Source: Candidatus Moraniibacteriota bacterium (GTDB taxonomy: Bacteria > Patescibacteriota > Minisyncoccia > Moranbacterales > UBA1568). From it: 64,000 bases of DNA. The number at the start of each line of letters is the position of its first letter. The first letter of the stretch is position 1. The position numbers and the translations under genes are program-made. The stretch is from assembly GCA_018061645.1 (NCBI GenBank), contig JAGOTT010000001.1:65090-129089 (forward strand). Direction: 5' to 3'. Below are positions 1 through 64,000 of this stretch, piece after piece. Below the pieces are notes generated by a model. That model was not told the DNA's origin. It ran no database searches and saw nothing but the letters and a program-made list of their open reading frames with translations.

Positions 1-85
1 GCATAGTTTTTCTTTTTGTCCTTTCGGTTCGATTATACACCGGGTTCGGTTTTCCGTATAGACCGTTTCCGTATATAATGGATGC

Positions 86-1201
86 ATGAATATCGTGATA
101 CAGGCGGCGGATCTCGATGCGGCGCGGGTGGACGGAACCCGCGTCTATTTGCGGGAGCTTCTGCGGCGGTTCGGGACGATCGCGACCGATGAACGGTTCA
201 CGATCTGTCATAAGGGGACATTCAATCCCGAGCTCGCACCGCCCGAATTTCCGAACTATTCTTTCGAGACGATTCCGGGGGAGCGGCTCTGGATGCAGAC
301 GGGATTCGCGAAACGGCTCTTCGAACTTCGTCCGGAGAAGGTGTTTATACCGCTTCAGGCGGTGCCGGTCGCGACGCCGCAGGGGACGGAGATTATCGCG
401 ACGGTGCACGACCTCGCCTTCCGGTATTTCCCGAAGACCTTTCCGGTTGCCGCACGCGCGAAACTCAACCTCCTCCTCGGCGTGATGGTCCGCAAGGCGG
501 GGAAGATCATCGCGGTGTCCGAGGCGACGAAGCTCGATCTCATAAAATTCTTCCCCGATATCCCGAGCTCGCGGATACGGGTGATCCATCACGGCGTGAA
601 CGCGGACACCTATTCCCGCGTCGTCGGAGACGGCGAGATGGCGGAGGTGCTTTCGAAGTACGGACTCGAGCGCGAAAGCTATGTGCTCTATGTCGGGGCG
701 ATCCAACCGCGCAAGAACCTGGTCCGGCTCGTGTCGGCTTTCGAGGCGGCGAAGCGGCGACACCCGGAAATGAAACTCGTCATCGTCGGTGAGAAGGCGT
801 GGCTCTCGGATGCGATCGTCGCCCGGATGGAACGGAGTCCGAACGCCGAAGACATCATCCGGACGGGCAAGGCGCCGTTCTCCGAGCTGCCGGCCTGGTA
901 TCAGGGCGCACGCCTGTTCGCGTTCCCGTCGCTCTATGAGGGGTTCGGGTTACCGCTTCTCGAGGCGTTCGCCGCCGGCACGCCGGTCTTATCCGGGAGC
1001 ATCTCATCGCTTCCGGAAGTGGGTGGGGATGCGGCGCTCTATGCCGATCCGCATATCGACGGCGATATCGCGAAAAAACTTCTCATGTTGTGGGAGGATG
1101 CGGATCTCCGTGATCTGCTCCGTGCGCGCGGAAGGGAGCGTGTGAAACTTTTCTCCTGGGATCGATGTGCAGAAGAGACACTTTCGTATATCCGGGAATG
1201 A
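86..1201 (+). CDS. Glycosyltransferase family 4 (GT1/GT4 fold)
   Basis: 371 aa ORF; C-terminal motif EGFGLPLLEAFAAGTPV typical of GT4 retaining glycosyltransferases; high GC3. Confidence 0.85.
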   Translation: MNIVIQAADLDAARVDGTRVYLRELLRRFGTIATDERFTICHKGTFNPELAPPEFPNYSFETIPGERLWMQTGFAKRLFELRPEKVFIPLQAVPVATPQGTEIIATVHDLAFRYFPKTFPVAARAKLNLLLGVMVRKAGKIIAVSEATKLDLIKFFPDIPSSRIRVIHHGVNADTYSRVVGDGEMAEVLSKYGLERESYVLYVGAIQPRKNLVRLVSAFEAAKRRHPEMKLVIVGEKAWLSDAIVARMERSPNAEDIIRTGKAPFSELPAWYQGARLFAFPSLYEGFGLPLLEAFAAGTPVLSGSISSLPEVGGDAALYADPHIDGDIAKKLLMLWEDADLRDLLRARGRERVKLFSWDRCAEETLSYIRE

Positions 1202-1303
1202 TGTTCAGGGAACGGGGAACAAGAAACAAGAGGATGTTTATTTAAGAATCACGTGAAAACGGTATCCTGCGAAAGGATGCCGTTTTTTCCTTGTTTCTCG
1301 GTT

Positions 1304-1750
1304 TCAATCTCTTCGGAAGAAGATCTTCCAGAAGAGATAGGCGATACCGAAGATACCGCCGATGATGATCGGCACGACCCAGGATGGAAAGCCGATCGAC
1401 GCGAGCGTGAGGAGGAATGCGAACCAGGTTATCCCGATCCAGGCGAGCGGGTTCTTCTTGTCGGGCGAGAGAGGGAACGACGCGCCGAGGTGTCTCCCGA
1501 GAAAGCCGGCCAGGGCGATCATGAGGATGATGACGATGAGCGGCTTCGCGAGGTTCATCCGGAAGGTGACGATTCCCGGAAGGATCGCTTCCGCGGTGAG
1601 GACGAGCGCGAACGCGAAGAGCGAAAACTCGACCGCTTCGAGCAGGAGCGCATAGATGACAGGCAGATACGGATGCGAGAAAGCCGTGATCTTTTCGCGG
1701 ATTTTCCGTAGGGAGGATTTTCTCATAGCGGGTTTTTTATCGCTGGTCAC
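1304..1750 (-). CDS. Small polytopic membrane protein, unknown function
   Basis: 148 aa, ~4 predicted TM helices; overlapping + strand ORF is acidic antisense-like. Confidence 0.5.
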   Translation of the reverse strand: MTSDKKPAMRKSSLRKIREKITAFSHPYLPVIYALLLEAVEFSLFAFALVLTAEAILPGIVTFRMNLAKPLIVIILMIALAGFLGRHLGASFPLSPDKKNPLAWIGITWFAFLLTLASIGFPSWVVPIIIGGIFGIAYLFWKIFFRRD

Positions 1751-1757
1751 GTATCAT

Positions 1758-2918
1758 TTACCTGTCTCCATACACCGTCTTGAAACGTTCCCGGATCTGA
1801 TTCGCGAACAGGGAGAAATTCGTGCGGTTCGGACTTGTGCTGAATGTCGCCTGAAGCGTCGCCGCGCGGATCGTTTCCGGAACGGAAACGGATATCTCGA
1901 AACTTCCGCCGGGAAGATCCCGGAGCGTTTCAATCGGCATATCGCAGAAGTAGGTTCGGCGGAGCGAAAACACGGTGCGTCTGAGTGTGCAGGAGGCATA
2001 TCGATCCAGGGCATCTTCGGAAGCCGCGATCGGCTTCGAAACCGCGTGGAGCGACGCGAGGGAATCGTCATGGACAATCGGTCGTCTTTTCCCGTTTTCG
2101 ATGAGGAAGTACCGCTTCGTCTTCGTGTCGGAAAAAAAGGTTCCGTCCGGCTGTGGAGCATCGAAGAGCATTATTTTCCCGCGTTCGTGAAAGCGTATCT
2201 CTTCCTCGTCCGCCGGAACCACACTATCCCAATCGAACCCGAGCGATTCGAATATGGCGGTGCTGCCGATTGGTCGGGCCCGACCCGACCCGTCGATCGC
2301 GTAGACGCCTTCCATATCGGAAAGAAGCGTGCCCGGACGGAACCCCTCGAGGTCTTCTTTGGGTGGGAATATCCTGAGGAGATCTTCGTTTGCGGGAAGG
2401 ATATCCTCCTTCGGAAACCACGAGAGAGCCGCTCGATCCGAGAGGAAGGGTCGGAGCGTGCCATCCGAAAAGAAGTATGCCGTCTTGTCCACGACGAATC
2501 CGCGATCTTTCGTGGCGGCGACGATCGGCTCTCCCTCGGGATAGAAAAACGAACGGTAGGATTTCCGGACGGAAATTTCGGGATTCCGATCCGGCCGCGG
2601 CGAGTCTTTCTCGAGCGTCAGTTCGACGCGGATCGATGAAAACATTCCGACTGTTCCGGCGTATGTGACGAACGTCGAATCCTTCGGGAAGTTTCCTTTC
2701 CTTGCCTCGGTTCCGTCGCGCGTTTTCGGTATCTCGAGGCTGTTCGACGAGGCATTCGGATTCTCGAATGAAAAGAGGAAGTGCTGCGAAGGGAATATCA
2801 TCCGGTAGCCGAAAACCGTTCCCGCCCCGATGAAAACGAGGATGAGCGCTGTGCGGAGAACACGGAACCGGTTACGGAGCGGTTTCGGGACAATCGGAAT
2901 CGGGTCGAAGAGGATCAT
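1758..2918 (-). CDS. Membrane-anchored hypothetical protein (N-terminal signal anchor, extracytoplasmic domain)
   Basis: 386 aa; N-terminal TM segment ALILVFIGAGTVFGY; overlapping + ORF is R-rich antisense-like. Confidence 0.5.
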   Translation of the reverse strand: MILFDPIPIVPKPLRNRFRVLRTALILVFIGAGTVFGYRMIFPSQHFLFSFENPNASSNSLEIPKTRDGTEARKGNFPKDSTFVTYAGTVGMFSSIRVELTLEKDSPRPDRNPEISVRKSYRSFFYPEGEPIVAATKDRGFVVDKTAYFFSDGTLRPFLSDRAALSWFPKEDILPANEDLLRIFPPKEDLEGFRPGTLLSDMEGVYAIDGSGRARPIGSTAIFESLGFDWDSVVPADEEEIRFHERGKIMLFDAPQPDGTFFSDTKTKRYFLIENGKRRPIVHDDSLASLHAVSKPIAASEDALDRYASCTLRRTVFSLRRTYFCDMPIETLRDLPGGSFEISVSVPETIRAATLQATFSTSPNRTNFSLFANQIRERFKTVYGDR

Positions 2919-2937
2919 AAAGGAGAGTCCATTAAGT

Positions 2938-2960
2938 TCATAAAGTCTATAAAGTTTATC
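2938..2960. repeat. Left inverted repeat flanking four-helix-bundle gene A (cataaagtctataaagtttatc)
   Basis: reverse complement ctttatagacttt matches ctttacggacttt at 3342-3358 (11/13). Confidence 0.5.
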
Positions 2961-2980
2961 AAGCCCATCAAGAGGAAACT

Positions 2981-3328
2981 TTAAGCAAGTCTTTTTATAA
3001 ACCCGGAGAGCATTCTTGATATTTCAACGGATTGCCCATACAGAGTATCAAACTTTCTTTGATTTATGTATCCGAGGTCGAGTGCTATATACAGCATGGA
3101 TCGGACTTCGCCGCTGGAGCCTTTTGCTATGAAAAGAAAATTTTTCAATTCCTTATCACTCTTACGTTCGAATCCTTCGGCGATATTGTTCATGACGGAG
3201 ACAGCTGCTCTCTGAATCTGATCGCGGAATCCGTAGTCTTTCATCTGCGAAAAAATACCGTATATGTCCGAGACGAGAATTCTTGACTTCTTCCATGCCT
3301 CGATGTCTTCGAACGTTTGTATACTCAT
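2981..3328 (-). CDS. Four-helix-bundle protein (23S rRNA intervening-sequence protein family, TIGR02436/PF05635-like)
   Basis: 115 aa; motifs QIQRAAVSVMNNIAEGF and FLFIAKGSSGEVRSMLYIA; paralog of ORFs at 39898, 41672, 50352. Confidence 0.9.
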   Translation of the reverse strand: MSIQTFEDIEAWKKSRILVSDIYGIFSQMKDYGFRDQIQRAAVSVMNNIAEGFERKSDKELKNFLFIAKGSSGEVRSMLYIALDLGYINQRKFDTLYGQSVEISRMLSGFIKRLA

Positions 3329-3341
3329 GGGATTTTCTTTC

Positions 3342-3358
3342 GACTTTACGGACTTTTT
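3342..3358. repeat. Right inverted repeat flanking four-helix-bundle gene A
   Basis: gactttacggacttttt; partner of 2938-2960; overlaps last codons of GT-C gene 3346..5154. Confidence 0.5.
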
Positions 3359-5154
3359 AACTCAAAGAGGACGGCATCCTGTTCCATGTGCCTTATTGAA
3401 GGGAAGCCGATGTTTCGAAGCGGAAGCGTTTCCAACTGTTCGGTCGAAAACGTGAACGCGGAGACGAATTCGAACGAGACGGGCATTCCTTCCCATTTCT
3501 CGAAAGATCCGAGCGGTGTCAGCAGATAGATATGTTCGTATCCGTCCTTTGCCATTTTCGCATAATCTTCCGGATTGAAGAAATAGGCGGCATTTTTTCC
3601 ATGGAGGAACCGGAGCGGACCGGAGGGAATGGAGAAATGATCCCCGGTCGTATCGCGATCCATGAGGAGCAGGTCGTGAGCGCCCACGAGCGGTGCTATT
3701 TCGGCGGTCGTCCCGAGGAATCCGCGGTTGTCCGCGAAGGGGAACACCCGGACCGATGTCGGAATCGCGAGTAGGAGGACGAAGAGACAGATGCCGATCG
3801 CGGTTACGTTTCCGATCCGAGCGCGTTTTTCGGTGAGTACAAAGAGCGCGAACGTCCCCGAAAGAAGAAGTGCGGGAAACGCGAACGGAAGGAAGCGGCG
3901 GAGCATCCACGGATGGTCGTGCGTGATGTTCGGATCGACGAAATAGAGGAAGGTCGGGAGCGCGAGGAGCGCCGGGATGAGCGGCACGAAGCGTCTTTTC
4001 CGGAGCAGGAAAACGATGCCGGCGAATCCGAGAACGAAAATCGGCAGGAGTCCGTAGGTAGCGAAGAGTTTCCAGAGCGCGAACGAGGTTCCGGCGCTAT
4101 CCCCGAGTGCGGCCATGTCGGTTCCGGAGAGCGAGGAGAGGTTTTTGAGGAGAGCCTTCGCCATTACGGTGTAGAAGGGGAGATTCGCGGAGAAGTTGAT
4201 GAGGAGCACCGTAAGAGCGAAGAGAAGAGGAGCGGTTCGGAAGAACGTTTTCCGTGGCGCGACGAATTCGCGTCCCTGTCGCGAGAGGAAGAGGATGCCG
4301 AGCGCGATGCCGAGCGCCCAGATACCTTCGATGCGGGTGACGGCGAGCAAAAGCGCCGAGAAATACGCGCCGAGAAAAAAACTCGCGCGGTTCTCGCGGA
4401 GAAAAAGGATGAGGTTGAGCGAGAGGAAGAGGAAGAGGAAGAGCGCGGCGTTTTCGGTGAGCGTGAATTTTACGAACCAGGAAGGGAGGAATGATGCGGC
4501 GAAAATCGCCGTGGCGCCTATCGCGTACCGTTCGCCCGTGAGGGTGCGGACGAGGATGAATATCGAGAGGATGGAGAGCGAAAGGAGGATGCCGTTGCCG
4601 ACACGAAAGCCGTCTATTCCGAAAAACGCCGTGAACGCGGCGAGCCATGACGTGTAGCCGAGCGGAAACTGGGTCAGAAGCGACCCGTCTTCGGCATAGA
4701 AGAATCCCGGGAAGTGTAACGCCTGTCCCTTGCCATAGATGGCGGAAAACGTTCCGCTTGCCGGATGCGAGAACGAAAGTGATCCGGTTCGGACAAGCTC
4801 GAAGGCCGCCTCGCTGATGGACCCCTGATCGCGCCCGGAGAAGACCGTCGGTTCGGCGAAATACATGAGAGAAACGGAATACAGGATAGCGAGAACGAGA
4901 ACGATCTTCGCGGACAGGTTTTCTTTCGTGATCCATTTTCGTGCGGACATGAACGCACCCACACCCATGATGACGGCGAACAGCATGAGCAGGCGCGGAG
5001 AAAAGAACCCCGCGACCGCGAGGAAATAGGTGGACCACCAGAAAAGGAGGAAGCCGAACGCGAAAAACGAGAATCGCGCGGCCTGCATGAGTCGTTGGTC
5101 GTCGTGTTCCATGTAGGGAGTATAGCGGAGACGGCAGCTTTTTTCAATTTGCAA
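3346..5154 (-). CDS. Polytopic GT-C fold membrane glycosyltransferase (PMT/ArnT, GT39-like)
   Basis: 602 aa, >10 TM helices, large C-terminal soluble domain; family resemblance to paralogs at 44475-52308. Confidence 0.55.
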   Translation of the reverse strand: MQIEKSCRLRYTPYMEHDDQRLMQAARFSFFAFGFLLFWWSTYFLAVAGFFSPRLLMLFAVIMGVGAFMSARKWITKENLSAKIVLVLAILYSVSLMYFAEPTVFSGRDQGSISEAAFELVRTGSLSFSHPASGTFSAIYGKGQALHFPGFFYAEDGSLLTQFPLGYTSWLAAFTAFFGIDGFRVGNGILLSLSILSIFILVRTLTGERYAIGATAIFAASFLPSWFVKFTLTENAALFLFLFLSLNLILFLRENRASFFLGAYFSALLLAVTRIEGIWALGIALGILFLSRQGREFVAPRKTFFRTAPLLFALTVLLINFSANLPFYTVMAKALLKNLSSLSGTDMAALGDSAGTSFALWKLFATYGLLPIFVLGFAGIVFLLRKRRFVPLIPALLALPTFLYFVDPNITHDHPWMLRRFLPFAFPALLLSGTFALFVLTEKRARIGNVTAIGICLFVLLLAIPTSVRVFPFADNRGFLGTTAEIAPLVGAHDLLLMDRDTTGDHFSIPSGPLRFLHGKNAAYFFNPEDYAKMAKDGYEHIYLLTPLGSFEKWEGMPVSFEFVSAFTFSTEQLETLPLRNIGFPSIRHMEQDAVLFELKSP

Positions 5155-5177
5155 AAGGGGGTTCCGAAAGGTAGAAT
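5149..5177 (+). promoter_or_regulatory. Candidate sigma70-like promoter (TTGCAA-17-TAGAAT) for Clp-like ATPase gene, possibly leaderless
   Basis: ttgcaa at 5149-5154, tagaat at 5172-5177, 17-nt spacer, ATG at 5184. Confidence 0.3.
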
Positions 5178-5183
5178 GGAAGC

Positions 5184-7649
5184 ATGTTTTTCCCGATCTC
5201 CTATTTCTTCTGGCACTACGCGAAAGGATTCGCTTCGGCGCTTTCGGCGTGGCTCAATATCTTCCGTGCATTCCTGCGTATTTTCGGTGTCGGGGAGCTG
5301 CTTATGACGCTCGTTTCTCCGTGGAAACGCGACGTGACACCGAAGACCTGGATCGGTTTCCAGCCGCTTGCGACGGTCAATCGCCTGCTCATGAACGCTT
5401 TTTCGCGGATGATGGGGGCGATCGTCCGGTCGATCGTCATAGTCGTGGGCGCGGTCGTTCTCGGAATCACGATTGTCGTGGGCGCCGCGTTCGTGATCGT
5501 CTGGTTCCTCTCGGTGCCGGTGTTCCTGTTTCTCCTCTTCCAGCTTTCGGTCCGTGGGGATCTTTGGCGTGCGGAGCAGATCGTGCTGCTCGTTTCCGGC
5601 ATCGGTACGGCACTGTCGCTTCTCTCATACGTCTCACGGCTGCCGGCGTCGTTTCTTCCGGAAAACCGTGGCGATCTTTTCGGTATGGCGTATTTTCCTC
5701 GCGTGCTCGGTCGCCTGGGAATCCGGAAGAAGGATTTCCGCCGGGCGGACTGGGAAAGTGACGATGCCTTCACGAAGCGGCTTTCGGAGCTGAATATCCC
5801 CAAGGAGACATTCGATGGTATCGTCGCGCATGAAGCGGCGGCGGCGGAACGCCGTGCCCGGCGCGGCAAGCCGTTCCTGTGGGAAAATCTTCGCAAGTCC
5901 GTCCCGATCGGTCGCGGTTGGAGGTATGGCTATACCGTGAAGCTCGACCGATACTGCACGGATCTTTCGAAGTCCGATTCCTCCGAATATTCCCGCCTAC
6001 ACCTTTTCGGTCGCGAGGATGAATTCCGTGTGACGACGCTTGTCATGGCGCGTCCCCAGCAGAACAGTGTCCTGCTCGTCGGCGATGCCGGTATCGGAAA
6101 GAAGACGTTTGTTCATTCGCTCGCACGGAAGATCCGCGAGGGGGATCTGCCCGCATACGAGCATCTCCGTTTCCTCGTCTTCGATCTCGGAACCGCGGTC
6201 GGCGATGCCATGAACCGCGACGATGATGTCGAAAACGCGCTCCGGGTGCTGTTCATGCAGGCGGCCTATGCGGGGAACGTCGTCCTGGTCATCGACCATA
6301 TCGATACGTTTCTCGGCGGTGATCCGAATCATCCGAACCTCGCGCCGCTCTTTTCGGAATTTCTCGCCTTACCCACCTTCCGGGTCATCGGACTCATCGG
6401 AGCGGGGAAGTATCACGATCTCGCGCGGACGGACGAACCGGCACTCAAATTCTTCGAGGCGGTCTATCTCCGCGAACCGGACGAGACCGAGACGCGGGAA
6501 ATCCTGCTCAACATACTCGAGCCCGAAGAGCGGAGCGGCGTGCTTTTCACCTGGAAGGCGCTTCAGTCGATCGTCGAACTGTCCGGACAATACGAATGGG
6601 ATGTTCCGTATCCGGAGAAGGCGCTCGACCTCGCGCAGGAGACTTTGCTTCATTACCGGGCGTCTCCGGACGGGTCGTTCATCACTCCCGCGACCGTTCA
6701 GGCCTTCGTCTCGATCAAGACCGGTGTCCCGGTCGGCAGTCTCGGCGAGGACGAAAAGGATCGTCTGCTTCGTCTCGAGGAGATCATGCATGCCCGGGTC
6801 GTCGGACAGGAAGATGCCGTTCGACAGGTCGCGGAATCGATGCGCCGTGCCCGCGCGGGGTTCGGCAACCCGAAACGTCCGCTCGGTTCGTTCCTTTTCC
6901 TCGGCCCGACCGGTGTCGGAAAGACCGAGACCGCGAAAGCGCTCGCCGAAGCGTATTTCGGCGGTGAAGACCGGATGGTGCGGATCGATATGAGCGAGTT
7001 CCAGGGCCCGGACGCGGCCGAGCGACTCATCGGATCGAGCGTTTCGGGCGAAGAGGGACAGCTTACCGCGATCATGAAGGAGCACCCGTTTTCCGTCCTG
7101 CTTCTCGACGAGATCGAAAAGGCGTATCCGAAAGCGCTCGATATCTTTCTTCAGATCATCGACGAGGGATTCGTGACCGACGGATTCGGCAGGAAGATCA
7201 ATTTCCGCAAATGCATCATCATCGCCACTTCGAACGCGAGCTCCGCCCTCATAGCCGAGTTGCTCGGACACGGGGCGACCCCGGAACAGGCGAAAAAGGA
7301 AGTCGTGGCGGACATCGCGAAACAGGGGACGTTCCGGATGGAATTCATGAACCGTTTCGACGGACTCATCTTCTTCTCGTCGCTTTTGCCTGCGGAACTT
7401 TCATCCGTCGTCTCGATCAAACTCGCCGGACTCGCAGCCAGGATCAAAAAGGAGAAGAACATCACGCTCTCGTTCGGTGACGGTGTCGCGGACACGATCG
7501 TCTCCCGCGGGTATGAGCCGGAATTCGGCGCCCGGTCGCTCAACCGCTACCTGGAAGACAAGGTCGAGGATCTTATCGTCCGGAAGGTGCTCACGGGAGC
7601 CGTGAAGGAGGGCGGGAGCTGCGAGATTTCCGTTGTCGATCTCCTGTAA
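5184..7649 (+). CDS. Membrane-anchored Hsp100/Clp-family double AAA+ ATPase (ClpB/ClpC-like, D1 degenerate)
   Basis: 821 aa; N-terminal ~120 aa with 2 TM helices; D1 Walker A GDAGIGKKT and Walker B IDHID (no catalytic Glu); D2 GPTGVGKTETAKALAE and LLLDEIEKA intact; no IGF ClpP loop seen. Confidence 0.8.
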   Translation: MFFPISYFFWHYAKGFASALSAWLNIFRAFLRIFGVGELLMTLVSPWKRDVTPKTWIGFQPLATVNRLLMNAFSRMMGAIVRSIVIVVGAVVLGITIVVGAAFVIVWFLSVPVFLFLLFQLSVRGDLWRAEQIVLLVSGIGTALSLLSYVSRLPASFLPENRGDLFGMAYFPRVLGRLGIRKKDFRRADWESDDAFTKRLSELNIPKETFDGIVAHEAAAAERRARRGKPFLWENLRKSVPIGRGWRYGYTVKLDRYCTDLSKSDSSEYSRLHLFGREDEFRVTTLVMARPQQNSVLLVGDAGIGKKTFVHSLARKIREGDLPAYEHLRFLVFDLGTAVGDAMNRDDDVENALRVLFMQAAYAGNVVLVIDHIDTFLGGDPNHPNLAPLFSEFLALPTFRVIGLIGAGKYHDLARTDEPALKFFEAVYLREPDETETREILLNILEPEERSGVLFTWKALQSIVELSGQYEWDVPYPEKALDLAQETLLHYRASPDGSFITPATVQAFVSIKTGVPVGSLGEDEKDRLLRLEEIMHARVVGQEDAVRQVAESMRRARAGFGNPKRPLGSFLFLGPTGVGKTETAKALAEAYFGGEDRMVRIDMSEFQGPDAAERLIGSSVSGEEGQLTAIMKEHPFSVLLLDEIEKAYPKALDIFLQIIDEGFVTDGFGRKINFRKCIIIATSNASSALIAELLGHGATPEQAKKEVVADIAKQGTFRMEFMNRFDGLIFFSSLLPAELSSVVSIKLAGLAARIKKEKNITLSFGDGVADTIVSRGYEPEFGARSLNRYLEDKVEDLIVRKVLTGAVKEGGSCEISVVDLL

Positions 7650-7683
7650 AATGAAATTTGAAAAATCAAAAATAAGAATTATC

Positions 7684-7716
7684 GTGTCCGCCAAGGACGG
7701 ACTCCTTTATTTTTCA
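7684..7716 (+). terminator. Putative rho-independent terminator after Clp-like gene
   Basis: hairpin gtgtccgccaaggacggac followed by T-rich tract. Confidence 0.4.
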
Positions 7717-7718
7717 TT

Positions 7719-8984
7719 TTGATATTTACGTTTCGCATTTCGTCCCAACGCGAAAAACATGATGATACGAATATGTTTTCGAGCAAGAAAAGCCTGAAAA
7801 TACTGATGATCGCCCCGACACCGTTTTTCGCGGATCGGGGAACGCATATCCGCATTCTCGAGGAAGCGCTCGCCTTGCGGCGGCGCGGGCACGAGGTCAC
7901 GATAGCGACCTATCATATCGGGAACGACCTTCCGGAAGAAACAGCGAACGGAATCGACGTGCGTCGGATCCGGAGGCTCCTCTTCTGGTACAAGAAACTC
8001 GAAGCGGGACCGGACTGGCAGAAGATCATCCTCGACCTCATGCTCATCCGAAAGACATTTTTTCTCGCGCGAACCTGGAAGCCGGATATCATCCATGGAC
8101 ATCTCCACGAAGGCGTCCTCATCGGATGGATCGTGAAGCGTGCGCTTTTTTGGAGGAATATGAGACTCGTCGCGGATTTTCACGGGAGCCTGACGAAGGA
8201 GATGGTCTCGCACGAGTATCTCGGAGGCGGACTCCTCCGGAAGGTTTTCGAGCGGATCGAGCGGGTTATCGACAACCTCGGCGACGCGGCGGTCGCGAGC
8301 TCGTGGACCAATGCCGCCGATATATCGCGTATCCGGCGACGCGGCGGCGTCGAAGTCGCGCTCGACGGTGCCAGGATGCATGATCGTCTTGACGCGGAAA
8401 AACGTCTGCTTGTCCGCGAGAAGCACGGTATTCCGGCCGACGCGACGGTTATCGTCTATACCGGTGCCTTCATCGCCAACAAAGGGATCAAAGCGCTCGT
8501 CGGAGCGATGCCTTCGGCGCTTGCACGTGACGGAAACCTTTTTTTCGTAGTCGCCGGGTTTCCCCGCAACGAGCTTGAACCGCTCCTCGAGGAACAGGAA
8601 ATCCGTTCCCGCGTCAAGATCATAAGCCCTCTCCCGTATTTCGAACTCGGGGAAATCCTCGGGATGAGCGATATCGCGATCGATCCGAAACGCGACGGGA
8701 CGGGGCAGGCGAGCGGAAAGATGCTTCAGTACATGGGAGCGGAGCTGCCGGTGGTCTGTTTCGACACGCGGAACAACCGTGAGTACCTCGGCGACGGGGG
8801 AGTATTCGCGACGGACGATACCACCGAAGCGCTCGCGGATGCGATCGTCGCACTTTCCGCGCGCCGTGACGACTGGGAGAAACTCGGCGGAGACAACGGT
8901 ATCCGTGCGCATGCGTTCAGTTGGGATAAGACCGGTGAAAAATTGGAAGGAATCTATGAAATTGTTTCTCGTAAAGATCGGTAA
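7719..8984 (+). CDS. Glycosyltransferase family 4
   Basis: 421 aa (start may be second Met at ~7773); GT4-like N-domain and C-domain; antisense 462-aa ORF rejected. Confidence 0.8.
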   Translation: MIFTFRISSQREKHDDTNMFSSKKSLKILMIAPTPFFADRGTHIRILEEALALRRRGHEVTIATYHIGNDLPEETANGIDVRRIRRLLFWYKKLEAGPDWQKIILDLMLIRKTFFLARTWKPDIIHGHLHEGVLIGWIVKRALFWRNMRLVADFHGSLTKEMVSHEYLGGGLLRKVFERIERVIDNLGDAAVASSWTNAADISRIRRRGGVEVALDGARMHDRLDAEKRLLVREKHGIPADATVIVYTGAFIANKGIKALVGAMPSALARDGNLFFVVAGFPRNELEPLLEEQEIRSRVKIISPLPYFELGEILGMSDIAIDPKRDGTGQASGKMLQYMGAELPVVCFDTRNNREYLGDGGVFATDDTTEALADAIVALSARRDDWEKLGGDNGIRAHAFSWDKTGEKLEGIYEIVSRKDR

Positions 8985-10197
8985 GGCGTGGACAGCGATA
9001 CGGCGGGAGGGATTATTCTCCGGCGGGAAACGGGTATTTGGCGCGTTCCTTACATTGTTTCGCCGCGTCCATCCCGGGGATATCCTGTTTGTCACGAACG
9101 GGGTCGGGGACAGCGCCCGCTACCGCTGCGAGCATGTCGCGGAGGAGCTCCGTTTCCGCGGGTTTCGAACCGCTGTCACCGTGCAGGACAACCCGTTCCT
9201 TCCGTCGTATGCGGATCGGTTCGCGGTATTCGTCTTTCATCGCGTACTCTACACTCCGTCGGTCGCGAAACTCGTCGAGCGCATCAAGGAGCAGGGAAAG
9301 GAAATCATCTTCGAGACGGATGACCTCGTGTACGATCCCGCGTACCTCGTTCACATGGATTATTTCAAGGTCATGAATCCGCTCGAACGCAAGCTCTATG
9401 AACATGGTGTCGGCGGAGAGATTCTCGCCGACCCGTACGTGAAGGTGGCGACGACCACGACGACGTTCCTCGCCGACAAGCTTCGTGAGAGAGGGAAGCA
9501 GGTCTTTATCGTTCCGAACAAGCTTTCGGAAGCGGACGTGCGGATCGCCTCTGTCATTGCGAGCGAAGCGCGGCAATCCAGTCAGAAAAAGACTTCATGG
9601 ATTCCCGGGTCAAGCCCGAGGATGACAAATGATAAAATTACCCTCGCCTACTTCTCCGGGTCCGCGTCCCACAACAAGGACTTCGCGACCATCACCGGAC
9701 CCTTGCTTTCGATACTCGGGAAATATCCCGAGACGGAGCTTTTCATATATGGTCCGCTCGACCTCGACGCGCGGTTCGATGCATTCGGAGATCGCGTGAA
9801 AAAGGTTCCGTATACGCCGCGCGAAAAACATCTGGAGAATGTCGCTGCGACCGACGTCAATCTGGCACCGCTCGAGATTGGCAATCCCTTTTGCGAGTCG
9901 AAGTCGGAACTCAAATTCTTCGAAGCGGGGATATTCGGCGTACCGACGGTCGCCTCCGCTACCCGTACTTTCCGGGAAGCGATCGAGGACGGAGAAGACG
10001 GCTTCACGGCGGCCACGGATGCGGAATGGACAACCAAACTCGAAAAACTCATACTGGATCCCGCGTTGCGCGAAGAAATGGGAGAGAAAGCCCGTGCGAA
10101 GTCGCTTGAGAAATACGCGACGATGAACGCCAAGAACGAATCCTATTATCAGTATCTCATCGGCAAGATAGCGAAATCCATTCCTGCGTCATCCTGA
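8956..10197 (+). CDS. Glycosyltransferase (GT4-like) carrying an in-frame palindromic-repeat insertion
   Basis: start moved to ATG giving MKLFLVKIG; C-terminal GT motif FFEAGIFGVPTVAS; peptide SVIASEARQSSQKKTSWIPGSSPRMTNDK encoded by repeat 9552-9628. Confidence 0.75.
   Translation: MKLFLVKIGKAWTAIRREGLFSGGKRVFGAFLTLFRRVHPGDILFVTNGVGDSARYRCEHVAEELRFRGFRTAVTVQDNPFLPSYADRFAVFVFHRVLYTPSVAKLVERIKEQGKEIIFETDDLVYDPAYLVHMDYFKVMNPLERKLYEHGVGGEILADPYVKVATTTTTFLADKLRERGKQVFIVPNKLSEADVRIASVIASEARQSSQKKTSWIPGSSPRMTNDKITLAYFSGSASHNKDFATITGPLLSILGKYPETELFIYGPLDLDARFDAFGDRVKKVPYTPREKHLENVAATDVNLAPLEIGNPFCESKSELKFFEAGIFGVPTVASATRTFREAIEDGEDGFTAATDAEWTTKLEKLILDPALREEMGEKARAKSLEKYATMNAKNESYYQYLIGKIAKSIPASS
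9552..9628. repeat. Family-1 palindromic repeat element, in-frame inside GT gene
   Basis: tgtcattgcgagcgaagcgcggcaatccag ... ggattcccgggtcaagcccgaggatgacaa; first 33 nt identical to copy at 42815-42847. Confidence 0.8.
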
Positions 10198-10208
10198 TGC
10201 GGTGAAGG

Positions 10209-11654
10209 ATGCCGATATCGCAAGGAAAGCGGAACGGCTTCGAAATGTCTGATTCAAAACCCATGATAAAAATATTCCTTGGCTGTTTCCTCTTCGCCGT
10301 GTCGCTGTTCACTGCGCCGCCGCTTCCGGCCGCGGAGTATTCGCTGTATGTCGACGGGAGCGCGGAGGATGACGGAGACGGGAGCAAGGACGATCCTTTC
10401 CGGAAGTTGTCCGATGCCATAGAGGAAGCGGAAGGCGGGGATCGGATACATATCGAGAACGGGGAATATTCCGGCGGATTCACCGTTCCGGAGTCCGTTT
10501 CGCTTCATGGTGAGGATCGCGACAAGACGGTCATCAAGGGGACGGTCACGGCCTCGAATAAGACCTCCTTCTCCGATCTGACGGTATCCGGCGGTTCGAC
10601 GGCGATCCTCATCGTCAAGGATGCCAAAGTGCGGATCGAGCGATGCGCCATCCGGGATGCCGCGAAAATCGGCATCGAGATCGTCGCGGGTAACGGCGAA
10701 CTCGTCATCCGAAAATCGAAGCTCTACAAGAACGGAAAGGGTGTCTATATCCAGAAGGGGAACAACTTCGATATCGCCGGATCCGCGGTGTATCGGAACG
10801 ATGAGGAGGGACTCGATATCCGCAACGATGTGGACGGAGTGATCGCAGGGAACGAGATTTACGACAACGGCGAGTCCGGCATCGAGATCATCCTCGGGGA
10901 GAGCGATATGCTCATCGAGAAGAATGTCATTTCCGGAAACGCGGCGAGCGGCATCGCTTCCCAATTCTATACCGACTATAAGAAAACCGGTGACACTCGT
11001 ATCAGGGGGAACACGATCAAGAAGAACGGAAGCTATGGGATAAACTGCAAGACCCCGAGCGGAGGTAATCCGTCCGCCGCTTATTGGGGAAAATCCATGC
11101 TTATCGAGAAAAATATCTTCTCCGGAAACAAGGAAAAAGAGATCGCCGGACGATGCAACATCCCGCTCGGCGAGGATGTCGAGCAGGTGACGAAGGAGCA
11201 GATCGTCGTTGCGGATCCGGCGGCGGCAGGGAAGAGTGCCGAGGAGGAAGCCGCGAGGCTCGCCGCCGAGGAGGAGGCGAAGCGGGTGGTGGAAGCGGAT
11301 GCGAAGATACGGGAAGAGGCAGAGACGATCATCGCTGAATTCGATGCGACGAGGACTCGGGTAGGTGAAGTCTTCCGGGCCGTGGACGAACGCGCTCCTT
11401 CGAAATACTGGTATTGGCTGCTCGGTCCGGATGAGGAGAGCGTCTTATCGGCCGGAAACGAAGTCGCTACCGCGAAGTTTCAGTTCGAACGGCTTCGGGA
11501 TATCTCGGTGCAGTCGCCCGTCACCGAGACACGGCTCGAGCTCGAAGGAAAACTTCCCGACCTTGAAGCATACGTCTCGGAGCAGGAGCGGATCCTCTCC
11601 GAAAAAAACCGGGATCTTAGTTTTTGGAACCGCGTCAAGAAACTGTTTTTATAA
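10209..11654 (+). CDS. Secreted right-handed parallel beta-helix repeat protein with C-terminal coiled-coil
   Basis: 481 aa; signal-like N-terminus; repeated GNxxxxN/beta-helix motifs (IRNDVDGVIAGNEIYDNGESGIEI); Ala/Glu-rich C-terminus. Confidence 0.7.
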   Translation: MPISQGKRNGFEMSDSKPMIKIFLGCFLFAVSLFTAPPLPAAEYSLYVDGSAEDDGDGSKDDPFRKLSDAIEEAEGGDRIHIENGEYSGGFTVPESVSLHGEDRDKTVIKGTVTASNKTSFSDLTVSGGSTAILIVKDAKVRIERCAIRDAAKIGIEIVAGNGELVIRKSKLYKNGKGVYIQKGNNFDIAGSAVYRNDEEGLDIRNDVDGVIAGNEIYDNGESGIEIILGESDMLIEKNVISGNAASGIASQFYTDYKKTGDTRIRGNTIKKNGSYGINCKTPSGGNPSAAYWGKSMLIEKNIFSGNKEKEIAGRCNIPLGEDVEQVTKEQIVVADPAAAGKSAEEEAARLAAEEEAKRVVEADAKIREEAETIIAEFDATRTRVGEVFRAVDERAPSKYWYWLLGPDEESVLSAGNEVATAKFQFERLRDISVQSPVTETRLELEGKLPDLEAYVSEQERILSEKNRDLSFWNRVKKLFL

Positions 11655-11677
11655 ACAATAAGCGTGAACGAAAGGAT

Positions 11678-12634
11678 ATGAAGATTCTCATCACCGGAGG
11701 AGCGGGATTCATCGGCAGCGCGACCGCCAAGAAACTCATGGACCGCGGGGACAAGGTCGTCCTTATCGACAACTTCAACGACTACTACGACCCGAAACTG
11801 AAGCGCGACCGCATTTCGAAATTCCTCAAGGACTACAAGGGACGATTTACCCTCTACAAGGGTGATATCCGAGATGCGAAATTTCTCGACCGCGTCTTCA
11901 GGAAAGAGAAGCCTGCGAAGGTGCTCAATCTCGCCGCGATGGCCGGTGTACGGAGCTCGCTTGAGGATCCATGGCTCTATGCCGACGTGAACGTGATGGG
12001 ATTCGTCACGCTTCTCGAGACGGCGGTCACATACAAGGTGAAGAACTTCGTCTACGCCTCCTCCTCGTCCGTCTACGGCAACAACACGAAAACACCCTTC
12101 GCCGAGACCGATACCGTCGATACTCCGATTTCTCCCTATGCCGCGACCAAGCGGGCGAACGAGCTCATCGCACATACCTACAGCCACATCTACAAGCTCC
12201 CGACGACGGGTCTGCGCTACTTCACCGTCTACGGTCCGTGGGGGCGCCCGGATATGGCGCTCTACAAGTTCGTGACGAATACCATCGAGGGGAAGCCGAT
12301 CGATGTCTACAACAAGGGAAAAATGTCCCGCAATTTCACCTATATCGACGATATCGTCTCGGGAACGATCATCGCGCTTGACACGCCGCAGCCGTACTCG
12401 ATCATGAACATCGGCGGAGACAAGGAAGAGACGCTCATGCGCTTCATCGAGGTCATCGAGCAGTGCGTCGGGAAAAAGGCGAAGAAACGGATGCTTCCGA
12501 TCCAGCCCGGCGACGTCCCGTCGACCGTCGCGGACATCTCCAAACTCCGTGCGCTCGGCTGGAAGCCGACCACCCGCATCGAGGAAGGTATCAAGAACTT
12601 CGTCGACTGGTATCGGGGATACTACAAGGTGTAG
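11678..12634 (+). CDS. NAD-dependent epimerase, UDP-glucuronate 4-epimerase-like
   Basis: MKILITGGAGFIGS Rossmann N-terminus, RBS aaagga upstream; motif GLRYFTVYGPWGRPDMA characteristic of UDP-GlcA epimerases (Cap1J/WbnF-like). Confidence 0.8.
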   Translation: MKILITGGAGFIGSATAKKLMDRGDKVVLIDNFNDYYDPKLKRDRISKFLKDYKGRFTLYKGDIRDAKFLDRVFRKEKPAKVLNLAAMAGVRSSLEDPWLYADVNVMGFVTLLETAVTYKVKNFVYASSSSVYGNNTKTPFAETDTVDTPISPYAATKRANELIAHTYSHIYKLPTTGLRYFTVYGPWGRPDMALYKFVTNTIEGKPIDVYNKGKMSRNFTYIDDIVSGTIIALDTPQPYSIMNIGGDKEETLMRFIEVIEQCVGKKAKKRMLPIQPGDVPSTVADISKLRALGWKPTTRIEEGIKNFVDWYRGYYKV

Positions 12635-12679
12635 CCTCCTGCGCTATCCCAGCCGATACCTGTTCCCGCCCTTCTTCTG

Positions 12680-12706
12680 CTATTCTGAGCGTAGCGAAGA
12701 ATCCAG
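12680..12706. repeat. Family-1 repeat half-element (intergenic)
   Basis: ctattctgagcgtagcgaagaatccag. Confidence 0.6.
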
Positions 12707-12741
12707 TCTTTGAGAAACTTCCCAAAAAATGATTCTTTCGT

Positions 12742-13131
12742 ATGGAAAAAGATTTCGACGAGTGGAATTCGAAAAAGAAACAACTTGATGTTGTATCAAG
12801 GAAACTTCTTTTCAAGGAGGGTGAGATCTGGTGGTGCTCCATTGGCGTGAATGTCGGAGAGGAGGTTTATGGGAAAGGAGAATACTTCCGTCGTCCGGTC
12901 GTGATACTGCGGAAGCTCTCGGGGAATACCTGTATCGTCATGCCGACGACGACGCGGGAACGAAGTGGAAGCTGGTATCATCATCTGAATATCCGAAATA
13001 AGGACAGGTGGGTAATGATGAATCAGATTCGCCTTATTTCAGCGAACCGACTCTGGGTTCGTGAATCCACTTTGTCGAGAGAGGAATTTGAGGAATTAAA
13101 AAAGTCCGTAGCAGGACTGCTCGGACTTTGA
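12742..13131 (+). CDS. PemK/MazF-like endoribonuclease toxin (apparently solitary)
   Basis: 129 aa; GEIWWCSIGVNVGEE..RPVVIL and CIVMPTTTR / NQIRLISANRLW resemble PemK/Kid; no antitoxin ORF recognised nearby; low-GC surroundings. Confidence 0.55.
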   Translation: MEKDFDEWNSKKKQLDVVSRKLLFKEGEIWWCSIGVNVGEEVYGKGEYFRRPVVILRKLSGNTCIVMPTTTRERSGSWYHHLNIRNKDRWVMMNQIRLISANRLWVRESTLSREEFEELKKSVAGLLGL

Positions 13132-13255
13132 TAATTGGTCACCCCGCCGAGGCGGGGATCAGTGGGTAACCCCAAATGTACCATAATTATACGCCTTTTT
13201 TCGGTAAAGTCAAGTCCGTTAGTCAAATCGTCGTCTTGCGCTCGCCTCTTCAGCT

Positions 13256-13290
13256 TTTTCATTCCGAGCGAGTTCTCGAGTCGAGAAATC
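13256..13290. repeat. Family-1 repeat unit (intergenic)
   Basis: ttcattccgagcgagttctcgagtcgagaaatc, same subtype as 25921-25955. Confidence 0.6.
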
Positions 13291-13292
13291 TG

Positions 13293-13324
13293 AAAAATCC
13301 CCACACCATCCGTGGGGATTTTTG
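13293..13324. terminator. Rho-independent terminator-like hairpin (bidirectional)
   Basis: aaaaatccccac accatcc gtggggattttt: 12-bp stem, A-run before and T-run after. Confidence 0.55.
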
Positions 13325-13377
13325 TCTGCCTCGACTGATTTTGGTATTATGGAGAAGTAAATCGATAAGAAAATAAT

Positions 13378-13668
13378 ATGTTTTGGTCGAGTCCAAGCGC
13401 GGATATGGAAATCATGCTGTTCCTGCTCGTCGTATCGCTTGTGATAGCGGTTGCAGTTTATTCTTTCTCGAAGAGACTCCTCTGGTCGATATTTGCTTTT
13501 TCTGTGTTGAGTAATTTGGTATTTTATTTTGGGTTAGATTACAATTTGTCGGTTATTTATAATATTATTTGGCTATTTCATTTCACAAGAGATATTTATC
13601 CATATATAAATATCACGCTTTTGGCTCTGATTCTTATAATTCTTTTCAGAAAGAAATATGCGAAATAG
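13378..13668 (+). CDS. Small hydrophobic protein, hypothetical
   Basis: 96 aa, AT-rich region, 3 TM-like segments; weak. Confidence 0.3.
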   Translation: MFWSSPSADMEIMLFLLVVSLVIAVAVYSFSKRLLWSIFAFSVLSNLVFYFGLDYNLSVIYNIIWLFHFTRDIYPYINITLLALILIILFRKKYAK

Positions 13669-16531
13669 TATGGCTCGGCGCTGTGTGGTGCGGCTGCTTA
13701 TTGCTGTGCTGCTTTTTTTGCCGATTGTTCGAATAGGAGGTGATTTTGGTTCGGCTCATGCGGAAGAGGGGGATTGGTGGGCTGGGTACGAGGAAAACTA
13801 CGTCGTCATCCATCAAGATACTATCTGGAGCGGGAACATCACACGTGAGGATATCCCGAAGCCGGTCATGATCCTGAACGGGGCGACGCTGACCATCACC
13901 CCTGGGACGCACGTCGAAATCGATCGGATCACCGTGACCGACGGAAGGATCATCGCGAAAGGGACGGAGAGCGAAAAAATAGTTTTCACCAAGCAGGCGC
14001 CGGACTTTTCCTGGATGACGCCGGAGTACGAACAATACGATCGAGAGTGTTTCCCGTCGGCATATGCGAAGGGAATTATAGAGTTTTCCTCCTGGTCCGA
14101 TGTGGGTGACGAGGGCTTGTCGGTATTCCGCTATGTCGAGTTCGTTGGTATGGGAACGCATATCGTAAATGACGGGGAAAATTGTCCGGATTTTGCCATG
14201 CGGGACAAGGGTCTTCGCTCCTTGCTCGTGAACACCGCGCATGCTTCGGAGCCGATTATGCAGACCTCCCCCGCGATCCTATTCCATTCCGGGCAACTCC
14301 ACATCGAGAACTCCGTCTTCAGGAACGGAAACCATACCGATATCGAGACCGACATGCAGTTTGACGACAGGTGGGAGTCGTACGATTCCTTGCGCGTTGT
14401 CAACTCGAACTTCGAGGGAAATGGGCAGAACCTCGCCCTGATTTCGGCTTTCGAATACGACGGCGAACACGTGAAGGATTATTCCCATCACGTGCTTCTG
14501 AAGAACAACTGGTATGGAAGCCCGTACGGACCAAGTATCGGTTCGACGCAGGGATCGACGGACATCATCGCGATAGCAGGGGATTATCAGCTCGACGGAT
14601 GGAGGGAATCTGACCTCATCGCCGATCCGGTCGTCGTTATTCCTGGGATAACCGGATCCGCGAAGTTTCTTGACGAATGGGAACTGGATCCGATACTCCA
14701 TAAATACGACGATCTGATGTCCTCGCTCGAGAGGAATGGCTATCAGAAAGAAGTGAACCTGTTCCCGTTCCCGTATGACTGGCGCGTGACGAACAAGACC
14801 TCCGCGCTCTATCTGCAGGACAAGATCGAGGACGTGATCCAAAAGACCGGCGTGTCCAAGGTCGATGTCGTCGCACACTCCATGGGTGGGCTGGTCGCGC
14901 GGTCGTATGTTGAGGAACTCGGAGAGGCGCGGTATGCGGATACGATCGATCAGCTTATCACGCTTGGGACGCCGCACCGCGGGTCGCCGGAAGCGTATCT
15001 GAAGTGGGAGGCGGGCGAAGGATTTTTCAGAATAAGAGGCGCTCTTGCTCGCCATCATTTCGAACAGGAGGCTGAGGAGTCCGGATATGATGGTGATCTC
15101 ATGGGATATATTCGGGACAAGGTGGTTTCTGTCGGGGAGTTGCTTCCGGATGACGATTATCTTGTCGAAGTTTCGTCTGGGGAGACCAAGGGCTACCCGA
15201 CTGGGTATCCGAAGAATTCCTTTCTGGAAGACCTGAATGATCCAAACAATGTCTCAAAATTTGACGGAATACGCTTTGTGAACATAGTCGGAATTGACGA
15301 AGAAGATGACACGATATCAAGCCTTCGAGTGACCGGAAGTTCCGTTTCCGGAAAGTGGGAGCACGGGATGCCGGAGAATTTTTATGATGTCGAGACTAGT
15401 CGTGGCCTTGTTTTTGGCAAGGGGGATCAAACGGTTCCGGAGGCAAGCGCGAAAGGAATTGTAGCTGATGAAACGATCGAGGTTACAGCGACTCACAATG
15501 AACTCCCGACGAAGGCGCAGTGTGATGTATTCCGGAAGTTGACGGGTCAGCAGGAGTGTAACTATGACGAGGATATCCACATCTCGAACATTCTCCTCTT
15601 CAATGTCTTTTCCCCCGTCGATATCCAGGTGGTGTCGCCGAGCGGATTGAAGGTCGGGAAGGACTTCGACGGTGACGGGTTCCTGAATGAGCTTCCCGGC
15701 GCATACTATACCGGGTCGGATACGAAGAACGAATTCGTCACGATCCCGAATCCGGAAAACGGCGAGTATAGGATTCTCGCGCGTGGAACGGATGGCGGCG
15801 GAGTGTATCGGATTGAGACGACGAAGATTATGGAAGCAGCGGACGGTGACGCCACGGAATCAACCGCGGTAATAGAAGGTGAAGTGGTTGCTGGTGTGAT
15901 GGAGGAAGATATGACGGTCGCAGTTTCGGCAAACGCGGTCGAATTGAAGGACGAAGGTGGGGACATCATCGCGCCGACCGTCATGATCGTTACTCCGGAA
16001 TCGAAAACATACCACAATAGCGTCATGATTCCGGTCTCATATTCCGTTTCGGACGATGCCACTCCGAACGAGAAACTAGCGACAGTCGCTTCGCTCGACG
16101 GTGCGGCGTATGCGAAGTCCGATATCGATGCCGCACTTCTTCCGCTTGGCGCCCATGAGTTTTCCGTGAGTGCGACCGACGAGGTGGGAAATGTCGGCAC
16201 GGCGGAAACAACTTTCACTCTCGATACCTCTTGGGGCGCCCTGCTCAAAAATATCGACCACTACGCGGTACTCGGACTTCTCAAGAACAAAGGTGAGCGG
16301 CAGATGCTGAAGACACATATCCGGAACCTCGGTGAAACCGTTGAATTTCTGGAAAAATATGATGCGTTTTTCCGATTCCATCCGAAACTTCGCGATATCT
16401 TCGAACGTGAAATCACACACCAGCTTTCCATTCTTCAGAAATACGTGAATCAGAAATCCGGGAAATCAATCGACCCGATCGGAGCGGCTCGTCTCATCGA
16501 GAGCATGGAATTCTTGAAGAAAACACTATGA
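13658..16531 (+). CDS. Large secreted multidomain protein: beta-helix region + alpha/beta-hydrolase (PGAP1/lipase-like) + Ig-like C-terminal domains
   Basis: 957 aa; signal-like N-terminus; GxSxG nucleophile elbow VVAHSMGGLVARSYV and LITLGTPHRGSPEAY (DUF676/PGAP1-like lipase motifs). Confidence 0.7.
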   Translation: MRNSMARRCVVRLLIAVLLFLPIVRIGGDFGSAHAEEGDWWAGYEENYVVIHQDTIWSGNITREDIPKPVMILNGATLTITPGTHVEIDRITVTDGRIIAKGTESEKIVFTKQAPDFSWMTPEYEQYDRECFPSAYAKGIIEFSSWSDVGDEGLSVFRYVEFVGMGTHIVNDGENCPDFAMRDKGLRSLLVNTAHASEPIMQTSPAILFHSGQLHIENSVFRNGNHTDIETDMQFDDRWESYDSLRVVNSNFEGNGQNLALISAFEYDGEHVKDYSHHVLLKNNWYGSPYGPSIGSTQGSTDIIAIAGDYQLDGWRESDLIADPVVVIPGITGSAKFLDEWELDPILHKYDDLMSSLERNGYQKEVNLFPFPYDWRVTNKTSALYLQDKIEDVIQKTGVSKVDVVAHSMGGLVARSYVEELGEARYADTIDQLITLGTPHRGSPEAYLKWEAGEGFFRIRGALARHHFEQEAEESGYDGDLMGYIRDKVVSVGELLPDDDYLVEVSSGETKGYPTGYPKNSFLEDLNDPNNVSKFDGIRFVNIVGIDEEDDTISSLRVTGSSVSGKWEHGMPENFYDVETSRGLVFGKGDQTVPEASAKGIVADETIEVTATHNELPTKAQCDVFRKLTGQQECNYDEDIHISNILLFNVFSPVDIQVVSPSGLKVGKDFDGDGFLNELPGAYYTGSDTKNEFVTIPNPENGEYRILARGTDGGGVYRIETTKIMEAADGDATESTAVIEGEVVAGVMEEDMTVAVSANAVELKDEGGDIIAPTVMIVTPESKTYHNSVMIPVSYSVSDDATPNEKLATVASLDGAAYAKSDIDAALLPLGAHEFSVSATDEVGNVGTAETTFTLDTSWGALLKNIDHYAVLGLLKNKGERQMLKTHIRNLGETVEFLEKYDAFFRFHPKLRDIFEREITHQLSILQKYVNQKSGKSIDPIGAARLIESMEFLKKTL

Positions 16532-17529
16532 AGAAAATTCTTATCACCGGCGGGGCGGGGTATATCGGGTCGCATGCGGTCAAGCTCTTTCTCGAGAAGG
16601 GCTTTCCGGTTGTCGTGCTCGACAACTTCTCGCGCGGATACCACGAACCGATGGAGATACTCTCTACGAAGGGTAATCTGTCCGTTGAGGAATCGGATCT
16701 GCTCGACGCGGATGCCGTGAAGAACGTCTTCGCGCGGCACGATATCGGCACGGTGATCCACTTCGCGGCGCTCTGTCTCGTGAACGAATCGGTGGAAGAA
16801 CCGAACCGGTACATGAGGAACAATGTCGAAGGCACGCGGAACCTGCTCGAGGCGATGCGCGAAGCGGACGTGAAAAACATCATCTTCTCCTCGACCTGCG
16901 CGGTCTATGGTGAGACCAGGACGCTTCCGGTAGACGAGACGCACCCGACCGATCCCGTGAATCCCTACGGCGCCTCCAAGCTCGCGGCGGAAAACCTGAT
17001 CCGCGAATATGGCGAGCGATATGGCCTCCGATCCGTCATCTTCCGGTATTTCAACGTCTGCGGCGCAGCCGAGGATGGTACCATCGGTGACAGCAAGAAA
17101 CCGTCACAGCTCCTTATGCAGAACGCGGTGCGCGGTGCTATGGGTATCGAATCCTTCGCCTATACCTGTGCGACGGTCGATACGCCCGACGGTACGCCGA
17201 TCCGTGACTATATCGACGTCGAAGACCTCGTCGCGGCACATTTCGGAGGATACGGATATCTCGAGAAGGGCGGCGTGAGCGATGTTTTCAATCTCGGGAA
17301 CGGAAAGGGATTTTCGGTCAAGGAAATCGTTTCGGAAGTCGAGCGAATCTTCGGCACGACCATGGAAAAATTCCAAGCCGAGCCGCGCAAGGGGGAGTAT
17401 GCCAAGATATACGCCGACCCGTCGAAAGCGAGATCGGCACTCGGATTTTCCCCGAAAAAATCCTTGGCGGACAGTATCGAGAGTCTCCGGAAATGGTACT
17501 CCGGTCATCGTCAGGGCTACGGACGGTAG
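16528..17529 (+). CDS. galE: UDP-glucose 4-epimerase
   Basis: MKKILITGGAGYIGSH, YGASKLAAE (YxxxK), SDR extended family; 333 aa. Confidence 0.85.
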   Translation: MKKILITGGAGYIGSHAVKLFLEKGFPVVVLDNFSRGYHEPMEILSTKGNLSVEESDLLDADAVKNVFARHDIGTVIHFAALCLVNESVEEPNRYMRNNVEGTRNLLEAMREADVKNIIFSSTCAVYGETRTLPVDETHPTDPVNPYGASKLAAENLIREYGERYGLRSVIFRYFNVCGAAEDGTIGDSKKPSQLLMQNAVRGAMGIESFAYTCATVDTPDGTPIRDYIDVEDLVAAHFGGYGYLEKGGVSDVFNLGNGKGFSVKEIVSEVERIFGTTMEKFQAEPRKGEYAKIYADPSKARSALGFSPKKSLADSIESLRKWYSGHRQGYGR

Positions 17530-17542
17530 CGGATCCGCACCG

Positions 17543-17571
17543 TTGACTTGAATCGCGTTTCGTCGTATAAC
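17543..17571 (+). promoter_or_regulatory. Candidate sigma70-like promoter TTGACT-17-TATAAC
   Basis: ttgact 17543-17548, tataac 17566-17571; upstream of DUF218 gene with RBS ggaggg. Confidence 0.3.
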
Positions 17572-17602
17572 GAGACGTGTTCTTTTTTTGCAGGAGGGTG
17601 GG

Positions 17603-18169
17603 ATGCGAGCCGATGCGAAGTCTGGAACGAAAAAGAGCCGGATACTGTTCGTGCCCGGGCATCAGGAGATGGAATCGCCGGTCATGACGGAGCGATTGAA
17701 GGAGGCGGAGCGGCTCTGGTGGCAGGGAGACGGTCATTTGTACGACTACATCATCGTTTCCGGCGGTATCACGAGGCGGCGTCAGCTTGTCTCCGAGGCG
17801 GATTTCATGAAGAACTGGCTCGTGAGGCATGCGGGAATCGCTCCGGGGAACATCATTGCGGAATGCTGTTCCTGTGATTCCTTCGAGAACGTGCGGAACG
17901 TGGTGGAGGGATACCTGTGCGAACCCGCGTATCTCGCGAAGGATGTGGAGGTGGTCATCGTTTCCCAGTGGGAGCACGCGAACCGACTCCGGGTGACCTT
18001 CGAGGCGTATGGGATACGGGTCGGTATCTCGTCCGTCCCCGGATATTCCTTCTCACGGCGCCTGCTTGAATGGGGGTATCTCTATTACACTCTATACGAT
18101 CCGAAAGGAGAGAGCTGGTTTTCCAAATGGAAAGCCGACCGCGTTCGGAGAGCGATCGATGGATTCTGA
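17603..18169 (+). CDS. DUF218 (YdcF/SanA/ElyC-like) domain protein
   Basis: YIIVSGG...SEADFMKNWL...GIAPGNIIAECCSCDSFENV matches DUF218 core; start moved to second ATG after RBS. Confidence 0.65.
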   Translation: MRADAKSGTKKSRILFVPGHQEMESPVMTERLKEAERLWWQGDGHLYDYIIVSGGITRRRQLVSEADFMKNWLVRHAGIAPGNIIAECCSCDSFENVRNVVEGYLCEPAYLAKDVEVVIVSQWEHANRLRVTFEAYGIRVGISSVPGYSFSRRLLEWGYLYYTLYDPKGESWFSKWKADRVRRAIDGF

Positions 18170-18190
18170 TCACTCCTGCGGCAAACCCTG

Positions 18191-18910
18191 TCAGACACGA
18201 TGTCTGGCGGGGTCATTTTTTTTGAGAAGGTACGCCAGCTCCTCCTCGCGTTCGGGGTGGAAGATGTATTCGACGGAGACCCCGTCCGGAAGCGATTCCA
18301 TGTGTCGCCCGATATCCAGACCCGGGAGCCAATCCGCGCTTATGAGGTAGTCCGACGTGTCGAGTCCGGAGACACGGAATGCCTTCCGATTCAGGAACCG
18401 GAGTCTATCAAGCACGATCGGAACCGGACGGAGTATGCCTGATCGGTGACGACCGAAGCGGACATGTCCGATGCCGTATTTTTTCGCGAGACCGACGAGA
18501 ATGGTAAAATAGGAGGGGAAGAAGTGCACGTGCTCGTGGGAGTTGAGCCCGTCGGGAAGACGGCCGAACTGTTTTTGAAACGCGAGGATCTGCTCCTCCC
18601 ATGTCGCGCGAACCGACTTCGGTGACAGCTCTCCCGTGATGTGTCCGGCAAGGAACGTCGTGATCCTTCCGAAAAAACTTCCGCGAAGTTCCCTCGAGTC
18701 CGGAATGACCGGATTCCGATCCAGATGGATATCGATTTTTACTCCGGAGTTCAAAAGGAAAGAGACATCGTTCGGTGTGACCGACCCGTGCGGCATGACG
18801 GCGACCCGGTCGACGGCACCCGCCTGGATGAGGGTGCGTGCGGCTTCGTTCATCTTCTCGCTTATCCCGAAATCGTCGATGGTGATGATGCAGTTTCTCA
18901 TATCTTCCAC
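18191..18910 (-). CDS. YdjC/ChbG/HpnK-family carbohydrate deacetylase-like protein
   Basis: N-terminal IITIDDFGISEKMNEAARTLIQAGAVDRVAVMP typical of YdjC family. Confidence 0.7.
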   Translation of the reverse strand: MEDMRNCIITIDDFGISEKMNEAARTLIQAGAVDRVAVMPHGSVTPNDVSFLLNSGVKIDIHLDRNPVIPDSRELRGSFFGRITTFLAGHITGELSPKSVRATWEEQILAFQKQFGRLPDGLNSHEHVHFFPSYFTILVGLAKKYGIGHVRFGRHRSGILRPVPIVLDRLRFLNRKAFRVSGLDTSDYLISADWLPGLDIGRHMESLPDGVSVEYIFHPEREEELAYLLKKNDPARHRV

Positions 18911-18995
18911 TCTATCATATTTATGCTTATTCTCGCTATTTTCGTTGTTATAGGGGCGGGAATGTGGTAGAAAGGAAGAGAAATAAAGGAATCAG

Positions 18996-19727
18996 ATGGA
19001 CACGAGGACAATCTCCGTGGTCGTTCCCTGTTTCAACGAAGGGAAACGGGTATATCGGAATATCGCGAAAATTCGAGAGTTTCTCTCGAAGCGTTTTTCG
19101 TCGTTTCAGATCATCGCGGTGAACGACGGGAGCACCGACGACACGCTCACCGAGCTTGCCCGGGCGGAGCGGGATTTTTCCATCACCGTCATCGACCGGA
19201 AGCGAAACGGAGGCAAGGGAAAGGCGGTGCGTGCCGGGGTGCTGCGAGCGACCGGGGATGTCGTCATGTTTCTCGACGCGGATCTCGGCATACCGATAGG
19301 GAGCCTGGATGAATTCCTTCCCGAGCTCGACAAGGGGGCGGATATCGTCATCGCGTCGCGGATGGTCCCGGGGCTGCGCGTCGCGCGACCGGTCCGCGTG
19401 CACCGTCGATTCATGGAACGGATTTTCCGCCTCCTCCGTATCGCGATCATCGGCAACCCGAAGATACGCGATACCCAGTGCGGGTTCAAGGTCTTCACGA
19501 GGGAAGCCGCGGCGGATATCTTTCCACTACTCACCATCGACCGTTTCGCTTTCGATGCCGAGATCGTCTTCATCGCGGGGATGCTTGGGTACCGCGTGCG
19601 GGAGATGCCGATCGTCCTCCAGAATCCGGTCCGGACGAGCGTCCGGATCTTCCTGGACCCGATCAACATGATCGCCGACCTCTTCCGTATCCGTTGGAAC
19701 GGACTGACCGGAAAATACCGGAGATAG
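18996..19727 (+). CDS. GT2 polyprenol-phosphate glycosyltransferase (DPM1/dolichyl-phosphate glucosyltransferase-like)
   Basis: ISVVVPCFNEGKRV, AVNDGSTDDT, FLDADLGIP, IVIASR; 243 aa soluble-type; last 12 codons lie in 40-bp direct repeat. Confidence 0.8.
   Translation: MDTRTISVVVPCFNEGKRVYRNIAKIREFLSKRFSSFQIIAVNDGSTDDTLTELARAERDFSITVIDRKRNGGKGKAVRAGVLRATGDVVMFLDADLGIPIGSLDEFLPELDKGADIVIASRMVPGLRVARPVRVHRRFMERIFRLLRIAIIGNPKIRDTQCGFKVFTREAAADIFPLLTIDRFAFDAEIVFIAGMLGYRVREMPIVLQNPVRTSVRIFLDPINMIADLFRIRWNGLTGKYRR
19683..19722. repeat. 40-bp direct repeat copy 1 (left boundary of AbiE island)
   Basis: ttccgtatccgttggaacggactgaccggaaaataccgga, identical to 21394-21433; followed by ttacgtaa palindrome. 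Confidence 0.85.
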
Positions 19728-20015
19728 TTACGTAAGTGTACTTAAAACAGAGAAGCCCCCAAAGAGTTTTAAGTATGAAGAAGATATGCCAAGAGCGTTA
19801 TGCTGCCACACCTCGAGCGGAAGGATGAATATGCCGTCGTAGAGCAATTTTCCTTATTATGCATTGGCAGTCAATGCAGTAAACCACTAAGCAAAGCAAA
19901 AGAACTTCACGCGGGATTATTTTGAGTTTAGCCTTATGAATCGCTTTACAAAATTGGGTTTTTATTATAAAATAGTGTACAGTAGTAAGTTTAAAGCTAA
20001 CAACCAGTAACTATT

Positions 20016-20612
20016 ATGGATAAAAAGCCAAAAAAAGGTGAATACATAGAGATCATATTACGATCTCAAAAAACGGTCTTCTCTACGAAAGACATTGCTT
20101 TGTTGTGGGGTGAAAGAGTGAACGTCTCTGTTCGTGTGAGACTTTCTGATTATGTGAAAAATAAAAAGTTGATCAGAGTTCGTCAGGGTATTTACGTCAA
20201 AGATAACAATTATGATCGACAGGAATTAGCGACTCGAATTTATACCCCGGCATATATCAGCTTTGAAACCATATTGACTCGAACAGGAATAAACTTTCAA
20301 TATTACGGAAACATTTTTGTTGCTTCCTATGTCACCAGAGAGATTGAAATTGATGGACAAAAAATAAATTTCGTGAGAATGAAGGATTATGTGTTGAGCA
20401 ATACGATCGGAATTGAAGAGCAGGACAACGTAGCCAGAGCGACCAAGGAACGCGCATTTCTTGATAGGGTATATATCAGCAAAGATTATCACTTCGACCA
20501 CTTGAATGTTCTGGATTGGGACAAGGTTTTTGAAATTTTGCCAATCTATCGTAACGAAAAAATGAACAAGAAAGTGGAGGAGTATTACCAATCATACAAA
20601 GAAACACTATGA
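20016..20612 (+). CDS. AbiEi-like antitoxin/transcriptional regulator (type IV TA, abortive infection)
   Basis: 198 aa; translationally coupled (ATGA overlap) to DUF1814 nucleotidyltransferase; AbiEi_4-like composition. Confidence 0.55.
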   Translation: MDKKPKKGEYIEIILRSQKTVFSTKDIALLWGERVNVSVRVRLSDYVKNKKLIRVRQGIYVKDNNYDRQELATRIYTPAYISFETILTRTGINFQYYGNIFVASYVTREIEIDGQKINFVRMKDYVLSNTIGIEEQDNVARATKERAFLDRVYISKDYHFDHLNVLDWDKVFEILPIYRNEKMNKKVEEYYQSYKETL

Positions 20613-21304
20613 CCATTGATTATCCAAAACACAGAAATATCCTCCTACAGATATTGAAAGATATTTTTTCCGACACATCTATAGCCCCATTCTTAGGATT
20701 CAAGGGTGGTACAGCTGCTTTGATGTTCTATGATCTGGATCGCGATTCTGTCGATATCGATCTCGACTTATTAGACGAAAGCAAGGAGCAAGAGGTGTTT
20801 GAAAAGATTCAAAAGATAGTTGCTCGTTACGGCAAGATGATTGATTCAAAAATGAAACGATTCAATCTTGTGGTTGTCATATCGTATGCGGAGAAATCTC
20901 AGAATATCAAGGTTGAAGTAAGCCGTCGGAATTTTGGTTCAAAATACGAGTCAAAAACACTTTTGGGCATCCCGATGCTCGTCATGGTTCAGGAAGATAT
21001 GTTTGCCAATAAATTGATGGCAATGTATGAACGGATTGGCAAGACGAGTCGAGACGTGTATGATGTGTATTTTTTTGCGAAAAATCGTTGGTCAATAAAC
21101 AAGACATTGGTTGAGAATCGAGCTAATATTCCGTATAAAGAGCTATTGACAAAGTGTATCCAGCTATTGGAAAAAATGGATAATCGTCATATTCTCGATG
21201 GTCTCGGCGAAATGCTTTCCGAACCAAAGAAAGATTGGGCTCGAGCAAAACTTCGGACAGATACTATTTTTCTCTTGGAAGTATTGAGAAGTTTCGAAGA
21301 ATAA
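20609..21304 (+). CDS. AbiEii/AbiGii-family nucleotidyltransferase toxin (DUF1814)
   Basis: 231 aa; motif GFKGGTAALMF and DIDLD typical of DUF1814 NTases. Confidence 0.65.
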   Translation: MTIDYPKHRNILLQILKDIFSDTSIAPFLGFKGGTAALMFYDLDRDSVDIDLDLLDESKEQEVFEKIQKIVARYGKMIDSKMKRFNLVVVISYAEKSQNIKVEVSRRNFGSKYESKTLLGIPMLVMVQEDMFANKLMAMYERIGKTSRDVYDVYFFAKNRWSINKTLVENRANIPYKELLTKCIQLLEKMDNRHILDGLGEMLSEPKKDWARAKLRTDTIFLLEVLRSFEE

Positions 21305-21393
21305 AAAGAAAGAGAACCATCGTTTTATCGGTCGATGCCCTCTTTCGGATACTGCGTTGATAGTATATGCCATCCCATAAAAAACAAAAACCA

Positions 21394-21433
21394 TTCCGTA
21401 TCCGTTGGAACGGACTGACCGGAAAATACCGGA
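21394..21433. repeat. 40-bp direct repeat copy 2 (right boundary of AbiE island)
   Basis: identical to 19683-19722. Confidence 0.85.
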
Positions 21434-21477
21434 AGGAGGTTACGTAACCGGTTACGTAATAACCAGCGATACCACCT

Positions 21478-22656
21478 ATGAAACGATTGATGGACACGGC
21501 GCGGCGGGTCGCGCGCGAACTTCGGAAAAACGATCTCCGGGATTTTACCCGGAAAGCCTGGTTCTATTCGTTCGGGAAGGGAAGAATGCTCTGGGCGCTC
21601 GATCCGGATGATTGGAAACGAAAGAAAGCGAAGGCAGCAGTATATTTTTCGAAGTATCCGGTCGGGAATGGAGGCGAACGACCGAATATCGTCTTCATCG
21701 TTCCGGGAACGTGGATTTCCGGCGGTATCGCGGTCATATTGCGGCATGCCAACCTGCTAAAGACACGCGGATATGACGTGACTATCGTCACCCAGGATCT
21801 CAAGGCTTCTTTTCCGTGGTATGCGGGACAGGATGTTCCGGTCGTGCCGATCGACCGGGTATGGGCGCTTCTTGGGAAAGGGATTGATATCCTCGTTGCG
21901 ACCGGGTGGAACTCCGCTCCGACCGTCGATCTGCTCCCGGCGAAACGGAAGATTTATTTCGTCCAGCTCGACGAGCGCCGCTTCTACGACGACGAAGCGA
22001 CGAAGAATTTCGTCGGGGAAACCTATCGGCTTTCTTTCGAATATGTCGTCATGGCGCGGTGGATGCAAGAGTGGCTCCGGGACGAATTCGGTCATGAGGC
22101 GGCCTATGTTCCGAACGGCCTCGATACGGACCGGTTCCGACCGACGGATCCCGTCGAGCCGAAAGATGTCCGCCCGCGCGTCCTGATCGAGGGGCCGATC
22201 GATATCCCGTTCAAGGGGGTTGCGGACGCGTACGAAGCGGTGAAGGATCTCGACTGCGATATCTGGATGGTGAGTAGTCGCGGGACACCTCCGCAGGAGT
22301 GGCGGTGTGAACGGTTTTTTGAAAGCGTACCGATCGACGATATGCCGGGCATCTATTCGTCCTGCGACATCCTGCTCAAGATGAGTACGGTGGAGAGCTT
22401 CGCATATCCGCCGCTCGAGATGATGGCCTGTGGCGGTGTCCCGGTCATCCTGCGGGTATCCGGTATCGAGGAATATGCGGAACACGACAGGAACTGTCTG
22501 ATTATTGAAACAAAAGAAGAAGCGCGGGCAGCCGTGGAGAAACTGCTCGACGATGCCGATCTGCGTGGCAGGCTTTCCGAAAACGGACTGAAAACTGCGA
22601 AAGAGTGGTCGTGGGACCGATCCGCCGAAGCGATGCGAAAGGTCATAGCCGGATGA
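21478..22656 (+). CDS. Glycosyltransferase (GT4-like)
   Basis: 392 aa; C-terminal ESFAYPPLEMMACGGVPV resembles GT1/GT4 E-x7-E region; RBS aggagg near possible internal start. Confidence 0.65.
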   Translation: MKRLMDTARRVARELRKNDLRDFTRKAWFYSFGKGRMLWALDPDDWKRKKAKAAVYFSKYPVGNGGERPNIVFIVPGTWISGGIAVILRHANLLKTRGYDVTIVTQDLKASFPWYAGQDVPVVPIDRVWALLGKGIDILVATGWNSAPTVDLLPAKRKIYFVQLDERRFYDDEATKNFVGETYRLSFEYVVMARWMQEWLRDEFGHEAAYVPNGLDTDRFRPTDPVEPKDVRPRVLIEGPIDIPFKGVADAYEAVKDLDCDIWMVSSRGTPPQEWRCERFFESVPIDDMPGIYSSCDILLKMSTVESFAYPPLEMMACGGVPVILRVSGIEEYAEHDRNCLIIETKEEARAAVEKLLDDADLRGRLSENGLKTAKEWSWDRSAEAMRKVIAG

Positions 22657-23341
22657 TCCGGATGCCGAGGGCGATACTGCCGACGACGAGGATGGTGAAG
22701 AGCGCCGCTATCGGCCACCCCTTGAGAAACCCGGGTTTGTATTGTGAGAGCCGGTCGAGAAGCGTACCGAGGTCGGCGCGGAGCGATCCTTCGGTATACG
22801 CGGGGCGGAGGAAGAGAGAGTGGCTCTCGTACGTCTTTCCTTTGTTGCTGTCGACGAGTGTCCGATCGGAAAATGCCGGATCCGGAGCGTCCGTCGCGGA
22901 AAGATACGGTTTGCCGCCCTTGCGGTTCTCATCGGAAAAATACGTCGCGACGAAACAGTATCGCTTTCCCATGGAATCCGATATGGACTCGAAGGGGAAT
23001 ACCGTGTACGCACCCTGTTTCCCTGGTTCTCCGGAGAAGCTGATGGAAGCGATTTCCGTATCGCATGCCTCGTCTTTGAGCTGGAATCCGATATGCTCCC
23101 CGCGGCGGATACTCGCGTTCCCGAGGACGACGCGGACCTGATGGAGACCGTTTTCGTGCGCGGTGAAGGTCTGCGAGACCGGCATCCCGGGAGAGAGGGT
23201 CACCTTCTTGGTTTTCCCGAGGAAATTGTATCCGGATTCGCCGATGCCGAAATCAGAAAGGAACGTCCAAAAAATCCCGACAATCCCGAGGAGGAATATC
23301 GTGGTAAGAAGGAGTTTTGATTTTGATGCCGGATGATTCAT
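22643..23341 (-). CDS. Membrane-anchored hypothetical protein (N- and C-terminal TM segments)
   Basis: 232 aa; convergent 14-bp overlap with preceding GT gene. Confidence 0.45.
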   Translation of the reverse strand: MNHPASKSKLLLTTIFLLGIVGIFWTFLSDFGIGESGYNFLGKTKKVTLSPGMPVSQTFTAHENGLHQVRVVLGNASIRRGEHIGFQLKDEACDTEIASISFSGEPGKQGAYTVFPFESISDSMGKRYCFVATYFSDENRKGGKPYLSATDAPDPAFSDRTLVDSNKGKTYESHSLFLRPAYTEGSLRADLGTLLDRLSQYKPGFLKGWPIAALFTILVVGSIALGIRIIRL

Positions 23342-23494
23342 GACCTCGAAAATGGGTTGGAAACAAGTGAATTATGACATACTACCGAGAAAGCGGGAAT
23401 ATCAGATCGGAGGTCGATTTCTGGGTGTTGACAGTGGTATTTTCAAGTAGTATCATGCTTATTGGGAATAACTACATATTTATTTCAAATAAGT

Positions 23495-24799
23495 ATGAAT
23501 AAATCTGAAATACTTGAGGTCCTGAAAGACTGGAATCTCTGGGAGAAACCATTGGAAGAGGGCATCTCGCGCCCGGAATACGTCGGGAAAATGCGCGAAC
23601 AGATAGCATCCGGACAGGTGCTTATCGTGACTGGCGCCAGAAGGAGTGGGAAGTCGTTTCTTATGCGACAGCTCGCGTCTTCGCTTTGCAGTGATGGTCT
23701 TAAGAAGAATCAGATACTCTTCGTGAATTTCGAGGATCCGCGCTGGATAGGCGCGGACGCGGTGTTGCTTGATGAGATATTCCATGTGTATCTGGAATTC
23801 GTTCGCCCCGAAGGAAAACCATATCTTTTTTTGGATGAGATTCAGGAGGTCGAGGGATGGGAAAAGTGGGTTCGTTCCATACATGAGCTCGGCAAGGCAA
23901 CGATCGTTCTTTCCGGATCGAACGCGAAGCTCTTGAGCCGCGAACTCGGGACGGTTCTCACCGGAAGACATGTGGATGTGACGGTATATCCACTTTCGTT
24001 TTCCGAATTCCTTTCCTTCAAGGGCATGGATGCTTCATCTGATCGGCTTGGCGGATATATGCGCGAATATGTCGAGCGAGGGGCTTTCCCGGCGCTGGTC
24101 GTTTCCGGAACGAGCGTTTCGGAATGGCTGTTGTCGTATTATGACGATCTTCTTGAAAAGGATCTTATCAGGCGATTCAAGGTTCGGAAGACCGAAGAGC
24201 TGAAATCGCTCCTCCGGTTTTACATGAGCAATATAGCGAAACCGACGACTTTCCACTCCGCTGGAAAATTTTTGGGCATATCTTCCGATACGACGGAAAA
24301 ATTCATGATTTATTTCGAACAATCGTATCTTCTGTTTCCGCTCCGGCGATTTTCTTCCGGGTTCAAGGGACAGCAGAAAAGCCCGCGGAAAATATACGCC
24401 GTGGATACGGCGCTTGCCCGTGTTAGCGGATTCCGCTCCGGAGAAGATTTCGGAAGAATGGCGGAAAACATAGTTTATCTCGAGCTTCTTCGCGGAAGGA
24501 TGCGATATCCGGAACGGGAATATTTCTACTGGAAAGACGAGCGGGCGGGACGTGATGGGGGCGAAGTCGATTTCGTGGTGAAAAGCGGTGCGGATATCGC
24601 GGAGATCATGCAAGTATGTATGGGGGATTTTCGGGGAGATGTACGGCGGCGCGAACTTCGAGCGATAAAAAAGGCTGCGGAACGGCTTCATCCGAAAAAG
24701 TGCACGGTCATCACCGAAGAATATTCCGGCACGGAGGAGTTCCCGTATGGCGAGGTTGAATTCGTTCCGCTTGAGAAATGGCTCGTCCGATCGAAGTGA
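23495..24799 (+). CDS. AAA family ATPase with DUF4143 C-terminal domain (AAA_14-like)
   Basis: Walker A VTGARRSGKSFLMRQL; Walker B LFLDEIQ; typical architecture of PF13173+PF13635 ATP-binding proteins. Confidence 0.75.
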   Translation: MNKSEILEVLKDWNLWEKPLEEGISRPEYVGKMREQIASGQVLIVTGARRSGKSFLMRQLASSLCSDGLKKNQILFVNFEDPRWIGADAVLLDEIFHVYLEFVRPEGKPYLFLDEIQEVEGWEKWVRSIHELGKATIVLSGSNAKLLSRELGTVLTGRHVDVTVYPLSFSEFLSFKGMDASSDRLGGYMREYVERGAFPALVVSGTSVSEWLLSYYDDLLEKDLIRRFKVRKTEELKSLLRFYMSNIAKPTTFHSAGKFLGISSDTTEKFMIYFEQSYLLFPLRRFSSGFKGQQKSPRKIYAVDTALARVSGFRSGEDFGRMAENIVYLELLRGRMRYPEREYFYWKDERAGRDGGEVDFVVKSGADIAEIMQVCMGDFRGDVRRRELRAIKKAAERLHPKKCTVITEEYSGTEEFPYGEVEFVPLEKWLVRSK

Positions 24800-24858
24800 T
24801 CCCAAGGACCGTCAGGTCTCTCCAAGGGTAAACAGGTATATTGTGCCGATGCCGTGCG

Positions 24859-24890
24859 CCTGTTAGCTGTTCCTTGTTGATTGTTTCCTG
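24859..24890. repeat. Family-2 repeat copy (cctgttagctgttccttgttgattgtttcctg)
   Basis: shares ttgttgattgtt / ctgtt...cctg core with 40272-40314 and 55820-55895. Confidence 0.5.
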
Positions 24891-24891
24891 A

Positions 24892-26655
24892 TTAGAGGTA
24901 GTATCTTGGAATAATCACATTCACGATCGCATAGAGCTGGAGGAGTATCATCGCGAGCGCAAGGATTTTCAAGATCATTTCAAAAGTCTTTTCTCCATCT
25001 GTCATTCTGAGCGTAGCGAAGAATCCCGTTCCTATTTTGTCATTCTGAGCGTAGCGAAGAATCCCGAGATTCCTCGATAGACTCGGAATGACAATACCCC
25101 TTACCCACGAAACCGCAATCCCGACCCCGACGACGACAAGCACCAGATGCCCGATAAGGTTCGGCAGGAAATACCGTCCCGGCTGTCCGATGAGTACCTG
25201 TCCGGTTGCGTCGAATACGCGCCAGTCGTAGAAACGGATGGCGAACTGGAGCGAAATAATCATCCCGAGAAAAAACACGAGATACTTCCGTTCCGGCACC
25301 CGCCCCACTTTGTCATTGCGAGGGAGCACAGCGACCGCGGCAATCCAGTCCATTTTTTTCAAAACAGGCGCCAATAAATACATAAGCACCGCCACAAATC
25401 CGACGATCTCGATCCAATTGATGACCGACAGGATCCACTCCGGAATCGGTGTGTCGAGCCATCCGAAGTTTCCCCAGTACGAAAGTAACGTGTCGCGGAA
25501 TTCTCCCTGACGCATGGTCTTGTCGAGATACTTACCAATCGATTCGAGAGGGGAGTCGAACTTTGATAGAGCGGTCGCATTGGTGATCCCGATAAGATAA
25601 TCCTTCGGCACTGCAAGCAGACCGAACCCGACCAGTGTGATGGTTGTAATTCCGAGATACGCGAAAAACTTTCGCACTTTGTCATTCCGAGCTTCCTTCC
25701 TGTCATCCCGAGCGTAGTCGAGGGATCTCGTATATCGCTGATACGCCCCCCACACAAACAAAGGATACAACGCGGCAACGAGCACGATCCCCGGACCCTT
25801 CGAGAGGAGTCCGAGCACCGCGGCGATGATTGCGATAATCGCCCACTTTGTCATTCCGAGCCCCCCGTCTGTCATTCTGAGCGTAGCGAAGAATCCCGTC
25901 CCTTTGGCGGCATCTCCTTCTTTGTCATTCCGAGCGAGTTTTCGAGTCGAGGAATCTACGCTTCGTAGAAACGAAACCCCCGCATACAGGAACAACGAGA
26001 ACGAGAAAATGAGCGCGACATCGATATTTACCTGCGCTGCGGTGATAGCGAACATCGGCTGAAAAGCGACCAGCGTAGTGAAGAGTAGTGAAGTCTTTTC
26101 CGAAAGCCCGATTTTTCGCACGGTCAGATACATGAGCAGGACCGTCGCCGCACCGAAGGCAACCCCAAGCATTCGCATCGAGAAAATTCTGGTGAAGATG
26201 CTCTCATCGGAGAAGAACCGCTCGAGCCACGACGCGAAAAGGTAATAAACGGATTTCGTGCCGGACGTAGCTGTCGGACTTACGTCGACGTATCGCTTCC
26301 AGTCGTTTTCAGTGATCTGCTTTTCCAGTGATTTATCGGAAAAATTCTGTATATTTTGTCGCTCGAAGGTGAGTTCGTTGAATTTTGCGATAGAAGCGCT
26401 TTGCACCATCTCTTCCGGAAGATTCGATGTCCGGATATCTTTTGCGTCGATGAAGTATTTTCCGCTTTCGTACGCATGTATTTCCCATGTCTTCTCCTTT
26501 GGTTCCGCCCAGTGCTGTGCGGTTCCGTAATGCACCTGCTCATCCGGATTCTGGAACATCGGAATGAGAAAGCTCAAAACGGCGCCTTCAACAGCGAAAA
26601 GCGCGAGCAATGCCGCGAGCCGCATATTTGGAGTGGATATTTGCGGAAGCCTCAT
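24892..26655 (-). CDS. Polytopic GT-C (PMT-like) membrane glycosyltransferase heavily invaded by in-frame palindromic repeats
   Basis: 587 aa; loop-1 motif NPDEQVHYG (PMT FDEVHF-like); contains at least 7 family-1 repeat units all read as ARNDK/GFFATLRMTD peptides. Confidence 0.55.
   Translation of the reverse strand: MRLPQISTPNMRLAALLALFAVEGAVLSFLIPMFQNPDEQVHYGTAQHWAEPKEKTWEIHAYESGKYFIDAKDIRTSNLPEEMVQSASIAKFNELTFERQNIQNFSDKSLEKQITENDWKRYVDVSPTATSGTKSVYYLFASWLERFFSDESIFTRIFSMRMLGVAFGAATVLLMYLTVRKIGLSEKTSLLFTTLVAFQPMFAITAAQVNIDVALIFSFSLFLYAGVSFLRSVDSSTRKLARNDKEGDAAKGTGFFATLRMTDGGLGMTKWAIIAIIAAVLGLLSKGPGIVLVAALYPLFVWGAYQRYTRSLDYARDDRKEARNDKVRKFFAYLGITTITLVGFGLLAVPKDYLIGITNATALSKFDSPLESIGKYLDKTMRQGEFRDTLLSYWGNFGWLDTPIPEWILSVINWIEIVGFVAVLMYLLAPVLKKMDWIAAVAVLPRNDKVGRVPERKYLVFFLGMIISLQFAIRFYDWRVFDATGQVLIGQPGRYFLPNLIGHLVLVVVGVGIAVSWVRGIVIPSLSRNLGILRYAQNDKIGTGFFATLRMTDGEKTFEMILKILALAMILLQLYAIVNVIIPRYYL
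25000..25094. repeat. Family-1 repeats: two tandem units plus inverted partner
   Basis: tgtcattctgagcgtagcgaagaatccc x2 (25000, 25039) then gagattcctcgatagactcggaatgacaa. Confidence 0.85.
25311..25348. repeat. Family-1 repeat unit
   Basis: tgtcattgcgagggagcacagcgaccgcggcaatccag. Confidence 0.75.
25678..25729. repeat. Family-1 repeat, two tandem left-arm units
   Basis: tttgtcattccgagcttccttcctgtcatcccgagcgtagtcgagggatctc. Confidence 0.75.
25846..25955. repeat. Family-1 repeat, three tandem units
   Basis: tgtcattccgagcc.., tgtcattctgagcgtagcgaagaatccc, tgtcattccgagcgagttttcgagtcgaggaatc. Confidence 0.8.
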
Positions 26656-26694
26656 GCCAAGAGTATACTATAAAGGCTAAAAAAAGGCATTTCC

Positions 26695-27999
26695 ATGATT
26701 TCATCTGCATCGGTAAAACAAAAATTCTTCCGTCTTGCGGAGATTATACATCTCCGTCTTTTCGGGCATGGGATGGGTGAGGAGATGCGAAAATTTCTCG
26801 GAAATCTCTCGTGGTCGTTTTTCGGTGGCGTAATCGCCGCCGGGATCATGTTCGCCGTCAATATCCTTGCCGGCCGCTGGCTCGGTCCGGAGGAGTATGG
26901 GAAGTATAATCTTGTTTTTCTGATGGCGCAGGTGTTTTTCATTCCGATGCTGCTTGGAATGGATGTTTCTGCTGCGCGAGCGGTTTCGATCGCCGATGCG
27001 AACAAGGAAAAAATCAGTCGGATAATCTCCGGGTCGGTATTCGTCGTACTCGGCTCGATTGCCGTGACTGTTCCACTGCTCTTTTTCGGAAGCGATCATA
27101 TAGCTGAATTTTTTTCCGCGACCTCGGATATGGTGCTTATCGCGATATTTTTTGCTGTAGCGATAGCACTGAAAGCGCTTTTCGACGGCGCAGTGAGAGG
27201 ACTTCATTTTTTCCGTTTTCAGGCGATGACGAGAATGTTTGAAGGAATCGTGGGGATGATAATCTTTCTCGCCGCGTTTTTTTTTCTTCGCGACCACCTC
27301 TCTCTCGCCTTCTCGGTCGTCATTTCCGCGCTGCTTGTTTCTTCGATATATGTACTGAAGATGTGGGTGTTTTTTTCAGGATTTAGCATCGCATCGATAC
27401 GTGAACTTCTGCGGTACGCGAAATTTGTTGTTATCGGATCCGTGATAACGCTTATTCTCGGATATGGCGATCGCTACGTCGTGAATCGCTACCTCGGTAT
27501 CGAAGAACTCGGAATATATTCGGCCTATTACACTGCTACCATTCTTGTCGTAGGGCAATTTATCGCGATATTCGCGAATGTCTTTTTTCCGATGATCGCA
27601 AAGGTCGGAGAAAAGCGGGAAATAATGAAAAAGCTCGACCGCCTCGTCCTTATCGGGATCATCCCCGCAGTCGCGGGAATCTTTGTGATCGGTTTTCTCA
27701 TTCTCAAGCTCTTCGGCAGCGCTTATGCTGTTGATCCGCTTACGCTTCTCCTTTTCGGAGTGGTCGCGGCTCTCCAGTTCTTTGTTTCGTTTTACTCCGG
27801 TATGGTGAACGCGCATAACGAGCGGACATATTTCTGGGGACTCACTTTTTTTGCCATGAGAGCGATCGTCTATGCGGCCTACATCGTCGCGCTTATCGCT
27901 ACCAATTCGGTTACCGTTTCCGCTATTCTTGCCGGTCTTATCGTCAACTATGTTGTCGATATGTTGAATCTCCGTTATATTATAAGGAAATATGCCTGA
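26695..27999 (+). CDS. Oligosaccharide/polysaccharide flippase (Wzx-like, MOP superfamily)
   Basis: 434 aa (start may be at Met ~26773); LGPEEYGKYNLV motif; ~12 TM helices. Confidence 0.7.
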   Translation: MISSASVKQKFFRLAEIIHLRLFGHGMGEEMRKFLGNLSWSFFGGVIAAGIMFAVNILAGRWLGPEEYGKYNLVFLMAQVFFIPMLLGMDVSAARAVSIADANKEKISRIISGSVFVVLGSIAVTVPLLFFGSDHIAEFFSATSDMVLIAIFFAVAIALKALFDGAVRGLHFFRFQAMTRMFEGIVGMIIFLAAFFFLRDHLSLAFSVVISALLVSSIYVLKMWVFFSGFSIASIRELLRYAKFVVIGSVITLILGYGDRYVVNRYLGIEELGIYSAYYTATILVVGQFIAIFANVFFPMIAKVGEKREIMKKLDRLVLIGIIPAVAGIFVIGFLILKLFGSAYAVDPLTLLLFGVVAALQFFVSFYSGMVNAHNERTYFWGLTFFAMRAIVYAAYIVALIATNSVTVSAILAGLIVNYVVDMLNLRYIIRKYA

Positions 28000-29104
28000 A
28001 TACGATATCGTCATCATCGGAGCGGGAATTTCCGGCGCGACACTCGCCGAGCGGTACGCGTCGTCCGGAAAGCGTGTTTTGGTCGTCGAAAAACGTGACC
28101 ATATCGGCGGGAATTGCTATGACCATGAAAACGAGGATGGCATCCTTGTTTCGGAGTATGGCGCGCACCTCTTTCATACCAATCATGAGGACGTCTGGGA
28201 ATACGTGAATCGGTTTTCCGAATGGTATCCGTACGAGCACCGCGTGCTTTCTTCGGTTGACGGAAAACTCGTTCCTGTTCCGGTGAATATCGATACGGTG
28301 AACGCGCTTTTCGATATGAACATCGAAACGGAGCAGGAGATGCAAGAATGGCTCGAAGAGAACACGGAGAAGATAGAAGATCCGAAAAACAGCGAGGAGT
28401 CGGCTTTGCGGCGAGTCGGGAAGGTTCTTTATGAGAAAATGTTCAAGAACTACACGAAGAAACAGTGGGACATGTGGCCGAGCGAGCTCGAGGCGTCCGT
28501 GATGGACCGGATTCCTGTCCGGACGAATCATGACGATCGATATTTTTCCGACGCACACCAGGCGCTCCCGAAAGAGGGGTATGCCAGGATATTCGAAAGG
28601 ATGCTCGATCATCCGAACATCACTGTCAGACTCGGGGTGACATACGAAGATATCAAAAAGGATATCGGTGGATTTGAAAAACTTTTCTTCACGGGACCGA
28701 TAGACCAGTTTTTCGACTACAAATTCGGGGAAAAACTCCAGTATCGATCGCTCCGGTTCGAGTGGGAAACGCACGACAAGGAGATTTATCAGAATAATTC
28801 CGTCATCAACTATCCGTCGCTCGATATTCCCTATACTCGCATCATCGAATACAAGCACTTCACCGGACAGAAACATCCGAAGACGGTGATCTCCAGGGAA
28901 TACAGCTCTTGGGAAGGGGAACCGTACTACCCCGTCCCGAGCGAGCGCAACCGGCGAATATATGCCAAATATCAGGCGGAAGCGGAAAAATTGGAAAAGG
29001 AAGGTATATACTTCGTCGGTCGCCTCGCGAACTACAAGTATTTCAATATGGATCAGGCTTTCAAGAATGCCTTGGATCTTTTTAAAAAATTAGAAAATGA
29101 ATAG
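27992..29104 (+). CDS. glf: UDP-galactopyranose mutase
   Basis: MPEYDIVIIGAGISGATLAE FAD motif, GGNCYDHENEDGILVSEYGAHLFHTN; 370 aa. Confidence 0.9.
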   Translation: MPEYDIVIIGAGISGATLAERYASSGKRVLVVEKRDHIGGNCYDHENEDGILVSEYGAHLFHTNHEDVWEYVNRFSEWYPYEHRVLSSVDGKLVPVPVNIDTVNALFDMNIETEQEMQEWLEENTEKIEDPKNSEESALRRVGKVLYEKMFKNYTKKQWDMWPSELEASVMDRIPVRTNHDDRYFSDAHQALPKEGYARIFERMLDHPNITVRLGVTYEDIKKDIGGFEKLFFTGPIDQFFDYKFGEKLQYRSLRFEWETHDKEIYQNNSVINYPSLDIPYTRIIEYKHFTGQKHPKTVISREYSSWEGEPYYPVPSERNRRIYAKYQAEAEKLEKEGIYFVGRLANYKYFNMDQAFKNALDLFKKLENE

Positions 29105-29115
29105 AGGGTAAAATT

Positions 29116-30342
29116 ATGAAACTATTAATAGTTGCGCCAGATTTTTATCCGACTAACGGTGGATATGCCAATGCCATAAGCAATTTTTTTGATTGCCTCT
29201 CTCGGGATGATAGTAATATACAGATAACAGTCTTTACCCCAACGCCGATTGGGTCCAATGTTGAAATTCAAAGGAATAATGTGCTAATTTTAAGATTCCC
29301 TTTTAATAGGGCGTTGATGCCGTTTAAAGTTTGGGAAATTGTAGCTTATTTTAAGATAAGAAAATTTCTTAAAAAAAATGCGATAGACGTTGTGTTTTTT
29401 GAAACAGCTGAGTTTGGGCTGCTTGGATATTTATTGTCTATTTCTTTCAAGAAGGTTCTTGTGAGAATCCATGCTTGTACTGAGACAGAGGTAGCTATAT
29501 GGGGAACGCGCTTGTATGACAAAATCCATTCCTTTTTTATAAAGTTGTTTTTGAAAAAAGTAAAATGGATTTTGTCTACGAATAGCTATCATTTAGGATT
29601 CTATAAAAAATATTTTCTAATGGATGACGTATATAAAATTGCAAGCAAGGTTTTTTTTGTAGTTCCGAATACCGTTGTTGCTGATCCTGGAAACGAACAG
29701 CTAACCATAAGAGCAGTGAGAGAGACGGAGCTGTTTCCTAAATATGAAATTTTTTTGAAGCAGGGCCAGCGAATTTTTTTTGGTCTTGGGAGACTTAACC
29801 GAGTTGGATTGATGCAGAAAGGATTTGAGGATTTAATTTATGCAGTGTCCTTTATTAAAACTGAGGATGAGTATCTCTATAATAAAATAAAGATTGTTTT
29901 GGTTGGTGACGGTGAATGTAGAAAATACATTACAAATCTGATTAATAAACTCGAGCTCAGTGAGGCTTTTGTGATAATATCAAAAATGGAGCATAAGGAT
30001 GTACTTGCTTTTATGCATGAGTCTTCCGCTACCATGCTCTTTTCTCGATTTGAGGGGCTATCAATGTTTGCGTTGGAGGCATTGCACTCGGGGTCGCCAC
30101 TGCTGTTTGCTAGGAGTGGTGGTATAAGCGATCTTATTGGCGATAGCGGGAATGGACACCTGACCGATCCGCAGGATATTGACGGGATAAAAGATGGCAT
30201 AAAGAAAATCCTTCGTAGTACCGAAGGAGAGATAGAAGAAATGCGAAAGAAATCGCGCTCTCACTTTAATGAGAACTATGCGTCGGAAAAAACTATTAAA
30301 AAATTTATCAATATAATTAACTTGGTAAATAAATGTTACTAG
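29116..30342 (+). CDS. Glycosyltransferase family 4 (low-GC cassette)
   Basis: MKLLIVAPDFYPTNGGYANA; C-terminal EGLSMFALEALHSGSPL; AT-rich codon usage unlike neighbours. Confidence 0.75.
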   Translation: MKLLIVAPDFYPTNGGYANAISNFFDCLSRDDSNIQITVFTPTPIGSNVEIQRNNVLILRFPFNRALMPFKVWEIVAYFKIRKFLKKNAIDVVFFETAEFGLLGYLLSISFKKVLVRIHACTETEVAIWGTRLYDKIHSFFIKLFLKKVKWILSTNSYHLGFYKKYFLMDDVYKIASKVFFVVPNTVVADPGNEQLTIRAVRETELFPKYEIFLKQGQRIFFGLGRLNRVGLMQKGFEDLIYAVSFIKTEDEYLYNKIKIVLVGDGECRKYITNLINKLELSEAFVIISKMEHKDVLAFMHESSATMLFSRFEGLSMFALEALHSGSPLLFARSGGISDLIGDSGNGHLTDPQDIDGIKDGIKKILRSTEGEIEEMRKKSRSHFNENYASEKTIKKFINIINLVNKCY

Positions 30343-30346
30343 ATAT

Positions 30347-31174
30347 ATGGAAGAATACGAAAGTTCCTACACTAAAAAGAACCACTTCAGTTTTGGGAAA
30401 AACTGGAGCAAATTTCTGAAATCATTAAATGATGAAAAGATAGACGAGGCGAAGAAATCGCTCATTGAATTTTTTGGTGAAACTCGAACTATCAAAGGAA
30501 AGACGTTTATAGATATTGGATGCGGGAGTGGACTATTTTCTTTAGCTGCTTATCTACTTGGTGCTGAAAAGGTAGTGAGTGTTGATGTCGATCGCTTCTC
30601 TGTTTCGTGCGCAAAGTATTTGAGAGAGAAGTCTGGAAATCCTAATAATTGGAAGATTTTACAGGGCTCTGCTTTGGATGAGAGTTTTATAAAATCTTTA
30701 GGAAAGTTTGACATTGTTTATTCTTGGGGGGTTCTTCACCATACCGGGGATATGTATAGAGCGTTCGGCAATGTCATTAATTTAATAAAAGATGATGGAA
30801 TCTTTTATCTTGCCATCTACAATAAATTTGAGAAGAGATTCAGGGGAGGGACTTCTCGTAGCTGGCTAAAAATAAAGAAAATCTATAATAAATCCGGCAA
30901 CACAACCAAGCAAATTTTAAATCTGGTTTATGCAACCTACTTGTTGCTTGTAAGGTCTGTTCTTCTGGAGAATCCGGGTAGATACATTAAAGAATATAAG
31001 ACACTTCGCGGAATGGACTTTTTTACTGACGTAAAAGACTGGTTGGGTGGCTATCCTTACGAATTTGCTACTGTTGATGAAATTGCTGATTTTTTTAAAA
31101 AGAAGGGGCTGCTAATTGAAAAGGTGAAGCCCATAATCGGGACTGGGTGTAATGAATTTTTGCTAAAAAAATAA
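30347..31174 (+). CDS. Class I SAM-dependent methyltransferase (low-GC cassette)
   Basis: motif I FIDIGCGSGLFSLAAYLLGA, VVSVDVD. Confidence 0.75.
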   Translation: MEEYESSYTKKNHFSFGKNWSKFLKSLNDEKIDEAKKSLIEFFGETRTIKGKTFIDIGCGSGLFSLAAYLLGAEKVVSVDVDRFSVSCAKYLREKSGNPNNWKILQGSALDESFIKSLGKFDIVYSWGVLHHTGDMYRAFGNVINLIKDDGIFYLAIYNKFEKRFRGGTSRSWLKIKKIYNKSGNTTKQILNLVYATYLLLVRSVLLENPGRYIKEYKTLRGMDFFTDVKDWLGGYPYEFATVDEIADFFKKKGLLIEKVKPIIGTGCNEFLLKK

Positions 31175-31193
31175 AGATTATTTTTATGTCAAG

Positions 31194-32315
31194 TCACTCT
31201 AATTCTGCGTAGAATACAGAGTAATGTTCTGCTATAGACTGCTTATCAAATAGTTTTTTAGCCTCTTCCTTCGCATTCCTCCCTAAGTTTTCCCGGAGCT
31301 CTTTTTTATCCGTAAGTAGCTCTATTGCGCTTGTGATAGCGGGTGCATTTTTTACTGTTACCAGAAAGCCCGTTGATTGATCCTTGATTAGGGCTCTATT
31401 TTCGGAGAGATCCGTTGTGATAATGGCTTTCCCTGATATCATTGCTTCGATGATGGCATTGCTCATTCCCTCTCCCTCGGTTGGTAAGACGAAGATATCA
31501 GTGATAGTAAGAATTTCCGGAACATCAGTTCGGTTCCCGAGGAATTTTATCGAATCTCTTGATTTGTAGCCCGATGCTTGTTTTTTTAGTTCTTCTTCTT
31601 TTTCTCCATCACCAACAAGAAGGAGAACCGCGTCCTCTTGTTTTTGAAAGATTTCTTCAAACGCAGCAAGGAGATATTCGTGCCCTTTCTTTCTTCTGAG
31701 TCTGCTGACGCAACTAATGACGAAGGCGTCTTCGGGGATTCCAAGAGAGGTTTTTTTCTTTGCTTTATTGATGTCTACCTGAAATTGGCTAGCGTCAATG
31801 CCATTTGGAATTACTGTAAACTTCTTTTCATTGGGAAGATGAAGTCTTCCCATCCATTCCTTCTTCGCTTTTTCAGTCTGCACCAGATAGTGAGTGACAA
31901 GTCCTTTTGTCAACCGGTCGAAGAAAGCGAGCCATTCCCATTGAAGCAGGAGACCTCTTTTTGATGAAACAATTTTTTTTATTCCAAAAAGTCTTCCGAG
32001 AACCCGTCCATAGAGATCGGCATGGATAAGATAAGTGACGAGAATATCAGGCTGAAATTCTCGAATAACTCTGTAGAAACGGTACATGACACCAAGGTCA
32101 AAGAGACCACGGAATTCGAGATAATGTACAGGGACGCCTTTTTCTTCCAGCTGTCTTCCAATAGGACCATGCCCCCTAACGCAGCAGACACGATTCTCGT
32201 GGTAGCCTTGAAGCTCAGGAAGAATCCGAAGGAGTTGTGTTTCCGCACCTCCAATTTCGAGACCACTTATGAGATGAAGTATCTTCCTTTTTTCTTGCAT
32301 ATATATTCTAGTCAA
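31194..32315 (-). CDS. Glycosyltransferase family 4 (low-GC cassette)
   Basis: ILHLISGLEIGGAETQLL N-terminus; C-terminal EGEGMSNAIIEAMISGKAII. Confidence 0.8.
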   Translation of the reverse strand: MTRIYMQEKRKILHLISGLEIGGAETQLLRILPELQGYHENRVCCVRGHGPIGRQLEEKGVPVHYLEFRGLFDLGVMYRFYRVIREFQPDILVTYLIHADLYGRVLGRLFGIKKIVSSKRGLLLQWEWLAFFDRLTKGLVTHYLVQTEKAKKEWMGRLHLPNEKKFTVIPNGIDASQFQVDINKAKKKTSLGIPEDAFVISCVSRLRRKKGHEYLLAAFEEIFQKQEDAVLLLVGDGEKEEELKKQASGYKSRDSIKFLGNRTDVPEILTITDIFVLPTEGEGMSNAIIEAMISGKAIITTDLSENRALIKDQSTGFLVTVKNAPAITSAIELLTDKKELRENLGRNAKEEAKKLFDKQSIAEHYSVFYAELE

Positions 32316-34197
32316 AATACTCCTGGAACCAGAGTTCGAGGGTTATGAGCGCCCAGATATGATAACCGAAATCGACGTTTGTTGTGCAATGTCTATCAAG
32401 GAGTGACTTAACGGATTCTTTCTTGAAAATACCTCTATTTATCGCCTTATCTGAGAGAAGGGTTTGATAGGCATAGTCTTTCAGTTCACCACGGAACCAC
32501 CCGTGTATCGGAATCCCGAATCCCATCTTCGGACGAAACATGACCTCGTCGGGGATGATGCCGCGAAGCGCTTCTTTCAGGATATATTTCTTATTGTTTC
32601 TTCCTTTGAGCTTGAGATGAAAGGGGATTTTCGCCGTAAGCTCGAGAAGTTCATGATCGAGAAATGGGGAGCGCCCTTCGAGGGCGACCGCCATGGTGTC
32701 GATATCGACTTTGACCATGAGATCGTCGGGGAGATAGGTCGCGAAGTCGGCATAGACGGCCTGCTCCGCCCTGCTTCGGCTTCCGGATTCGGCGAATCGA
32801 TCGGCGACGATGCGATAGGAATCCGAATGCTTCATTTTCTCACGGAAGTCATCCGTATAGAGTTCGTCCTTCATCTCGTTCGTGAAATAGCAGATATAGT
32901 CCACATATCGGTAGTCGTAGGGCTTCGAGAGGCTCTCGGCGAAACGATGCGCACGGTCGAGGAATGTCGTTTTGAATGCTTTCGCGGCAAGCGCCGTCGC
33001 GGGGAGCGCGAGCGTCTTATGGAGGAGCATCAGCTTGTCGTAGGCGAGGGCGAACTTGTGTATGCTGTAGCGTCCATATCCGGCGAAGTTCTCGTCACCG
33101 CCGTCACCGTTCAGAGCCACCGTGACGTGCTCGCGGGTGAGCTTGGAGACATAGTAGGTCGGAAGGGCGCTCGAGTCGGCATAGGGCTCCTCGTACTGTT
33201 TGACGAGCATGGGGAGGAGGTCGATCGCGTGCGGTTCGACGATGAATTCGGTATGCTCGGTCTTGAACCAGTCCGCGATCATCCGGGCGTAGGGGAGCTC
33301 ATTGTACTTCTCTTCCTTGAAGCCGATGGAAAAGGTCTTGATGGGTTTGTCGGAGTGCCGCGCCATCATGGCGACGACCGCACTCGAATCCACGCCTCCG
33401 GACAGGAAGGCGCCGATCGGCACGTCGGAAATCATGCGGAGGCGGGTCGATTCGTCGAGCTTGTCGATGATCCGCTTCTTCCATTCGCTTTCCGGGAAAT
33501 CGAGTTTTTCGGAGTAATCGAGTTTCCAGTAGCGCTTGTTTTCGAGCGTTCCGGTCGCAAGGTCGAGTGAGAGGAAATGCGCCGGCTCGAGCTTCTTGAT
33601 GTCCTTGAATCCGGTGAGCGGGGCGGGGACATACTGAAGAGTCAGATAGTGATGGATCGCCTCGTAGTCAGGCTCCCGGACATATTCCGGCTGGGTGAGG
33701 ATGGCTTTCAGTTCGGATGCGAACATGAAGATTTTTCCGTCGAAGAAATACTTGAACGGTTTTTTGCCGACACGGTCCCGGGCGGCGAAGATGGTTCGTT
33801 CCTGCTCGTCGTAGATTGCAAAGGCGAACATCCCACGAAGGTGGTCGAGACACTTTTCACGATATTTGTCGAAAAGCGCGAGGATGACCTCGGTGTCGGA
33901 GTGGGAGGCGAAAGTGTAGCCCTCCTTTTCAAGCATTGCGCGCTTCTCCTGAAAGTTGTAGACCTCGCCGTTGAAGACGATTTCGTAGCGGTCGAGATAC
34001 CGCATCGGCTGGTGCCCGAGCGGTGAGAGGTCGATGATGGAAAGGCGTCGGTGGCCGAGACCGACCTTGTGATCGGGCGAGACGTATACGCCGCCGTCAT
34101 CCGGACCGCGATGCCTGATGGCCTCGTTCATCGTCTCGACTTCTTCGGTCGAGATTTCCTTGTTTGTGAGGGAGATTTTTCCGGCAATACCGCACAT
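32308..34197 (-). CDS. asnB: Asparagine synthase (glutamine-hydrolysing), AsnB/WbpS-like amidotransferase
   Basis: start set at MCGIAG (Cys2 nucleophile); SGGVDSS PP-loop motif; 629 aa. Confidence 0.85.
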   Translation of the reverse strand: MCGIAGKISLTNKEISTEEVETMNEAIRHRGPDDGGVYVSPDHKVGLGHRRLSIIDLSPLGHQPMRYLDRYEIVFNGEVYNFQEKRAMLEKEGYTFASHSDTEVILALFDKYREKCLDHLRGMFAFAIYDEQERTIFAARDRVGKKPFKYFFDGKIFMFASELKAILTQPEYVREPDYEAIHHYLTLQYVPAPLTGFKDIKKLEPAHFLSLDLATGTLENKRYWKLDYSEKLDFPESEWKKRIIDKLDESTRLRMISDVPIGAFLSGGVDSSAVVAMMARHSDKPIKTFSIGFKEEKYNELPYARMIADWFKTEHTEFIVEPHAIDLLPMLVKQYEEPYADSSALPTYYVSKLTREHVTVALNGDGGDENFAGYGRYSIHKFALAYDKLMLLHKTLALPATALAAKAFKTTFLDRAHRFAESLSKPYDYRYVDYICYFTNEMKDELYTDDFREKMKHSDSYRIVADRFAESGSRSRAEQAVYADFATYLPDDLMVKVDIDTMAVALEGRSPFLDHELLELTAKIPFHLKLKGRNNKKYILKEALRGIIPDEVMFRPKMGFGIPIHGWFRGELKDYAYQTLLSDKAINRGIFKKESVKSLLDRHCTTNVDFGYHIWALITLELWFQEYFD

Positions 34198-34202
34198 ATC
34201 AG

Positions 34203-34231
34203 TGAACAGCGAACAATTAACAGTCAACAGG
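34203..34231. repeat. Family-2 repeat copy (aacaattaacagtcaacag)
   Basis: 19-mer identical to reverse complement of 40281-40299. Confidence 0.65.
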
Positions 34232-34238
34232 AGCACTG

Positions 34239-34264
34239 GATTCCCGCCTTCGCGGGAATGACAG
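34239..34264. repeat. Family-1 repeat half-element, self-complementary hairpin
   Basis: ggattcccgccttcgcgggaatgaca. Confidence 0.6.
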
Positions 34265-34281
34265 CCTGAGGAGCATGGGCG

Positions 34282-36345
34282 CTAGCGTACTTTCCAAATA
34301 TACACGCCGTCCTGTTCATAAACAAGCGGATACGCATCGTTGAATTTCTCAATATTCGCGCCATAAGCGTTTTCACGCATCCACCATTCACGCTCGCGAT
34401 ATATCGTATCGAATTTATCGAAGGAATAGACGACATATTTCGGCTGGTCGACGAGCTTGCCCAACGCATCTATTTCCTTCTCCGTTTTTTTGAGAATCGC
34501 CTTCTGTTTCTGTATTTCGTCGGCGAATTCGAAGAACGATATCCTGTTTTCGGTGTATTGATTCACGAGCGAGTCTATCTCCGCATTTCGCCCCACGACA
34601 GAGCGACTGAGTTTTTCTATTTCCGCTTTCGGATCTTGTTCGAGGACTTCCTTTGCGAGAAAATATTCGGGGCCGATCGGAATATCCGTTCGCTCGGCAA
34701 AAAATGCGATCATCGGCCCGTTTGCGGCCTGGGTGATGAACGAGGAGTTCTTCGTCGTGTGTTCGCGGATCCACATCGCGGCACGGTATTCCGATTCCGA
34801 TGTAAGGGCCTTTTTGTGTGATGCGATATAGAACGAACCCGCGATGCCGATGACACAGAGCGCCATGAAGGACAGCAGAATCGTTTTTGACCGCATCGGA
34901 TATTTCTCCGATACATATTTCAAAATCGGGATGGAAGCAATGACCAGGAGTATATCCATGAGAAGCCAGAATCGTTCAGGAAGATAGAGATGATTGAGTC
35001 GCGGCAGAATTTCCGCGAACATGAAAAGGACGAGGAGGAGCGGGAGTATGATCCGTATCAACGGATCTTTCATAAATGGAATTTTCCTTGCAAGACCGAA
35101 AACGAGCGCGACGGCTATGAACACAAGTGCCGGGCTGAAATAATAGGCGTAATATTTCGCCGCACCGGTCACTCCCGGCCAGCCCATCTGGAGACCCGCG
35201 CCATCGCTTGAATAGTTTCCGATAAACCACAAACGCCATGCGGATATGTCGGAGACGTGAAGAAGAATGTTCCAGGCCGTAGCGATGGTCCCTTGCAATG
35301 TGCCTATTTCCCGAGAAGCAAGTAAACTAAGAAGCCCGAAACAGGCGACGACAAGTGCGGCGATGATTCTCTGGTCCCGTGTCACGTCGGATGAAAGGGC
35401 TCTCCGCATGAAGACAAGCCCGATCCATGCGGCATAGGTAAGAAGTGGAAAGACGAAGAACTCGTGATAGTTCATTCCTCCTATGGCGATAATGGAGGCC
35501 AACAGGAAAAATGCAATCTTCTTTTCCGTGAAAAATCTGAATGCGAAGTAGACGAGAATCGGAAGGAAAATGATGACAACATTCTGTGGGCGAGTCATGT
35601 CGATTTCCATATTGATCACCGGCACGGATAGCGCGAGGAGATAGATGACGGCTTCGACGGATTTTTTCTTGACATCCGATAGACGGATGAGTCGTGAAAG
35701 GACAAGAAGAAGACTTGTTTGCAATGCTATGAGGATAAATGTAAAAAGAGTATAGAGTTGTATCCCTGAGAAGGTCGCGAGTACACCGATTGAGGAGTAG
35801 AAAAATCCTCGGTATTCCTGAGCCACGTCCTGGTCCTCCAGTCCTTTTTCCAGCTTGATGAGATCGGTATACCCGTCCCACTCCGGCATGAATCCGTAGA
35901 AATGATAGTTGGTCGCATGAAGGAAGAGGAATCCCGCGAGCGCGGCGAGCAGGATACCGTTGCGCTTGTTCAAAACCTGATTCAAATTGATGGCAATCTC
36001 ATCACCACGATTCAGTTTCGTCGCGACAAGGGCGCAGGCGAAAATGACGAGGTTCGCGATGAGTATATTTTCTGTCGAAATCCTGATTCCAGCAGACTGG
36101 TTGAGAAAGAAGAAAAGAGGGGAGTAGAGGAAAAAGTAAAATGTAAGAAACGCGAAATATTTTTCGATGATCGAAAATGACGATATTTTGAACACCTGAA
36201 AGAACGCCATCGGTGTGGCGATGAAGAGGGAAAGCACCCCGGCTACGCCGAGCGCGATTTCTGCACCTGGAGCGTTCTTGGCGAAAAACGCAATCAGGTA
36301 AATTGCGAGCGAAACGACGTTCGCTCGGATGTAGTCGATTCTCAT
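34282..36345 (-). CDS. Polytopic membrane protein with large C-terminal soluble domain (possible GT-C glycosyltransferase or polymerase)
   Basis: 687 aa, >12 TM helices; no confident family assignment. Confidence 0.4.
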   Translation of the reverse strand: MRIDYIRANVVSLAIYLIAFFAKNAPGAEIALGVAGVLSLFIATPMAFFQVFKISSFSIIEKYFAFLTFYFFLYSPLFFFLNQSAGIRISTENILIANLVIFACALVATKLNRGDEIAINLNQVLNKRNGILLAALAGFLFLHATNYHFYGFMPEWDGYTDLIKLEKGLEDQDVAQEYRGFFYSSIGVLATFSGIQLYTLFTFILIALQTSLLLVLSRLIRLSDVKKKSVEAVIYLLALSVPVINMEIDMTRPQNVVIIFLPILVYFAFRFFTEKKIAFFLLASIIAIGGMNYHEFFVFPLLTYAAWIGLVFMRRALSSDVTRDQRIIAALVVACFGLLSLLASREIGTLQGTIATAWNILLHVSDISAWRLWFIGNYSSDGAGLQMGWPGVTGAAKYYAYYFSPALVFIAVALVFGLARKIPFMKDPLIRIILPLLLVLFMFAEILPRLNHLYLPERFWLLMDILLVIASIPILKYVSEKYPMRSKTILLSFMALCVIGIAGSFYIASHKKALTSESEYRAAMWIREHTTKNSSFITQAANGPMIAFFAERTDIPIGPEYFLAKEVLEQDPKAEIEKLSRSVVGRNAEIDSLVNQYTENRISFFEFADEIQKQKAILKKTEKEIDALGKLVDQPKYVVYSFDKFDTIYREREWWMRENAYGANIEKFNDAYPLVYEQDGVYIWKVR

Positions 36346-37505
36346 TTTCGTATCGTTTGGAAGAGCTCAAGGTATTTCCCTATGGATGCATCCCAGGAAA
36401 AACGTTCGCGCACATTTCTTTTGGCCATAGCCGAGAAAGTTTTCCGCTTCGTTTCATCCTGAATAAGTCTTTCGATAGCTGTCCCGATTTCTTTTGCCGA
36501 AGGCTGGCCTATGAGAATGCTGTTTTTGTCGTGTTCGACGATTTCGTCGGCGCCTTCGTTCGGAGTGGCGATGACGGCACATTCGCAATACATCGCCTCG
36601 AGGAGCGACGTGGAGAGCCCGCCGCCCGGAAGTGAGGAGTGAATGTAAATGTCGCTTGCTTTCAGTGTCGCGATCACTTTTGTCCGTTCGAGCCTCCCGG
36701 TCATTTCGATCGGGAGGCCTTTGGAGAGTTTTTTCAAATGACTGAAGTCCTCGCCATCTCCGACGATGAGAAATATGATTTTCGACCTGATATCTTCAGG
36801 AAGTATGCGGATCGCCCCGATGGTATTCTCGATGCCTTTCCACTTATAGAGTCGCGCGGCTGTCGACATGATGATTTTCCCAGGATATCGTTCCTGCATG
36901 GACATATCCGTCGGCACCGCGTCGATAGCATCGAAATCGATCCCGCGATAGATGACAGGGGAATTACGCCAATCGAATTTTTCGACGAATCGTTCCACTG
37001 CCTTGGAAATCGATATGTTCATGTCGGAACATCGAAAGACAATCCTCCCGAAGGTATGATCATATATCTTTGCGACGAATGTGCTGAACGGACTTGAAAG
37101 CCGCACGAAGTCCGACCCATGTTCGATATGGACAAGCGGAATACCTCGCGACTTTGCATACGTGAGAGCGAGGAGTGATGTATTGAAGAATCTGGTTCGT
37201 GATATGACTATGTCCGGGCGTTCTTTCCAGAGCGCGAGAAACATGCGGAAAAACCTCGGCGTGAGGAAGAGTGGAATATATTTCGGGAGAGGATAATTCG
37301 GAATGATCTCGTATGCCGGAAAACGGATGATCCGGATATTTTCACATGGCGATTCCTCTTCCGGGGCATTCGCTGGGAGTCGTGGCGTAAAAACGACGAT
37401 TTCGACACCCTGCCGCGCAAGGTGTCGATTGAATTCTTCGCTATGGCTTTCCAATCCGCCTGTGTGCGGAGGATAGTATGGTGAGAAGACGAGGACTTTC
37501 ATCAA
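36342..37505 (-). CDS. Glycosyltransferase family 4
   Basis: MMKVLVFSPYYPPHTGGLESH N-terminus; GT4 C-domain. Confidence 0.85.
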   Translation of the reverse strand: MMKVLVFSPYYPPHTGGLESHSEEFNRHLARQGVEIVVFTPRLPANAPEEESPCENIRIIRFPAYEIIPNYPLPKYIPLFLTPRFFRMFLALWKERPDIVISRTRFFNTSLLALTYAKSRGIPLVHIEHGSDFVRLSSPFSTFVAKIYDHTFGRIVFRCSDMNISISKAVERFVEKFDWRNSPVIYRGIDFDAIDAVPTDMSMQERYPGKIIMSTAARLYKWKGIENTIGAIRILPEDIRSKIIFLIVGDGEDFSHLKKLSKGLPIEMTGRLERTKVIATLKASDIYIHSSLPGGGLSTSLLEAMYCECAVIATPNEGADEIVEHDKNSILIGQPSAKEIGTAIERLIQDETKRKTFSAMAKRNVRERFSWDASIGKYLELFQTIRK

Positions 37506-37855
37506 TCGTTTTTATTTTCTTTGAGGTCATCCAGGGACTCTTTCCGTGTGAGCGAGGTGATCTGCTGTTCGAGACTTTCGACGGCGGAGAGGATCTTGAA
37601 GATCATGAGGAAGACGAGAATGAATCCGACGAGGATGACCGCGTTGATGTTGCCCTCGATGCCGATGAACAGGGCGACCTGGTTGCTCAGGTTCGGGTAG
37701 ATGGCGATGGCGGCCATACCGCCCCAGACGATGATCCGGACGGCGAACTTGAGGAAGGTCTGATTGTCCTCATGGGTGAGGTATTTCTTACCGCCCTGAA
37801 AGATCATGAATGCGGCGAGGGCGAGGATGACGACCTGGTAGAGATGGAGAGACAT
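37502..37855 (-). CDS. Small membrane protein (DUF2304-like) coupled to GT2
   Basis: 117 aa, 3-4 TM helices plus charged tail; downstream of and overlapping GT2 operon partner, common GT2+DUF2304 arrangement. Confidence 0.5.
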   Translation of the reverse strand: MSLHLYQVVILALAAFMIFQGGKKYLTHEDNQTFLKFAVRIIVWGGMAAIAIYPNLSNQVALFIGIEGNINAVILVGFILVFLMIFKILSAVESLEQQITSLTRKESLDDLKENKND

Positions 37856-37912
37856 ATAAGAATTGCAGATTGCAGAATTAAGATTGATGAATGATGAATT
37901 GAGATTTTCGAA

Positions 37913-38000
37913 TGAGATTCCTCGACTCCAAGACTCGCTCGGAATGACAAAATGATGAAATCCTTCGACTGCGCTCAGGATGACAGCTTCGCTGTCATTT
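37913..38000. repeat. Family-1 repeats (two reverse-orientation units) in GT2-DUF2304 intergenic spacer
   Basis: gagattcctcgactccaagactcgctcggaatgacaa and gaaatccttcgactgcgctcaggatgaca; preceded by low-complexity tandem repeats 37861-37912. Confidence 0.75.
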
Positions 38001-38756
38001 TAGCATGTGGAAGATCATGCGGTAGAGGGTCTTGATGCCGTTTGCGAGACTCTGTTTGTGGAGTTTCCCCATCGAATATTCGGTGTAGCGGACTTCGATC
38101 GGGATTTCCCGATATGTGAGCTTGTATTTATAGATTTCGCGGATGACCTCGCTGTCGTATTCGTAGCGGTCTGTTCTCGTGTTGATGACTTCGGCGGCAT
38201 GGCGGGAGTAGGCGCGGAAGCCAGACTGGCTGTCGGAGACCCACAGACCGTAGAGGTACCAGACGATGGCGTTGCCGATCCAATTGTGGACGATCTTGTA
38301 TTTCGGCATGCCCCGGGGATCCTTGAGGCGGGTGCCGAGGACGACATCGCAGTGTCCGTCACGGATGGGGGCGATGAGTTGTTCGATGTCCGCGGGACTG
38401 TGCTGACCGTCGCCGTCCATGGTGACGATGATATCGGCGTCTTGGATTTTTGCCGCCTCAATGCCGGTCTTGGTGGCGGCGCCTTTGCCGCGGTTGAGCC
38501 GGTGGCGAAGCGTGAGGACGCCGGTCTCCTTCGCTTTTTCGTAGGTGGCGTCCCTCGACCCGTCGTCGACGACGAGGATGTTGCCGTATCCGGCTTGGCG
38601 GATTTCGGTGATGACGCCCCCGATGACGGTTTCCTCGTTATAGGCGGGGATGACGATGAAGACGGACGGAGCGTCCCTACGGACGACCGTTTCACGGATG
38701 TCGATCTCGACATCACGGGTTTCGTAGTGGATTTCGCGGGTTTCGGTTTCAGGCAT
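37995..38756 (-). CDS. GT2 polyprenol-phosphate glycosyltransferase (DPM1-like)
   Basis: VFIVIPAYNEE, LVVDDGSRDAT, VTMDGDGQHSP, VVLGTR. Confidence 0.85.
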   Translation of the reverse strand: MPETETREIHYETRDVEIDIRETVVRRDAPSVFIVIPAYNEETVIGGVITEIRQAGYGNILVVDDGSRDATYEKAKETGVLTLRHRLNRGKGAATKTGIEAAKIQDADIIVTMDGDGQHSPADIEQLIAPIRDGHCDVVLGTRLKDPRGMPKYKIVHNWIGNAIVWYLYGLWVSDSQSGFRAYSRHAAEVINTRTDRYEYDSEVIREIYKYKLTYREIPIEVRYTEYSMGKLHKQSLANGIKTLYRMIFHMLK

Positions 38757-38887
38757 AGGAATCCTTTCTTGTGGCTTATTGTAGCAGTTCCTATGGAAAG
38801 GGGAAAGTTGTGATTCTGAGCGGTTTCTGGTACGATAAAGCTGAAGAAAGCCTGTTTTTGATAGGTTTTAGTTTTTAGAAACGATAT

Positions 38888-39832
38888 ATGGAAAACGGGA
38901 AACCGTATGTATCGGTGGTGGTGCCGGTATATAACGAGGAAGGGAACGTGGTCGAGTTGCACCGGCGGATCAGGGAGGCGTGCGAGAAAATCGGGCGTTT
39001 GTTCGAAATCATCCTCGTCGATGACGGATCGACGGATAAGACGGTTGAGCTGTGTCGCGGATTATCGCCTTTGACGCTTATCGGATTTCGTAGGAACTTT
39101 GGGCAGACAGCCGCCTTTGACGCGGGGATCAAGAGAGCGACTGGGGATATCGTCATCACGATGGATGGCGACCTGCAGAACGATCCGGCGGACATCCCGC
39201 TTCTTCTTGCAGAGATGGACAAGGGGTTCGATATCGTTTCCGGATGGCGCCACAAGCGCAAGGACACGCTCATGAAACGGTTCTTCTCGCGCGGGGCGAA
39301 CCTGCTTCGCAAGGGACTGGTCAAGGACGGGATCCATGATTCCGGATGCAGCCTCAAGGCATATCGGCGCGAATGCTTCGACGGGGTGGATCTGTTCGGG
39401 GAGATGCATCGGTTCATGCCGGCGCTCCTTCAGCTCGACGGTTTCCGCGTGTCCGAGGTCAAGGTCTCGCACCACCCGCGTATCCACGGCGTGACGAAAT
39501 ACAACTGGAAACGAGCGATCAAGGGATTTGTCGATATGCTCTTCATCTGGTTCTGGCGCAAGTACTCGCACCGCGCGATCCACCTCTTCGGTGGGACGGG
39601 GCTCGTGCTCGGACTTGTCGGTATCGGGCTTCTCGGATGGATGTTCGTGGAAAAAGTCTTCTTCGGCGCGTCACTTTCGGAACGCATCTGGCCTTTGGTC
39701 GGAACGCTCCTTGTCCTTGTCGGAGTGCAGCTCTTCATCTTCGGCATCCTCGTTGATGTTTCGGTGAAGACGTACTACAGCCAGCGTGGAAGAATGAATT
39801 ACAGCGTAAAACAGATAACAAATAACAGTTAA
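38888..39832 (+). CDS. GT2 polyprenol-phosphate glycosyltransferase with C-terminal TM helices (GtrB/ArnC-like)
   Basis: VSVVVPVYNEE, LVDDGSTDKT, ITMDGDLQNDP, two C-terminal TM helices; last codons (KQITNNS) lie in family-2 repeat. Confidence 0.85.
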   Translation: MENGKPYVSVVVPVYNEEGNVVELHRRIREACEKIGRLFEIILVDDGSTDKTVELCRGLSPLTLIGFRRNFGQTAAFDAGIKRATGDIVITMDGDLQNDPADIPLLLAEMDKGFDIVSGWRHKRKDTLMKRFFSRGANLLRKGLVKDGIHDSGCSLKAYRRECFDGVDLFGEMHRFMPALLQLDGFRVSEVKVSHHPRIHGVTKYNWKRAIKGFVDMLFIWFWRKYSHRAIHLFGGTGLVLGLVGIGLLGWMFVEKVFFGASLSERIWPLVGTLLVLVGVQLFIFGILVDVSVKTYYSQRGRMNYSVKQITNNS

Positions 39833-39879
39833 CAGTCAACGGGGAAGCAAAAACAACAAAAACAGTTAACGGAAAACGA
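39809..39879. repeat. Family-2 repeat / left IR of four-helix-bundle gene B
   Basis: aaacagataacaaataacagttaacagtcaac ... aacagttaacggaaaacg; IR partner at 40272-40314. Confidence 0.65.
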
Positions 39880-39897
39880 AGAAAAGAAAAAATAGGT

Positions 39898-40260
39898 ATG
39901 GAAAAGGATATCCTGAAGGAGAAGATGGATGGATTAGCGAAGGGTGTCTATGATGTGACAAAGAAATTTCCAAAGGATGAGATTTATGGAATAACATCGC
40001 AGTTGAGAAGGGCATCCTTATCGGTTATCCTGAATTATGTCGAAGGATTTGCTCGAACGGGTGACAAGGAATTGAAAAACTTTCTTCAGATATCGTACGG
40101 GTCGCTGAAAGAAACGAAATACCTTATATTTTTCTGTACCCGAGAAAAGTATATGACAAAGAAGGAGTATGGAGCTCTTATGGCGTTGACAGATGAGATA
40201 GGGGCGATGCTTTGGAAAAGAATCCAGAGCGTGAAAGGAAGAATCGCTGCTGGTAAGTGA
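39898..40260 (+). CDS. Four-helix-bundle protein (23S rRNA IVS protein family)
   Basis: 120 aa; QLRRASLSVILNYVEGF, FLQISYGSLKETKYL. Confidence 0.9.
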   Translation: MEKDILKEKMDGLAKGVYDVTKKFPKDEIYGITSQLRRASLSVILNYVEGFARTGDKELKNFLQISYGSLKETKYLIFFCTREKYMTKKEYGALMALTDEIGAMLWKRIQSVKGRIAAGK

Positions 40261-40271
40261 GTGTTCGCTAT

Positions 40272-40314
40272 AAACTGTTTTCTGTTGACTGTTAATTGTT
40301 GATTGTTAACTGTT
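40272..40314. repeat. Family-2 repeat / right IR of four-helix-bundle gene B
   Basis: aaactgttttctgttgactgttaattgttgattgttaactgtt immediately abutting ugd ATG. Confidence 0.65.
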
Positions 40315-41625
40315 ATGAAGTTGTCCTTCATCGGGACGGGGTACGTGGGGCTGGTGTCGGGGACGTGCATGGCGGAAATCGGTCACGAGGTGATCTGTGC
40401 GGATATCGACAAGAAGAAAATCGACAAGCTCAAGCGGGGAGGAATCCCGATCTATGAGTTCGGTCTCGAGGAGCTGATCAAGGAGAACGTGCGCCAGGAA
40501 CGGCTGTCCTTCACGACGGACGTGGGTAGGGCGATCCGCGAGGCGGATGTCATTTTCTCCGCGGTTGGAACGCCGCCCCATCCCAAGACCGGCGAGGCGG
40601 ATCTCCGGTACGTGTTCGCAGCGGCGGAAACCTTCGGAAAGAACCTGAACGGGTACAAGATCTTCGTGAACAAATCCACGGTCCCGGTCGGGACGGCGGA
40701 ACGGGTGCACGCCGCGATCGCGAAAGCAAGTGATGGAAAATTCGAGTTCGATGTCGTCTCGAATCCGGAATTCCTCCGCGAGGGCGCGGCGGTCAAGGAT
40801 TTCCTCAATCCGGACCGGGTCGTCGTCGGTGCGGACAGCGAGCGTGCCTGGGAGATAATGGAAAAGGTCTATCGCCCGATCGCCCGTTCGGGGCGTCCGG
40901 TGGTGCTGACCGACGTGAAAAGCGCGGAAATCATCAAATACGCGTCGAACGCATTTCTTGCGACCAAGATATCTTTCATAAACGAGATCGCCCGGTTCAT
41001 CGACAAGGCCGGCGGCAACGTGAAGGAGGTGTCACGCGGGATGGGATTCGACAGCCGGATCGGCTCGCGATTCCTCTATGCCGGTATCGGGTATGGCGGG
41101 TCGTGCTTCCCGAAGGACGTGAAGGCGCTCATCCACACGGGCAAGGAGCATGGCGTGGACTTCACCATTCTCGAAGCGGTGGAGGCGACCAATGAGAGAC
41201 AGAAGCTCCTGCCGGTCGCGCATCTGCGGAAATCGCTCAAGACGCTCAAAGGGAAGCGGATCGCGCTTTGGGGTCTTTCGTTCAAACCGCGGACCGACGA
41301 TGCGCGCGAAGCGCCGGCACTTTCGATCATCGAGGCGCTCACCAAGGCAGGGGCGTCGATTCAGGCTTTCGATCCGGTCGCGACCGAGAACGCCAAAGGA
41401 TTCATCGGCAGGAACGCGAAAGTGAAGTATGTGACGAAACAATACGATGCGCTCGACAAGGCGGATGCGCTCGTCATCGTCACCGAGTGGGATGAGTTCC
41501 GTACCGCGGATTACAAGGAGATCGGCAAGCGCATGAAAGGGCGGGTGATCGTCGATGGACGCAATATCCTCGAGCGCGAGGAAGCCGAAGCCGCGGGATT
41601 CGTTTACTATGGGGTTGGAGTCTGA
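40315..41625 (+). CDS. ugd: UDP-glucose 6-dehydrogenase
   Basis: MKLSFIGTGYVGLVSG, GGSCFPKDV catalytic Cys motif, 436 aa. Confidence 0.9.
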   Translation: MKLSFIGTGYVGLVSGTCMAEIGHEVICADIDKKKIDKLKRGGIPIYEFGLEELIKENVRQERLSFTTDVGRAIREADVIFSAVGTPPHPKTGEADLRYVFAAAETFGKNLNGYKIFVNKSTVPVGTAERVHAAIAKASDGKFEFDVVSNPEFLREGAAVKDFLNPDRVVVGADSERAWEIMEKVYRPIARSGRPVVLTDVKSAEIIKYASNAFLATKISFINEIARFIDKAGGNVKEVSRGMGFDSRIGSRFLYAGIGYGGSCFPKDVKALIHTGKEHGVDFTILEAVEATNERQKLLPVAHLRKSLKTLKGKRIALWGLSFKPRTDDAREAPALSIIEALTKAGASIQAFDPVATENAKGFIGRNAKVKYVTKQYDALDKADALVIVTEWDEFRTADYKEIGKRMKGRVIVDGRNILEREEAEAAGFVYYGVGV

Positions 41626-41642
41626 TAGACAATAGACCAAGA

Positions 41643-41655
41643 ACCAAAATCCAAT
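41643..41655. repeat. Left inverted repeat flanking four-helix-bundle gene C (accaaaatccaat)
   Basis: perfect 13-bp reverse complement at 42083-42095. Confidence 0.65.
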
Positions 41656-41671
41656 CACCAAGGAAATTCCG

Positions 41672-42043
41672 ATGACCAATGACCAATCCCCGAAAAAGAA
41701 ATTCGATCTTGAGGATCGGACGCTTGATTTTGCGAAGCGAGTCGTACGGATGTGTAAGGAGCTACCGACGAACACCGTAAACGATAATCTTGTAGATCAA
41801 GTGATCCGCTCCGCTGGTTCGGTCGGAGCGAATTATCGTGAAGCGAATGATGCGCTTGGTACGAAAGACTTTCTGATGCGTCTGAAGATTTCTCGAAAAG
41901 AGGTGAAAGAGACACATTTCTGGCTGGAGCTTATCATCGAAGCAAATCCGGATCTGAAGAAAAGAATCGAAAGCCTGTTTCAAGAATCGCTCGAGTTGAA
42001 AAAGATTCTTTCTGCTATAATCACGAAACTCCAGAATAAATGA
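41672..42043 (+). CDS. Four-helix-bundle protein (23S rRNA IVS protein family)
   Basis: 123 aa; VIRSAGSVGANYREAN, FLMRLKISRKEVKETHFWL; close paralog of 50352..50723. Confidence 0.9.
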   Translation: MTNDQSPKKKFDLEDRTLDFAKRVVRMCKELPTNTVNDNLVDQVIRSAGSVGANYREANDALGTKDFLMRLKISRKEVKETHFWLELIIEANPDLKKRIESLFQESLELKKILSAIITKLQNK

Positions 42044-42082
42044 TTCAGTGATTGTTTCTTGATGATTGATCATTATCTGGTT

Positions 42083-42095
42083 ATTGGATTTTGGT
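42083..42095. repeat. Right inverted repeat flanking four-helix-bundle gene C (attggattttggt)
   Basis: reverse complement of 41643-41655. Confidence 0.65.
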
Positions 42096-42106
42096 AATTG
42101 GTGATT

Positions 42107-43429
42107 ATGAAAGTGTTATTTCTCAATTATGAGTATCCTCCGCTCGGTGGAGGTGCGGCGAACGCGACGCGGTATATCCTGCGGGAGTTTTCGCGCATGC
42201 CGGGTGTCGAGGCACATCTCGTGACGAGCGGGATGGGGAAGGAGTATGAGAAGGAACATATCGGCGGATCCGTGTGGGTGCATCGGCTGCCGATTGGCAA
42301 GGATCCGGGAAAGATCCACTCGCAGTCGGTGCGGGATCTGATTGTCTACAGCGCGAAGGCGTGGTGGTTTTCTTCGTGGATCATCCGTACGGCGAAACGC
42401 GAGGGAAATCCCTTCGACCGGACGATTGCCTTTTTCGGGATTCCCTGCGGGGCGCTCGCTCTTTGGTTCAAGTGGCGGTTTGGTATCCCATATGTCGTGT
42501 CGCTCCGCGGGTCGGATGTCCCCGGATACAGCGAGAAGTATGACCGGCTCTATCTTTTCCTCGCGCCGTTCGTCCGGCTCGTGTGGAAGAAGGCGCTCGC
42601 GGTCGTTCCGAACAGTCGGGGGCTCGCGGAACTTGCCGGAAAGACCGCTCCGCGACAGGCATTCGAAATTATTCCGAACGGTGTGGACACGGAGGAATTC
42701 CGTCCCGATCCGGCGCGCGAACGTGACGGATATTTCCGCATACTGGCCGTGTCCCGGCTTACGCCGCGGAAGGGGATTCGATTCCTCATCCGGGCGATGT
42801 CGATACTTTCTCCGTCTGTCATTGCGAGCGAAGCGCGGCAATCCAGTGAAAAGGGAAAAGGACTGGATCGCCACGCCTCTGGCGAAGACGTCGGGGCTCG
42901 CGATGACAGATATTCGAAACTGGAACTCTGGATCGCGGGTGACGGGGAGGAGAAAGCGGAACTTGAAGTGCTCGCGAAGGAATGCGGCGTCTCCGACAAG
43001 GTGAAGTTCTTCGGGGCGGTACCGCATGAGCATCTCGGCCGATACTACGGACTTGCGGACGTCTTCTGTCTGCCGTCGCAGAACGAGGGCATGAGCAACA
43101 CCGTGCTCGAGGCGCTCGCGGCGGGGCTCCCGATCGTCGCGACGGTGACCGGCGGGACGGAGGAATTGATCCGTGACGGGGAGAACGGTCTCTTCGTCGT
43201 ACAACGGTCGCCGGAGGATCTCGCCGAGAAGCTCGGAAAACTCTTGGCCGACGAGTCACTCCGAGTGCGTATGGGAGAGGCGGGCCGGAAGCGTGCCGAG
43301 GAGATGAATTGGGAAAGCGTTGCAGGCCAATTTCTTGAGCTGTGCTCAAGAAAAAAAGCACAAATCTTAGAACACAAAGATCCAAACAAAACACAGACCA
43401 CAAAACTGAAAACTGACCGATCGGAATGA
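42107..43429 (+). CDS. Glycosyltransferase family 4 with in-frame palindromic-repeat insertion in interdomain linker
   Basis: MKVLFLNYEYPPLGGGAANA; C-terminal EGMSNTVLEALAAGLPIV; inserted peptide SVIASEARQSSEKGKGLDRHASGEDVGARDDR from repeat 42817-42908. Confidence 0.85.
   Translation: MKVLFLNYEYPPLGGGAANATRYILREFSRMPGVEAHLVTSGMGKEYEKEHIGGSVWVHRLPIGKDPGKIHSQSVRDLIVYSAKAWWFSSWIIRTAKREGNPFDRTIAFFGIPCGALALWFKWRFGIPYVVSLRGSDVPGYSEKYDRLYLFLAPFVRLVWKKALAVVPNSRGLAELAGKTAPRQAFEIIPNGVDTEEFRPDPARERDGYFRILAVSRLTPRKGIRFLIRAMSILSPSVIASEARQSSEKGKGLDRHASGEDVGARDDRYSKLELWIAGDGEEKAELEVLAKECGVSDKVKFFGAVPHEHLGRYYGLADVFCLPSQNEGMSNTVLEALAAGLPIVATVTGGTEELIRDGENGLFVVQRSPEDLAEKLGKLLADESLRVRMGEAGRKRAEEMNWESVAGQFLELCSRKKAQILEHKDPNKTQTTKLKTDRSE
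42817..42908. repeat. Family-1 palindromic repeat element, in-frame inside GT4 gene
   Basis: tgtcattgcgagcgaagcgcggcaatccagt ... ctggatcgcc...ctcgcgatgaca. Confidence 0.8.
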
Positions 43430-44397
43430 CGGACACTTCTATGCTCTCAAGGAAAAATATCTTTTTTCTCCTGAAGTTCGCGGTTGCCGCGGGACTCGTG
43501 GCGCTCCTCGTACGGAACGTGGATTGGGTGGCGATCGGCGAGGAGTTTTCCGAAGCGTCGCTTCCGCTCGTGGCGCTCGCGTTCGTCTTCTATATCGTCG
43601 GGATGCTGATATCCGTCGGCAGGTGGCAGGCGACGGCGCGGTTCAAGAAGTTCGATCTTCCCTTTTCGGATGCGGTCCGGTTTCATTTCGCCGGACTTTT
43701 CCTCAACAATTTCCTGCCGTCGTTTCTCGGTGGGGACGCCTATCGGAGCTATCTTCTGGGGAATCCGGGGAAACGCTATTCCGCAGCTGCCTCGACCGTC
43801 ATCTTCGTCCGTTTCGTCGGTCTCTGGTCGACGATCGCGCTTTTCCTCGTATTCGGGTTCCTCGCGTTCGATGCCGTGTTTTCGCAGCCGATGTTCGCGC
43901 TGTTCGGAATCGGTCTCGGATGTTTTTTCGCGTTCGACGTGGCACTGACGCTTTTTTCCGATCGTGCTCCGGTGCAGTGGCTGTTCGGGATTTTTCCGGA
44001 CAAACTCCGGAACTTCTTCTATGAGATAGGAGGATTCACGGACCGGAAGTTCGTCCGGGAGAGTTTTCTCGTCTCGATCCTGTTCTCGTTCGTCGGGGTC
44101 GGGTTATTCAATCTGGCTCTTTTCTGGTCTTTCGGAGAGCATATCTCCGTCCTTCCGTATCTCTCGGTCGTTTTTCTTGTCTCGGTCGTATCCAGTCTTC
44201 CGATTTCGGTGAACAATATCGGTCTCAAGGAGTGGTCGTATTACACCTTTTTCCCGCTTATCGGCATCAGTCCGGAAGCTGCGCTTGCCGTGGCGCTCCT
44301 CGGGCGGTTTCTCCAGATGTTCGCGAGTCTCTTCGGCGCGCCGTCCTTCTTTCGAAGGAAAAGGAACCGGATAGCGGAAGATACCCGGGATTCGTAA
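43426..44397 (+). CDS. UPF0104/lysylphosphatidylglycerol-synthase-TM-like (flippase-like) membrane protein
   Basis: 323 aa, ~8 TM helices; N-terminal LLKFAVAAGLVALLVRNVDW typical of PF03706 proteins found next to GT2 genes. Confidence 0.6.
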   Translation: MTDTSMLSRKNIFFLLKFAVAAGLVALLVRNVDWVAIGEEFSEASLPLVALAFVFYIVGMLISVGRWQATARFKKFDLPFSDAVRFHFAGLFLNNFLPSFLGGDAYRSYLLGNPGKRYSAAASTVIFVRFVGLWSTIALFLVFGFLAFDAVFSQPMFALFGIGLGCFFAFDVALTLFSDRAPVQWLFGIFPDKLRNFFYEIGGFTDRKFVRESFLVSILFSFVGVGLFNLALFWSFGEHISVLPYLSVVFLVSVVSSLPISVNNIGLKEWSYYTFFPLIGISPEAALAVALLGRFLQMFASLFGAPSFFRRKRNRIAEDTRDS

Positions 44398-44474
44398 ACG
44401 TCCTGGAACTCATCATGCCGAACCCGTTCTTTTTCTAAGGAAACGCCTTCTCTCGTGGAGAAAGCGGGCATTTT

Positions 44475-46118
44475 TCAATATGTCAGGCATTTCTCCGGGA
44501 ATGGCATCCGCGGTTCCGAGCGCGAAGCCGGATCGAATACGGCTCCGAGCGTTCCGAACGGTATCAGATCATCAGTCGACGACGGTTTGCGCTCATCGAT
44601 AAAAAGGCGATTGAATCCGTCCGGAGCATCCCGCATTTCGCCTCTGAAGTAGCATCCTTGGTAGCCGTATTCGGCCGAAAGCACGTAATACATCGATTTG
44701 ACGTTGTGGCTTTCCCCGGAGATAAGAATCGGAATATCCTTGTGCGGGAATCGATGGAGCGTTTCATCGGCGATGGAACGCAGTTGTCCAAGGGTAACCT
44801 TGGCTTCGGTTCCGAATCGCAAGTCACGACCGCTTTCTTCCGCTGATGTCTGTGACATATCCAATTCATGCAGGTATTTCGTTGTCGCTTGAAAATTGAT
44901 CAGAATCAAGGCGATTCCAGCGGCTACTGTGGCGTTCTTGAGCCAGATGCTCCTGACAGCGCCGACGATACGATCGGCAGCGATGCCAAGGAAGATGAAT
45001 AACGGAGGAATGATCCCGAGATAGAAACGTGTCTGGATCTCGTATGCCACGAATACGGTGGCAAAAAAGAATCCGGCGAACCATAGTCCGACGAAAGCGA
45101 GCGCCGTTTTGCGTTTCATATCAGAAGCCGATCTCCATCTCTGGTATGCCGATACTGTGATAAATCCGAATATCATCATCGCAGGGATGGAGTATGGCAA
45201 TAAAGCCCGGCATTTTTTGTCGCAGGTCATCGAGAAGCCTTCCGTTTTGATCACATCGGTATCCTGCTGTCCGGTAACGGTGAGCCAGGTGACGCGTGAT
45301 GCCTGCTGGTAAGATCGAAAAATCTTCTCGTGCCAGCCATGCCCAACGCCATGATACGTATCGTCCGTAAGCGCCTTTTTGAATGTCTCCGTATTTTCTC
45401 CGCCGGTTTTCCATTCGTGTACAAAAATCGGGAATTGCAGTGCCGTAACTATGGCGATACCGAAGAATATCTCCCGAAGACGCAAGGATCTTGAGAGGAC
45501 AAGAAACATCGTCAGTCCGATCAGGAGTCCTGCGATCGCTACGAGGTGCAACTGTGCGATTATGCCGACGCATGTGGCTGCTCCGACAAGAAGCCATCGA
45601 CGCGTAGCGCCTTTTCTCTCGATCGCTTCGAGAAAAAACAAGGCGAAGAGCGTCGTGAAAAACGGGAGGCCGTTCGGATTCCATGTGAAACGGGAAAATG
45701 TCACCAGAAACAGTGAAACGCTTGCCAGCGCGGTGAACCACAGGGACAGCGGAAGGGGAATGAACCGTTGAAGCAACAAAAAAAGAAGGGGAATCGTAAG
45801 AACACCGAAAACAAGGTCGGGATACGCGAAACTTTCCGCCGTGCCGCCGAAAATCTTTCCTGAAAAATACTGGAAATAGTAGGAAATCGGTCCGAGGTGA
45901 AATCCCGTGCTGCCTGCTTCGGGTCCGAGAAGCGGCAGCGACGTGATTCCATGCGCCATCGCCTGATTCATGATGATAGCATCGCGAGCCTGGTCCGATT
46001 TGAATACGAGCCAATCGCTATGGTGAACCGATCGCAGCCCGATGGCAACGACGATGATGATCGCTGACAATGCGAGCAGGAGCTTTTTCCGTAGGTCTGG
46101 AACCTTATCAAGGCACAT
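44475..46118 (-). CDS. GT-C fold membrane glycosyltransferase, GT39/ArnT/PMT-like
   Basis: start set at MCLDKVPDLRKKLLLAL; loop-1 motif FKSDQARDA (DE-type); >10 TM helices. Confidence 0.6.
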   Translation of the reverse strand: MCLDKVPDLRKKLLLALSAIIIVVAIGLRSVHHSDWLVFKSDQARDAIIMNQAMAHGITSLPLLGPEAGSTGFHLGPISYYFQYFSGKIFGGTAESFAYPDLVFGVLTIPLLFLLLQRFIPLPLSLWFTALASVSLFLVTFSRFTWNPNGLPFFTTLFALFFLEAIERKGATRRWLLVGAATCVGIIAQLHLVAIAGLLIGLTMFLVLSRSLRLREIFFGIAIVTALQFPIFVHEWKTGGENTETFKKALTDDTYHGVGHGWHEKIFRSYQQASRVTWLTVTGQQDTDVIKTEGFSMTCDKKCRALLPYSIPAMMIFGFITVSAYQRWRSASDMKRKTALAFVGLWFAGFFFATVFVAYEIQTRFYLGIIPPLFIFLGIAADRIVGAVRSIWLKNATVAAGIALILINFQATTKYLHELDMSQTSAEESGRDLRFGTEAKVTLGQLRSIADETLHRFPHKDIPILISGESHNVKSMYYVLSAEYGYQGCYFRGEMRDAPDGFNRLFIDERKPSSTDDLIPFGTLGAVFDPASRSEPRMPFPEKCLTY

Positions 46119-46153
46119 ATTTTTTCGAAGCCGTTTTTTCACCCGAAAAGTCT

Positions 46154-48397
46154 TCAGGGCATGAACGGATAGATCTTCACATACTGTCCCGGGCGGCCGT
46201 TGATGAGGAGTTCCCACTCGGCGCCATCGGTTTTTTCATAGTACTTGTCGAACCGGATGACGTCCTTGCGGAGATCGTCGACAGCGATCTTGACCCGTCC
46301 GGTAGTGCGGCTCTCCCGTCCGGAAGAGACGACGACATAATCGAACGTATCGTTTTGGTAGAGTTTCCAGTCGAAGTTGCTCCGGCAGATCCCGTCGAAG
46401 AATCGGCAGACGCCGTTCTTGTCGGTCCAGATGGTGAGATCCTTGGCATTCGGGAGGCTGTTGAGATACATCGCCGCCTCGTAGCTTCCGTCACCCATGT
46501 CTTTCACGTTCACGTATCGGTCCTGTGGGAGAAGCGTCGAGGCGTAGCTCATCGGGAACGGGGTATTCGAAAGCGAGACGAGCGAGGCGATGGCGATGCT
46601 GGTGAGGACCACCGGAAGAGCGGAAGCGAAACGGATTTTCGATACGAGCGTGCCGATGGCGATACCGGCGATGATTCCGGCGACGGGGTAGAGCATGATC
46701 TGATAGCGGGTTATGGCGCCGACGCCGTTCACCGAGCTTCCGAGGTGGTAGAGCGCGATGAAGACGATTCCGTAAAGCAGTGTTTTCCCGGCGGTCGTTC
46801 GTGAGAAAGCCGGGCGCACGAGGAGAAGTCCTCCGCCAAGAAAGAGTCCGGCGAAGACGATCGGAACGACTCCGAAGAGGAGCGGATAAAAATTCGTCGC
46901 GAAGACGCCGAAAAGCCCGGCGTCGAGATAGATGGTCTTCGGGGCGGAGAGAAGTGACTGGAAATCGTAGCGTGCCATGCCGGCCCACACGTTCCATGAG
47001 ACGAACGAGAGCATCCCGACCCAGAATGCCGCGATGGCGGCGGAAACCCATCGGCTCCGATTCCGGAAGAACCGCATGATCGTTTCGGAAAAACGGGATC
47101 TGTTTAGGAAACGGTCGATGGCGATGGCGGCGATGATCGAAAGGAAGATCGGCGCGGTGCTTACGAACGCCTGCGAGAGGATGGTCGCGTTCAGGAGTTT
47201 TTCCGGCCGAACCCAGGTCGCCGGAAAGAGTACGAAGAAGGTCGAGATCGCCCCGAACGTCCAGAGAGCGTAGGCGAGAAGCGATCGTTTGAGATATGGC
47301 AGGAACGGCCGGTCGCGTTTCATGAGCACATATTCGAGGAAGACGACCCCGAACATGAGGACGAAGAGGATATTTCCGACGTATTTCGTGAGAAGCACGA
47401 GTCCGAGAATCACCGCCGAGAGGAAAAGAAAGGCGATATGTCCCCGTTTCAGATAGGTGAGGTAGGCGAGGAACGAGAGCGGTGCGAAGACCCACAGGAG
47501 GGAATCGGGATTGACGATCTTCGTCATGCCGAGCGTGATCGGAGAGAGGATAATGAGCGGATACGTGACGAGCGCGATCGTCCGCCCGAGGAGCCGGTCG
47601 AGCAGGAAGTAGAAGAGAGGGAGGAATATCGCCGCGGCGATGACGATACCGATGCGGAACGAGAAGAAGAGCTGCTCGAGTCCGACATCGCTCCCATTCG
47701 TCCGTTTCCAGGCGACCGGGTCGCTTTCGTGGAGCAGTCCGGTGCCGCTCGCGAAGGCGATAGTCAGTCCGGGCTTGTCGCTGACGCTCGTCTTTCGGAA
47801 TTCGAGGTTTCCGAGGGATTCCCAATATTTCGGGATGCGGTCATGGATCCAGAGTGCTTCGTCGACCCCGGAGAATTTTCCGAGATCCTTCGTGGCGAAG
47901 AAAAGGAATACGAACGTGGTCGCGATGACGAACAGGATCGCGGGCGCTCCCTGTCGGCTGAACCATGCCCGAAGAGTCGGTTCCGGCACGGAAACATCAT
48001 GAATGACCGTCCATTCCTGCAGGATGAGTTTTCGGACAAGGAACATCGAGACGCCGAATGCGTAGAAGGTGACGGCGATCTTCGCGCTGGCGGGAATGTC
48101 GGCGTAGAGATTCCAGGCGAGGACGAAAGTGAGAATGGTCGGAAAGGTTGCAATGAACAATGCTTTGAAGACAGGGACGAATTTTCTTTCCGATACCGAA
48201 AAAAATACGGCTGCGCCGAGCGCAAGACCGAGCGTCGGAAGCGCGACGATGAATATCTCCCGAGGAAGCTCCGCAAGAGAGGCGGGAACCCAGGGAATGT
48301 GTCGTGCAATGAATACTCCGGCGACAAGTGCGAGTATCGCGGAAAGTGCGATGACTGTCGGGGTCGTTTTACCGGCGGCGGCACGGAATCGGTTCAT
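46154..48397 (-). CDS. GT-C fold membrane glycosyltransferase, GT39/ArnT/PMT-like
   Basis: 747 aa; loop motif GVDEALWIHDR; many TM helices and C-terminal soluble domain. Confidence 0.6.
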   Translation of the reverse strand: MNRFRAAAGKTTPTVIALSAILALVAGVFIARHIPWVPASLAELPREIFIVALPTLGLALGAAVFFSVSERKFVPVFKALFIATFPTILTFVLAWNLYADIPASAKIAVTFYAFGVSMFLVRKLILQEWTVIHDVSVPEPTLRAWFSRQGAPAILFVIATTFVFLFFATKDLGKFSGVDEALWIHDRIPKYWESLGNLEFRKTSVSDKPGLTIAFASGTGLLHESDPVAWKRTNGSDVGLEQLFFSFRIGIVIAAAIFLPLFYFLLDRLLGRTIALVTYPLIILSPITLGMTKIVNPDSLLWVFAPLSFLAYLTYLKRGHIAFLFLSAVILGLVLLTKYVGNILFVLMFGVVFLEYVLMKRDRPFLPYLKRSLLAYALWTFGAISTFFVLFPATWVRPEKLLNATILSQAFVSTAPIFLSIIAAIAIDRFLNRSRFSETIMRFFRNRSRWVSAAIAAFWVGMLSFVSWNVWAGMARYDFQSLLSAPKTIYLDAGLFGVFATNFYPLLFGVVPIVFAGLFLGGGLLLVRPAFSRTTAGKTLLYGIVFIALYHLGSSVNGVGAITRYQIMLYPVAGIIAGIAIGTLVSKIRFASALPVVLTSIAIASLVSLSNTPFPMSYASTLLPQDRYVNVKDMGDGSYEAAMYLNSLPNAKDLTIWTDKNGVCRFFDGICRSNFDWKLYQNDTFDYVVVSSGRESRTTGRVKIAVDDLRKDVIRFDKYYEKTDGAEWELLINGRPGQYVKIYPFMP

Positions 48398-48486
48398 GGA
48401 TATGGTTGCGTTCTCCGGTGGGAAGCGGTATACTTCCGAAAGAAGAAAGCTTTTAATAAGGCATTATTCTCTTTCACTCTATCACA

Positions 48487-50268
48487 ATGTCCGAAGAAAG
48501 GAAACCATTTTCCAGCCGTTTTTCGAGGCCGATTCTCATCCTGATCGCCATTCTCGCGTTTGGCGGGTTCCTTCGGCTGTATCATTTTTCCGACTGGCTC
48601 CACTTCGAACTCGACCAGGCGCGCGATGCGCGGGTCATCGACGAGGCACTTTCCGGGGGCCCTGGCGAGCTGACGCTTCTCGGCATGAAGGCCGGGGGAA
48701 CGTCGCTTCGGCTCGGTCCCGGGTTCTACTACCTTGAGTATCTTTCCGGGCTCGTTTTCGGTGCGACCCCGCAGGGGATAGCGATGATCATCCCTATCCT
48801 TTCGGTCGCCTCGATCGGGGTGTTTTACCTGTTCGCGCGGCGGTTTTTCGGGGTGTCGGTCTCGCTCGCGCTCGCGCTCCTTTTTTCCGTTTCCGAATAC
48901 CTGGTCATGTACGGGCGGTTCGCGTGGAATCCGAACCCGCTGCCGTTCTTCTCGCTCCTTGGATTCTATGCGTTGCTTCGGTCCGTTTCTCCGGATGAGC
49001 GGCGACCGGGACGGTGGTTTGTCCTATCCGCATTTTCCATCGGTCTCGCGACGCATCTCCATTTCCTCGCCTTCCTCTCGCTTCCGGTGGTCGCGGCGAT
49101 TTTTCTCCTCGTCCGTCGGCCGAGATTTTCCTCCAAGGCGTGGGCGGCGGCGTTCGCGGCGTTTATCGTGTTCTATGTTCCGGTCGTGCTCAACGAGATC
49201 GAGACCGGCGGTGCGAATTCCAGGGCGTTCCTTTCGGCAATCACCGAAAAATCATCGAAGACGACCCGGACGGCTCCGGAGAAACTTATCCGGAACATTA
49301 CCGAGCACGGACTGGGATATCTTACGATCCTGACGGGGATCGAGGACGGGGGATTCGCGGATGTCGACCTGCGTCGCGAGGGAGTGTTCCGTATCGAATG
49401 CGATGCGAGGTGCCAGGACGGGAAAGTCGTCGGATCCGTATCCATGGCCGCATTCGCGCTTTCCCTGATTTCTGCTTTTTATCTGTGGTTTCGAATCCGA
49501 GATCGGAGGCAGTCGGACGTACTGCTTTTGTCCGGGATATGGTTTCTGGTTGTCTTTTCCGTGCTTTTCCCGCTTGCGTACGGGTTCTCGCCGCGGTTCT
49601 TCCTTGCTGCCGCGCCGATACCGTTCCTCCTGCTTGGGTTCCTCTTGGAGGGCGCGCGCGCGGTGTTTCCGGGTCGGAAGTCTGTGATGTGGGTCGGAGC
49701 GGCGATACTCGCCATCTTTGTTGCATTGAACGTCTTCGGAGTCGCGGAACGGTTCCGCCAATCGTCGCTCGCGTTGACGGAGGCGGTAGACACTCCGGCG
49801 GATCGTATCCTCAAGGAAAAGATCCGTGTGCCGCTCGAGCAGCAGATGAAGATTGTTGATTATCTCAAGACGCGGTCGGATGAGCGGGGGTGGCCGGTGT
49901 ATATGCACAGTGAACCGGAACATCGGCGGGCGCTCAAGTATCTTCTCGAGCGACGCGGTGTGGAGAACGCCGGATTCGGATTGACGGGTATTTATGAAGA
50001 GGGGATCTATGTGCTCATTCTCCGATCGAAGTCGGATCTCTATGACGGAATGAAGAAGTATCTCGAGAAATATGATGTCGTCGAGAAACATTCCTTCGGG
50101 ACGCTCACGATGATAGAATTCCGACCGAAGGAAACGTCCATCGAGGCGAAGCGACAGGTCTTCGTTCCGCAAGGGAAGGTGCAGGATAACCCGACCGCGC
50201 TCCCGCGCTACACCTGGCGCGAATGGTGGGAGCGGAAGAATGATCCGGGGAATGATGAAGAAGAATAA
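48487..50268 (+). CDS. GT-C fold membrane glycosyltransferase, GT39/ArnT/PMT-like
   Basis: 593 aa; HFELDQARDARVIDEAL loop-1; YGRFAWNPNPLPFF; divergent from 46154..48397. Confidence 0.65.
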   Translation: MSEERKPFSSRFSRPILILIAILAFGGFLRLYHFSDWLHFELDQARDARVIDEALSGGPGELTLLGMKAGGTSLRLGPGFYYLEYLSGLVFGATPQGIAMIIPILSVASIGVFYLFARRFFGVSVSLALALLFSVSEYLVMYGRFAWNPNPLPFFSLLGFYALLRSVSPDERRPGRWFVLSAFSIGLATHLHFLAFLSLPVVAAIFLLVRRPRFSSKAWAAAFAAFIVFYVPVVLNEIETGGANSRAFLSAITEKSSKTTRTAPEKLIRNITEHGLGYLTILTGIEDGGFADVDLRREGVFRIECDARCQDGKVVGSVSMAAFALSLISAFYLWFRIRDRRQSDVLLLSGIWFLVVFSVLFPLAYGFSPRFFLAAAPIPFLLLGFLLEGARAVFPGRKSVMWVGAAILAIFVALNVFGVAERFRQSSLALTEAVDTPADRILKEKIRVPLEQQMKIVDYLKTRSDERGWPVYMHSEPEHRRALKYLLERRGVENAGFGLTGIYEEGIYVLILRSKSDLYDGMKKYLEKYDVVEKHSFGTLTMIEFRPKETSIEAKRQVFVPQGKVQDNPTALPRYTWREWWERKNDPGNDEEE

Positions 50269-50303
50269 GCAGAGGATACAAGAGACAAGAAATGCAACGT
50301 TGG

Positions 50304-50327
50304 AAGAAACAAGGTACAAGAAACAAG
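50304..50327. repeat. Left inverted repeat flanking four-helix-bundle gene D (aagaaacaaggtacaagaaacaag)
   Basis: 22/23 match to reverse complement of 50737-50760. Confidence 0.7.
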
Positions 50328-50351
50328 ATACAAAAAATCCGAAATACGAAA

Positions 50352-50723
50352 ATGACCGAAGTGAAACAAAAAGAGAAGAGATTTGACCTGGAGGAAAGGA
50401 CGTTGGAGTATTCGAAAAGAGTTCTCCGGTTGTGCAAAAGTCTCCCAAAGAATGGTATCAATCGGGAGATGGCTGATCAGCTGTTTCGTTCCGCAAGCTC
50501 CGTCGGGGCGAATTATCGGGAAGCGAACGACGCCCTTGGTAAGAAGGATTTTGTCATGAGGATAAAGATATCCAGAAAAGAAGCGAAGGAGGCCGAGTAT
50601 TGGTTGAAGCTGGTTGCGGAAGGTAATCCTGAAATGAAAGAAAAAATGAGTGGGCTTATCGATGAAACAAAGGAGCTGCGGATGATATTTTCTTCCATAA
50701 TAAGCAAGGTTTCAGTGAATTGA
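50352..50723 (+). CDS. Four-helix-bundle protein (23S rRNA IVS protein family)
   Basis: start at MTEVKQKEKRFDLEERTLEYSKRVL aligning with paralog 41672; LFRSASSVGANYREAN. Confidence 0.9.
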   Translation: MTEVKQKEKRFDLEERTLEYSKRVLRLCKSLPKNGINREMADQLFRSASSVGANYREANDALGKKDFVMRIKISRKEAKEAEYWLKLVAEGNPEMKEKMSGLIDETKELRMIFSSIISKVSVN

Positions 50724-50736
50724 TTTTTCGTGATTT

Positions 50737-50760
50737 TTGTTTCTTGTAACTTGTTTCTTG
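50737..50760. repeat. Right inverted repeat flanking four-helix-bundle gene D (ttgtttcttgtaacttgtttcttg)
   Basis: partner of 50304-50327. Confidence 0.7.
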
Positions 50761-52308
50761 ATGATTAACGCTATGAGCTTAAGGAAAACATTGGCAGTGC
50801 TGGCGGTCATCGTTCTGATTGGGGCAGTTCTGCGCTTCTGGGGGCTTGGGAATAATCCGTTCAATGCTGATGAGTTCCTCGATATCAACTCCGCCTACGG
50901 GTACGCGCAGACGGGGGAATGGAAGGCGTGGGATTTCAATTTCGGTCAGGTGTCGGAAGTCAATATCAACCAGGCGCGTGATGAGCGTGCGAACGTGTAC
51001 AAGTGGCAGGTGGCGCAGCTCTTCTCTTTCCTTCCGCCGACGGAAGCGGTCGCGCGGAGCGTGTCGGCGCTGTGGGGCGTGTTCTCGATTCTCGCGATGT
51101 TCTTTGCCGGGTGGATGTTTTCGGGAAAGAAACGGATCGGGCTCTTCGCGGCGGCACTCTTCGCCGTATCCGTTTCCGGGATCGAGTTCGATCGCAAGCT
51201 CCGCATGTACGCGATGTTCTTTCCGCTCTTCCTTCTCATGTCCGTGTCGCTTTTCGGTCTCTACGAGCGGGAATATAAGGGCAGGATAAAAGCGCTCCGG
51301 ACCTTCTGGGAGAAGACCGACCTGAACCCCGCGTATCTCCTCCCGCTTCTCGTATCCGGATATCTTTCCTTTCAGACGCACCAGTTGTCGATCAACATCA
51401 TCCCGATTTTCGCCGTCTATGTGGTAACGATGATCGTTCTCGCTTGGCGCAGGAAACGATCCGCCGAGGACAAGTATATGGGAACCGCGGCGCTGGGGCT
51501 GGTCGTCGCGATCGTCGCGTGGACCGCGGCGCCGGAGAAGATGAAGGAACTGCTCGGCGCACTCGTGCTCTTCGATAACCATTACTCGTATTTCCGCTAT
51601 GTCGTGCGTGACTACGCGCAGCCGATCCTTGCGGCGCTTCTCTTCGGGTATGGTGCGTGGCATCTCGTGAAAAAGCTCGGAAAAGAGAAAGAGACCGCGT
51701 GGCTGCTTGTCTCGTCGCTTGTGCCGCTTGTGATGGCGGTCTGGTTCTGGCGACGCAACGAGGGACAACAATACATCTTCTTCGCGCAGTCCTTCATGGC
51801 GATACTGGTCGCTTCCGGCGGATACGGGCTCGTGCGGTTCGTGAATGACGAGTTTTCGTCCCGATGGAAGCATGCCGTGTGCGCGGCGACGCTCCTCCTT
51901 GCGGTGCTCGTTCCGAATTGGGGATACTTTTTTTGGGAAAACAACACGTATCATGAGACATCGACGGGGAGTTCGGCGAACTACCGGAAGATCTACCAGT
52001 ATTTCCGCAACAATGCGGGCGATGGCGACGCGCTCATCGCGCGGAATTTCCGCAACTACTACTGGAGCGGTACGGAGACCAAGGTACTTGATTTCGGCGG
52101 GGAACTTTCTGTCTCAAAACTTTCGGTCGGGGAAATAGAGGCGTTCATGACGAAACATCCGACCGGTTGGTTCATCGCGTCGGACAACGACATGGATTAT
52201 GTTTCGCGCGATGCGGAAATATTCATCGGGAAAAATATGGAGCGGCAGAGCCATTCGCTCATCCGGGGGAACGTTGAAGTGTGGCGGTGGGGGAAAAATA
52301 GTCTGTAA
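50761..52308 (+). CDS. GT-C fold membrane glycosyltransferase, GT39/ArnT/PMT-like
   Basis: ATG after IR (track used TTG at 50737); loop-1 NPFNADEFLDIN (PMT DE motif); ~11 TM helices. Confidence 0.65.
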   Translation: MINAMSLRKTLAVLAVIVLIGAVLRFWGLGNNPFNADEFLDINSAYGYAQTGEWKAWDFNFGQVSEVNINQARDERANVYKWQVAQLFSFLPPTEAVARSVSALWGVFSILAMFFAGWMFSGKKRIGLFAAALFAVSVSGIEFDRKLRMYAMFFPLFLLMSVSLFGLYEREYKGRIKALRTFWEKTDLNPAYLLPLLVSGYLSFQTHQLSINIIPIFAVYVVTMIVLAWRRKRSAEDKYMGTAALGLVVAIVAWTAAPEKMKELLGALVLFDNHYSYFRYVVRDYAQPILAALLFGYGAWHLVKKLGKEKETAWLLVSSLVPLVMAVWFWRRNEGQQYIFFAQSFMAILVASGGYGLVRFVNDEFSSRWKHAVCAATLLLAVLVPNWGYFFWENNTYHETSTGSSANYRKIYQYFRNNAGDGDALIARNFRNYYWSGTETKVLDFGGELSVSKLSVGEIEAFMTKHPTGWFIASDNDMDYVSRDAEIFIGKNMERQSHSLIRGNVEVWRWGKNSL

Positions 52309-52348
52309 AGTCCGTAAAGTTTCGATCGGAAATACGGTGAAAAAATGA

Positions 52349-52378
52349 AAAACCCCGGCAGATTCCTGCGGGGGTTTT
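52349..52378. terminator. Bidirectional rho-independent terminator between convergent genes
   Basis: aaaaaccccggcagattcctgcgggggtttt. Confidence 0.55.
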
Positions 52379-52391
52379 CGGTTGGAGAGAA

Positions 52392-52694
52392 TTACGGATG
52401 ATTGTTCTGTCCGGCGCCGCCGTGCCCGATGACCCGGCATCCCGTCTTCGAGGCGAAGATCGACGGTTCGAAGGTCGCAATACTTGGTTTGCGTTTGTCC
52501 AGACAGACACAGTATGTCATGCCTCGGATGCGGCAGATACATTTTTCGCCACTTCCGACCATTCGTTGGATATGTACTTCGTTGTCGTCGATCTTTTCCA
52601 GATACGGCCTGCCGATCGTGTGACCCTTGGCGCGGACGATTTTTGCTATCGCTTCGAGTTCTATCGTTGAAACTTTTCGGGCTATTTTACCCAT
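52392..52694 (-). CDS. Small Cys-rich hypothetical protein
   Basis: 100 aa; ggag RBS upstream; CxC...CxC pattern; GC3 moderately high. Confidence 0.35.
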   Translation of the reverse strand: MGKIARKVSTIELEAIAKIVRAKGHTIGRPYLEKIDDNEVHIQRMVGSGEKCICRIRGMTYCVCLDKRKPSIATFEPSIFASKTGCRVIGHGGAGQNNHP

Positions 52695-52848
52695 TTTCCG
52701 TCTCCAAAAAAACTTTTAAAGTTTTAAAGAAAAAACACCCCTTTGAAGCCGACGCTCTGGCTCCGTTTCTTTATACCATTTTTTGGCCTTCATGTCAATC
52801 GCGCGTGCTTCGTGAAAGAAAAACCGCGCCGATTTTTGTCGGTGCGGT

Positions 52849-53142
52849 TCATGATCCGTTCTTCGTATCGCGGATCGTCTTTACGATACCGAATACGAGA
52901 TCCTGTCTTTTCCGGTCGGCGAGGAGGGCTATGCCTGGCGGGTCGGTATGGATACGGATGATCGCTTTCCAGGGGAGCGCTTCGATCTCTTCCGCGTACT
53001 CGGTCTTCCATCGTTCGAAAAGTGTGTTCTCGAGTCGTTCTGTCCGGGGCATTTTTTTCTTGCCGAGGACGAAATATCTGAAAGCTGAAAATACTTCGAA
53101 GAGAACCTGCTCCTTTCTTTTTTTAAAAGCGTGCGTTTCCAT
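52849..53142 (-). CDS. Hypothetical small protein (second gene of two-gene module)
   Basis: 97 aa from ATG with strong aaggagg RBS; overlapping + ORF looks spurious. Confidence 0.4.
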   Translation of the reverse strand: METHAFKKRKEQVLFEVFSAFRYFVLGKKKMPRTERLENTLFERWKTEYAEEIEALPWKAIIRIHTDPPGIALLADRKRQDLVFGIVKTIRDTKNGS

Positions 53143-53210
53143 AAGAACCTCCTTTTCTCGGAAAAAAATACCGCGTCCGTAGTTCCGGGCGCGGCTGGTG
53201 GCTGATGCTC

Positions 53211-53459
53211 TCAAGCGGCGATTTTCATCCGTTCGATGATCCGCTGAGAAAGCTGCTTGGACAAGATATGCTTGCCCTCGCCTTTGAGCGCGAAGTATTC
53301 GGTGACGACCTCGTGCGTTACCACCTCGTCGATCGCCTGGCTGTTCGTGTCGTACCAGTCGGAAAAGCCGCTATGGCCGTTCTGTTCCCGGTCGAGCTTG
53401 CAGCAGATGGTGGCGTAGATGAGGTCGAGCAGAATGATTCTTTTCTCCGAGGGGTTCAC
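53211..53459 (-). CDS. Hypothetical small protein (GTG start, first gene of two-gene module)
   Basis: 82 aa; GC3 ~85%; aggaga RBS 6 nt upstream of GTG. Confidence 0.5.
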   Translation of the reverse strand: MNPSEKRIILLDLIYATICCKLDREQNGHSGFSDWYDTNSQAIDEVVTHEVVTEYFALKGEGKHILSKQLSQRIIERMKIAA

Positions 53460-53558
53460 GGAAGTCTCCTAGTGTGTGAGTTGGTAAACCAACAAAAAAA
53501 GTCCTCATCGGACCTGTGGAGTATGACAGATTTCCCGTTTTCTGTCAAGGATTCCTGA

Positions 53559-53870
53559 TTGACGGGGGAACGGTTGTCGTGGTACAAGGAAGTGTCTTCA
53601 ATGACACAGAGAGAGGGTATCGGTATGCCGCTTATCTTCGCGGGTTTCGTTCTTTTGTTTCTGATAGCGGTCTTCGCTCCGTATGTCAACGCTATCGCGG
53701 CGACATTCATCATCGCCGGCCGGTTGGTCGTCGCTTTTTTCATCAGCCTCATTCCTCTGGGCTTCCTGATTGTTTCCATCGTGGCGGTGTATCTCGGGTT
53801 TCAGGATATGCGTCGGGAGCTTCGGAGACCGAGGCGCCGAGTCGGTTCCGACGGCTTCGAAGATTTTTGA
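53559..53870 (+). CDS. Small 2-TM membrane protein, hypothetical
   Basis: start probably at internal Met (MPLIFAGF...); weak. Confidence 0.35.
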   Translation: MTGERLSWYKEVSSMTQREGIGMPLIFAGFVLLFLIAVFAPYVNAIAATFIIAGRLVVAFFISLIPLGFLIVSIVAVYLGFQDMRRELRRPRRRVGSDGFEDF

Positions 53871-53906
53871 TGCCATTCAGGCGGGTGCCGATGTACCCGC
53901 CTTTTT

Positions 53907-55379
53907 TCATGCTTGCGACTTATTCTTCGTGAAGAGTTTCCGGATCGGGTTCAGGTCGGATTCCTTCAGTTCCTTTGCCAGGAAAAGCGGGAGATAGTAG
54001 AGGACGAATAGGAATGCTCCGGAGAAGATGAATGATACGGGCTCGGAGGGGAGTATTTTCGAGAGGAGCGCGATGCCTGTCGCGGAGACAAGGGAAACGA
54101 CCCAGAGCCTCGTCGAGAGACGGACGGAGAAATGTCGCTCGGTATAGATGAGGATGGCGATCATGAGGATGAACGAGACGAGTGTGGTGGCGCCTGCCGC
54201 ACCGACGATACCGAAAGGAGGGATGAGTGCGAAATTGAGGACGAGTGCGAGCAGTACGCCGAACCCCGAGAGTTTCATCGGGATTTTCACCAGTCCGGCG
54301 CCGTTGAGCGCGAAGGCGAGGACGTAGAAGACCGTGAGGAACCCGGCGCCTACGGCGAATACGCTCATCGCGGATGCCGCGCCGAGGTAGTGGTCGCCGT
54401 AGAAGAGATGGAGGATCGGTTCGGCATAGACGGCAAGCAGCGTGACGAACGGAAAGAGGAGAAACGCCATGAGGCGGAGTGATTTCTCTACGAGCTCCCG
54501 CGTCTTTTCCGGTCCCTGGTCGGCGTTGCTTTTCGCGATCGCCGGAACCATCATGACCGCGAGCGCGTAAAAAAGGTAGTAGGGGATGCGCCCCATGGTG
54601 ATGGCGGCGTTGTAGAGACCCGTCGCGATGTCATCCCGGAGGAGCGCCTGCACGAGATACAGGTCGAGTGTGAGGACGAGCTCGTAGAAGACGAGGAAGA
54701 GCGTGAACGGCCAGGCGTATGAGAGCAGGAGTTTTCCGGGGAATGTGAAGTCCTGCCCCGGTTCCTGCGGGAAGGATTTTTTCGTGATGATCCAGTCGGC
54801 GACGAGACCGACGAAGAAGACCGAGAGCGGTGCCAGGATGTAACCGGAAACCGATCCCGGGAGACCGAAGAGGAACGCGAGCCCGACGATGAAGAACAGA
54901 CGCGCGAAGGAGCGGATGATCTTGAGCGTCGCCTGGAAGCGGAAATAGTGGAGTCCGTTGAAATAGTGGAGATAAAAGGACGCGGCGGCGAAGGCGGGAA
55001 TGATGAGTGAGGAAAGCGCGAAAAGCGAAGCCAGCTCCGGGTCGCCGAGAAGCTGGGCGATGAGCGGGGAAGCGAGAAAGAATATCACGGTGAGGCTCCC
55101 CATGATGAGCGCCTGGAGTCTCATACCGACCCGCTTGATGACCGGAACCTTCCAGGGGGCGTTTTCGAAGACTTCGGAGAGGTATTTCGACATCGCGGTC
55201 GGGAGGCCGTTTCCGACGAGTACGATGATCATGGTCGTGAGCGTGATGACGAGCCCGTAGCGACCGTAGTCGGCGGGACCGAGAATCCGTCCGACGGAGG
55301 CGTGGACGATGTAGCTCGCGATATTGAAGACGATCTCGGAAGCGGTGAGCCACACGAGTGCGCGTGAGAAGTTTTTCAT
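53907..55379 (-). CDS. Oligosaccharide flippase (Wzx-like, MOP superfamily)
   Basis: 490 aa, 12-14 TM; N-terminal GRILGPADYGRYGLV motif. Confidence 0.75.
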   Translation of the reverse strand: MKNFSRALVWLTASEIVFNIASYIVHASVGRILGPADYGRYGLVITLTTMIIVLVGNGLPTAMSKYLSEVFENAPWKVPVIKRVGMRLQALIMGSLTVIFFLASPLIAQLLGDPELASLFALSSLIIPAFAAASFYLHYFNGLHYFRFQATLKIIRSFARLFFIVGLAFLFGLPGSVSGYILAPLSVFFVGLVADWIITKKSFPQEPGQDFTFPGKLLLSYAWPFTLFLVFYELVLTLDLYLVQALLRDDIATGLYNAAITMGRIPYYLFYALAVMMVPAIAKSNADQGPEKTRELVEKSLRLMAFLLFPFVTLLAVYAEPILHLFYGDHYLGAASAMSVFAVGAGFLTVFYVLAFALNGAGLVKIPMKLSGFGVLLALVLNFALIPPFGIVGAAGATTLVSFILMIAILIYTERHFSVRLSTRLWVVSLVSATGIALLSKILPSEPVSFIFSGAFLFVLYYLPLFLAKELKESDLNPIRKLFTKNKSQA

Positions 55380-55619
55380 AAGCCCATTCTATCGGAAATC
55401 GTCGGAAAAAGAAAAAACCGTTCTATCCGGACGGTTTTCATGTGTGGGTGGAAACGGAAATCCGGGGGACGGTATAGGTCGGAACCATGAAGAGAAATTC
55501 GCCCGGCATCGGCTGATGCCTCCACGCGCGGCCTCGTCTTCCGCTTGTGGATCACCGTTCGCCCGAATCGCCGTTTCCGGGGGAGATGATAGGGTAAATG
55601 CAGGCATCTGTCAATAGGC

Positions 55620-56255
55620 TCAGGGTAATTCGACGGTTTTTCGGATCTCGTCGGCAATGACTTCTTTCGGCCCATCCGCGTCGATGACGACCATGTTCCA
55701 GTCGGAGACCATTTTCTTGAAGAGATCTGTTTTGGCATGGAGATATTCCTCGCCCTGCTCCGGGGCGCGCTCGCGGCCCATGATGACTCCCGGGTCGATG
55801 TCGAAATATAAGGCGATATCAGAAACAGGTAACAAATAGCAGATAACAGATAGCAAAAGACCCCGTTTCCTGTTTCCTGTTGACTGTTCACCGTTGGCTG
55901 ATCGGAGGTATTCGATATTGATAATCGAGTCGTAGAACGAACGGTCGGAAAGCAGATAGTCGAAATGCTCTTTCCTGAGTTTGCGGAGGAGAAGTCGGAA
56001 GCGGAGAAAATCGAGGAAGAGAAATTTCTCCCGCAGGACTATAGAACACCAGGAAGCCTTCGTGACAGCCTTTTCTTTCCCGGGTTCGAATTTTTGTACT
56101 CCTCTGAAAAGCCGCGCGATCCGGTTCGCGTACGAAAACTCGACCGCGTTGAATACGGCGACTTTCTTATCTCTGCCTTCAAGGTATTCTTTGAGGAGCG
56201 CGAGCTGGGTGCTCTTGCCGCTCCCATCCACACCGGAAAGAGTGATATATCTCAT
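55620..56255 (-). CDS. tmk: Thymidylate kinase with in-frame family-2 palindromic insertion
   Basis: MRYITLSGVDGSGKSTQ P-loop, SDRSFYDS, LYFDIDPGV; ~25 aa insert NGEQSTGNRKRGLLLSVICYLLPVSD encoded by repeat 55820-55895. Confidence 0.65.
   Translation of the reverse strand: MRYITLSGVDGSGKSTQLALLKEYLEGRDKKVAVFNAVEFSYANRIARLFRGVQKFEPGKEKAVTKASWCSIVLREKFLFLDFLRFRLLLRKLRKEHFDYLLSDRSFYDSIINIEYLRSANGEQSTGNRKRGLLLSVICYLLPVSDIALYFDIDPGVIMGRERAPEQGEEYLHAKTDLFKKMVSDWNMVVIDADGPKEVIADEIRKTVELP
55820..55895. repeat. Family-2 palindromic repeat inside tmk
   Basis: gaaacaggtaacaaatagcagataacag...ccccgtttcctgtttcctgttgactgttcaccgtt; arms gaaacagg/cctgtttc. Confidence 0.65.
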
Positions 56256-56293
56256 ATGCGCAGGGTAGCAAAAAGTGCTAGTATAAGCAATGT

Positions 56294-57802
56294 ATGGGAT
56301 TTCAAAAACTCTCAAAATACGCGTTTTTCTCCTTTCTCTTCCTCCTCCCGTTTCAGACGGTGCTTTTGCTGCGCGAGCCGATTATGGCCGGGGAGAAGTG
56401 GCAGTACGGAACGATCGGATTGTATGGAACGGATATTTTGTTGTTAGCAGCGCTTGTCTTTCATTTGTCATCCCGAGCGCAGTCGAGGGATCTTCATATG
56501 AAATGGCGGATTCCTCGATTCGCGGACTCGCTCGGAATGACAGAAGGGATACTCATCCTCTTCCTTTTGTGGGTGGGAGCGTCTGTCTTCTGGGCGACCG
56601 ATACGGTGCTCGCCGGATATTTTTTTGCGAAGCTGCTTCTCGGAGCGGGGGTGTTCTTCCTTGCGCGGTCACTTGATGATACGGGTGTGGGAATGGCGGT
56701 GAAAGTCCTGCTTGCGGCGGCGGTCATCCAGGTGCTGATCGGGATCGGGCAATTCCTGTATCAGACGGCGCCCGCGTCGACTCTGCTCGGGATGAGTGCG
56801 CATGAAGCGTGGACTGCGGGGACGTCCGTCTTGAAGCTGGAAGAAGGACGCTTCCTCCGCGCGTACGGATCATTCCCACACCCGAATATGCTTGGGGGAT
56901 TCTTGGCAGCGGTTTTCGTATTGGGTATTTCGTATTTGGTATCTGGTATCAAAACCATCTCTGTCATTGCGAGCGTAGCGAAGCAATCCAGGGAGAAGGA
57001 TCTTAGCCAAACACTTTCTGGATTGCCACGGGTTCGAAGACTCACCCTCGCAATGACGGCGGAGTGGGCTGGTGTGCTGATCATCCTCCTTGCTCTCATC
57101 CTCACGTTTTCCCGAGCCGCATGGCTCGGTGTAGCGATGGGAATCGTCGCGTATTGCGTATTTCGTATCCTGTATCCCTCCCATCAGACAAAATCAAAAT
57201 GTATCATAATTCCACGGCCGTGGAATTATGATACATTTTTCAAGACGATGTTCGTTCTGGGGATAGCGACGGCGGTGTTCGTGTTCGTGCTCCGTGACCA
57301 GGTGTTTCCGCGGTTCGACACGGCGGCAATCGAACGGGAAGGGTCGGTGTCGGAGCGGGTCGTGTCGCTTCGGGACGCGAAGACACTCATTGTAGAACAT
57401 CCGATCATCGGGGTCGGCGCGGGCAGCTTCACGAAAGCGATCATGGAAAACGAGCCGGATCGTCCGGTGTGGAGCGTCCAGCCGGCGCATGATGTCTTCG
57501 TTCTTGTCTGGGCGGAGCTGGGAGTGGTTGGAGCTGTGCTGTTCGTGGTGTTTTTTCTTTCTGTCATCGCGAGCGTAGCGTGGCGATCCAGAAATCAGGA
57601 AAAGAGTCTGGATTGCCACGGAGGCGAAACGCCTCCTCGCAATGACAGGGGAGTGGGTTTGGTGTTGGGAAATCAATCCATCATCTTTGCGATAGCATTT
57701 CTTACGCTTCTCCCGGGTCTCCTCCTCGACCATTGGCTCTGGTCGTCGCACTTCGGGTTATTGTTTTTCTTCCTACTGGCAGGATTTTCGAACAGAAAAT
57801 GA
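56294..57802 (+). CDS. O-antigen ligase/polymerase family (Wzy_C-like) membrane protein with three in-frame palindromic insertions
   Basis: 502 aa; LTFSRAAWLGVAMGIVAY motif; repeats at 56466-56542, 56962-57057, 57562-57647 keep frame. Confidence 0.65.
   Translation: MGFQKLSKYAFFSFLFLLPFQTVLLLREPIMAGEKWQYGTIGLYGTDILLLAALVFHLSSRAQSRDLHMKWRIPRFADSLGMTEGILILFLLWVGASVFWATDTVLAGYFFAKLLLGAGVFFLARSLDDTGVGMAVKVLLAAAVIQVLIGIGQFLYQTAPASTLLGMSAHEAWTAGTSVLKLEEGRFLRAYGSFPHPNMLGGFLAAVFVLGISYLVSGIKTISVIASVAKQSREKDLSQTLSGLPRVRRLTLAMTAEWAGVLIILLALILTFSRAAWLGVAMGIVAYCVFRILYPSHQTKSKCIIIPRPWNYDTFFKTMFVLGIATAVFVFVLRDQVFPRFDTAAIEREGSVSERVVSLRDAKTLIVEHPIIGVGAGSFTKAIMENEPDRPVWSVQPAHDVFVLVWAELGVVGAVLFVVFFLSVIASVAWRSRNQEKSLDCHGGETPPRNDRGVGLVLGNQSIIFAIAFLTLLPGLLLDHWLWSSHFGLLFFFLLAGFSNRK
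56466..56542. repeat. Family-1 palindromic element in O-antigen-ligase-like gene
   Basis: tgtcatcccgagcgcagtcgagggatc ... ggattcctcgattcgcggactcgctcggaatgaca. Confidence 0.8.
56962..57057. repeat. Family-1 palindromic element in O-antigen-ligase-like gene
   Basis: tgtcattgcgagcgtagcgaagcaatccag ... ctggattgccacgggttcgaagactcaccctcgcaatgac. Confidence 0.85.
57562..57647. repeat. Family-1 palindromic element in O-antigen-ligase-like gene
   Basis: tgtcatcgcgagcgtagcgtggcgatccag ... ctggattgccacggaggcgaaacgcctcctcgcaatgaca. Confidence 0.85.
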
Positions 57803-57920
57803 AACCGCTTCGGTCGATAATGACGAAGCGGTCTTTTTTTTGTCTCGATCGATGATACGAAAAGCGGGATTCTTCGCTTCCCTCCAAAGGCGGGCAGGCG
57901 CTCAGAATGACATGCAGGAG

Positions 57921-59420
57921 CTAATACATGATCACCGAGACGGGTTGCATCTTGGCTACGGGTTTGACGATGCCGTTTTCCTTGACGGAGGCGATGACAT
58001 CCGCGGCCTGCTTGTAGTGCGAGGAGTCCTGTTCGATGACTTTCGAGGAGCGACCGTTGTAGAGGGTGACGCCCTTAGCCGCGAGTTTCGCATCGAGTTC
58101 GGATTTGTTTTCGGGGACGACGGAATCCGTCTTTTCCTTCGATTTGCCGGCGCCGTGGTTGCAGGAATAGAAACTCGATTCGTTTCCATCCTGACCGACG
58201 CAGAGATAGGCTTCCGTCGACATGGAGGTCGGAATGAACGCCGGCTCGCCGGTTTCCTTGAATACCGGGTGGTCGTGCATACGCGACGGGCCGTAGGCAC
58301 GGCTGGTGCCGTTGCGGTGGATCCAGAGGGATTTTCCGAAGTGATCCTCTCGGGAGACGAGGATGTGCGGCATGTCGTAGAGGAGTTCCATTTCCGGATC
58401 GCGACCAAGCGTCTCTTCGATCGTGCGGGCGATGTTGTGCGCGATGACGGCGCGGTTCGCGTGGGCGAAGTTGGAACAGGCGTTGCGTGCCGCCATGTAG
58501 AGATCGGCTTCCTCGCCCGTGAATTCGATGAGTGGTTCCTTCTTTCCGAAGTCGGACTCCCGGATCTTGCGTGCGATACGGCCGACGATCGCCCGATACG
58601 GCGTGCGCCAGAAGAACCGGCCGATGTTCATGAGGATGGCGGTCGATTTATGCTCGCGTTTCTTCGCGGTGTACATGTACATGGTGTACTGGCCGAGGAT
58701 TCCCGAACCACAGTGGATCATGAACAGATACTGGCCTTTCTTTACGCCGAGCTTTTCCGCGAGGATGGGATCCTCGATGTCGGTCACCTTCATGAGATCG
58801 AGGAAGTGGTTGCCTGCGGCTCCGAGGATGCCCGAGCGGAACTGGGCGAAGAAGAGGAAGAGCGAGGGGATGATGTCCTTTATGTATCGCGACGATTTCT
58901 CTTCGCCGAAGAAGTTGCCGCGGTCGAGGGAATTTTCGCTCTCGAACTTTGTCTTGATGCCAAGATATTTGACGAGCGGCGTGATACCAAGGCGTGCGAT
59001 GTCCACGATGACACGGAAGGGGAGGTAGGTGCCGAGGTAGGCCTTCGTCGGGACGCGAGGGACAAGCGCCTGAAAGAGTTTTTCCAGTTCTTCCGGTGTG
59101 GTGTTCTCGTCGGTGAGATTGGTCCGGACGAGACGCATGCCGCACGCCGGGTCGGAGTCGTTCAATTGCGGAAGAATGGCGGTTTCGGAGACGACGGTGG
59201 TGCCGGTCGCGTTCTTGCGCCCGGGCTTGCTGTGTACGTCCGCCATCGCGGCGACATGGCAGGAGACGCAATGGTTCGATGCGACGCTTTCGAGCTGTGC
59301 CAGGGTCGATGCTTCCGGCATGAGTCCGTCCTGCACGTGAAAAACGACCGGAACCTTCATTTTTTCCGTCTTCATCTCCCGTTTGTAGGGAGTGATTTCC
59401 CTGATATCCGATGGATTCAT
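57921..59420 (-). CDS. rtcB: RtcB-family RNA ligase-like protein
   Basis: 499 aa; MADVHSKPG (D-x-H), IHCGSGILGQ (HSGSRGLG-like), CNHGAGKS (HGAGR-like), ANRAVIAHN; antisense 533-aa ORF rejected. Confidence 0.6.
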   Translation of the reverse strand: MNPSDIREITPYKREMKTEKMKVPVVFHVQDGLMPEASTLAQLESVASNHCVSCHVAAMADVHSKPGRKNATGTTVVSETAILPQLNDSDPACGMRLVRTNLTDENTTPEELEKLFQALVPRVPTKAYLGTYLPFRVIVDIARLGITPLVKYLGIKTKFESENSLDRGNFFGEEKSSRYIKDIIPSLFLFFAQFRSGILGAAGNHFLDLMKVTDIEDPILAEKLGVKKGQYLFMIHCGSGILGQYTMYMYTAKKREHKSTAILMNIGRFFWRTPYRAIVGRIARKIRESDFGKKEPLIEFTGEEADLYMAARNACSNFAHANRAVIAHNIARTIEETLGRDPEMELLYDMPHILVSREDHFGKSLWIHRNGTSRAYGPSRMHDHPVFKETGEPAFIPTSMSTEAYLCVGQDGNESSFYSCNHGAGKSKEKTDSVVPENKSELDAKLAAKGVTLYNGRSSKVIEQDSSHYKQAADVIASVKENGIVKPVAKMQPVSVIMY

Positions 59421-59494
59421 AGCGACTTTTTCATGTTTTAACTTCGGGACATGCTAACACGGAAACCGGATTCCGGGAAGGGTCATGTGTCGAT

Positions 59495-60475
59495 TCAGTC
59501 GTGGTGATGCGCTTTCGGATGGTATTCGAGTGTCTCTTCCGGAATGCCGAACTTCACGGAAATCCGACTCTTGTATTCGCCGAGGTCCGGACCCATGAAG
59601 ACGATTCGGTTGTCGCCGGAAAACGATCCTATCGGCTGCAGGTCGAAGTCGCCGTAGGCATAATTTATGACGAACGAATCGTCCTCGGAGCGGATAACGC
59701 CTTTGATGCGGAAAAAATCCTCCTTCGGGAACGATTCGAGGATTTCCGTCACCGTCTCTTTCGAGTAAGTCTTTTCCGTGTGGAGTTCGATCAGGTCCAC
59801 TTCGCCGGCCTGATGGTCGGCGGGGACAAGGTCCTCCTGTTCGGTGATGCTCGCTTCGGTAGAGAAGAGCGTTGTTTCGATACCGAAGATCACCTCGGCG
59901 TCGACATGCCCCTGATCGGTCCGTATCTTCGGTGTGTCCGGGTTGAGTTCGAAGACATCGTCGAGGACAAAATCGAGCTTCCGCTCGTCGAGCGTCTCGT
60001 GCTTGTTGATGAGGATGATATCGTTGTACTGCGCCTGGATCTTGGCAGTATAGCTCGTGTCCCGGTATCCGGGGAAGTTGAGTGCGTCGATCACGGTGAT
60101 GACACCATCCATGACCAGATTCTTGTGGCGGCGCACTTCCCAGACGATCGGAGCCGGGGCGGCGGATCCGGAGGTCTCGATGATGATGCGATCAGGGGAG
60201 GATGCGGCGAGTTCCTGGAGCGCCGTGCCGAGTTCGCCGATGAGCACGTGGCAGACACAGCCATTGAGCATTTCCTTGACCATGGACACACCACCCGACT
60301 TCGCGAGTTCCGAATCGACGGCGATCGTGCCGATCTCGTTCTTGAGCCAGGCGATGCGGTATCCTTCGGGGGAGTTTTTGATCAGATCGAGAATGATCGT
60401 TGTTTTACCTGCGCCGAGGAAACCGGTGAAGACCGTGACGGGAATCGGTGGCTTCGTCGCCTGTTCGTCTGTCAT
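59495..60475 (-). CDS. COG0523/CobW-family GTPase (zinc metallochaperone, ZigA/ZNG1-like)
   Basis: VTVFTGFLGAGKTT P-loop, GCVCHVLIGE (CxCC-type), His-rich C-terminus HPKAHHHD; divergent from zur. Confidence 0.85.
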   Translation of the reverse strand: MTDEQATKPPIPVTVFTGFLGAGKTTIILDLIKNSPEGYRIAWLKNEIGTIAVDSELAKSGGVSMVKEMLNGCVCHVLIGELGTALQELAASSPDRIIIETSGSAAPAPIVWEVRRHKNLVMDGVITVIDALNFPGYRDTSYTAKIQAQYNDIILINKHETLDERKLDFVLDDVFELNPDTPKIRTDQGHVDAEVIFGIETTLFSTEASITEQEDLVPADHQAGEVDLIELHTEKTYSKETVTEILESFPKEDFFRIKGVIRSEDDSFVINYAYGDFDLQPIGSFSGDNRIVFMGPDLGEYKSRISVKFGIPEETLEYHPKAHHHD

Positions 60476-60528
60476 AGGGGAGCGCATTCGCAGCTTATAG
60501 CTCCAGTATAGCACCTCTCTTGACAAGC

Positions 60529-60560
60529 GCAACTGAGTTGCATATTATGTCGATATAACA
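60529..60560. promoter_or_regulatory. Candidate Zur operator(s) in divergent COG0523/zur promoter region
   Basis: perfect 13-bp palindrome gcaactgagttgc (60529-60541) and AT-rich near-palindrome tattatgtcgatataaca (60543-60560) just upstream of zur ATG. Confidence 0.35.
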
Positions 60561-60576
60561 CGGCAAGGATACGGAT

Positions 60577-60999
60577 ATGAAGGAATGCATATCGGTACTC
60601 GGGGAACTTTCATCGCGCGGTGTCCGTATGACGCGGACGCGGGAAGCGATTCTTTCACTGTTTTCCGAAGCGGGTGCGCCGCTCTCCGTCCCGCGGATCC
60701 TCGAGTCGCTCGAGGAGACGGGGAGGCGCCCGAACAAGACGACGGTGTACCGTGAGCTCGAATTCCTGAAGGGATTGGGAATCGTGAAGGAGCTCACGCT
60801 CCGCAATGATCTCGCGCTCTACGAGCTTTCCGGGCCGCACCATCACCACCTTGTGTGTGTGGATTGCGGTACGGTACGGGACATCGCGGTTTCAGATGAG
60901 TCGCTTCTCCGTGAGGAGCGGCGGATCGAGCGGAAGGAAGGGTTCCGGGTCCTCGAGCATTCGCTCGAGTTTTTCGGGATCTGCGGAAACTGCCGATAA
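60577..60999 (+). CDS. zur: Fur-family zinc uptake regulator
   Basis: 140 aa; RMTRTREAIL, HHHHLVCVDCG, CGNC motifs. Confidence 0.85.
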   Translation: MKECISVLGELSSRGVRMTRTREAILSLFSEAGAPLSVPRILESLEETGRRPNKTTVYRELEFLKGLGIVKELTLRNDLALYELSGPHHHHLVCVDCGTVRDIAVSDESLLREERRIERKEGFRVLEHSLEFFGICGNCR

Positions 61000-61011
61000 A
61001 TCGAATGAAGA

Positions 61012-62049
61012 ATGAAAAATATGAAACGGATGAATGCGAGGATTATATTGGGAGCGGCGGTGATCGTCGCGGTGATACTTTTTTGGAACGCATGGACGGA
61101 TGTTCCGGAGAACGGATTCACTGATGAAAAAAATCTTCGGGTCGTAGCGACATTCTATCCGCTTGCGGAATTTTCCCGGATGGTCGGCGGTGATCTGGCC
61201 GATGTTTCCGTTGTCGTTTCTCCGGGGGTCGAGCCGCATGATTATGAGCCGACGCCACGTGATCTCGTTTCAATCGAGAATGCCGATGTGTTCGTTCTGA
61301 ACGGAGCGGAGATGGATCCGTGGGCGGAGAAACTCGTGCCGGCACTAAGGGAGAAGGGAGTCTCGGTAGTGATCGCGGCGGAGTCGGTGACGCTTCTTGC
61401 GGCGGAGGAGCATGATGAGCATCACGAGGAGGGAAACGGCGGACATGATGCCGACGAAGCGGATAGCGAGCACGATGCGCATGAGGAAGAAGCACACGAG
61501 GAAAAGCATGAACACGGCGCGTACGATCCGCACTTCTGGCTTGATCCGATATATGCCGAAAGCATCGTCGGCTCAATTCGCATGGCTCTGGTCGAAAAGG
61601 ATGCCGACAATGCCAGGACATACGAAGCGAACGCGGCTGCCGCCCTTTCGGAACTCGCGACGCTTGATGGTGAATATCGGACCATCCTGTCGACCTGCGC
61701 GCGTGACGAAGTGATCACTTCGCACAATGCTTTCGCCTACCTTGCCGGTCGGTACGGGTTCGGAGCACATTCGATCGCGGGGCTTTCCCCGGAGGCGGAA
61801 CCGTCCGCGGGTCGGATCGCGGAACTCGTGGACCTCGCGAAAAAGGAGAATATACGGTATATTTTCTTCGAGACGCTCGTATCACCGAAGGTTTCGGAGA
61901 CGCTTGCCCGCGAAATCGGTGCCGAGACGCTCGTCTTCGATCCGCTTGAGGGACTTTCGGCGGAGGATGCTGCTGCCGGGAAGAATTATTTTTCGGTCAT
62001 GCGGGAAAATCTTGCGAATCTTTCGATGGCGCTTGAATGCCGTCAGTGA
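61012..62049 (+). CDS. znuA: Zinc ABC transporter substrate-binding protein
   Basis: VVATFYPLAEF, His/Asp/Glu-rich loop EEHDEHHEEGNGGHDADEADSEHDAHEEEAHEEKHEHG, HFWLDP. Confidence 0.85.
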   Translation: MKNMKRMNARIILGAAVIVAVILFWNAWTDVPENGFTDEKNLRVVATFYPLAEFSRMVGGDLADVSVVVSPGVEPHDYEPTPRDLVSIENADVFVLNGAEMDPWAEKLVPALREKGVSVVIAAESVTLLAAEEHDEHHEEGNGGHDADEADSEHDAHEEEAHEEKHEHGAYDPHFWLDPIYAESIVGSIRMALVEKDADNARTYEANAAAALSELATLDGEYRTILSTCARDEVITSHNAFAYLAGRYGFGAHSIAGLSPEAEPSAGRIAELVDLAKKENIRYIFFETLVSPKVSETLAREIGAETLVFDPLEGLSAEDAAAGKNYFSVMRENLANLSMALECRQ

Positions 62050-62084
62050 GTTCATGAAGCTTGTAAAGTCGATAAAGAAAGAAT

Positions 62085-62804
62085 GTGTCTGAAATGAACG
62101 AGCCAGCGATACTGTTCGAGGGGGTCAGATTCGGTTACGAGGGGAGCTCGGAGCCGATTTTCAAGAATCTCTCCCTTGCGATCGAGGAGGGCGGATATAC
62201 CGGAATCGTCGGCGGGAACGGTTCCGGAAAAACGACGGCGCTTCGGCTTCTGCTCGGTTTGCTGCATCCGTCCGAGGGGAGGATTCATCTGTTCGGGACG
62301 CCGATAGGGGAGTTTTCGACATGGGGGTCGATCGGGTATGTTCCGCAGTATGTCTTCCAGCGGGAGCGGGAATTTCCGGCGACGGTGCGGGAGATCGTTG
62401 AGAGCGGGCACACGACCGGAACCGGTGTCTCCATCTGCCAATTTGGCACGGGGCACTGTCATCCGGTCGACGAGGCGCTTCGGATCGCCGAGATCGATCA
62501 TCTTTCACATCGACTTATCGGTGAACTGTCCGGGGGCGAACGCCAGCGGGTCTTCATCGCGCGCGCCCTCGTTTCGGCTCCGAAACTGCTCGTGCTCGAC
62601 GAGCCGACGGCGAATGTCGATGCCGTGTCGCAGGAGAAATTCTTCGCGTTCCTTTCCTCGCTCAATCGTTCCGGAATGACGATCGTCCTTGTTTCGCATG
62701 ATATCGATACCGTGTTCCGGGAAGCGAAATCGGTCTTCTCCCTTGAGGACGGGATGTTCCGCCGGAGGAAGACCCCTGATATGGTCGAGCGGCATATCCA
62801 CTAG
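62085..62804 (+). CDS. znuC: Zinc ABC transporter ATP-binding protein
   Basis: GIVGGNGSGKTT, LSGGERQRV, LLVLDEPTANVD. Confidence 0.85.
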   Translation: MSEMNEPAILFEGVRFGYEGSSEPIFKNLSLAIEEGGYTGIVGGNGSGKTTALRLLLGLLHPSEGRIHLFGTPIGEFSTWGSIGYVPQYVFQREREFPATVREIVESGHTTGTGVSICQFGTGHCHPVDEALRIAEIDHLSHRLIGELSGGERQRVFIARALVSAPKLLVLDEPTANVDAVSQEKFFAFLSSLNRSGMTIVLVSHDIDTVFREAKSVFSLEDGMFRRRKTPDMVERHIH

Positions 62805-62814
62805 ATTTCTGCAT

Positions 62815-63621
62815 ATGATCCAGGACCTCTTCCAATATGATTTTCTCGCCCGGGCGTTTTCCGCGGGGCTCGTGATCGCCGTCCTCGCTCCGGTGGTCGG
62901 GACGTTTCTTGTCGTGCGGCGACTGTCGTTCCTCGCGGACACGCTCGCGCATGTATCGCTCCTGGGTGTCGCCGGGTCGATCTTTTTCGGGATATCACCA
63001 GCGATCGGAGCGGTCGTCGTGTCGCTTCTTGCGGCGCTCGGTGTCGACCGGATCCGCTCATCCGGGCGGGTCATGACGGAAGCGGTGCTTGCGCTCTTCC
63101 TGTCGGTGTCGCTTGCAGCGGCGGTTGTGATCGTGTCCCTCTCCGGGGTCTCGAACGTGAACCTCATGAGCTATCTCTTCGGGAGTCTCGCGACAGTCTC
63201 CTTTTCGGAGCTTGTGTTCCTTCTTGCATTGGTCGTTTTCGCGCTCGCTTTTTTCCTTCGCTTTTATCGTCCGCTTTTTCTGCTTTCGCTCGACGAGGAT
63301 CTGGCGAAGGTATCCGGGGTCCGGGTCGGAGCCGTGAATGCCGTGTTCGTGTCGTTTACCGCGCTCACCGCCGCGGCATCGCTCCAGATCGTCGGGGTGC
63401 TCCTCCTCGGGGCGCTCATGGTGATCCCGGTGCTTACCGCGCTTCAGTTCGGGAGAGGATTCCGGGTGACGATACTCATCGCCATCGGATGCTCGCTCTT
63501 CGCGTTCCTTGCGGGATTCTTCCTGTCGTATTCCTTCGATCTGCCGTCCGGGGGGACGATAGTGCTCTCCGCCGGAGGATTCTTCCTTCTCGCGTTTCTC
63601 GGACGGAAACTGCTCCGGTAG
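62815..63621 (+). CDS. znuB: Zinc ABC transporter permease
   Basis: start at MIQDLFQYDFLARAF; ~8 TM; FLADTLAHVSLLG motif. Confidence 0.8.
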   Translation: MIQDLFQYDFLARAFSAGLVIAVLAPVVGTFLVVRRLSFLADTLAHVSLLGVAGSIFFGISPAIGAVVVSLLAALGVDRIRSSGRVMTEAVLALFLSVSLAAAVVIVSLSGVSNVNLMSYLFGSLATVSFSELVFLLALVVFALAFFLRFYRPLFLLSLDEDLAKVSGVRVGAVNAVFVSFTALTAAASLQIVGVLLLGALMVIPVLTALQFGRGFRVTILIAIGCSLFAFLAGFFLSYSFDLPSGGTIVLSAGGFFLLAFLGRKLLR

Positions 63622-63643
63622 CGTTTTCTTGAGAGGCGAAATG

Positions 63644-63675
63644 AAAAATCCCCCGAACGGGGGATTTTATTTTTG
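63644..63675. terminator. Bidirectional rho-independent terminator
   Basis: aaaaatcccccgaacgggggattttatttttg between convergent znuB and GT4 fragment. Confidence 0.7.
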
Positions 63676-63692
63676 TCGGCGATAGCGGGATG

Positions 63693-64000
63693 TCAGAGTG
63701 ATTGGTAGAGCCGGCCATATGCTTCGGCGGTCGTCTTGAGATCGAATTTCTTCTCGACGAAGGCGCGGGCGTTTTTGCCGAGCTCCGCACGTCGCGCCGG
63801 GTCCGATTGAAGCGTCGTGACCGCCTTCATGAAATCCTCGTTCGATCCGCGCTTCACGGTGACGGAGATATCCTCGTTCGAGAACTCCTCGAAGGCGGGG
63901 AGGTCGGAGAGGATGACCGGTTTCCCGCAGGCGTAGGCCTCGATGATGACGAGCGGGACGTCGAATTTCCCCTTCATGTCCGTGACGGGGAATGCGATGA
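63693..64000 (-). CDS. Glycosyltransferase family 4, C-terminal part (gene runs off window edge)
   Basis: VIIEAYACGKPVI...AEAYGRLY GT4 C-terminal motifs; ORF open to window end. Confidence 0.7.
   Translation of the reverse strand, partial: IAFPVTDMKGKFDVPLVIIEAYACGKPVILSDLPAFEEFSNEDISVTVKRGSNEDFMKAVTTLQSDPARRAELGKNARAFVEKKFDLKTTAEAYGRLYQSL

Follow-up and report, generated by a model that had tools for sequence, protein, structure and literature searches.

Four-helix-bundle genes between complementary heptamer arrays in the operons of a Moranbacteria genome resemble the intervening sequences of 23S rRNA

Introduction

Can the intervening sequences (IVSs) known from rRNA also reside in mRNA? 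IVSs of rRNA are located in helix 9, 25 or 45 of 23S rRNA, or in 16S rRNA. A preliminary description of the window, that is, the whole 64,000-nucleotide stretch of Moranbacteria DNA analyzed here, noted four genes (c1 to c4) of the family classically found inside 23S rRNA IVSs, and proposed that these operon-embedded cassettes are the same kind of element, either mobile or acting as RNase III processing sites. In this report, we describe the cassettes and their relatives, and consider it somewhat better than an even chance that c1 to c4 are IVS-type elements residing in mRNA, a reading that includes a predicted looped-out ORF and RNase III processing by homology. The build of the 23S rRNA IVS, which is cut by RNase III in some 23S rRNAs, recurs at operon junctions between protein genes, and the cassettes tie an abundant protein family (PF05635/TIGR02436) to the still unexplained 7-base repeats that lie between bacterial genes.

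Results and Discussion

The four genes and their protein family

All four genes encode four-helix-bundle proteins of the PF05635/TIGR02436 family, as had been claimed, and the scores were far above the curated HMM cut-offs (whole-protein scores of 117.9, 100.4, 63.1 and 60.8 bits against 33.8 for PF05635, and 111, 99, 87 and 83 against 24 for TIGR02436). By sequence match, c2 is related to the solved structure 2GSC (E = 2e-11) and c3 to 2RLD (E = 2e-18), and both PDB entries contain five chains. The c3 protein is 100% identical to a protein of a Candidatus Moranbacteria MAG, and a protein identical to c1 is found at the same site in the close relatives L173-L178. The start of c4 was set by alignment with c3, and an in-frame ATG is present upstream, at 50292. 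No fifth paralogue was found among the six-frame ORFs of the window using an HMM built from c1 to c4. The GC content of the cassette ORFs was 0.41-0.44 and their GC3 0.47-0.53, compared with 0.55-0.59 and 0.67-0.78 in the neighboring genes; the values of c1 were 0.41 and 0.47, respectively, against 0.67-0.71 in its neighbors.

The homologous Avd proteins raise the idea that c1 to c4 are accessory proteins of diversity-generating retroelements (DGR), and c2 gave matches to bAvd (PF22296, 38.8 vs 40 bits) and NF033474 (34.1 vs 80). However, none of the scores reached the curated cut-offs, no reverse transcriptase was found near c1-c3 (called genes, L081-L083 and L173-L178) or among the neighbors of c4, and no template/variable repeat pair was seen, so that this identity is hardly credible.

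All four cassettes lie outside rRNA, as the window contains neither an Rfam family nor a tRNA and each cassette is located between protein-coding ORFs. The description of each gene as lying between glycosylation genes applies to c2, c3 and c4 (GT2, UDP-glucose dehydrogenase, GT4 and PMT_2) but not to c1, both neighbors of which are without a Pfam match. The glycosylation neighborhood is incidental and local only, because the neighbors of 82 related cassettes span 121 different Pfam families.

Table 1. Positions of the cassette genes, their arms and related arrays in the window
Feature	Position	Strand	Description
c1 gene	2981-3328	-	115-aa four-helix-bundle protein, PF05635/TIGR02436
c1 left (upstream) arm	3329..3375	-	best pairing segment 3343-3368; includes AAAGTCCGTAAAGT
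c1 right (downstream) arm	2919..2980	-	best pairing segment 2928-2955; 9-nt period ACTTTATAG ACTTTATGA ACTTAATGG
c1 repeat first described	2942-2954 (- strand) and 3344-3356		ctttatagacttt / ctttacggacttt; exact cores
c2 gene	39898-40260	+	120-aa four-helix-bundle protein
c2 left arm	39801..39897	+	heptamer array AACAGAT AACAAAT AACAGTT AACAGTC, core 39810-39840
c2 right arm	40261..40314	+	CTGTTTT CTGTTGA CTGTTAA TTGTTGA TTGTTAA CTGTT
c2 repeat first described	39824-39840 / 40284-40300		aacagttaacagtcaac / gttgactgttaattgtt
c3 gene	41672-42043	+	123-aa four-helix-bundle protein
c3 left arm	41626..41671	+	GACAATA GACCAAG AACCAAA ATCCAAT CACCAAG; pairing segment 41636-41667
c3 right arm	42044..42106	+	pairing segment 42072-42102; adjoins GT4 gene ATG (42107)
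c3 repeat first described	41643-41655 / 42083-42095		accaaaatccaat / attggattttggt; perfect cores
c4 gene	50352-50723	+	123-aa four-helix-bundle protein; 57% identity to c3
c4 left arm	50269..50351	+	GATACAA GAGACAA ... GAAACAA GGTACAA GAAACAA GATACAA; pairing segment 50304-50337
c4 right arm	50724..50772	+	pairing segment 50724-50760
c4 repeat first described	50304-50327		aagaaacaagg...; true right arm 50725-50760
Lone array of c2-right-arm type	34201..34232	-	CTGTTGA CTGTTAA TTGTTCG CTGTTCA CTGAT; no cassette
Lone motif of c1-left-arm type	52303..52325	+	TGTAAAGTCCGTAAAGT; right after stop codon of gene downstream of c4
CA-rich left-arm-like stretch	43345..43420	+	GT4 C-terminal tail, GT4/LPG-synthase junction; by eye

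Structure of the arms

The cassettes are approximately 450-520 bp in size and consist of a left arm, the four-helix-bundle ORF and a right arm, in this order (Table 1). The arms are degenerate 7-nt tandem arrays, of which the upstream one is CA-rich and nearly G-free and the downstream one is its TG-rich reverse complement. The autocorrelation at lag 7 was 0.54-0.66 in the arms of c2, c3 and c4 (left and right, 0.57 and 0.66 in c2, and 0.58 and 0.62 in c4), and the right arm of c1 showed 0.57 at lag 9. For cassette arms, 0.49-0.51 at lag 7 and 0.46 at lag 14 were observed against a baseline of 0.30, and the array length showed no preferred number of units. The inverted repeat spans 31 nt with 87% complementarity in c2 and 34 nt with 82% in c4, and the stop codon of the GT2 gene upstream of c2 (39830-39832) is inside the left arm.

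The repeats first described are present in the window, although their order differs from the gene order and that of the right arm of c4 contained a 1-nt error. Their complementarity holds, but they are private only in part, being degenerate heptamer arrays with a vocabulary common to related cassettes and with lone copies elsewhere in the window. The right repeat had also been said to abut the downstream start codon, which is the case for c2 (the arm ends at 40314 and the ATG of UDP-glucose dehydrogenase is at 40315) and c4 (the true arm ends at 50760 and the ATG is at 50761 or 50773), and for c3 within 5-10 nt, but the repeat of c1 is approximately 24 nt off.

Pairing and folding

The flank-pairing scores of c2 (68), c4 (52) and c3 (41) were each higher than the score of any of the 50 other window genes, and that of c1 (32) was marginal, being equalled by 2 of these 50 controls. 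When the cassettes were folded, as the preliminary description had suggested, a long-range stem closed the whole-cassette RNA in the MFE structures as well as in the centroid structures, with z-scores of -7.1 (c2), -3.0 (c3), -2.45 (c4) and -0.9 (c1), and the arms folded alone were nearly unstructured (-0.3 to -9 kcal/mol). The predicted stems are 13-45 bp in length, those of c1 and c3 being short and imperfect with a 13-bp core. Similar results were obtained with related cassettes: the mean flank score of 82 cassettes was 42.5 vs 23.4 in 146 control genes (Mann-Whitney p = 2e-22), and 76% of these 82 metagenomic relatives exceeded the 95th percentile of the controls.

The window contains 47 inverted repeats that are 13 nt or longer and have partners within 900 nt; therefore, the length of the arms alone is unremarkable, and it is their position, exactly in both spacers, that is significant. 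This number of repeats, together with the weak score and fold of c1, would agree with chance matches in low-complexity, AT-rich spacers around ordinary small operon genes. As a general account this is very improbable, considering the scores of c2, c3 and c4 above every control gene, the p value across the 82 cassettes, and the occurrence of the same build in other phyla and in a true rRNA IVS; it is refuted for c2, c3 and c4, and possible only for the weak stem of c1.

The arms of one cassette pair better with each other than with arms swapped among cassettes (42.5 vs 32.6, p = 9e-8), and the left and right arms carry the heptamer variants in mirrored order. Swapped arms still paired well above the controls, because the heptamer vocabulary is common to the clade. 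In seven c3-type copies, in which pairing was 94%, no compensatory change was found (16 of the 27 pairs were invariant, 5 changed on one side and 0 on both), and the covariation score was the same as that of shuffled sequences. Among the stem mismatches, G·U was not significantly more frequent than A·C (69 vs 64, p = 0.73). Neither the covariation nor the mismatches thus demonstrate that sense-strand RNA pairing is the selected property.

These two negative results and the clade-wide vocabulary are consistent with a different function, in which the arms are mainly arrays of binding sites, in opposite orientation, for the four-helix-bundle protein or a host factor on single-stranded RNA leaders or DNA, for example, in translation-initiation leaders or autoregulation. 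In that case, complementarity would arise as a by-product, without a part for RNase III in the mRNA context. We regard this as a minority possibility, of about one chance in four, since binding sites alone do not require the mirrored order of variants or the better pairing of own arms, and no unit number is preferred in the arrays.

Relatives, relocation and selection

Cassettes of this build also occur in Nostoc, Calothrix, Geminocystis, Riemerella and Picosynechococcus plasmids. A 23S rRNA gene on a plasmid of Azospirillum lipoferum (L198; Rfam LSU match) carries a genuine IVS with a PF05635-type ORF and complementary heptamer arms (CAGAGGA CGGATGA CAGAGGA... / TCCGTCC TCTGTCT...), in which GC was 0.56 vs 0.57 in the rest of the gene. 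This IVS and the features of the Coxiella IVS described below support the proposal that the operon cassettes are of the same kind as ORF-carrying 23S rRNA IVSs. Inverted arms are missing from some other members, namely L189, in which direct arrays flank the gene on either side, L190, which has a downstream array only, and L187, which has none. Direct arrays would suit the binding-site alternative; the rRNA-located members, which have the same arms and in the stem of which RNase III cleavage has been shown experimentally (PMC4990558), argue against it.

Comparison of synteny among relatives with the same collinear operon located the c3-type cassette at the GT2/UGDH, UGDH/GT4 or GT4/LPG-synthase junction, with precise empty sites in relatives. 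In L183, the UGDH/GT4 junction holds only an ORF-less hairpin of c3-type arms (-36.9 kcal/mol, z = -4.5), which keeps a perfect stem of 19 bp and is again unfavorable to the binding-site alternative. The proposed mobility is therefore upheld in the sense of discrete, relocatable units, found at three junctions and with an ORF-less derivative, and a second case of relocation was found in Nostoc plasmids (L185 vs L194 and L196).

Different junctions, precise empty sites and an ORF-less miniature, as well as GC lower than in the host genes and the lack of G·U bias in the stem mismatches, are also what is expected of non-autonomous, MITE-like DNA transposons with a passenger gene, whose transposase is encoded elsewhere and for which RNA structure is irrelevant. 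Comparison of the filled junction (window 41620-42110) with the empty one of L081 ('gtgTAGcgcATG') showed no visible target-site duplication; a short one could have decayed, because the copies are old (dS ~1.2). No transposase or integrase was found in the annotated neighborhoods of the relatives (L081-L083 and L173-L178), and within one genome the arms differ among all four cassettes and lack a common terminal motif. In addition, cassettes and host genes have the same dS, purifying selection on the protein is strong, and orientation with the operon in 87% of the cassettes (see below) is not predicted by DNA transposition alone. We therefore consider such transposons unlikely.

The selection on the protein was determined from dN/dS, which was 0.035 for c2 compared with L082 (dS 1.19) and 0.018 for c3, against 0.05-0.13 for the neighboring host genes at equal dS, indicating that c2 and c3 are under stronger purifying selection. 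Because the synonymous divergence of the cassettes is that of the host genes, there was no recent spread; the cassettes have co-diverged with the host (dS ~1.2). The arms are 80-97% identical in relatives in which 4-fold sites are 34-57% identical; for the left arm of c3, identity was 82-97% in six relatives, with 34-57% at 4-fold sites. Conservation of the arm sequence far beyond neutral sites is a further point for the binding-site alternative.

Operon context and lone arrays

In 58 of 67 cassettes (87%), the gene is co-oriented with both neighbors, and the median gaps are 55 and 76 nt. Promoter and terminator matches within the cassettes were not above chance. Having no recognizable promoter or terminator of its own, the cassette is probably transcribed within the operon RNA. 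No RNase III gene was found in the window by signature search.

Arrays without a cassette are also present (Table 1). The lone TG-rich array adjoins the ATG of the gene ending at 34197 on the minus strand, and most published TAACTGA arrays stop 1 nt short of a start codon (PMC4679880); both would fit binding sites in leaders. The CA-rich stretch at the GT4/LPG-synthase junction may be a cassette relic, and the same junction holds a c3-type cassette in L081-L084.

Proposed mechanism

Under the IVS-type reading that we favor, the paired arms would form the 13-45-bp stem in the operon RNA and the ORF would be looped out, a geometry equal to that of ORF-carrying 23S rRNA IVSs, stems of which are cut by RNase III. 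Judging from this homology, cleavage in the stem would be the most likely consequence, and RNase III processing of the cassette mRNAs is plausible. Such a cut would free the RNA of the cassette and part the cistrons on either side of it, and we propose that this is why both the hairpin loops of rRNA and the spacers of operons can accommodate the insertion. The missing covariation and G·U excess, the short stems of c1 and c3, the members lacking inverted arms and the lone arrays weigh against this reading. The protein, a homologue of Avd, has as its probable target the heptamer arms or the stem, both in its own cassette and in related ones. The unit would be old and mostly vertically inherited, relocating between junctions over evolutionary time, and could lose its ORF so that a heptamer hairpin is left.

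Comparison with known systems

The IVS of Coxiella is 428 nt long, with a 28-bp terminal stem and GACAGAT heptamers upstream of the ORF; its GC is below that of the genome and RNase III cleaves in the stem (PMC4990558). ORF-carrying 23S IVSs (Coxiella burnetii, in helix 45 with S23p; Leptospira; L198) and the window cassettes are alike in having a PF05635 ORF of approximately 115-125 aa in the loop, a total length of approximately 0.45-0.5 kb and complementary terminal arms that give a long stem. Heptamer arms are found in both (GACAGAT in Coxiella, and AACAGAT/AACAGTT in c2 of the window), as are orientation with the host transcript and short ORF-less versions, and GC is below that of the host in Coxiella as well as in the window. 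The window cassettes differ in their location, which is in intercistronic spacers of protein-coding operons and not in the loop of an rRNA helix. Moreover, the Coxiella ORF is reported to be unexpressed and decaying, whereas purifying selection on the window ORFs is stronger than on the neighboring enzymes, and RNase III cleavage has been shown for rRNA copies only.

The cyanobacterial STRR and the TAACTGA direct repeats of Beggiatoaceae, Cyanobacteria and Bacteroidetes are likewise 7-nt tandem repeats confined to spacers (PMC4679880; PMC2670836). They share the strand-asymmetric composition, often end at a start codon and can form hairpins between co-transcribed genes, and the right arm of c2 (TGACTGT TAATTGT TGATTGT TAACTGT) is nearly a TAACTGA array. 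These accounts (PMC4679880; PMC2670836) drew no link to four-helix-bundle genes or rRNA IVSs. Unlike those repeats, the arrays of the window are complementary pairs that flank a four-helix-bundle gene and travel with it.

Binding of an RNA stem-loop has been described for the pentameric Avd (bioRxiv 10.1101/2023.10.23.563531). The Avd of DGRs (PDB 4DWL; PF22296) has a homologous four-helix-bundle fold and is pentameric, in line with the five chains of 2GSC and 2RLD. The stem-loop bound by Avd adjoins its own gene, whereas a partner RNA of the window proteins is only inferred, and the window genes, unlike Avd, are without reverse transcriptase or template/variable repeats and score below the Avd cut-offs.

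MITEs and integron gene cassettes are also small, promoter-less inverted-repeat units between genes that show presence/absence polymorphism and ORF-less miniatures. In contrast to these, the window cassettes have no visible target-site duplication, no common terminal motif, no single site of the attC type and no integrase or transposase in the annotated neighborhoods, and they have co-diverged with the host without recent spread. Finally, the intercistronic RNase III sites of phage T7 early RNA and of rRNA operon spacers are likewise stems in a spacer, and the window stems could similarly segment a polycistronic transcript. The T7 and rRNA-spacer stems, however, are local hairpins without cargo, whereas that of the window cassettes surrounds a protein gene, and the unit relocates as a whole.

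Four genes with complementary heptamer arms

Few small protein families without a known function are as common as PF05635/TIGR02436, which has many members in CPR bacteria, cyanobacteria and Bacteroidota; one query alone retrieved more than 8000 relatives. The four genes (c1 to c4) that a preliminary description had assigned to this four-helix-bundle (4HB) family are members of it, all scoring far above the curated cut-offs of both PF05635 and TIGR02436, and a search with a profile built from them found no fifth copy in the window. Identity is 57% between c3 and c4, 37% between c1 and c2, and about 28% across the two pairs. The c3 protein is identical to one in a Candidatus Moranbacteria metagenome-assembled genome (MAG), and the same holds for c1, which places the window in the CPR/Patescibacteria. 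An exact look-up returned no identical record for the UDP-glucose dehydrogenase (UGDH) of the window. The PDB relatives are 2RLD and 2GSC, with five chains in each entry.

Each gene and its complementary flanks (the left, upstream arm and the right, downstream arm) form a cassette embedded within an operon. The inverted repeats quoted in the preliminary description are all present, although one contained a 1-nt transcription slip and their listing order differed from the gene order. The long-range stem expected from them was obtained by folding, since the RNA of the whole cassette folds into a structure closed by it, in the MFE and centroid structures alike. We scored the pairing of the 100 nt upstream with the 100 nt downstream for every gene; c2, c3 and c4 exceeded all 50 other window genes, but c1 was equalled by two of them. 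Taken singly, the arms hardly fold on themselves, owing to a skewed composition: A 51%, C 19% and G 10% in the last 60 nt upstream, and T 48% and G 19% in the first 60 nt downstream.

The arms consist of degenerate tandem heptamers, such as AACAGAT AACAAAT AACAGTT AACAGTC in the left arm of c2. Autocorrelation was 0.49-0.51 at lag 7 and 0.46 at lag 14, against a baseline of 0.30; this periodicity is seen in the arms of c2, c3 and c4 individually, and the period of the c1 right arm is 9 nt. A match between heptamers and the subunits of a pentamer, one for each, was considered and rejected, as array lengths do not peak at five units. An Rfam search of the arms, and of the surroundings of 20 related loci whose non-coding gaps are long, gave no match, and therefore those related copies do not lie in rRNA.

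Features of the window and of the comparison loci (GT2, UGDH, GT4 and LPG synthase, LPGs, are operon genes; cassettes in brackets)
Locus	Position or arrangement	Feature	Pairing score
Window	2981-3328 (-)	c1	
Window	39898-40260 (+)	c2	
Window	41672-42043 (+)	c3	
Window	50352-50723 (+)	c4	
Window	34201-34232 (-)	cassette-less arm-like array, adjoins ATG of a class-II amidotransferase-like gene (MCGIAG...)	
Window	52303-52325	cassette-less arm-like array, repeat of the c1 left-arm motif	
Window	43345-43420	cassette-less arm-like array	
Window	1211-1235	cassette-less arm-like array	
Window	24860-24891	cassette-less arm-like array	
Window	55865-55895	cassette-less arm-like array	
Window	56918-56950	strict array GTATTGG GTATTTC GTATTTG GTATCTG GTATC	
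Window	57196-57239	spacerless perfect 44-nt palindrome AAAATGTATCATAATTCCACGG/CCGTGGAATTATGATACATTTT	
Window	~34243-34262 (-)	GC-rich hairpin ATTCCCGCGAAGGCGGGAAT	
L179	~2375-2400	counterpart hairpin GGATTCCCGCCTTCGCGGGAATG	
L069	4517-4895	frameshifted 4HB gene	
Window	GT2-[c2]-UGDH-[c3]-GT4-LPGs		
L081	GT2-[c2]-UGDH-GT4-[c3]-LPGs		
L082	as L081, with a methyltransferase gene between UGDH and GT4		
L085, L180, L183	GT2-[c3-type]-UGDH		
L182	GT2-UGDH-[c3-type]-GT4; GT2|UGDH junction empty		
L185		arms GGGAAAA	69
L186		arms AAGGTTY	55
L188	between cas10 and cmr3	arms GGAGATA	36
L191		arms TAGGGAG x8 / TCCCTAC x5	87
L192		arms irregular purine-rich / CTGTCAC	51
L193		arms GGGAACA / TGTTCCC	81
L195		arms TAGGGTG / CACCCTA	75
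L197		arms GGGAARA / TTTTCCC	68
L189	1276-1500, 1860-1960	direct arrays, (AAAAGCT)x15 upstream, (AAAAGCC)x9 downstream	

Generality of the cassettes

Complementary heptamer arms are specific to 4HB genes. A metagenome scan with c3 (80 loci) and exact-protein look-ups together yielded 82 non-redundant cassettes. Compared with 146 control genes, 76% of them had flank pairing beyond the 95th percentile (p = 2e-22). Co-orientation with both neighbours was found for 58 of 67 cassettes, the median gaps being 55 nt upstream and 76 nt downstream, and several loci hold two or three cassettes. Pairing between a cassette's own arms (42.5) was higher than between arms swapped among cassettes (32.6; p = 9e-8), and swapped arms still exceeded the controls, indicating a shared heptamer vocabulary combined with a mirrored order specific to each cassette. 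The vocabulary is clade-wide and includes GAWACAA, CCAATAA and ACAAATT. A functional link to glycosylation was rejected, because 124 neighbour proteins of the related cassettes fall into 121 Pfam families; the glycosylation context of the window is therefore incidental. A viral-contig scan with the four-protein profile gave no confirmed relatives.

A tblastn search of plasmids with c1 gave 25 records, cyanobacterial for the most part, from which 14 regions were taken. One of them (L198) is an rRNA intervening sequence (IVS), and clear complementary heptamer arms were found in 8 of the other 13. In two further regions (L194 and L196) the left arm is built of heptamers and its right partner is short and weak (scores 28 and 21), L190 is an exception with an array downstream only, and in L187 neither arm has a heptamer array. 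The Pseudanabaena region L189 is exceptional in its long direct arrays; a complementary array, (AGCTTTT)n, is found farther upstream, a layout unlike the inverted arms seen elsewhere.

Cassettes also occur within cas operons, at cas10|cmr3 in a Picosynechococcus PCC 7003 plasmid (L188) and at cas6|cas4 in both Pseudanabaena and Anabaena sp. 90 (L192). Eighteen 4HB genes inside cas loci were previously interpreted as possibly cas-associated (PMC3936711); these published 'cas-associated 23S_rRNA_IVP' genes are probably cassette insertions into cas operons.

Relocation, empty sites and an ORF-less derivative

In relatives, GT2, UGDH, GT4 and LPG synthase stand in the same collinear operon, but which junctions hold a cassette varies. 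Homology between cassette copies starts at the left arm and stops at the right arm, and the empty UGDH|GT4 site of L081 reads gtgTAGcgcATG. No target-site duplication was visible when filled and empty UGDH|GT4 junctions, the latter in L081, were compared; in copies this old a short one could have decayed. At the same junction in L183 and L184 there is an ORF-less hairpin of c3-type arms with a 19-bp perfect stem (-36.9 kcal/mol, z = -4.5). The c3-type cassettes at differing junctions, the empty sites and the ORF-less derivative mark the cassettes as discrete units that can relocate. Nostoc plasmids provide a second case of relocation: one and the same 288-nt gene of a syntenic operon is bordered by the cassette on one side or the other, depending on the plasmid. 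We considered an integron cassette with attC and rejected it, since a single downstream attC-like site, a cassette array and, among annotated neighbours, an integrase are all missing.

The otherwise near-identical L081 and L082 (2850-4821) have UGDH alleles 70% and 91% identical to that of the window, and L082 alone has the extra methyltransferase gene; these two differences form a recombination mosaic inside the glycan operon, and the breakpoints adjoin cassettes.

When synteny was followed through UGDH in L001-L080, a set with a single genome for each species, the closest relative was only 59% identical. A 4HB gene was present at only one of these 80 loci, where it is frameshifted, and therefore the gene has no general linkage to UGDH. 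That copy, in a Prevotellaceae MAG (L069), lies between two sugar-nucleotide epimerase-type genes with weak GGCAGTA/TACTGCC arms and looks like a decaying one.

Divergence and selection

The cassettes have co-diverged vertically with their host. Between the window and L082, dS was 1.17 for c3 and 1.19 for c2, within the range of the four host genes (1.06-1.28); the equal values argue for co-divergence with the genome and no recent transfer. Recent horizontal transfer, which might have accounted for the higher identity of cassette proteins (92-97%) compared with host proteins (70-91%), was rejected on the same ground. Protein and arms are both under strong constraint. The dN/dS ratio was 0.018 for c3 and 0.035 for c2, and all host genes were higher (GT2 0.049, UGDH 0.060, LPG synthase 0.119 and GT4 0.129). 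Among c3-type copies the arms have kept 80-97% identity, against 34-57% at 4-fold sites; for the c2 arms the values are 86% and 92%.

The GC content of the cassette ORFs is 0.41-0.44, against 0.55-0.60 in flanking genes and 0.53 in the window. In every lineage their GC3 is below that of adjacent host genes, by a mean of 0.16, the offset being negative in 94% of 69 cassettes. Cassette GC3 follows host GC3 at this constant offset, despite the co-divergence with the host.

Does the RNA stem matter?

The evidence that the RNA stem matters is mixed. In its favour are the heptamer order mirrored between the two arms, the hairpin kept after loss of the ORF, and the precedent of rRNA IVSs, which are cut by RNase III (PMC4990558). 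The main rival explanation holds that the heptamer arrays serve as binding sites for protein or as translation leaders, with complementarity secondary. Solo arm-like arrays at other junctions of the window, one of them adjoining a start codon, are compatible with it, and TAACTGA arrays likewise adjoin start codons (PMC4679880). Other findings, like the solo arrays, count against the stem or are neutral. Scans of the cassettes for promoters and terminators gave matches no higher than those in shuffled sequences. Covariation was considered as a proof of the stem, and none was found: in seven c3-type copies 94% of cells pair, no pair changed on both sides, and covariation equalled that of shuffles. 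Nor did mismatches in 70 stems show asymmetry between A·C (64) and G·U (69).

The solo arrays may have been left behind by lost cassettes, or they may be leader elements in their own right. There are four strict 7-nt arrays in the window; the one tabulated lies inside an ORF call (56294-57802), which also holds the palindrome. The GC-rich hairpin has its counterpart in a spacer of a related genome, and resembles a small element of the terminator or REP type common to these Moranbacteria.

A possible RNA-level module and its relation to rRNA intervening sequences

The cassette is probably co-transcribed with its operon, and its stem would then form in vivo; by homology with rRNA IVSs, RNase III would most likely cleave it. 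Because Avd, the DGR accessory protein, binds an RNA stem-loop (bioRxiv 10.1101/2023.10.23.563531), an Avd-like pentamer may bind the arms. Extended to CPR bacteria, Cyanobacteria, Bacteroidota and Proteobacteria, this gives a speculative scheme that we regard as rather unlikely in its entirety, in which 4HB genes and heptamer arms would be one RNA-level module. The Avd-like pentamer would bind the heptamers, as stem or as arrays, of the cassette that encodes it and of related ones and so control RNase III cutting, and thereby segmentation, stability or translation of the operon RNA (or rRNA). STRR/TAACTGA-type repeats and intercistronic heptamer hairpins would be cis-elements or ORF-less relics, and the 'cas-associated' genes insertions into cas operons.

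To our knowledge, neither rRNA intervening sequences nor the 7-nt intergenic repeats (STRR, TAACTGA) have found an explanation in about 30 years. That 4HB genes, their arms and rRNA IVSs share one architecture turns three separate puzzles into a single testable system. From it one would expect operons to contain sites processed by RNase III, and the Avd-like pentamer to bind RNA in settings other than retroelements. It also gives a simple account of 4HB genes in cas, nrd and glycan operons and a rule by which annotators can spot such cassettes. Since the same build occurs in culturable hosts (Nostoc, Picosynechococcus, Riemerella), experiments are feasible.

STRR hairpins between cistrons have already been described, with function unknown (PMC2670836). 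In the literature, searched mostly without subscription journals so that an earlier description is possible, we found no link between 4HB genes outside rRNA and flanking complementary heptamer arrays. A CPR study placed the 4HB family inside 16S and 23S insertions. In the Azospirillum lipoferum region (L198), a 468-nt IVS interrupts a 23S rRNA gene (Rfam LSU match); it has the arms CAGAGGA CGGATGA CAGAGGA CGGAGGA / TCCGTCC TCTGTCT TCTGTCA TCCGTCT and a stem of about 35 bp. The Coxiella IVS is 428 nt long, has a 28-bp stem and a GC content below that of the genome, and carries GACAGAT heptamers in tandem ahead of the S23p ORF; its RNase III site is the start of the first repeat (PMC4990558). 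These heptamer arms and features indicate that operon cassettes and true 23S IVSs share one architecture, in agreement with the proposal that they are the same kind of element. We conclude that 4HB gene, complementary heptamer arms and rRNA IVS belong to a single architecture, which is also found between ordinary operon genes.

Follow-up and report, generated by a model that had tools for sequence, protein, structure and literature searches.

TGTC/CGTC-tagged hairpin repeats lie in frame inside glycosyltransferase and O-antigen-ligase-like genes of a Candidatus Moraniibacteriota bacterium

Rickettsia palindromic elements, RPE-1 to RPE-8, were reportedly described by Ogata et al. in 2000 and 2002. 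The classic case, RPE-1, is about 100-150 bp long and is not a CGTC unit. GTAG REPs and REPINs are mobilised by RAYT (HUH Y1) transposases. MITEs have terminal inverted repeats and target-site duplications and are derived from insertion sequences, and the dRS3 repeats of Neisseria are targets for prophage integration and rearrangement.

The CGTC-tagged REPs, for which a TGTC or CCTC tag is also allowed, were catalogued by Di Nocera, De Gregorio, and Rocco (2013, BMC Genomics 14:522; PMC3733652). According to the parts of that paper drawn on here, their stems begin with AT and have 8-9 bp with loops of 4-5 nt, a CCA tail follows, HH dimers predominate, TT dimers are rare, and there is no transposase. 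The copies are mostly extragenic with some intragenic units, and they come from five phyla, the Candidate Phyla Radiation (CPR) being absent. In the same parts, R. conorii RPE-6 and RPE-4 are assigned to CGTC-1 and CGTC-4, respectively, and Neisseria dRS3 to CGTC-1.

The window analysed here is a 64-kb stretch of DNA from a Candidatus Moraniibacteriota bacterium. In the original prediction, RPE-like palindromes were placed in frame inside four of its genes, which are as follows.

8956-10197, plus strand: GT1-like gene for a GT-B fold glycosyltransferase with a Glyco_trans_1 C-terminal domain
24892-26655, minus strand: GT-C/PMT/DUF2142 membrane glycosyltransferase gene
42107-43429, plus strand: GT4 glycosyltransferase gene, intact per NCBI annotation (P0001)
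56294-57802, plus strand: gene for a Wzy_C / O-antigen-ligase-like membrane protein

The predicted repeat family is real. Its core motif TGTCATTSYGAGCG (at most one mismatch) matches the window 19 times against 0.14 times expected from shuffles, and none of 100 shuffles reached 19 matches. An independent repeat search of the window recovered the same family (repeats D1, D2, D4, D6, D7, D9, and D10; I1, I2, I4, I6, and I13). A covariance model trained only on copies from other phyla and viral contigs detected 17 window copies at E < 0.01, the best having an E of 1.8e-14. Curated Rfam RNA families gave no match in the window at gathering score. The 25 units lie at 14 loci and take the form of singles, six tag-outward (HH) dimers, and two head-only fragments, as listed below (z, folding as single-stranded DNA).

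9552-9627: HH heterodimer in the GT1-like gene; 9552-9580 (plus) is TGTCATTGCGAGCGAAGCGCGGCAATCCAG, 9596-9627 (minus) is a CGTC-3-like GGGCTTGACCC hairpin approximating the CGTC form (8-9 bp stem, 4-5 nt loop); encodes SVIASEARQSS..SWIPGSSPRMT in a loop that is shorter in most homologues
12678-12705, plus strand: single intergenic unit with degenerate tag TGCT; E 1.1e-7 (covariance model); 43 nt 3′ of a dehydratase-like gene and 36 nt 5′ of mazF
13257-13292, plus strand: single intergenic unit with degenerate tag TTTC and long loop GAGCGAGTTCTCGAGTCGA; E 0.03; D6, I2
25000-25093: three-unit group in GT-C; 25000-25027 (plus), then an abutted HH heterodimer, 25038-25065 (plus) and 25066-25093 (minus); z -6.55; encodes, in the GT-C frame, IVIPSLSRNLGILRYAQNDK..TGFFATLRMT
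25311-25347, plus strand: single unit with a 20-nt loop in GT-C; E 0.31; encodes WIAAVAVLPRNDK
25680-25729, plus strand: head-only fragment 25680-25700 followed by full unit 25701-25729 in GT-C; D9; encodes TRSLDYARDDRKEARNDK
25849-25958, plus strand: head-only fragment 25849-25869, full unit 25870-25897, and long-loop unit 25923-25958 in GT-C; encodes VDSSTRKLARNDK...TGFFATLRMTDGGLGMT
34237-34263, minus strand: single intergenic CGTC-1-type unit between asnB and the next gene; TGTC-ATTCCCGC-GAAG-GCGGGAAT-CCAG; z -5.40; E 0.004
37914-37949 and 37957-37985, minus strand: two tandem intergenic units, 9-45 nt 5′ of the start codon of a GT2 gene (37995-38756, minus); I1, I13
42817-42908: HH heterodimer in GT4; 42817-42845 (plus) and 42864-42908 (minus, 32-nt loop); z -4.40; encodes SVIASEARQSS-EKGKG-LDRHASGEDVGARDDR
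56466-56542: HH heterodimer in Wzy_C, site 1; z -3.15; encodes LSSRAQSRDL..RIPRFADSLGMT
56962-57058: HH dimer in Wzy_C, site 2, with a CGTC tag on the right-hand unit; z -2.55; encodes SVIASVAKQSR..SGLPRVRRLTLAMT
57562-57647: HH dimer in Wzy_C, site 3; z -6.90; encodes SVIASVAWRSR..LDCHGGETPPRNDR
57866-57912, minus strand: single long-loop intergenic unit between the convergent Wzy_C and rtcB genes, 8 nt from the rtcB stop codon; E 1.4e-5

A palindrome of 75-120 bp had been taken as the element. The basic unit is instead a hairpin of 26-47 nt, and the long palindromes are dimers, 56 nt in length where both units abut and 76-97 nt in the other five. Each unit consists of a pyrimidine-rich leader of about 8 nt, TGTCAT as the tag and stem start, a 5-bp stem, a variable loop, and a CCAG-like tail. 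The tag is unpaired and lies at one end; it is TGTC in 22 of the 25 window units, CGTC in one, and degenerate in two, and positions 0-5 carry 1.5-2.1 bits each. The main-class stem begins with A-T/T-A pairs followed by three inner pairs that covary; AT...AT is found in every full window unit, and among 50 external units the A-U and U-A pairs are present in 49 and 50, respectively. Units of this class have a GAG...(C)GA internal loop, which is closed off either by a small GCG-N-AGC hairpin or by a longer insert of variable sequence. In the majority class, the 5 bp are followed by a G.A/A.G interruption, another 2-3 bp, and a loop of 3 nt; alternatively, the loop spans 11-35 nt. The tail consensus is C(C/T)(A/C)G, with CCAG 3′ of the arm in ATTGC/ATCGC units and the CGTC-1-like unit and CCCG or CTCG in the remaining units. 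The window has six HH dimers and no TT dimer; pooled with all external loci, 117 HH dimers were found.

These features place the units close to the CGTC REPs, with which they share the tag, the A-T/T-A stem start, the CCA-type tail, HH pairs that are often heterodimeric, and in-frame copies. Unit 34237-34263, with its 8-bp stem and 4-nt loop, fits CGTC-1 exactly, and Neisseria dRS3 is thus of the same type; dRS3 copies are clustered and intergenic, and no role in integration or rearrangement is visible for the window units. An HH dimer of Novosphingobium (N. aromaticivorans), CGTCATTGCGAGCG..GCGAAGCAATCCAG, has nearly the same sequence as the main class and the same architecture. Compared with the CGTC REPs in the parts of PMC3733652 drawn on here, the main class differs in its 5-bp stem, its G.A/A.G interruption, and its loops, which are GNA-type triloops or reach about 35 nt, and the window differs in its CPR host and in that about three quarters of its units are intragenic. 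Head-only fragments and the pyrimidine-rich leader are likewise not described for CGTC REPs in those parts. Like the GTAG REPs and REPINs, the window units are short hairpins with an unpaired terminal tetranucleotide, occur as singlets and inverted doublets, vary in the stem in a structure-preserving manner, and show no visible target duplication. Unlike GTAG REPs, they carry a TGTC/CGTC tag and have no RAYT in the window.

The likeness to RPEs, as originally predicted, turned out to be more than an analogy, since RPE-6 and RPE-4 are themselves CGTC units in the cited text and the peptide LDSRFRGND, listed there for R. conorii CGTC-1 inserts, is also encoded by an orthologue of the GT-C gene; the link to a named RPE family is indirect. 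In both systems, palindromic repeats lie in frame in genes of a reduced genome and add peptides at tolerated positions. Unlike Rickettsia, an alphaproteobacterial intracellular parasite, the host here belongs to the CPR, and individual loops of its membrane glycosyltransferases have accumulated several unit types and dimers. The remark that such behaviour is rarely documented elsewhere was overstated, because intragenic copies in several species were already reported in those parts of the 2013 paper. The family and its intragenic copies are therefore known; what is new is the CPR host, the high intragenic fraction, and a breadth wider than reported.

Nineteen of the 25 units lie in the four predicted genes, which serve glycan assembly and all remain open (GT1-like, 2; GT-C, 9; GT4, 2; Wzy_C, 6). 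The other six are intergenic (12678, 13257, 34237-34263, 37914-37949, 37957-37985, and 57866-57912). The intergenic copies predicted at 12680, 13256, 34239, and 37913 were found, but the list was incomplete, lacking the copy at 57866-57912. By a crude ORF test, the intragenic fraction is about 76-81% here versus about 10% in other phyla. The reading frame is kept without stop codons in nine of nine insert blocks (chance about (1/3)^9), and the inserts as encoded lengthen the proteins by 10-36 residues per site. The GT-C host has 587 residues, compared with about 482-490 in most orthologues. Judging from the preserved frames, the host genes are probably translated through the inserts.

Are these segments mobile DNA or parts of the proteins proper? 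When the host proteins were aligned with homologues, the repeat-coded blocks fell, in all four, in loops that are short or missing in most homologues. The blocks lie between hydrophobic segments and have a net charge of 0 to +4. On the structure model of GT4, the insert sits between a helix and a strand at low confidence (pLDDT 44-52). Peptides such as SVIAS..., ...RNDK, and ...LRMT do recur, and the rtcB gene (57921-59420) adjoins Wzy_C, which would suit a conserved protein motif or domain, or segments spliced from the mRNA by an endonuclease and RtcB ligation and never translated. However, the DNA of the unit is read in four or more combinations of frame and orientation and is present outside genes as well, the blocks are missing from most homologues, and the inserted peptides have no match in Pfam or NCBIfam. 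The protein-motif reading is thus refuted by the sequence, and removal from RNA gives no reason for nine stop-free blocks that keep the frame; taken together, this explanation is scarcely credible. The claim of mobile DNA rather than a protein motif was therefore supported. As also predicted, identical 33-nt arms are shared by non-homologous genes (9550-9582 and 42815-42847).

The stems are maintained by compensatory changes. Of the 20 exact heads in the window, 18 are matched by a complementary arm of their own, while an arm fitting a different stem variant (six variants occur) turned up in just 26 of 408 tests. Among heads from other genomes, 510 of 632 are likewise matched by their own arm. 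Among the 50 external units, 99.4% of cells pair versus 91.5 ± 0.7% in shuffles, cells changed on both stem sides number 39 versus 10.9, and slid controls give 14-56%. The dimers fold well as single-stranded DNA (z -2.5 to -6.9), and HH dimers can form one long REPIN-like hairpin; many main-class single units are thermodynamically weak with DNA nearest-neighbour parameters (z -0.3 to -1.7).

The same unit also occurs in many other genomes. The main unit is present in at least 14 bacterial phyla, one Nanoarchaeota MAG, IMG/VR viral contigs, prophage records, and plasmids, and its sequence of about 26-27 nt is strongly conserved across those phyla. Such conservation, together with the covariation that preserves the stem, may indicate hairpins kept for a cellular function, either as RNA or DNA signals (3′-end stabilisers, attenuators, or supercoiling sites) or as recombination targets like dRS3, the intragenic copies being a by-product or a means of tuning glycan gene expression. 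For four of the six intergenic copies, the distance to a gene end is no more than 45 nt, about 90% of the copies in other phyla are outside long ORFs, and Di Nocera et al. argue, in the parts of PMC3733652 drawn on here, that many REPs act as RNA elements 3′ of genes. On the other hand, close relatives differ in their copies and most orthologues lack them, which means that the cell does not depend on any single copy; intragenic copies occur in both orientations, and head-only fragments have no hairpin. As the main explanation, function is unlikely, although function and selfish spread are compatible with each other.

The relatives point to turnover. Syntenic loci of Moranbacteria differ in the presence or absence of repeats and can have different unit types in one loop. 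At the GT4 site, relatives have no insert, the insert of the window, or other unit types; one relative (L245) has a left flank identical to that of the window with a different unit type. The spacer of the GT4 dimer looks like ancestral loop sequence, so the two arms may have arrived separately and not as one element. Repeated occupation of the same loops could also be gene conversion between copies, not new insertions. The relatives searched gave no filled/empty pair with nearly identical surroundings, and thus the exact insertion boundaries and the absence of a target-site duplication are not proven. The mobility of the units is supported indirectly by comparison of sequences: by presence and absence, by the recurrence of the 56-nt dimer of 25038-25093, with four differences, in the Wzy_C gene of another genome, and by wide dispersal.

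No transposase, integrase, or HUH enzyme was found among about 55 ORFs of the window, and about 2 Mb flanking more than 500 external units revealed no recurrent neighbour gene and one weak RAYT/IS200-like match. This would suit spread with no dedicated enzyme, by template switching during replication or repair plus gene conversion, with stable mini-hairpins seeding copies; the parts of PMC3733652 drawn on here also have no linked transposase. Such a process explains how one unit type replaces another at one site, as between the window and L245, the tandem head-only arrays look like slippage products, and target duplications were not seen. It does not account for copies reaching sites that have no repeat in relatives and no donor nearby, for the invariant, unpaired TGTCAT tag, or for the near identity of units from distant phyla, phage-like contigs, and plasmids, and I consider it quite unlikely. 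The 56-97 nt dimers might alternatively be MITEs that arose by deletion from an insertion sequence with TGTCA... inverted ends and are moved by a DDE transposase. Like Correia/NEMIS, Nezha, and Coxiella QMITE1/2, the repeats are small and non-autonomous and may overlap an ORF or extend it. The dimers have inverted ends and the size of a MITE, and unrelated genes share at least one dimer type. However, many units stand alone and form hairpins with covarying stems by themselves, dimer partners are often different unit types, and no matching parent insertion sequence was found in the window or the flanks. Direct repeats were not seen at the flanks of the six dimers. A MITE origin is very improbable.

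Most probably, then, the units are non-autonomous hairpin repeats of the TGTC/CGTC-tagged REP superfamily, which also holds Rickettsia RPE-4 and RPE-6, Neisseria dRS3, and the alphaproteobacterial CGTC REPs, copied in trans and then sorted by selection. Much as GTAG REPs are copied by RAYT, the hairpin would be copied as single-stranded DNA by an enzyme working in trans, with the tag as its cleavage or recognition site and without a target duplication. Selection would purge insertions that break a frame or a folded domain, and the survivors would be in-frame copies in tolerant loops of a gene-dense, reduced genome. This mechanism of mobilisation is an inference.

A bolder and rather doubtful extension is that the hairpin of about 26 nt, TGTCAT-NNN-GAGCGNAGCGA-N′N′N′-ATC, has been spread by an unrecognised enzyme and is rewriting envelope-glycan loops in CPR bacteria. 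The enzyme might be a near-universal host DNA-processing protein or a phage-borne one. It is suggested by the near-identity of the hairpin in at least 14 phyla, the CPR, a DPANN MAG, phage-like contigs, and plasmids with no linked transposase. If true, selfish DNA would become a source of protein-loop variation in CPR bacteria with almost no spare DNA, and phylogenetic profiling could track down the enzyme, given how few genes CPR bacteria have.

The ...RNDK, ...LRMT, and VIAS... strings and the length variation in CPR glycosyltransferases and O-antigen-ligase-like proteins originate from repeat DNA, which matters for annotation, orthology calls, and structure prediction. The repeat family is far wider than the five phyla given in the 2013 text (PMC3733652), yet its mobilising enzyme is not known; a search for it could well begin in CPR genomes, where candidate genes are few. 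The finding extends Rickettsia-type selfish palindromes inside working genes to the CPR, a lineage unrelated to Rickettsia that likewise has small genomes and depends on hosts, and this parallel supports the idea that gene-dense reduced genomes push repeats into protein loops.

It was found that the motif TGTCATTSYGAGCG, with at most one mismatch, occurs 19 times in the window, where 0.14 occurrences would be expected; a count of 19 was reached in 0 of 100 shuffles. Looser and structure-aware scans, together with flank alignment and a repeat finder, gave 25 units at 14 loci. The repeat family reported in the original prediction is therefore real. No Rfam model matched a unit in the window at gathering thresholds. 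The units are listed below by the first base of the tag, read on the unit's own strand; head-only fragments have no hairpin.

9552 (+) and 9627 (−): two units
12678 (+): one unit
13257 (+): one unit
25000 (+), 25038 (+) and 25093 (−): three units
25311 (+): one unit
25680 (+) and 25701 (+): a head-only fragment and a unit
25849 (+), 25870 (+) and 25923 (+): a head-only fragment and two units
34263 (−): one unit
37949 (−) and 37985 (−): two units
42817 (+) and 42908 (−): two units
56466 (+) and 56542 (−): two units
56962 (+) and 57058 (−): two units
57562 (+) and 57647 (−): two units
57912 (−): one unit

A unit consists of the TGTC tag, a stem A-T-N-N-N, a loop opening with GAG, the arm N′N′N′-A-T, and a tail that is mostly CCAG or CCCG. 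Flank alignment placed the start of the conserved stretch 2 nt before the tag (T-Y-TGTCAT), with a pyrimidine-rich segment from −9 to −3. The loop is 11–12 nt in the commonest class (GAGCG-N-AGCGA) and up to about 35 nt in others. The apical GCG-N-AGC resembles the d(GCGNAGC) mini-hairpin, which is very stable. When heads were defined from the 5′ half alone, 18 of 20 exact heads in the window had their own complementary arm downstream, while arms fitted another of the six stem variants found there in only 26 of 408 tests; outside the window, the own partner was present for 510 of 632 heads (240 loci from other organisms). The unit stem covaries: in an alignment of 50 external units of the 26-nt class, picked by the 5′ arm only, 99.4% of cells are paired (91.5 ± 0.7 when shuffled), 39 cells are altered on both sides (10.9 when shuffled), and pairing falls to 14–56% when the partner is slid. 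As single-stranded DNA, single units fold weakly to strongly (z +0.5 to −5.4), and the six HH dimers, in which the tags of two units point outward, fold as long hairpins (z −1.2 to −6.9; five at −2.5 or lower, the GT1 dimer at −1.2). The idea that units are built stop-free was dropped, the effect being modest: open frames make up 75%, compared with 67% after shuffling.

Di Nocera, De Gregorio and Rocco (2013; PMC3733652) described CGTC-tagged REPs, whose tag may be TGTC, whose stem opens with AT and whose tail is CCA. In that description HH (tags-outside) dimers prevail, often as heterodimers, copies also lie within genes, no transposase is associated, and five phyla are covered, with no CPR among them. 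CGTC-1 was equated with R. conorii RPE-6 and Neisseria dRS3, and CGTC-4 with RPE-4; the supplement gives the coded peptides SFPRKRES..DSRFRGND and VIAGLDPAIH..ARVKPGHD (PMC3733652). These peptides match unit types of the window and of its orthologues. Since CGTC-1 and CGTC-4 have been equated with RPE-6 and RPE-4 and the peptides match, the likeness to Rickettsia palindromic elements (RPE) drawn in the original prediction is right and is probably in part true homology, by an indirect link, with insert peptides in common. The window repeats are TGTC/CGTC-tagged REPs, probable relatives of RPE-4 and RPE-6, in a CPR bacterium; the source organism belongs to the CPR lineage Candidatus Moranbacteria. 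Both the family and its in-frame behaviour were already known, and the CPR host is new relative to the 2013 description. Literature searches on CPR with palindromic in-frame insertions found nothing relevant, and searches by unit sequence strings found primer coincidences only.

Records of Helicobacter canis prophages contain the main unit of the window at 100% identity over 28–31 nt (blastn). In a prophage of Helicobacter sp., a Mu-like transposase gene holds a 94%-identical copy in frame (locus L250, BK070154.1, 2501–2534, coding ..WIASLMLAMT..), which shows that prophage genes of Campylobacterota hold intragenic copies. Further matches at 91–100% identity were found in Novosphingobium, Methylobacterium, Legionella and Aulosira plasmids, with at least 40 places in one Novosphingobium replicon. 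In N. aromaticivorans, the copy forms an HH dimer built like those of the window.

Pfam matches identify the window as a cell-envelope glycan cluster. Inside it, 19 units lie within four ORFs, all of which are still open:

8956–10197: GT-B glycosyltransferase (GT1-like), 2 units
24892–26655: GT-C/PMT/DUF2142 membrane transferase, 9 units
42107–43429: GT4 enzyme, 2 units
56294–57802: Wzy_C protein, 6 units

The intragenic units are read in both orientations and in several frames. One strand codes for SVIAS..., LSSRAQS... or IVIPS..., the opposite strand for ...(R/Q)(N/D)D(K/R) or ...L(R/G/A)MT; predicted junction-spanning peptides include ILSPSVIASEAR and AQNDKIGTGFF. The one reverse frame bearing TGA is used by no intragenic copy. 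Two host proteins are intact by NCBI annotation (P0001, P0241). The insert blocks lie between hydrophobic segments with a net charge of 0 to +4; where positive, this charge predicts that the loops of GT-C and Wzy_C face the cytoplasm. The inserted peptides match no NCBIfam or Pfam family, and no RPE domain model turned up in those searches. The sites fall in loops; in the AlphaFold model of the GT4 enzyme (mean pLDDT 82.8), the insert is predicted at pLDDT 44–52 between helix 222–234 and strand 272–278. Six units are intergenic, four of them within 45 nt of a gene end. A MazF/PemK toxin gene (12742–13131) has single units on either side, at 12678 and 13257.

Are the blocks insertions or protein motifs? 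Judged from orthologue sequences, they are insertions, being short or absent in most relatives of all four hosts. The GT4 site is empty in 11 of 21 orthologues; one has the same insert, and the rest have other repeat-coded peptides, e.g., VIPAKAGIQ..RVKPGMT, SLDCARDDK and ARNDN. Its DNA has four states across seven loci (L numbers denote loci compared with the window): empty in L001 and L244, the same dimer with substitutions in L002, a dimer of a CGTC-1 and a CGTC-3-type unit with an identical left flank in L245 and L246, and one reversed unit in L243. The GT-C protein has 587 residues versus the usual 482–490, and its four insert regions are all absent from most orthologues. The three Wzy_C sites are all short or absent in most orthologues, and some have other units there. 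In the GT1-like protein, the block occupies a loop that most relatives have in a form 15–25 residues shorter; in one of them the loop holds a separate pair of units. Hallmark peptides occur in 7–16% of the best 120 homologues in three families versus about 2% in reversed-sequence controls. The original interpretation of the feature was correct. Of the precise in-frame insertion that it proposed, the frame is kept in 9 of 9 blocks; no filled/empty DNA pair clean enough to give exact boundaries was found. In L001 and L244, the nearest empty alleles, the flanks of the loop have diverged, and a 12.4-kb stretch 97.7% identical to a JGI contig has no unit differences. Intergenic DNA compared 3′ of the LPG-synthase gene did not align, and the pairs from an all-against-all blastn among 250 loci were all at 86–90% identity with messy indels. 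No direct repeats flank the six dimers.

The 12.4-kb stretch (43386–55804 against JGI 3300056789 Ga0558720_00605, covering L245 and L247) has syntenic flanks of 83–93% identity, and is a recombination or transfer mosaic inside the glycan cluster. Orthologue loops of Wzy_C and GT-C (alignments A2 and A3) have other recurring strings, DLRFTI(D/F)E..SKIFNQKS, GSGTFF..KKVPDPF and IQDAGCKMQ..SFIIYH, which look as if they are repeat-coded too. These strings suggest that loops of CPR membrane proteins are colonised by several families of short repeats, unrelated to one another. A perfect 44-nt palindrome within Wzy_C (57196–57239; AAAATGTATCATAATTCCACGG/CCGTGGAATTATGATACATTTT) is a second coding palindrome, unrelated to the units. 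Of the aligned Wzy_C orthologues, about half have its peptide, CIIIPRPWNYDTFF, and the others lack it; elsewhere, its DNA core was found only in L247 and L248, in the corresponding part of the gene, and viral contigs yielded none.

Syntenic relatives have units at other places, e.g., past the GT4 stop codon, past the LPG-synthase gene, and between the GT2 and UDP-glucose dehydrogenase genes. The 56-nt abutted dimer at 25038–25093 (GT-C) recurs with four differences within Wzy_C of L248, from another Moranbacteria assembly; since the two genes are unrelated, this dimer at least behaves as a single piece. Two metagenome scans gave no match to it. The two head-only fragments of the window consist of TGTCATNNNGAGC and about 8 pyrimidine-rich nucleotides, followed by the next unit. 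Such fragments recur in other phyla, some of them tandemly arrayed. Head-only fragments number at least 20 and tail-only ones about 6, which suggests a polarity from the tag end, as a lead rather than a result.

The units are structure-constrained hairpins, with dimers, in-frame copies in loops and differences among relatives. By analogy with RAYT and GTAG REPs, a trans-acting enzyme recognising the tag and stem would copy them via a single-stranded hairpin intermediate, and, the genome being gene-dense, purifying selection would then spare only copies that are in frame and located in loops. Such enzymatic copying is weakened, because no mobilising gene was found among about 55 ORFs of the window (Pfam), no neighbour gene recurs in about 2 Mb round external copies, and phmmer with three RAYT/IS200-type queries from Di Nocera's supplement gave one weak match in the external flanks. 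When 1,976 ORFs taken from 242 loci with units were clustered, only phage structural genes of related viral contigs grouped together. Template switching or gene conversion is a live alternative, especially where one unit type replaces another, and the different unit types behind an identical flank at the GT4 site speak for it. It is rather unlikely that the hairpins are functional as RNA 3′ structures or recombination targets, which would leave the dispensability of individual copies unexplained.

Three small PF05635 genes lie amid the glycan genes:

39898–40260: PF05635 gene 1, flanks 39810–39840 and 40284–40314
41672–42043: PF05635 gene, flanks ~41630–41665 and ~42060–42100
50292–50723: PF05635 gene, flanks 50304–50337 and 50726–50759

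PF05635 is the "23S rRNA intervening-sequence protein", a bAvd-like four-helix bundle. For two genes the flanks are imperfect inverted repeats of about 30 nt by the repeat finder, and for the third by eye only. Of the three, the one that separates the UDP-glucose dehydrogenase gene from GT4 is present in L244, L246 and the window and missing from L002 and L243. These genes look like mobile gene cassettes. In L002, a CGTC dimer takes the place of gene 1 in the interval bounded by GT2 and the UDP-glucose dehydrogenase gene. A general link between PF05635 and the units was rejected because only 1 of 240 external loci has a PF05635 gene. CTGTTGACTGTTAATTGTT-type sequence flanks gene 1 and also occurs as solo copies at other gene boundaries (window 24860–24902, 34195–34230 and 55870–55912; L002 8586–8648), one of which adjoins the CGTC-1 unit at 34237–34263. 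A/C-rich low-complexity DNA at 43340–43431 and in the C-termini of GT4 orthologues codes for tails, e.g., KDPNKTQTTKLKTDRSE and EPKSNHQGNPDDQ, that vary among orthologues; comparable A/C-rich and G/T-rich runs make up the inverted repeats round the PF05635 genes. An exact 40-nt direct repeat (19683–19722 and 21394–21433) brackets an AbiEi/AbiEii toxin–antitoxin pair (cassette 20016–21304; GC 0.43), which looks to have inserted with duplication of the GT2 gene 3′ end. Two low-GC islands (0.39–0.43 versus about 0.55), 28000–32000 with UDP-galactopyranose mutase, GT4 and methyltransferase genes and 20000–22000 with the AbiE pair, were probably gained by the cluster through horizontal transfer.

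How widespread are the units? The pattern TGTCATYSYGAGCGNAG-N3-6-RSRATC found more than 120 stretches in IMG/VR and more than 120 in GTDB species genomes. The 80 genome loci listed include Nitrospirota, Firmicutes, Desulfobacterota, Alpha-, Beta- and Gammaproteobacteria, Chloroflexota, Acidobacteriota, Bacteroidota (including Ignavibacteria and Rhodothermales), Gemmatimonadota, Nitrospinota, Planctomycetota, Verrucomicrobiota, three CPR groups and one Nanoarchaeota MAG. This breadth, like the intragenic share given below, goes beyond the 2013 description. Built on external copies alone, a model reached 50.8 bits (E 1.8e-14) for the best window copy. About 25 unit-bearing viral contigs of IMG/VR (among L003–L122) have capsid, portal and scaffold-like genes in common; thus, one phage group carries units repeatedly. 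Phages may be vectors of the spread across phyla. By a crude ORF test, 81% of units in the window lie deep in long ORFs, as do 56% in related Moranbacteria loci (a value biased upward because these were fetched via host genes); viral contigs reach 20% and other phyla 10%. The units are unusually concentrated within envelope glycan assembly genes. An old question becomes more tractable with a CPR host, a very broad distribution and an enzyme that is still missing.

Follow-up and report, generated by a model that had tools for sequence, protein, structure and literature searches.

A shared sequence in two glycosyltransferase genes

Within a 64-kb stretch of DNA from Candidatus Moraniibacteriota (hereafter the window), a 33-nt sequence, TCTGTCATTGCGAGCGAAGCGCGGCAATCCAGT, occurs in two glycosyltransferase genes, which raises the question of what this sequence is and how both genes came to hold it. 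The copies lie at 9550-9582 and 42815-42847, each on the plus strand, and are identical at 33/33 positions; a match of this kind was found in 0 of 100 shuffles. The first-pass annotation of the window had taken this identity as a sign of recent transposition or gene conversion into the interdomain linkers of two unrelated GT4 genes. The host genes are:

8956-10197, plus strand: GT#1, encoding a 413-aa GT-B glycosyltransferase (Pfam, orthologue alignment, AF2 model)
42098-43429, plus strand: GT#2, encoding a 443-aa GT4 glycosyltransferase (Pfam, orthologue alignment, AF2 model)

GT#2 is 100% identical to database protein P0001, annotated as Ca. Moranbacteria. Pfam supports the GT4 label for GT#2 but not for GT#1, which matches only the C-terminal Glyco_trans_1 families. 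The two genes are otherwise dissimilar, as first described: pairwise DNA comparison found no similarity beyond a stretch of ~40 nt, and the proteins are 30% identical across the C-terminal domain. A recent duplication of the host genes, under which the shared sequence would say nothing about mobility, is thus ruled out.

At each site the 33-mer is the left partner in a heterodimer whose units lie head to head, the tags pointing outward and the CCAG tails facing each other. The dimers consist of the following parts:

9550-9582, plus strand: left ("short") unit of the GT#1 dimer, the 33-mer itself (exact match, ssDNA fold, unit finder)
9583-9596, no strand assigned: 14-nt spacer of the GT#1 dimer (sequence)
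9597-9627, minus strand: right unit of the GT#1 dimer, minus-strand sequence TGTCATCCTCGGGCTTGACCCGGGAATCCAT (strict match to the SRM pattern given below)
42815-42847, plus strand: left ("short") unit of the GT#2 dimer, identical to 9550-9582 (exact match, unit finder)
42848-42861, no strand assigned: 14-nt spacer of the GT#2 dimer (sequence)
42862-42910, minus strand: right ("long-loop") unit of the GT#2 dimer, minus-strand sequence TCTGTCATCGCGAGCCCCGACGTCTTCGCCAGAGGCGTGGCGATCCAGT (unit finder)

The GT#1 dimer measures 78 nt and the GT#2 dimer 96 nt; the first element, at 9550-9627, agrees with the ends given originally (9550-9628). In the GT#1 left unit, a TGTC tag (9551-9554) precedes an outer stem of 5 bp (ATTGC/GCAAT) with the inner mini-hairpin GCGAAGC, and the CCAG tail comes last; the corresponding TGTC tag in GT#2 lies at 42816-42819. 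As single-stranded DNA the 33-mer folds into.(((..(((((..(((...))).))))).))). at -6.9 kcal/mol (z -2.3), an interrupted stem in which the 5-bp outer part and a 3-bp inner part are separated by an internal loop and closed by a 3-nt loop. The right arms were confirmed to be unlike each other by sequence comparison. In GT#2 the left and right units combine into one long imperfect hairpin (whole-dimer ssDNA fold -27.2/-28.9 kcal/mol, z -4.4/-6.1), and the whole GT#1 dimer folds weakly (z -1.4/-1.6).

Position of the inserts in the encoded proteins

Both copies of the 33-mer are read in the same frame and encode SVIASEARQSS, as previously noted. In the AF2 models, the two inserts occupy different places. 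The GT#1 dimer encodes aa 199-227 (SVIASEARQSSQKKTSWIPGSSPRMTNDK) and lies in the interdomain linker that the first-pass annotation had assumed for both copies; residues 213-224 have a pLDDT <50, and the first strand of the C-domain (228-233) follows directly. The GT#2 insert (~aa 239-273, pLDDT about 58-63) instead lies inside the C-terminal Rossmann domain, bounded by its first helix (227-237) and its second strand (275-281), and the true interdomain linker of this protein is at ~aa 184-212. The expectation that the repeats went into flexible loops that tolerate them holds at both sites: most orthologues have a short empty loop, and the inserts are low-confidence surface segments in the AlphaFold models. 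From the open frames, the inserts are inferred to be translated as disordered segments of ~27-34 aa that would leave the GT fold intact, with predicted junction peptides including ...ILSPSVIASEAR... and ...PRMTNDKITLAY...

A family of tagged palindromic repeats

The 33-mer is one of many related units in the window. The unit is a (C/T)GTC-tagged palindromic repeat, with a GTC tag, a covarying AT-initiated stem and a CCAG tail. The window contains ~19 tagged units; strict matching by the unit finder counted 23, compared to 2.6 expected and a maximum of 6 in simulation. Fifteen of ~19 units are in frame within four envelope genes. In addition to GT#1 and GT#2, the following features carry or adjoin units:

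24892-26655, minus strand: DUF2142/PMT-like membrane glycosyltransferase gene (translation open throughout the clusters, Pfam, unit list)
56294-57802, plus strand: Wzy_C (O-antigen-ligase-like) gene (translation, Pfam, unit list)
34239-34262, minus strand: intergenic unit TGTCATTCCCGCGAAGGCGGGAATCCAG, a near-perfect Neisseria-type NTS (strict SRM match at 34263, minus strand)
37916-37984, minus strand: two intergenic units in tandem orientation (unit lists)
57868-57911, minus strand: intergenic long-loop unit between the Wzy_C gene and a convergent RtcB gene (unit finder)
12676-13291, no strand assigned: MazF/PemK toxin gene (12742-13131) with a degenerate unit on either side (unit lists, domain search)

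The DUF2142/PMT-like gene contains four in-frame clusters with at least 7 units, at 25001-25092, 25312-25345, 25680-25727 and 25849-25956. Three in-frame head-to-head dimers were found in the Wzy_C gene, at 56467-56541, 56963-57057 and 57563-57646. The degenerate units at the toxin gene have a GCTAT head (12676-12708) and a TTCAT head (13255-13291).

The (T/C)GTC tag is present on every family unit in the window, and the AT...AT stem ends are invariant in 29/29 distinct head/tail constructs. Between these ends the stem covaries, with five Watson-Crick versions observed and a few G-T(U) pairs tolerated. The units are entities of the DNA itself, with tag and tail in a constant orientation. When 48 units were defined by head and tail alone, 28 had a perfect 5-bp stem; 80% of stem cells were paired, compared to 70% in shuffles (0/500) and 19-49% in slid controls.

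The stability of the GT#2 dimer on either strand, the tolerated G-T(U) pairs and proposals in the older REP literature are consistent with an RNA-level role, in which an mRNA hairpin would act on translation, stability or RNase III processing. We consider such a role quite improbable as the explanation of the family. Relative to transcription the units point in either direction, some lie at intergenic sites, and the oriented tag and tail are kept whatever the coding strand. Rfam gave no match, either at gathering thresholds over the whole window or at E<=1 over both elements, and the published nuclease discussed below binds the ssDNA form of its repeats, not RNA (PMC11893778). An RNA-level role could nevertheless exist alongside a DNA-level one.

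Distribution beyond the window

The subfamily of the 33-mer is present across many phyla, including one Rickettsiales MAG, and the exact 33-mer was found in 9 unrelated metagenome contigs with a GC content of 41-71%. Among the cross-phylum copies, 80% have C at position -1, and the tail consensus is ATCCAG. Since the unit type occurs in many phyla and an exact copy in 9 contigs, the identity of the two window copies reflects a conserved consensus. Whether the intragenic location is special was addressed by measuring the longest ORF over each unit, in the window and at loci of other phyla, but long spurious ORFs in high-GC genomes confound this measure.

The wider distribution also bears on whether the peptide SVIASEARQSS and its relatives are selected as a protein module for enzyme function. 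One of the exact copies lies within a 1059-aa ORF of an unrelated metagenome contig, in the same frame as in both window genes, as such a module would predict. But the exact copies outside the window are mostly intergenic, and translation of these DNA units in further genes and in orthologues uses all three forward and two reverse frames (SVIA.., CHSE.., SFPRR.., ..ARNDK, ..LRMT). This frame usage largely refutes a protein module, and with the inserts modelled as low-confidence coil and most orthologues lacking any insert, we find it hardly credible.

Relation to known repeat families

One close match is to the CGTC-REP sequences described by Di Nocera, De Gregorio and Rocco in 2013 (PMC3733652). 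Among these are dRS3 of Neisseria (CGTC-1) and, in Rickettsia, RPE-6 (CGTC-1) and RPE-4 (CGTC-4); they were reported from 5 phyla without association to transposase genes. CGTC-REPs have an unpaired terminal CGTC, with TGTC or CCTC as accepted variants, corresponding to the (T/C)GTC of the window units; their stem opens with A-T, T-A, like the AT...AT stems found here; and their short unpaired 3' tail CCA is matched by the CCAG after the stem in both 33-mer copies. They form mostly head-to-head dimers with the tags outside, often heterodimers (PMC3733652), and outside tags with unlike halves were found in the dimers at 9550-9627, 42815-42910, 56467-56541, 56963-57057 and 57563-57646. Intragenic CGTC-REP dimers encode 20-30 aa (PMC3733652). 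CGTC-REPs are also numerous in each genome, and the strong enrichment seen here was counted in 64 kb only. The canonical stem is 8-9 bp with a loop of 4-5 nt, from which the 33-mer differs by its 5+3 bp stem and 3-nt loop; the intergenic unit at 34239-34262, whose stem is 8 bp and whose loop is 4 nt (fold -10.1 kcal/mol, z -4.1), agrees, and other loops are allowed in Bradyrhizobium CGTC-1 (PMC3733652). The window may differ from the published cases in its host, a CPR bacterium. It differs in that the units are mostly intragenic whereas REPs are described as mostly intergenic, and in that the genes carrying them encode envelope glycosylation enzymes, not DNA repair functions.

A second, overlapping likeness is to the NTS repeats and Ssn-related motifs (SRM) of the GIY-YIG single-strand nuclease Ssn (Chenal et al. 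2025, PMC11893778). Shared features are a hairpin with an oriented GTCAT head and a C directly after the palindrome, the almost complete agreement of unit 34239-34262 with the Neisseria NTS, the clustering of repeats around surface-related genes, and a repeat-ssn-repeat layout that is found in relatives and other phyla. The search pattern published for SRMs, HGTCWYN(0-2)YYVSBRHN(0-5)WNVSBRGN(0-2)RNCYNB (PMC11893778), matches the window only at 9627 (minus strand; the GT#1 right arm) and at 34263 (minus strand). Because the 33-mer does not match it, we refer to the 33-mer as an SRM-like variant rather than a pattern-defined SRM. A text search of PMC11893778 found no mention of intragenic or in-frame copies, or of CPR bacteria. 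The sequence string of the unit was not found in print by literature search.

The Rickettsia palindromic elements (RPE) are alike in being in-frame repeats within many unrelated genes, tolerated because they lie in surface segments, and in belonging to a reduced, host-dependent bacterium with a compact genome. The inserts studied here likewise have open frames, low pLDDT between parts of the protein that are modelled well, and no counterpart in most orthologues. RPE-1 is longer, about 100-150 bp. By the classification in PMC3733652, RPE-4 and RPE-6 would be relatives of the window units.

The GTAG REP/BIME-RAYT and REPIN systems likewise have short hairpins that carry a tag and form inverted doublets, and a small single-strand-specific enzyme whose gene is bracketed by its own repeats. 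They differ in their tag, GTAG, where the window units have CGTC or TGTC, in being typically extragenic, and in their enzyme, RAYT being an HUH tyrosine transposase and the enzyme described below a GIY-YIG nuclease.

Taken together, the 33-mer is a unit of the ancient and very widespread CGTC-REP/NTS hairpin family, an element of a kind already known that is seen here in a new host. That the element in each glycosyltransferase gene is an in-frame CGTC-REP/NTS-like dimer is, in our assessment, very probable.

Loop states and age of the insertions

Protein and DNA alignments of related strains showed both glycosyltransferase loops in several states. Some are empty and some hold the same dimer; others have different units in that place, or a left unit that has been swapped. 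The DNA alignments further showed that the two halves of a dimer are exchanged independently. The search for empty sites in sibling genomes proposed in the first-pass annotation thus did find empty loops, in most orthologues, but a clean empty-site junction could not be defined: the element boundaries are not fixable to the base because the flanks, too, differ between filled and empty alleles. Alignment of filled with empty alleles revealed no target-site duplication at the two sites.

GT#2 is 84.6% identical to its orthologue in the related strain L003 outside the element, 85.5% over the whole gene and 71.3% at third codon positions. GT#1 is 54.9% identical at third codon positions to its orthologue in L007; its right unit is conserved in L006 and L007, and is 91% identical to that of L007. 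The element is 91-92% identical in both the L003 and the L007 comparisons. With third positions only 71% and 55% identical and the element at ~92%, the insertions are therefore old and constrained rather than recent. The inserts predate the divergence of the strains and evolve more slowly than synonymous sites.

The reading of the 33/33 identity as recent transposition was accordingly not borne out, the insertions being common to strongly diverged orthologues and the unit type to many phyla. A recent origin of one copy from the other, by transposition or conversion, is, we judge, unlikely: the dimers have unrelated units as their right halves, and a consensus conserved well enough to recur exactly in unrelated contigs can explain the identity. 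In its favor are the identity itself, between unrelated genes, and the rarity of the sequence type with ...GCGAAGCGCGGCAATCC, found in 2/136 subfamily relatives in a genome scan. The orthologous 33-mer copies of the siblings L006 and L003 have one substitution each and the two window copies none, which fits some homogenisation within the genome, perhaps by gene conversion between copies.

The source is a metagenome-assembled genome, and repeats can mislead assemblers into chimeras. The chance of such an assembly or binning artefact is negligible here, given that the same dimers occur at the same sites in independent assemblies of different projects (NCBI MAG, JGI 3300056789 and Logan SRR18708977) and that the reading frames remain open.

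A GIY-YIG nuclease gene linked to the repeats

Directly beside GT#2, close relatives have a gene for a 94-aa single-domain GIY-YIG protein, with one unit on either side. The locus in L131 is syntenic with the window, with the Ssn-type gene between GT#2 and LPG_synthase, and L002 has an ssn remnant in the same place. Seven unit-flanked ssn loci were found in relatives and other phyla, where the bracketed single-domain GIY-YIG genes encode 93-97 aa; at 7/7 of these loci, units lie within 0-50 nt on both sides of the Ssn-type gene or its remnant. Four of the seven carry the subfamily of the 33-mer itself, among them L140, where ssn is bracketed by this subfamily and an exact 33-mer lies 109 nt 3' of it.

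The Moranbacteria protein belongs to Pfam PF01541 GIY-YIG (E 2e-14) and agrees with SsnA in length, single-domain build and Tyr/Tyr/Glu spacing, its Tyr7/Tyr18/Glu65 being offset by one residue from the published catalytic residues Y6/Y17/E64 (PMC11893778). Full-length homologues are common in Ca. Moranbacteria. NCBIfam has no model specific to this nuclease, and a PDB search with it returned only distant UPF0213 GIY-YIG structures.

Domain and coding-potential searches found no ssn, other nuclease or transposase gene within the 64-kb window. Neither a six-frame motif scan nor tblastn with three GIY-YIG types and the Ssn proteins of L131 and L140 gave a credible GIY-YIG match there. The named ssn protein matches included none in the accession series of the source assembly, and the nuclease may be absent from the source genome.

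These searches also bear on movement of the repeats in trans, as a MITE by a DDE transposase or as a REPIN by a RAYT. Dimers of inverted units with short conserved ends, polymorphic for presence and absence, do resemble such elements, but several observations make this very improbable. The tag is (C/T)GTC, not GTAG; the ends share only 6-nt tags, and the allele alignments gave no target-site duplication; and the dimer halves are exchanged independently. In the window, tblastn with one RAYT sequence as probe gave no credible match, and no Y1 transposase domain was found among the scanned ORFs. Finally, CGTC REPs are not associated with transposases (PMC3733652), and the gene that the units bracket encodes a GIY-YIG nuclease.

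Proposed mechanism

The preferred explanation as a whole, CGTC-REP/NTS-like dimers in envelope genes acted on by an Ssn-type nuclease through nicking and repair, is in our view probable, with its parts standing at different strengths. Beyond the identity of the element, the involvement of an Ssn-type nuclease in the Moranbacteria lineage is somewhat favored, and the specific nick-and-repair route is put forward tentatively.

By analogy with published Ssn work, the nuclease would recognize the units as ssDNA hairpins, on one strand only, and would nick a few bases 5' of the tag. We know of no strand-transfer activity in GIY-YIG nucleases. The nicked substrate might be exposed ssDNA, either the lagging-strand template or incoming transforming DNA, and repair templated on other copies could then result in gain, loss, exchange of units and homogenisation. 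Purifying selection would subsequently spare only in-frame, stop-free copies in tolerant loops. We propose that most surviving copies are intragenic because the genome is compact and selection favors tolerated copies.

A further conjecture, which we hold to be rather improbable, goes beyond this route. CPR units would be mainly intragenic, exchangeable cassettes at fixed "landing-pad" loops of envelope enzymes, where an Ssn nick is followed by repair that copies in a different unit; this nuclease-driven, hairpin-templated conversion would diversify the loops of surface-glycan enzymes, mark loci against recombination with incoming DNA, or both.

On the spread of CGTC/NTS repeats, the 2013 survey found no transposase (PMC3733652), and the 2025 work identified a cognate single-strand nuclease but no spreading mechanism (PMC11893778). 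Odd peptide motifs in CPR proteins (SVIASEARQS, ...ARNDK, ...LRMT) are repeat-derived loop inserts and should be masked in homology and structure work. Moranbacteria populations offer natural experiments within a few per cent of sequence divergence: a given loop occurs without an insert, with one, or with a different unit, one of the two dimer halves may be swapped, and the nuclease gene beside the host gene is present, internally deleted or absent. Such material would lend itself to tracing how units were gained, lost or converted, and to assays of the nuclease against its own repeats.

Identical 33-mer in two glycosyltransferase genes

The 33-mer TCTGTCATTGCGAGCGAAGCGCGGCAATCCAGT occurs in two exact copies in the window, within the host glycosyltransferase genes GT#1 and GT#2, and is translated as SVIASEARQSS in both; 100 shuffles of the sequence yielded no copy. 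Judging from the closest database proteins, the window belongs to Candidatus Moranbacteria, a CPR/Patescibacteria lineage.

8956-10197: GT#1, 413 aa, Pfam match to C-terminal Glyco_trans_1 families only
42098-43429: GT#2, 443 aa, GT4
9550-9582 (+) and 42815-42847 (+): 33-mer
9550-9582 (+), 14-nt spacer, 9597-9627 (-): GT#1 dimer (two units head-to-head)
42815-42847 (+), 14-nt spacer, 42862-42910 (-): GT#2 dimer
24892-26655 (-): DUF2142/PMT-like membrane glycosyltransferase gene, frame open through four clusters that together hold at least seven units
56294-57802: Wzy_C ligase-like gene, frame open across three dimers

The first-pass annotation had described a 33/33 identity in otherwise dissimilar genes, and pairwise alignment outside the element bears this out. 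DNA similarity between the two genes is confined to ~40 nt, and the proteins can be aligned over the C-terminal domain only, with 30% identity; the flanks are thus not near-identical, which argues against a recent duplication. The same annotation had placed both copies in the interdomain linker, which holds for GT#1 only. In AlphaFold models built from 64-68 homologues (mean pLDDT 87 and 90), the GT#1 insert (aa 199-227) extends a helix, continues as coil with pLDDT <50 and sits immediately ahead of strand 1 of the C-terminal domain, in a predicted true interdomain linker. The GT#2 insert (~aa 239-273, pLDDT ~58-63) is modelled outside the linker, within the C-terminal Rossmann domain, where it separates helix 1 (227-237) from strand 2 (275-281).

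A family of tagged hairpin repeats

The 33-mer belongs, as a single unit, to a large family of repeats. In each unit an unpaired tag, (T/C)GTC, is followed by a stem strand opening with AT, a variable inner part, the complementary strand ending in AT and a tail, C(CAG). A strict search for GTCAT, five or more perfect outer pairs and C after the stem detected 23 units in 64 kb, compared with 2.6 expected and a maximum of 6 in first-order Markov simulations; about 19 are clear family members. Five Watson-Crick versions of the outer stem were observed (ATTGC/GCAAT, ATTCC/GGAAT, ATCCC/GGGAT, ATTCT/AGAAT and ATCGC/GCGAT). When the window and related Moranbacteria loci were scanned with the head and tail motifs only, independently of the stem, 28 of the 48 distinct units had a perfect 5-bp stem. 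In a formal count, 80% of cells were paired versus 70% in shuffles (0/500 as high) and 19-49% with the partner slid.

Each 33-mer copy makes up the left side of a tags-outside dimer, and the right sides are different units. As single-stranded DNA, the GT#2 dimer forms a single long, imperfect hairpin (-27 to -29 kcal/mol, z -4.4 and -6.1); the whole GT#1 dimer folds weakly. No Rfam family matched, even at permissive thresholds. Within the 33-mer, GCGAAGC (9563-9569, 42828-42834) is the sequence of a well-known DNA mini-hairpin of exceptional stability, d(GCGAAGC); at this place, sister units have GCGTAGC.

The window units share their (T/C)GTC tag, AT-initiated stem, C(CAG) tail and tags-outside dimers with the CGTC-tagged REPs defined by Di Nocera et al. 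2013 (PMC3733652). Members of that superfamily, among them Neisseria dRS3 and Rickettsia RPE-6/RPE-4, carry a CGTC or often TGTC tag, a stem opening with AT and a CCA tail, form mostly tags-outside dimers that code for 20-30 aa when intragenic, and lack a dedicated transposase (PMC3733652). The search pattern published for the Neisseria NTS hairpin (CGTCATTCCCGCGMAVGCGGGAATCYRG) and related motifs (PMC11893778) matches the GT#1 dimer's right arm as well as an intergenic unit at 34263(-); the 33-mer itself does not match. The element is a CGTC/TGTC-tagged, NTS-like hairpin repeat that occurs, in a new host lineage, as a head-to-head dimer inserted in frame.

Four genes (GT#1, GT#2, DUF2142/PMT-like and Wzy_C) contain 15 of the about 19 units, and ~4 are intergenic. 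The longest ORF at 57840-59441(+) is a spurious antisense frame of the real RtcB gene at 57921-59420(-), which bears on whether units are counted as coding or intergenic. Across genes and orthologues, unit DNA is translated in three forward frames (SVIA.., CHSE.., SFPRR..) and two reverse frames (..ARNDK/..ARDD and ..LRMT/..PGMT); in the remaining reverse frame a TGA would fall in the tag. Such multi-frame usage identifies the repeat as a DNA-level element and speaks against a protein module.

An exact-pattern scan with GTCATYGCGAGCGWAGCGNRGCRATCC, using one genome per species, returned at least 120 stretches. The matches listed come from Alpha-, Beta-, Gamma- and Deltaproteobacteria, Chloroflexi, Bacteroidota, Fibrobacterota, Firmicutes, Cyanobacteria, Spirochaetes, Planctomycetes and Acidobacteria, and from the CPR groups Saccharibacteria and Woesebacteria; among them CGTCATTGCGAGCGAAGCGAAGCAATCCAG is the dominant sequence type and that of the window is rare (2/136). 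The exact 33-mer was found in 9 metagenome contigs (GC 41-71%), mostly in intergenic dimers; one copy is part of a 1059-aa ORF and shares the reading frame seen in the window. This copy (~2440-2472 of L134, an unrelated contig with 41% GC) is read as SVIASEARQSS, so in-frame carriage is not limited to Moranbacteria.

Polymorphism and age of the insertions

The loop is short in the 36 more distant of 60 GT#2 orthologues; repeat-type peptides occur in 10 of the 24 closest, with at least 6 different contents, and in the linker of 17 of 120 GT#1 orthologues.

Loop contents at loci of relatives, with DNA identity to the window
GT#2, L001: 92.5%, loop empty
GT#2, L003: 85.5%, dimer as in the window
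GT#2, L002 (sibling): 83%, another pair of units, same left junction
GT#1, L006 (sibling): 95.8%, window's dimer with two substitutions, one within the 33-mer
GT#1, L008: 80%, single unit
GT#1, L007: 75%, right unit as in the window, left unit swapped for an NTS-type unit
GT#1, L009: 74%, no unit

These contents indicate that units are gained, lost and exchanged one by one at fixed sites. Neither a target-site duplication nor a clean junction could be defined in alignments of filled and empty alleles of GT#1 and GT#2. The GT#2 dimers of the window and L003 are 91.8% identical, compared with 71.3% at third codon positions of the gene; for the GT#1 right unit of the window and L007, the values are 91.4% and 54.9%. 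Such sequence comparisons indicate that the insertions predate both divergences and are constrained at the nucleotide level or homogenised, which argues against recent transposition, one of the causes initially proposed for the 33/33 identity.

Association with a nuclease gene in relatives

The Neisseria NTS and related motifs flank genes for Ssn, a GIY-YIG protein with a single domain and a length of 94 aa (Chenal et al. 2025, PMC11893778). The hairpin is recognized by Ssn in single-stranded form and on just one of the strands, with the cut placed a few bases upstream; neither RNA nor duplex DNA is bound, and in Neisseria Ssn reduces transformation by repeat-flanked DNA (PMC11893778).

The 64-kb window contains no Ssn-type nuclease gene, and full-length homologues are common in Ca. 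Moranbacteria. In the syntenic locus L131, GT#2 and LPG_synthase are separated by a full-length 94-aa GIY-YIG gene with one unit on each side, one of them identical to the window unit at 25701. In the sibling L002 the nuclease gene of this module has lost its catalytic half through an internal, in-frame deletion, and in a third relative the nuclease gene immediately precedes the GT#2 orthologue. All seven loci with a nuclease gene or remnant have units on either side of it at a distance of 0-50 nt; in four of these (Woesebacteria, Marinospirillum, Rhodospirillales and the sludge contig L140) the units are of the 33-mer's own subfamily, and downstream of the flanked gene in L140 the next unit is the exact 33-mer. 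The window genome may have lost its nuclease gene.

The L002 remnant (11274-11438) lost codons 5-44, including the GIY-YIG motifs, between two ATCATAT microhomologies; its ORF is kept and continues to be predicted as a gene. GT#2 in the window (43330-43429) and L001 has a different, longer C-terminal tail (...ELCSRKKAQILEHKDPNKTQTTKLKTDRSE), starting exactly where relatives have the repeat-ssn-repeat module (L131 2830-3440, L002 11100-11590). The tail looks like read-through into former intergenic DNA after module loss; alternatively, the other lineage may have acquired the module at its stop codon. In L003 (~11270-11370), GT#2 is followed by a fragment of a 23S-rRNA-intervening-sequence protein (IVP) gene (MTNDQSSKKKFDLEDRTLDFAKR...) in place of the module, so different small cassettes have repeatedly landed at this one intergenic spot.

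Other small genes and possible cassettes

Four IVP genes (four-helix-bundle, bAvd-like), at 2981-3328(-), 39898-40260(+), 41672-42043(+) and 50292-50723(+), lie far from any rRNA gene, and at least two are flanked, cassette-like, by low-complexity inverted repeats (39810-39840/40284-40314 and 50304-50352/50725-50760). Low-complexity motifs beside them (40268-40324, 50304-50337) are also translated in GT#1 linkers of other Moranbacteria orthologues (RKKQETRNKKQG, KAKSYKLKA, HVTCNMKQ, QNSKFKIQNS), which indicates that a second, unrelated repeat class enters the same protein loop. A MazF/PemK toxin gene (12742-13131; region 12676-13291), with no obvious antitoxin ORF by Pfam, lies between two degenerate units with mutated tags (GCTAT, TTCAT); in the sibling contig this position is taken by another small gene (DUF6922). 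An AbiEi/AbiEii toxin-antitoxin pair (20016-21304) lies within the polysaccharide gene island.

For the tagged hairpin repeat, the data establish what the element is, that it sits in frame inside genes, that the loops are polymorphic, that the insertions are old and that relatives carry the nuclease gene beside it. By analogy with Ssn, the Moranbacteria enzyme would recognize these hairpin units, and a nick-and-repair route would lead to their gain, loss and exchange. That the surviving copies sit in tolerant loops would be most simply explained by selection, in a compact genome, against copies that disrupt genes.
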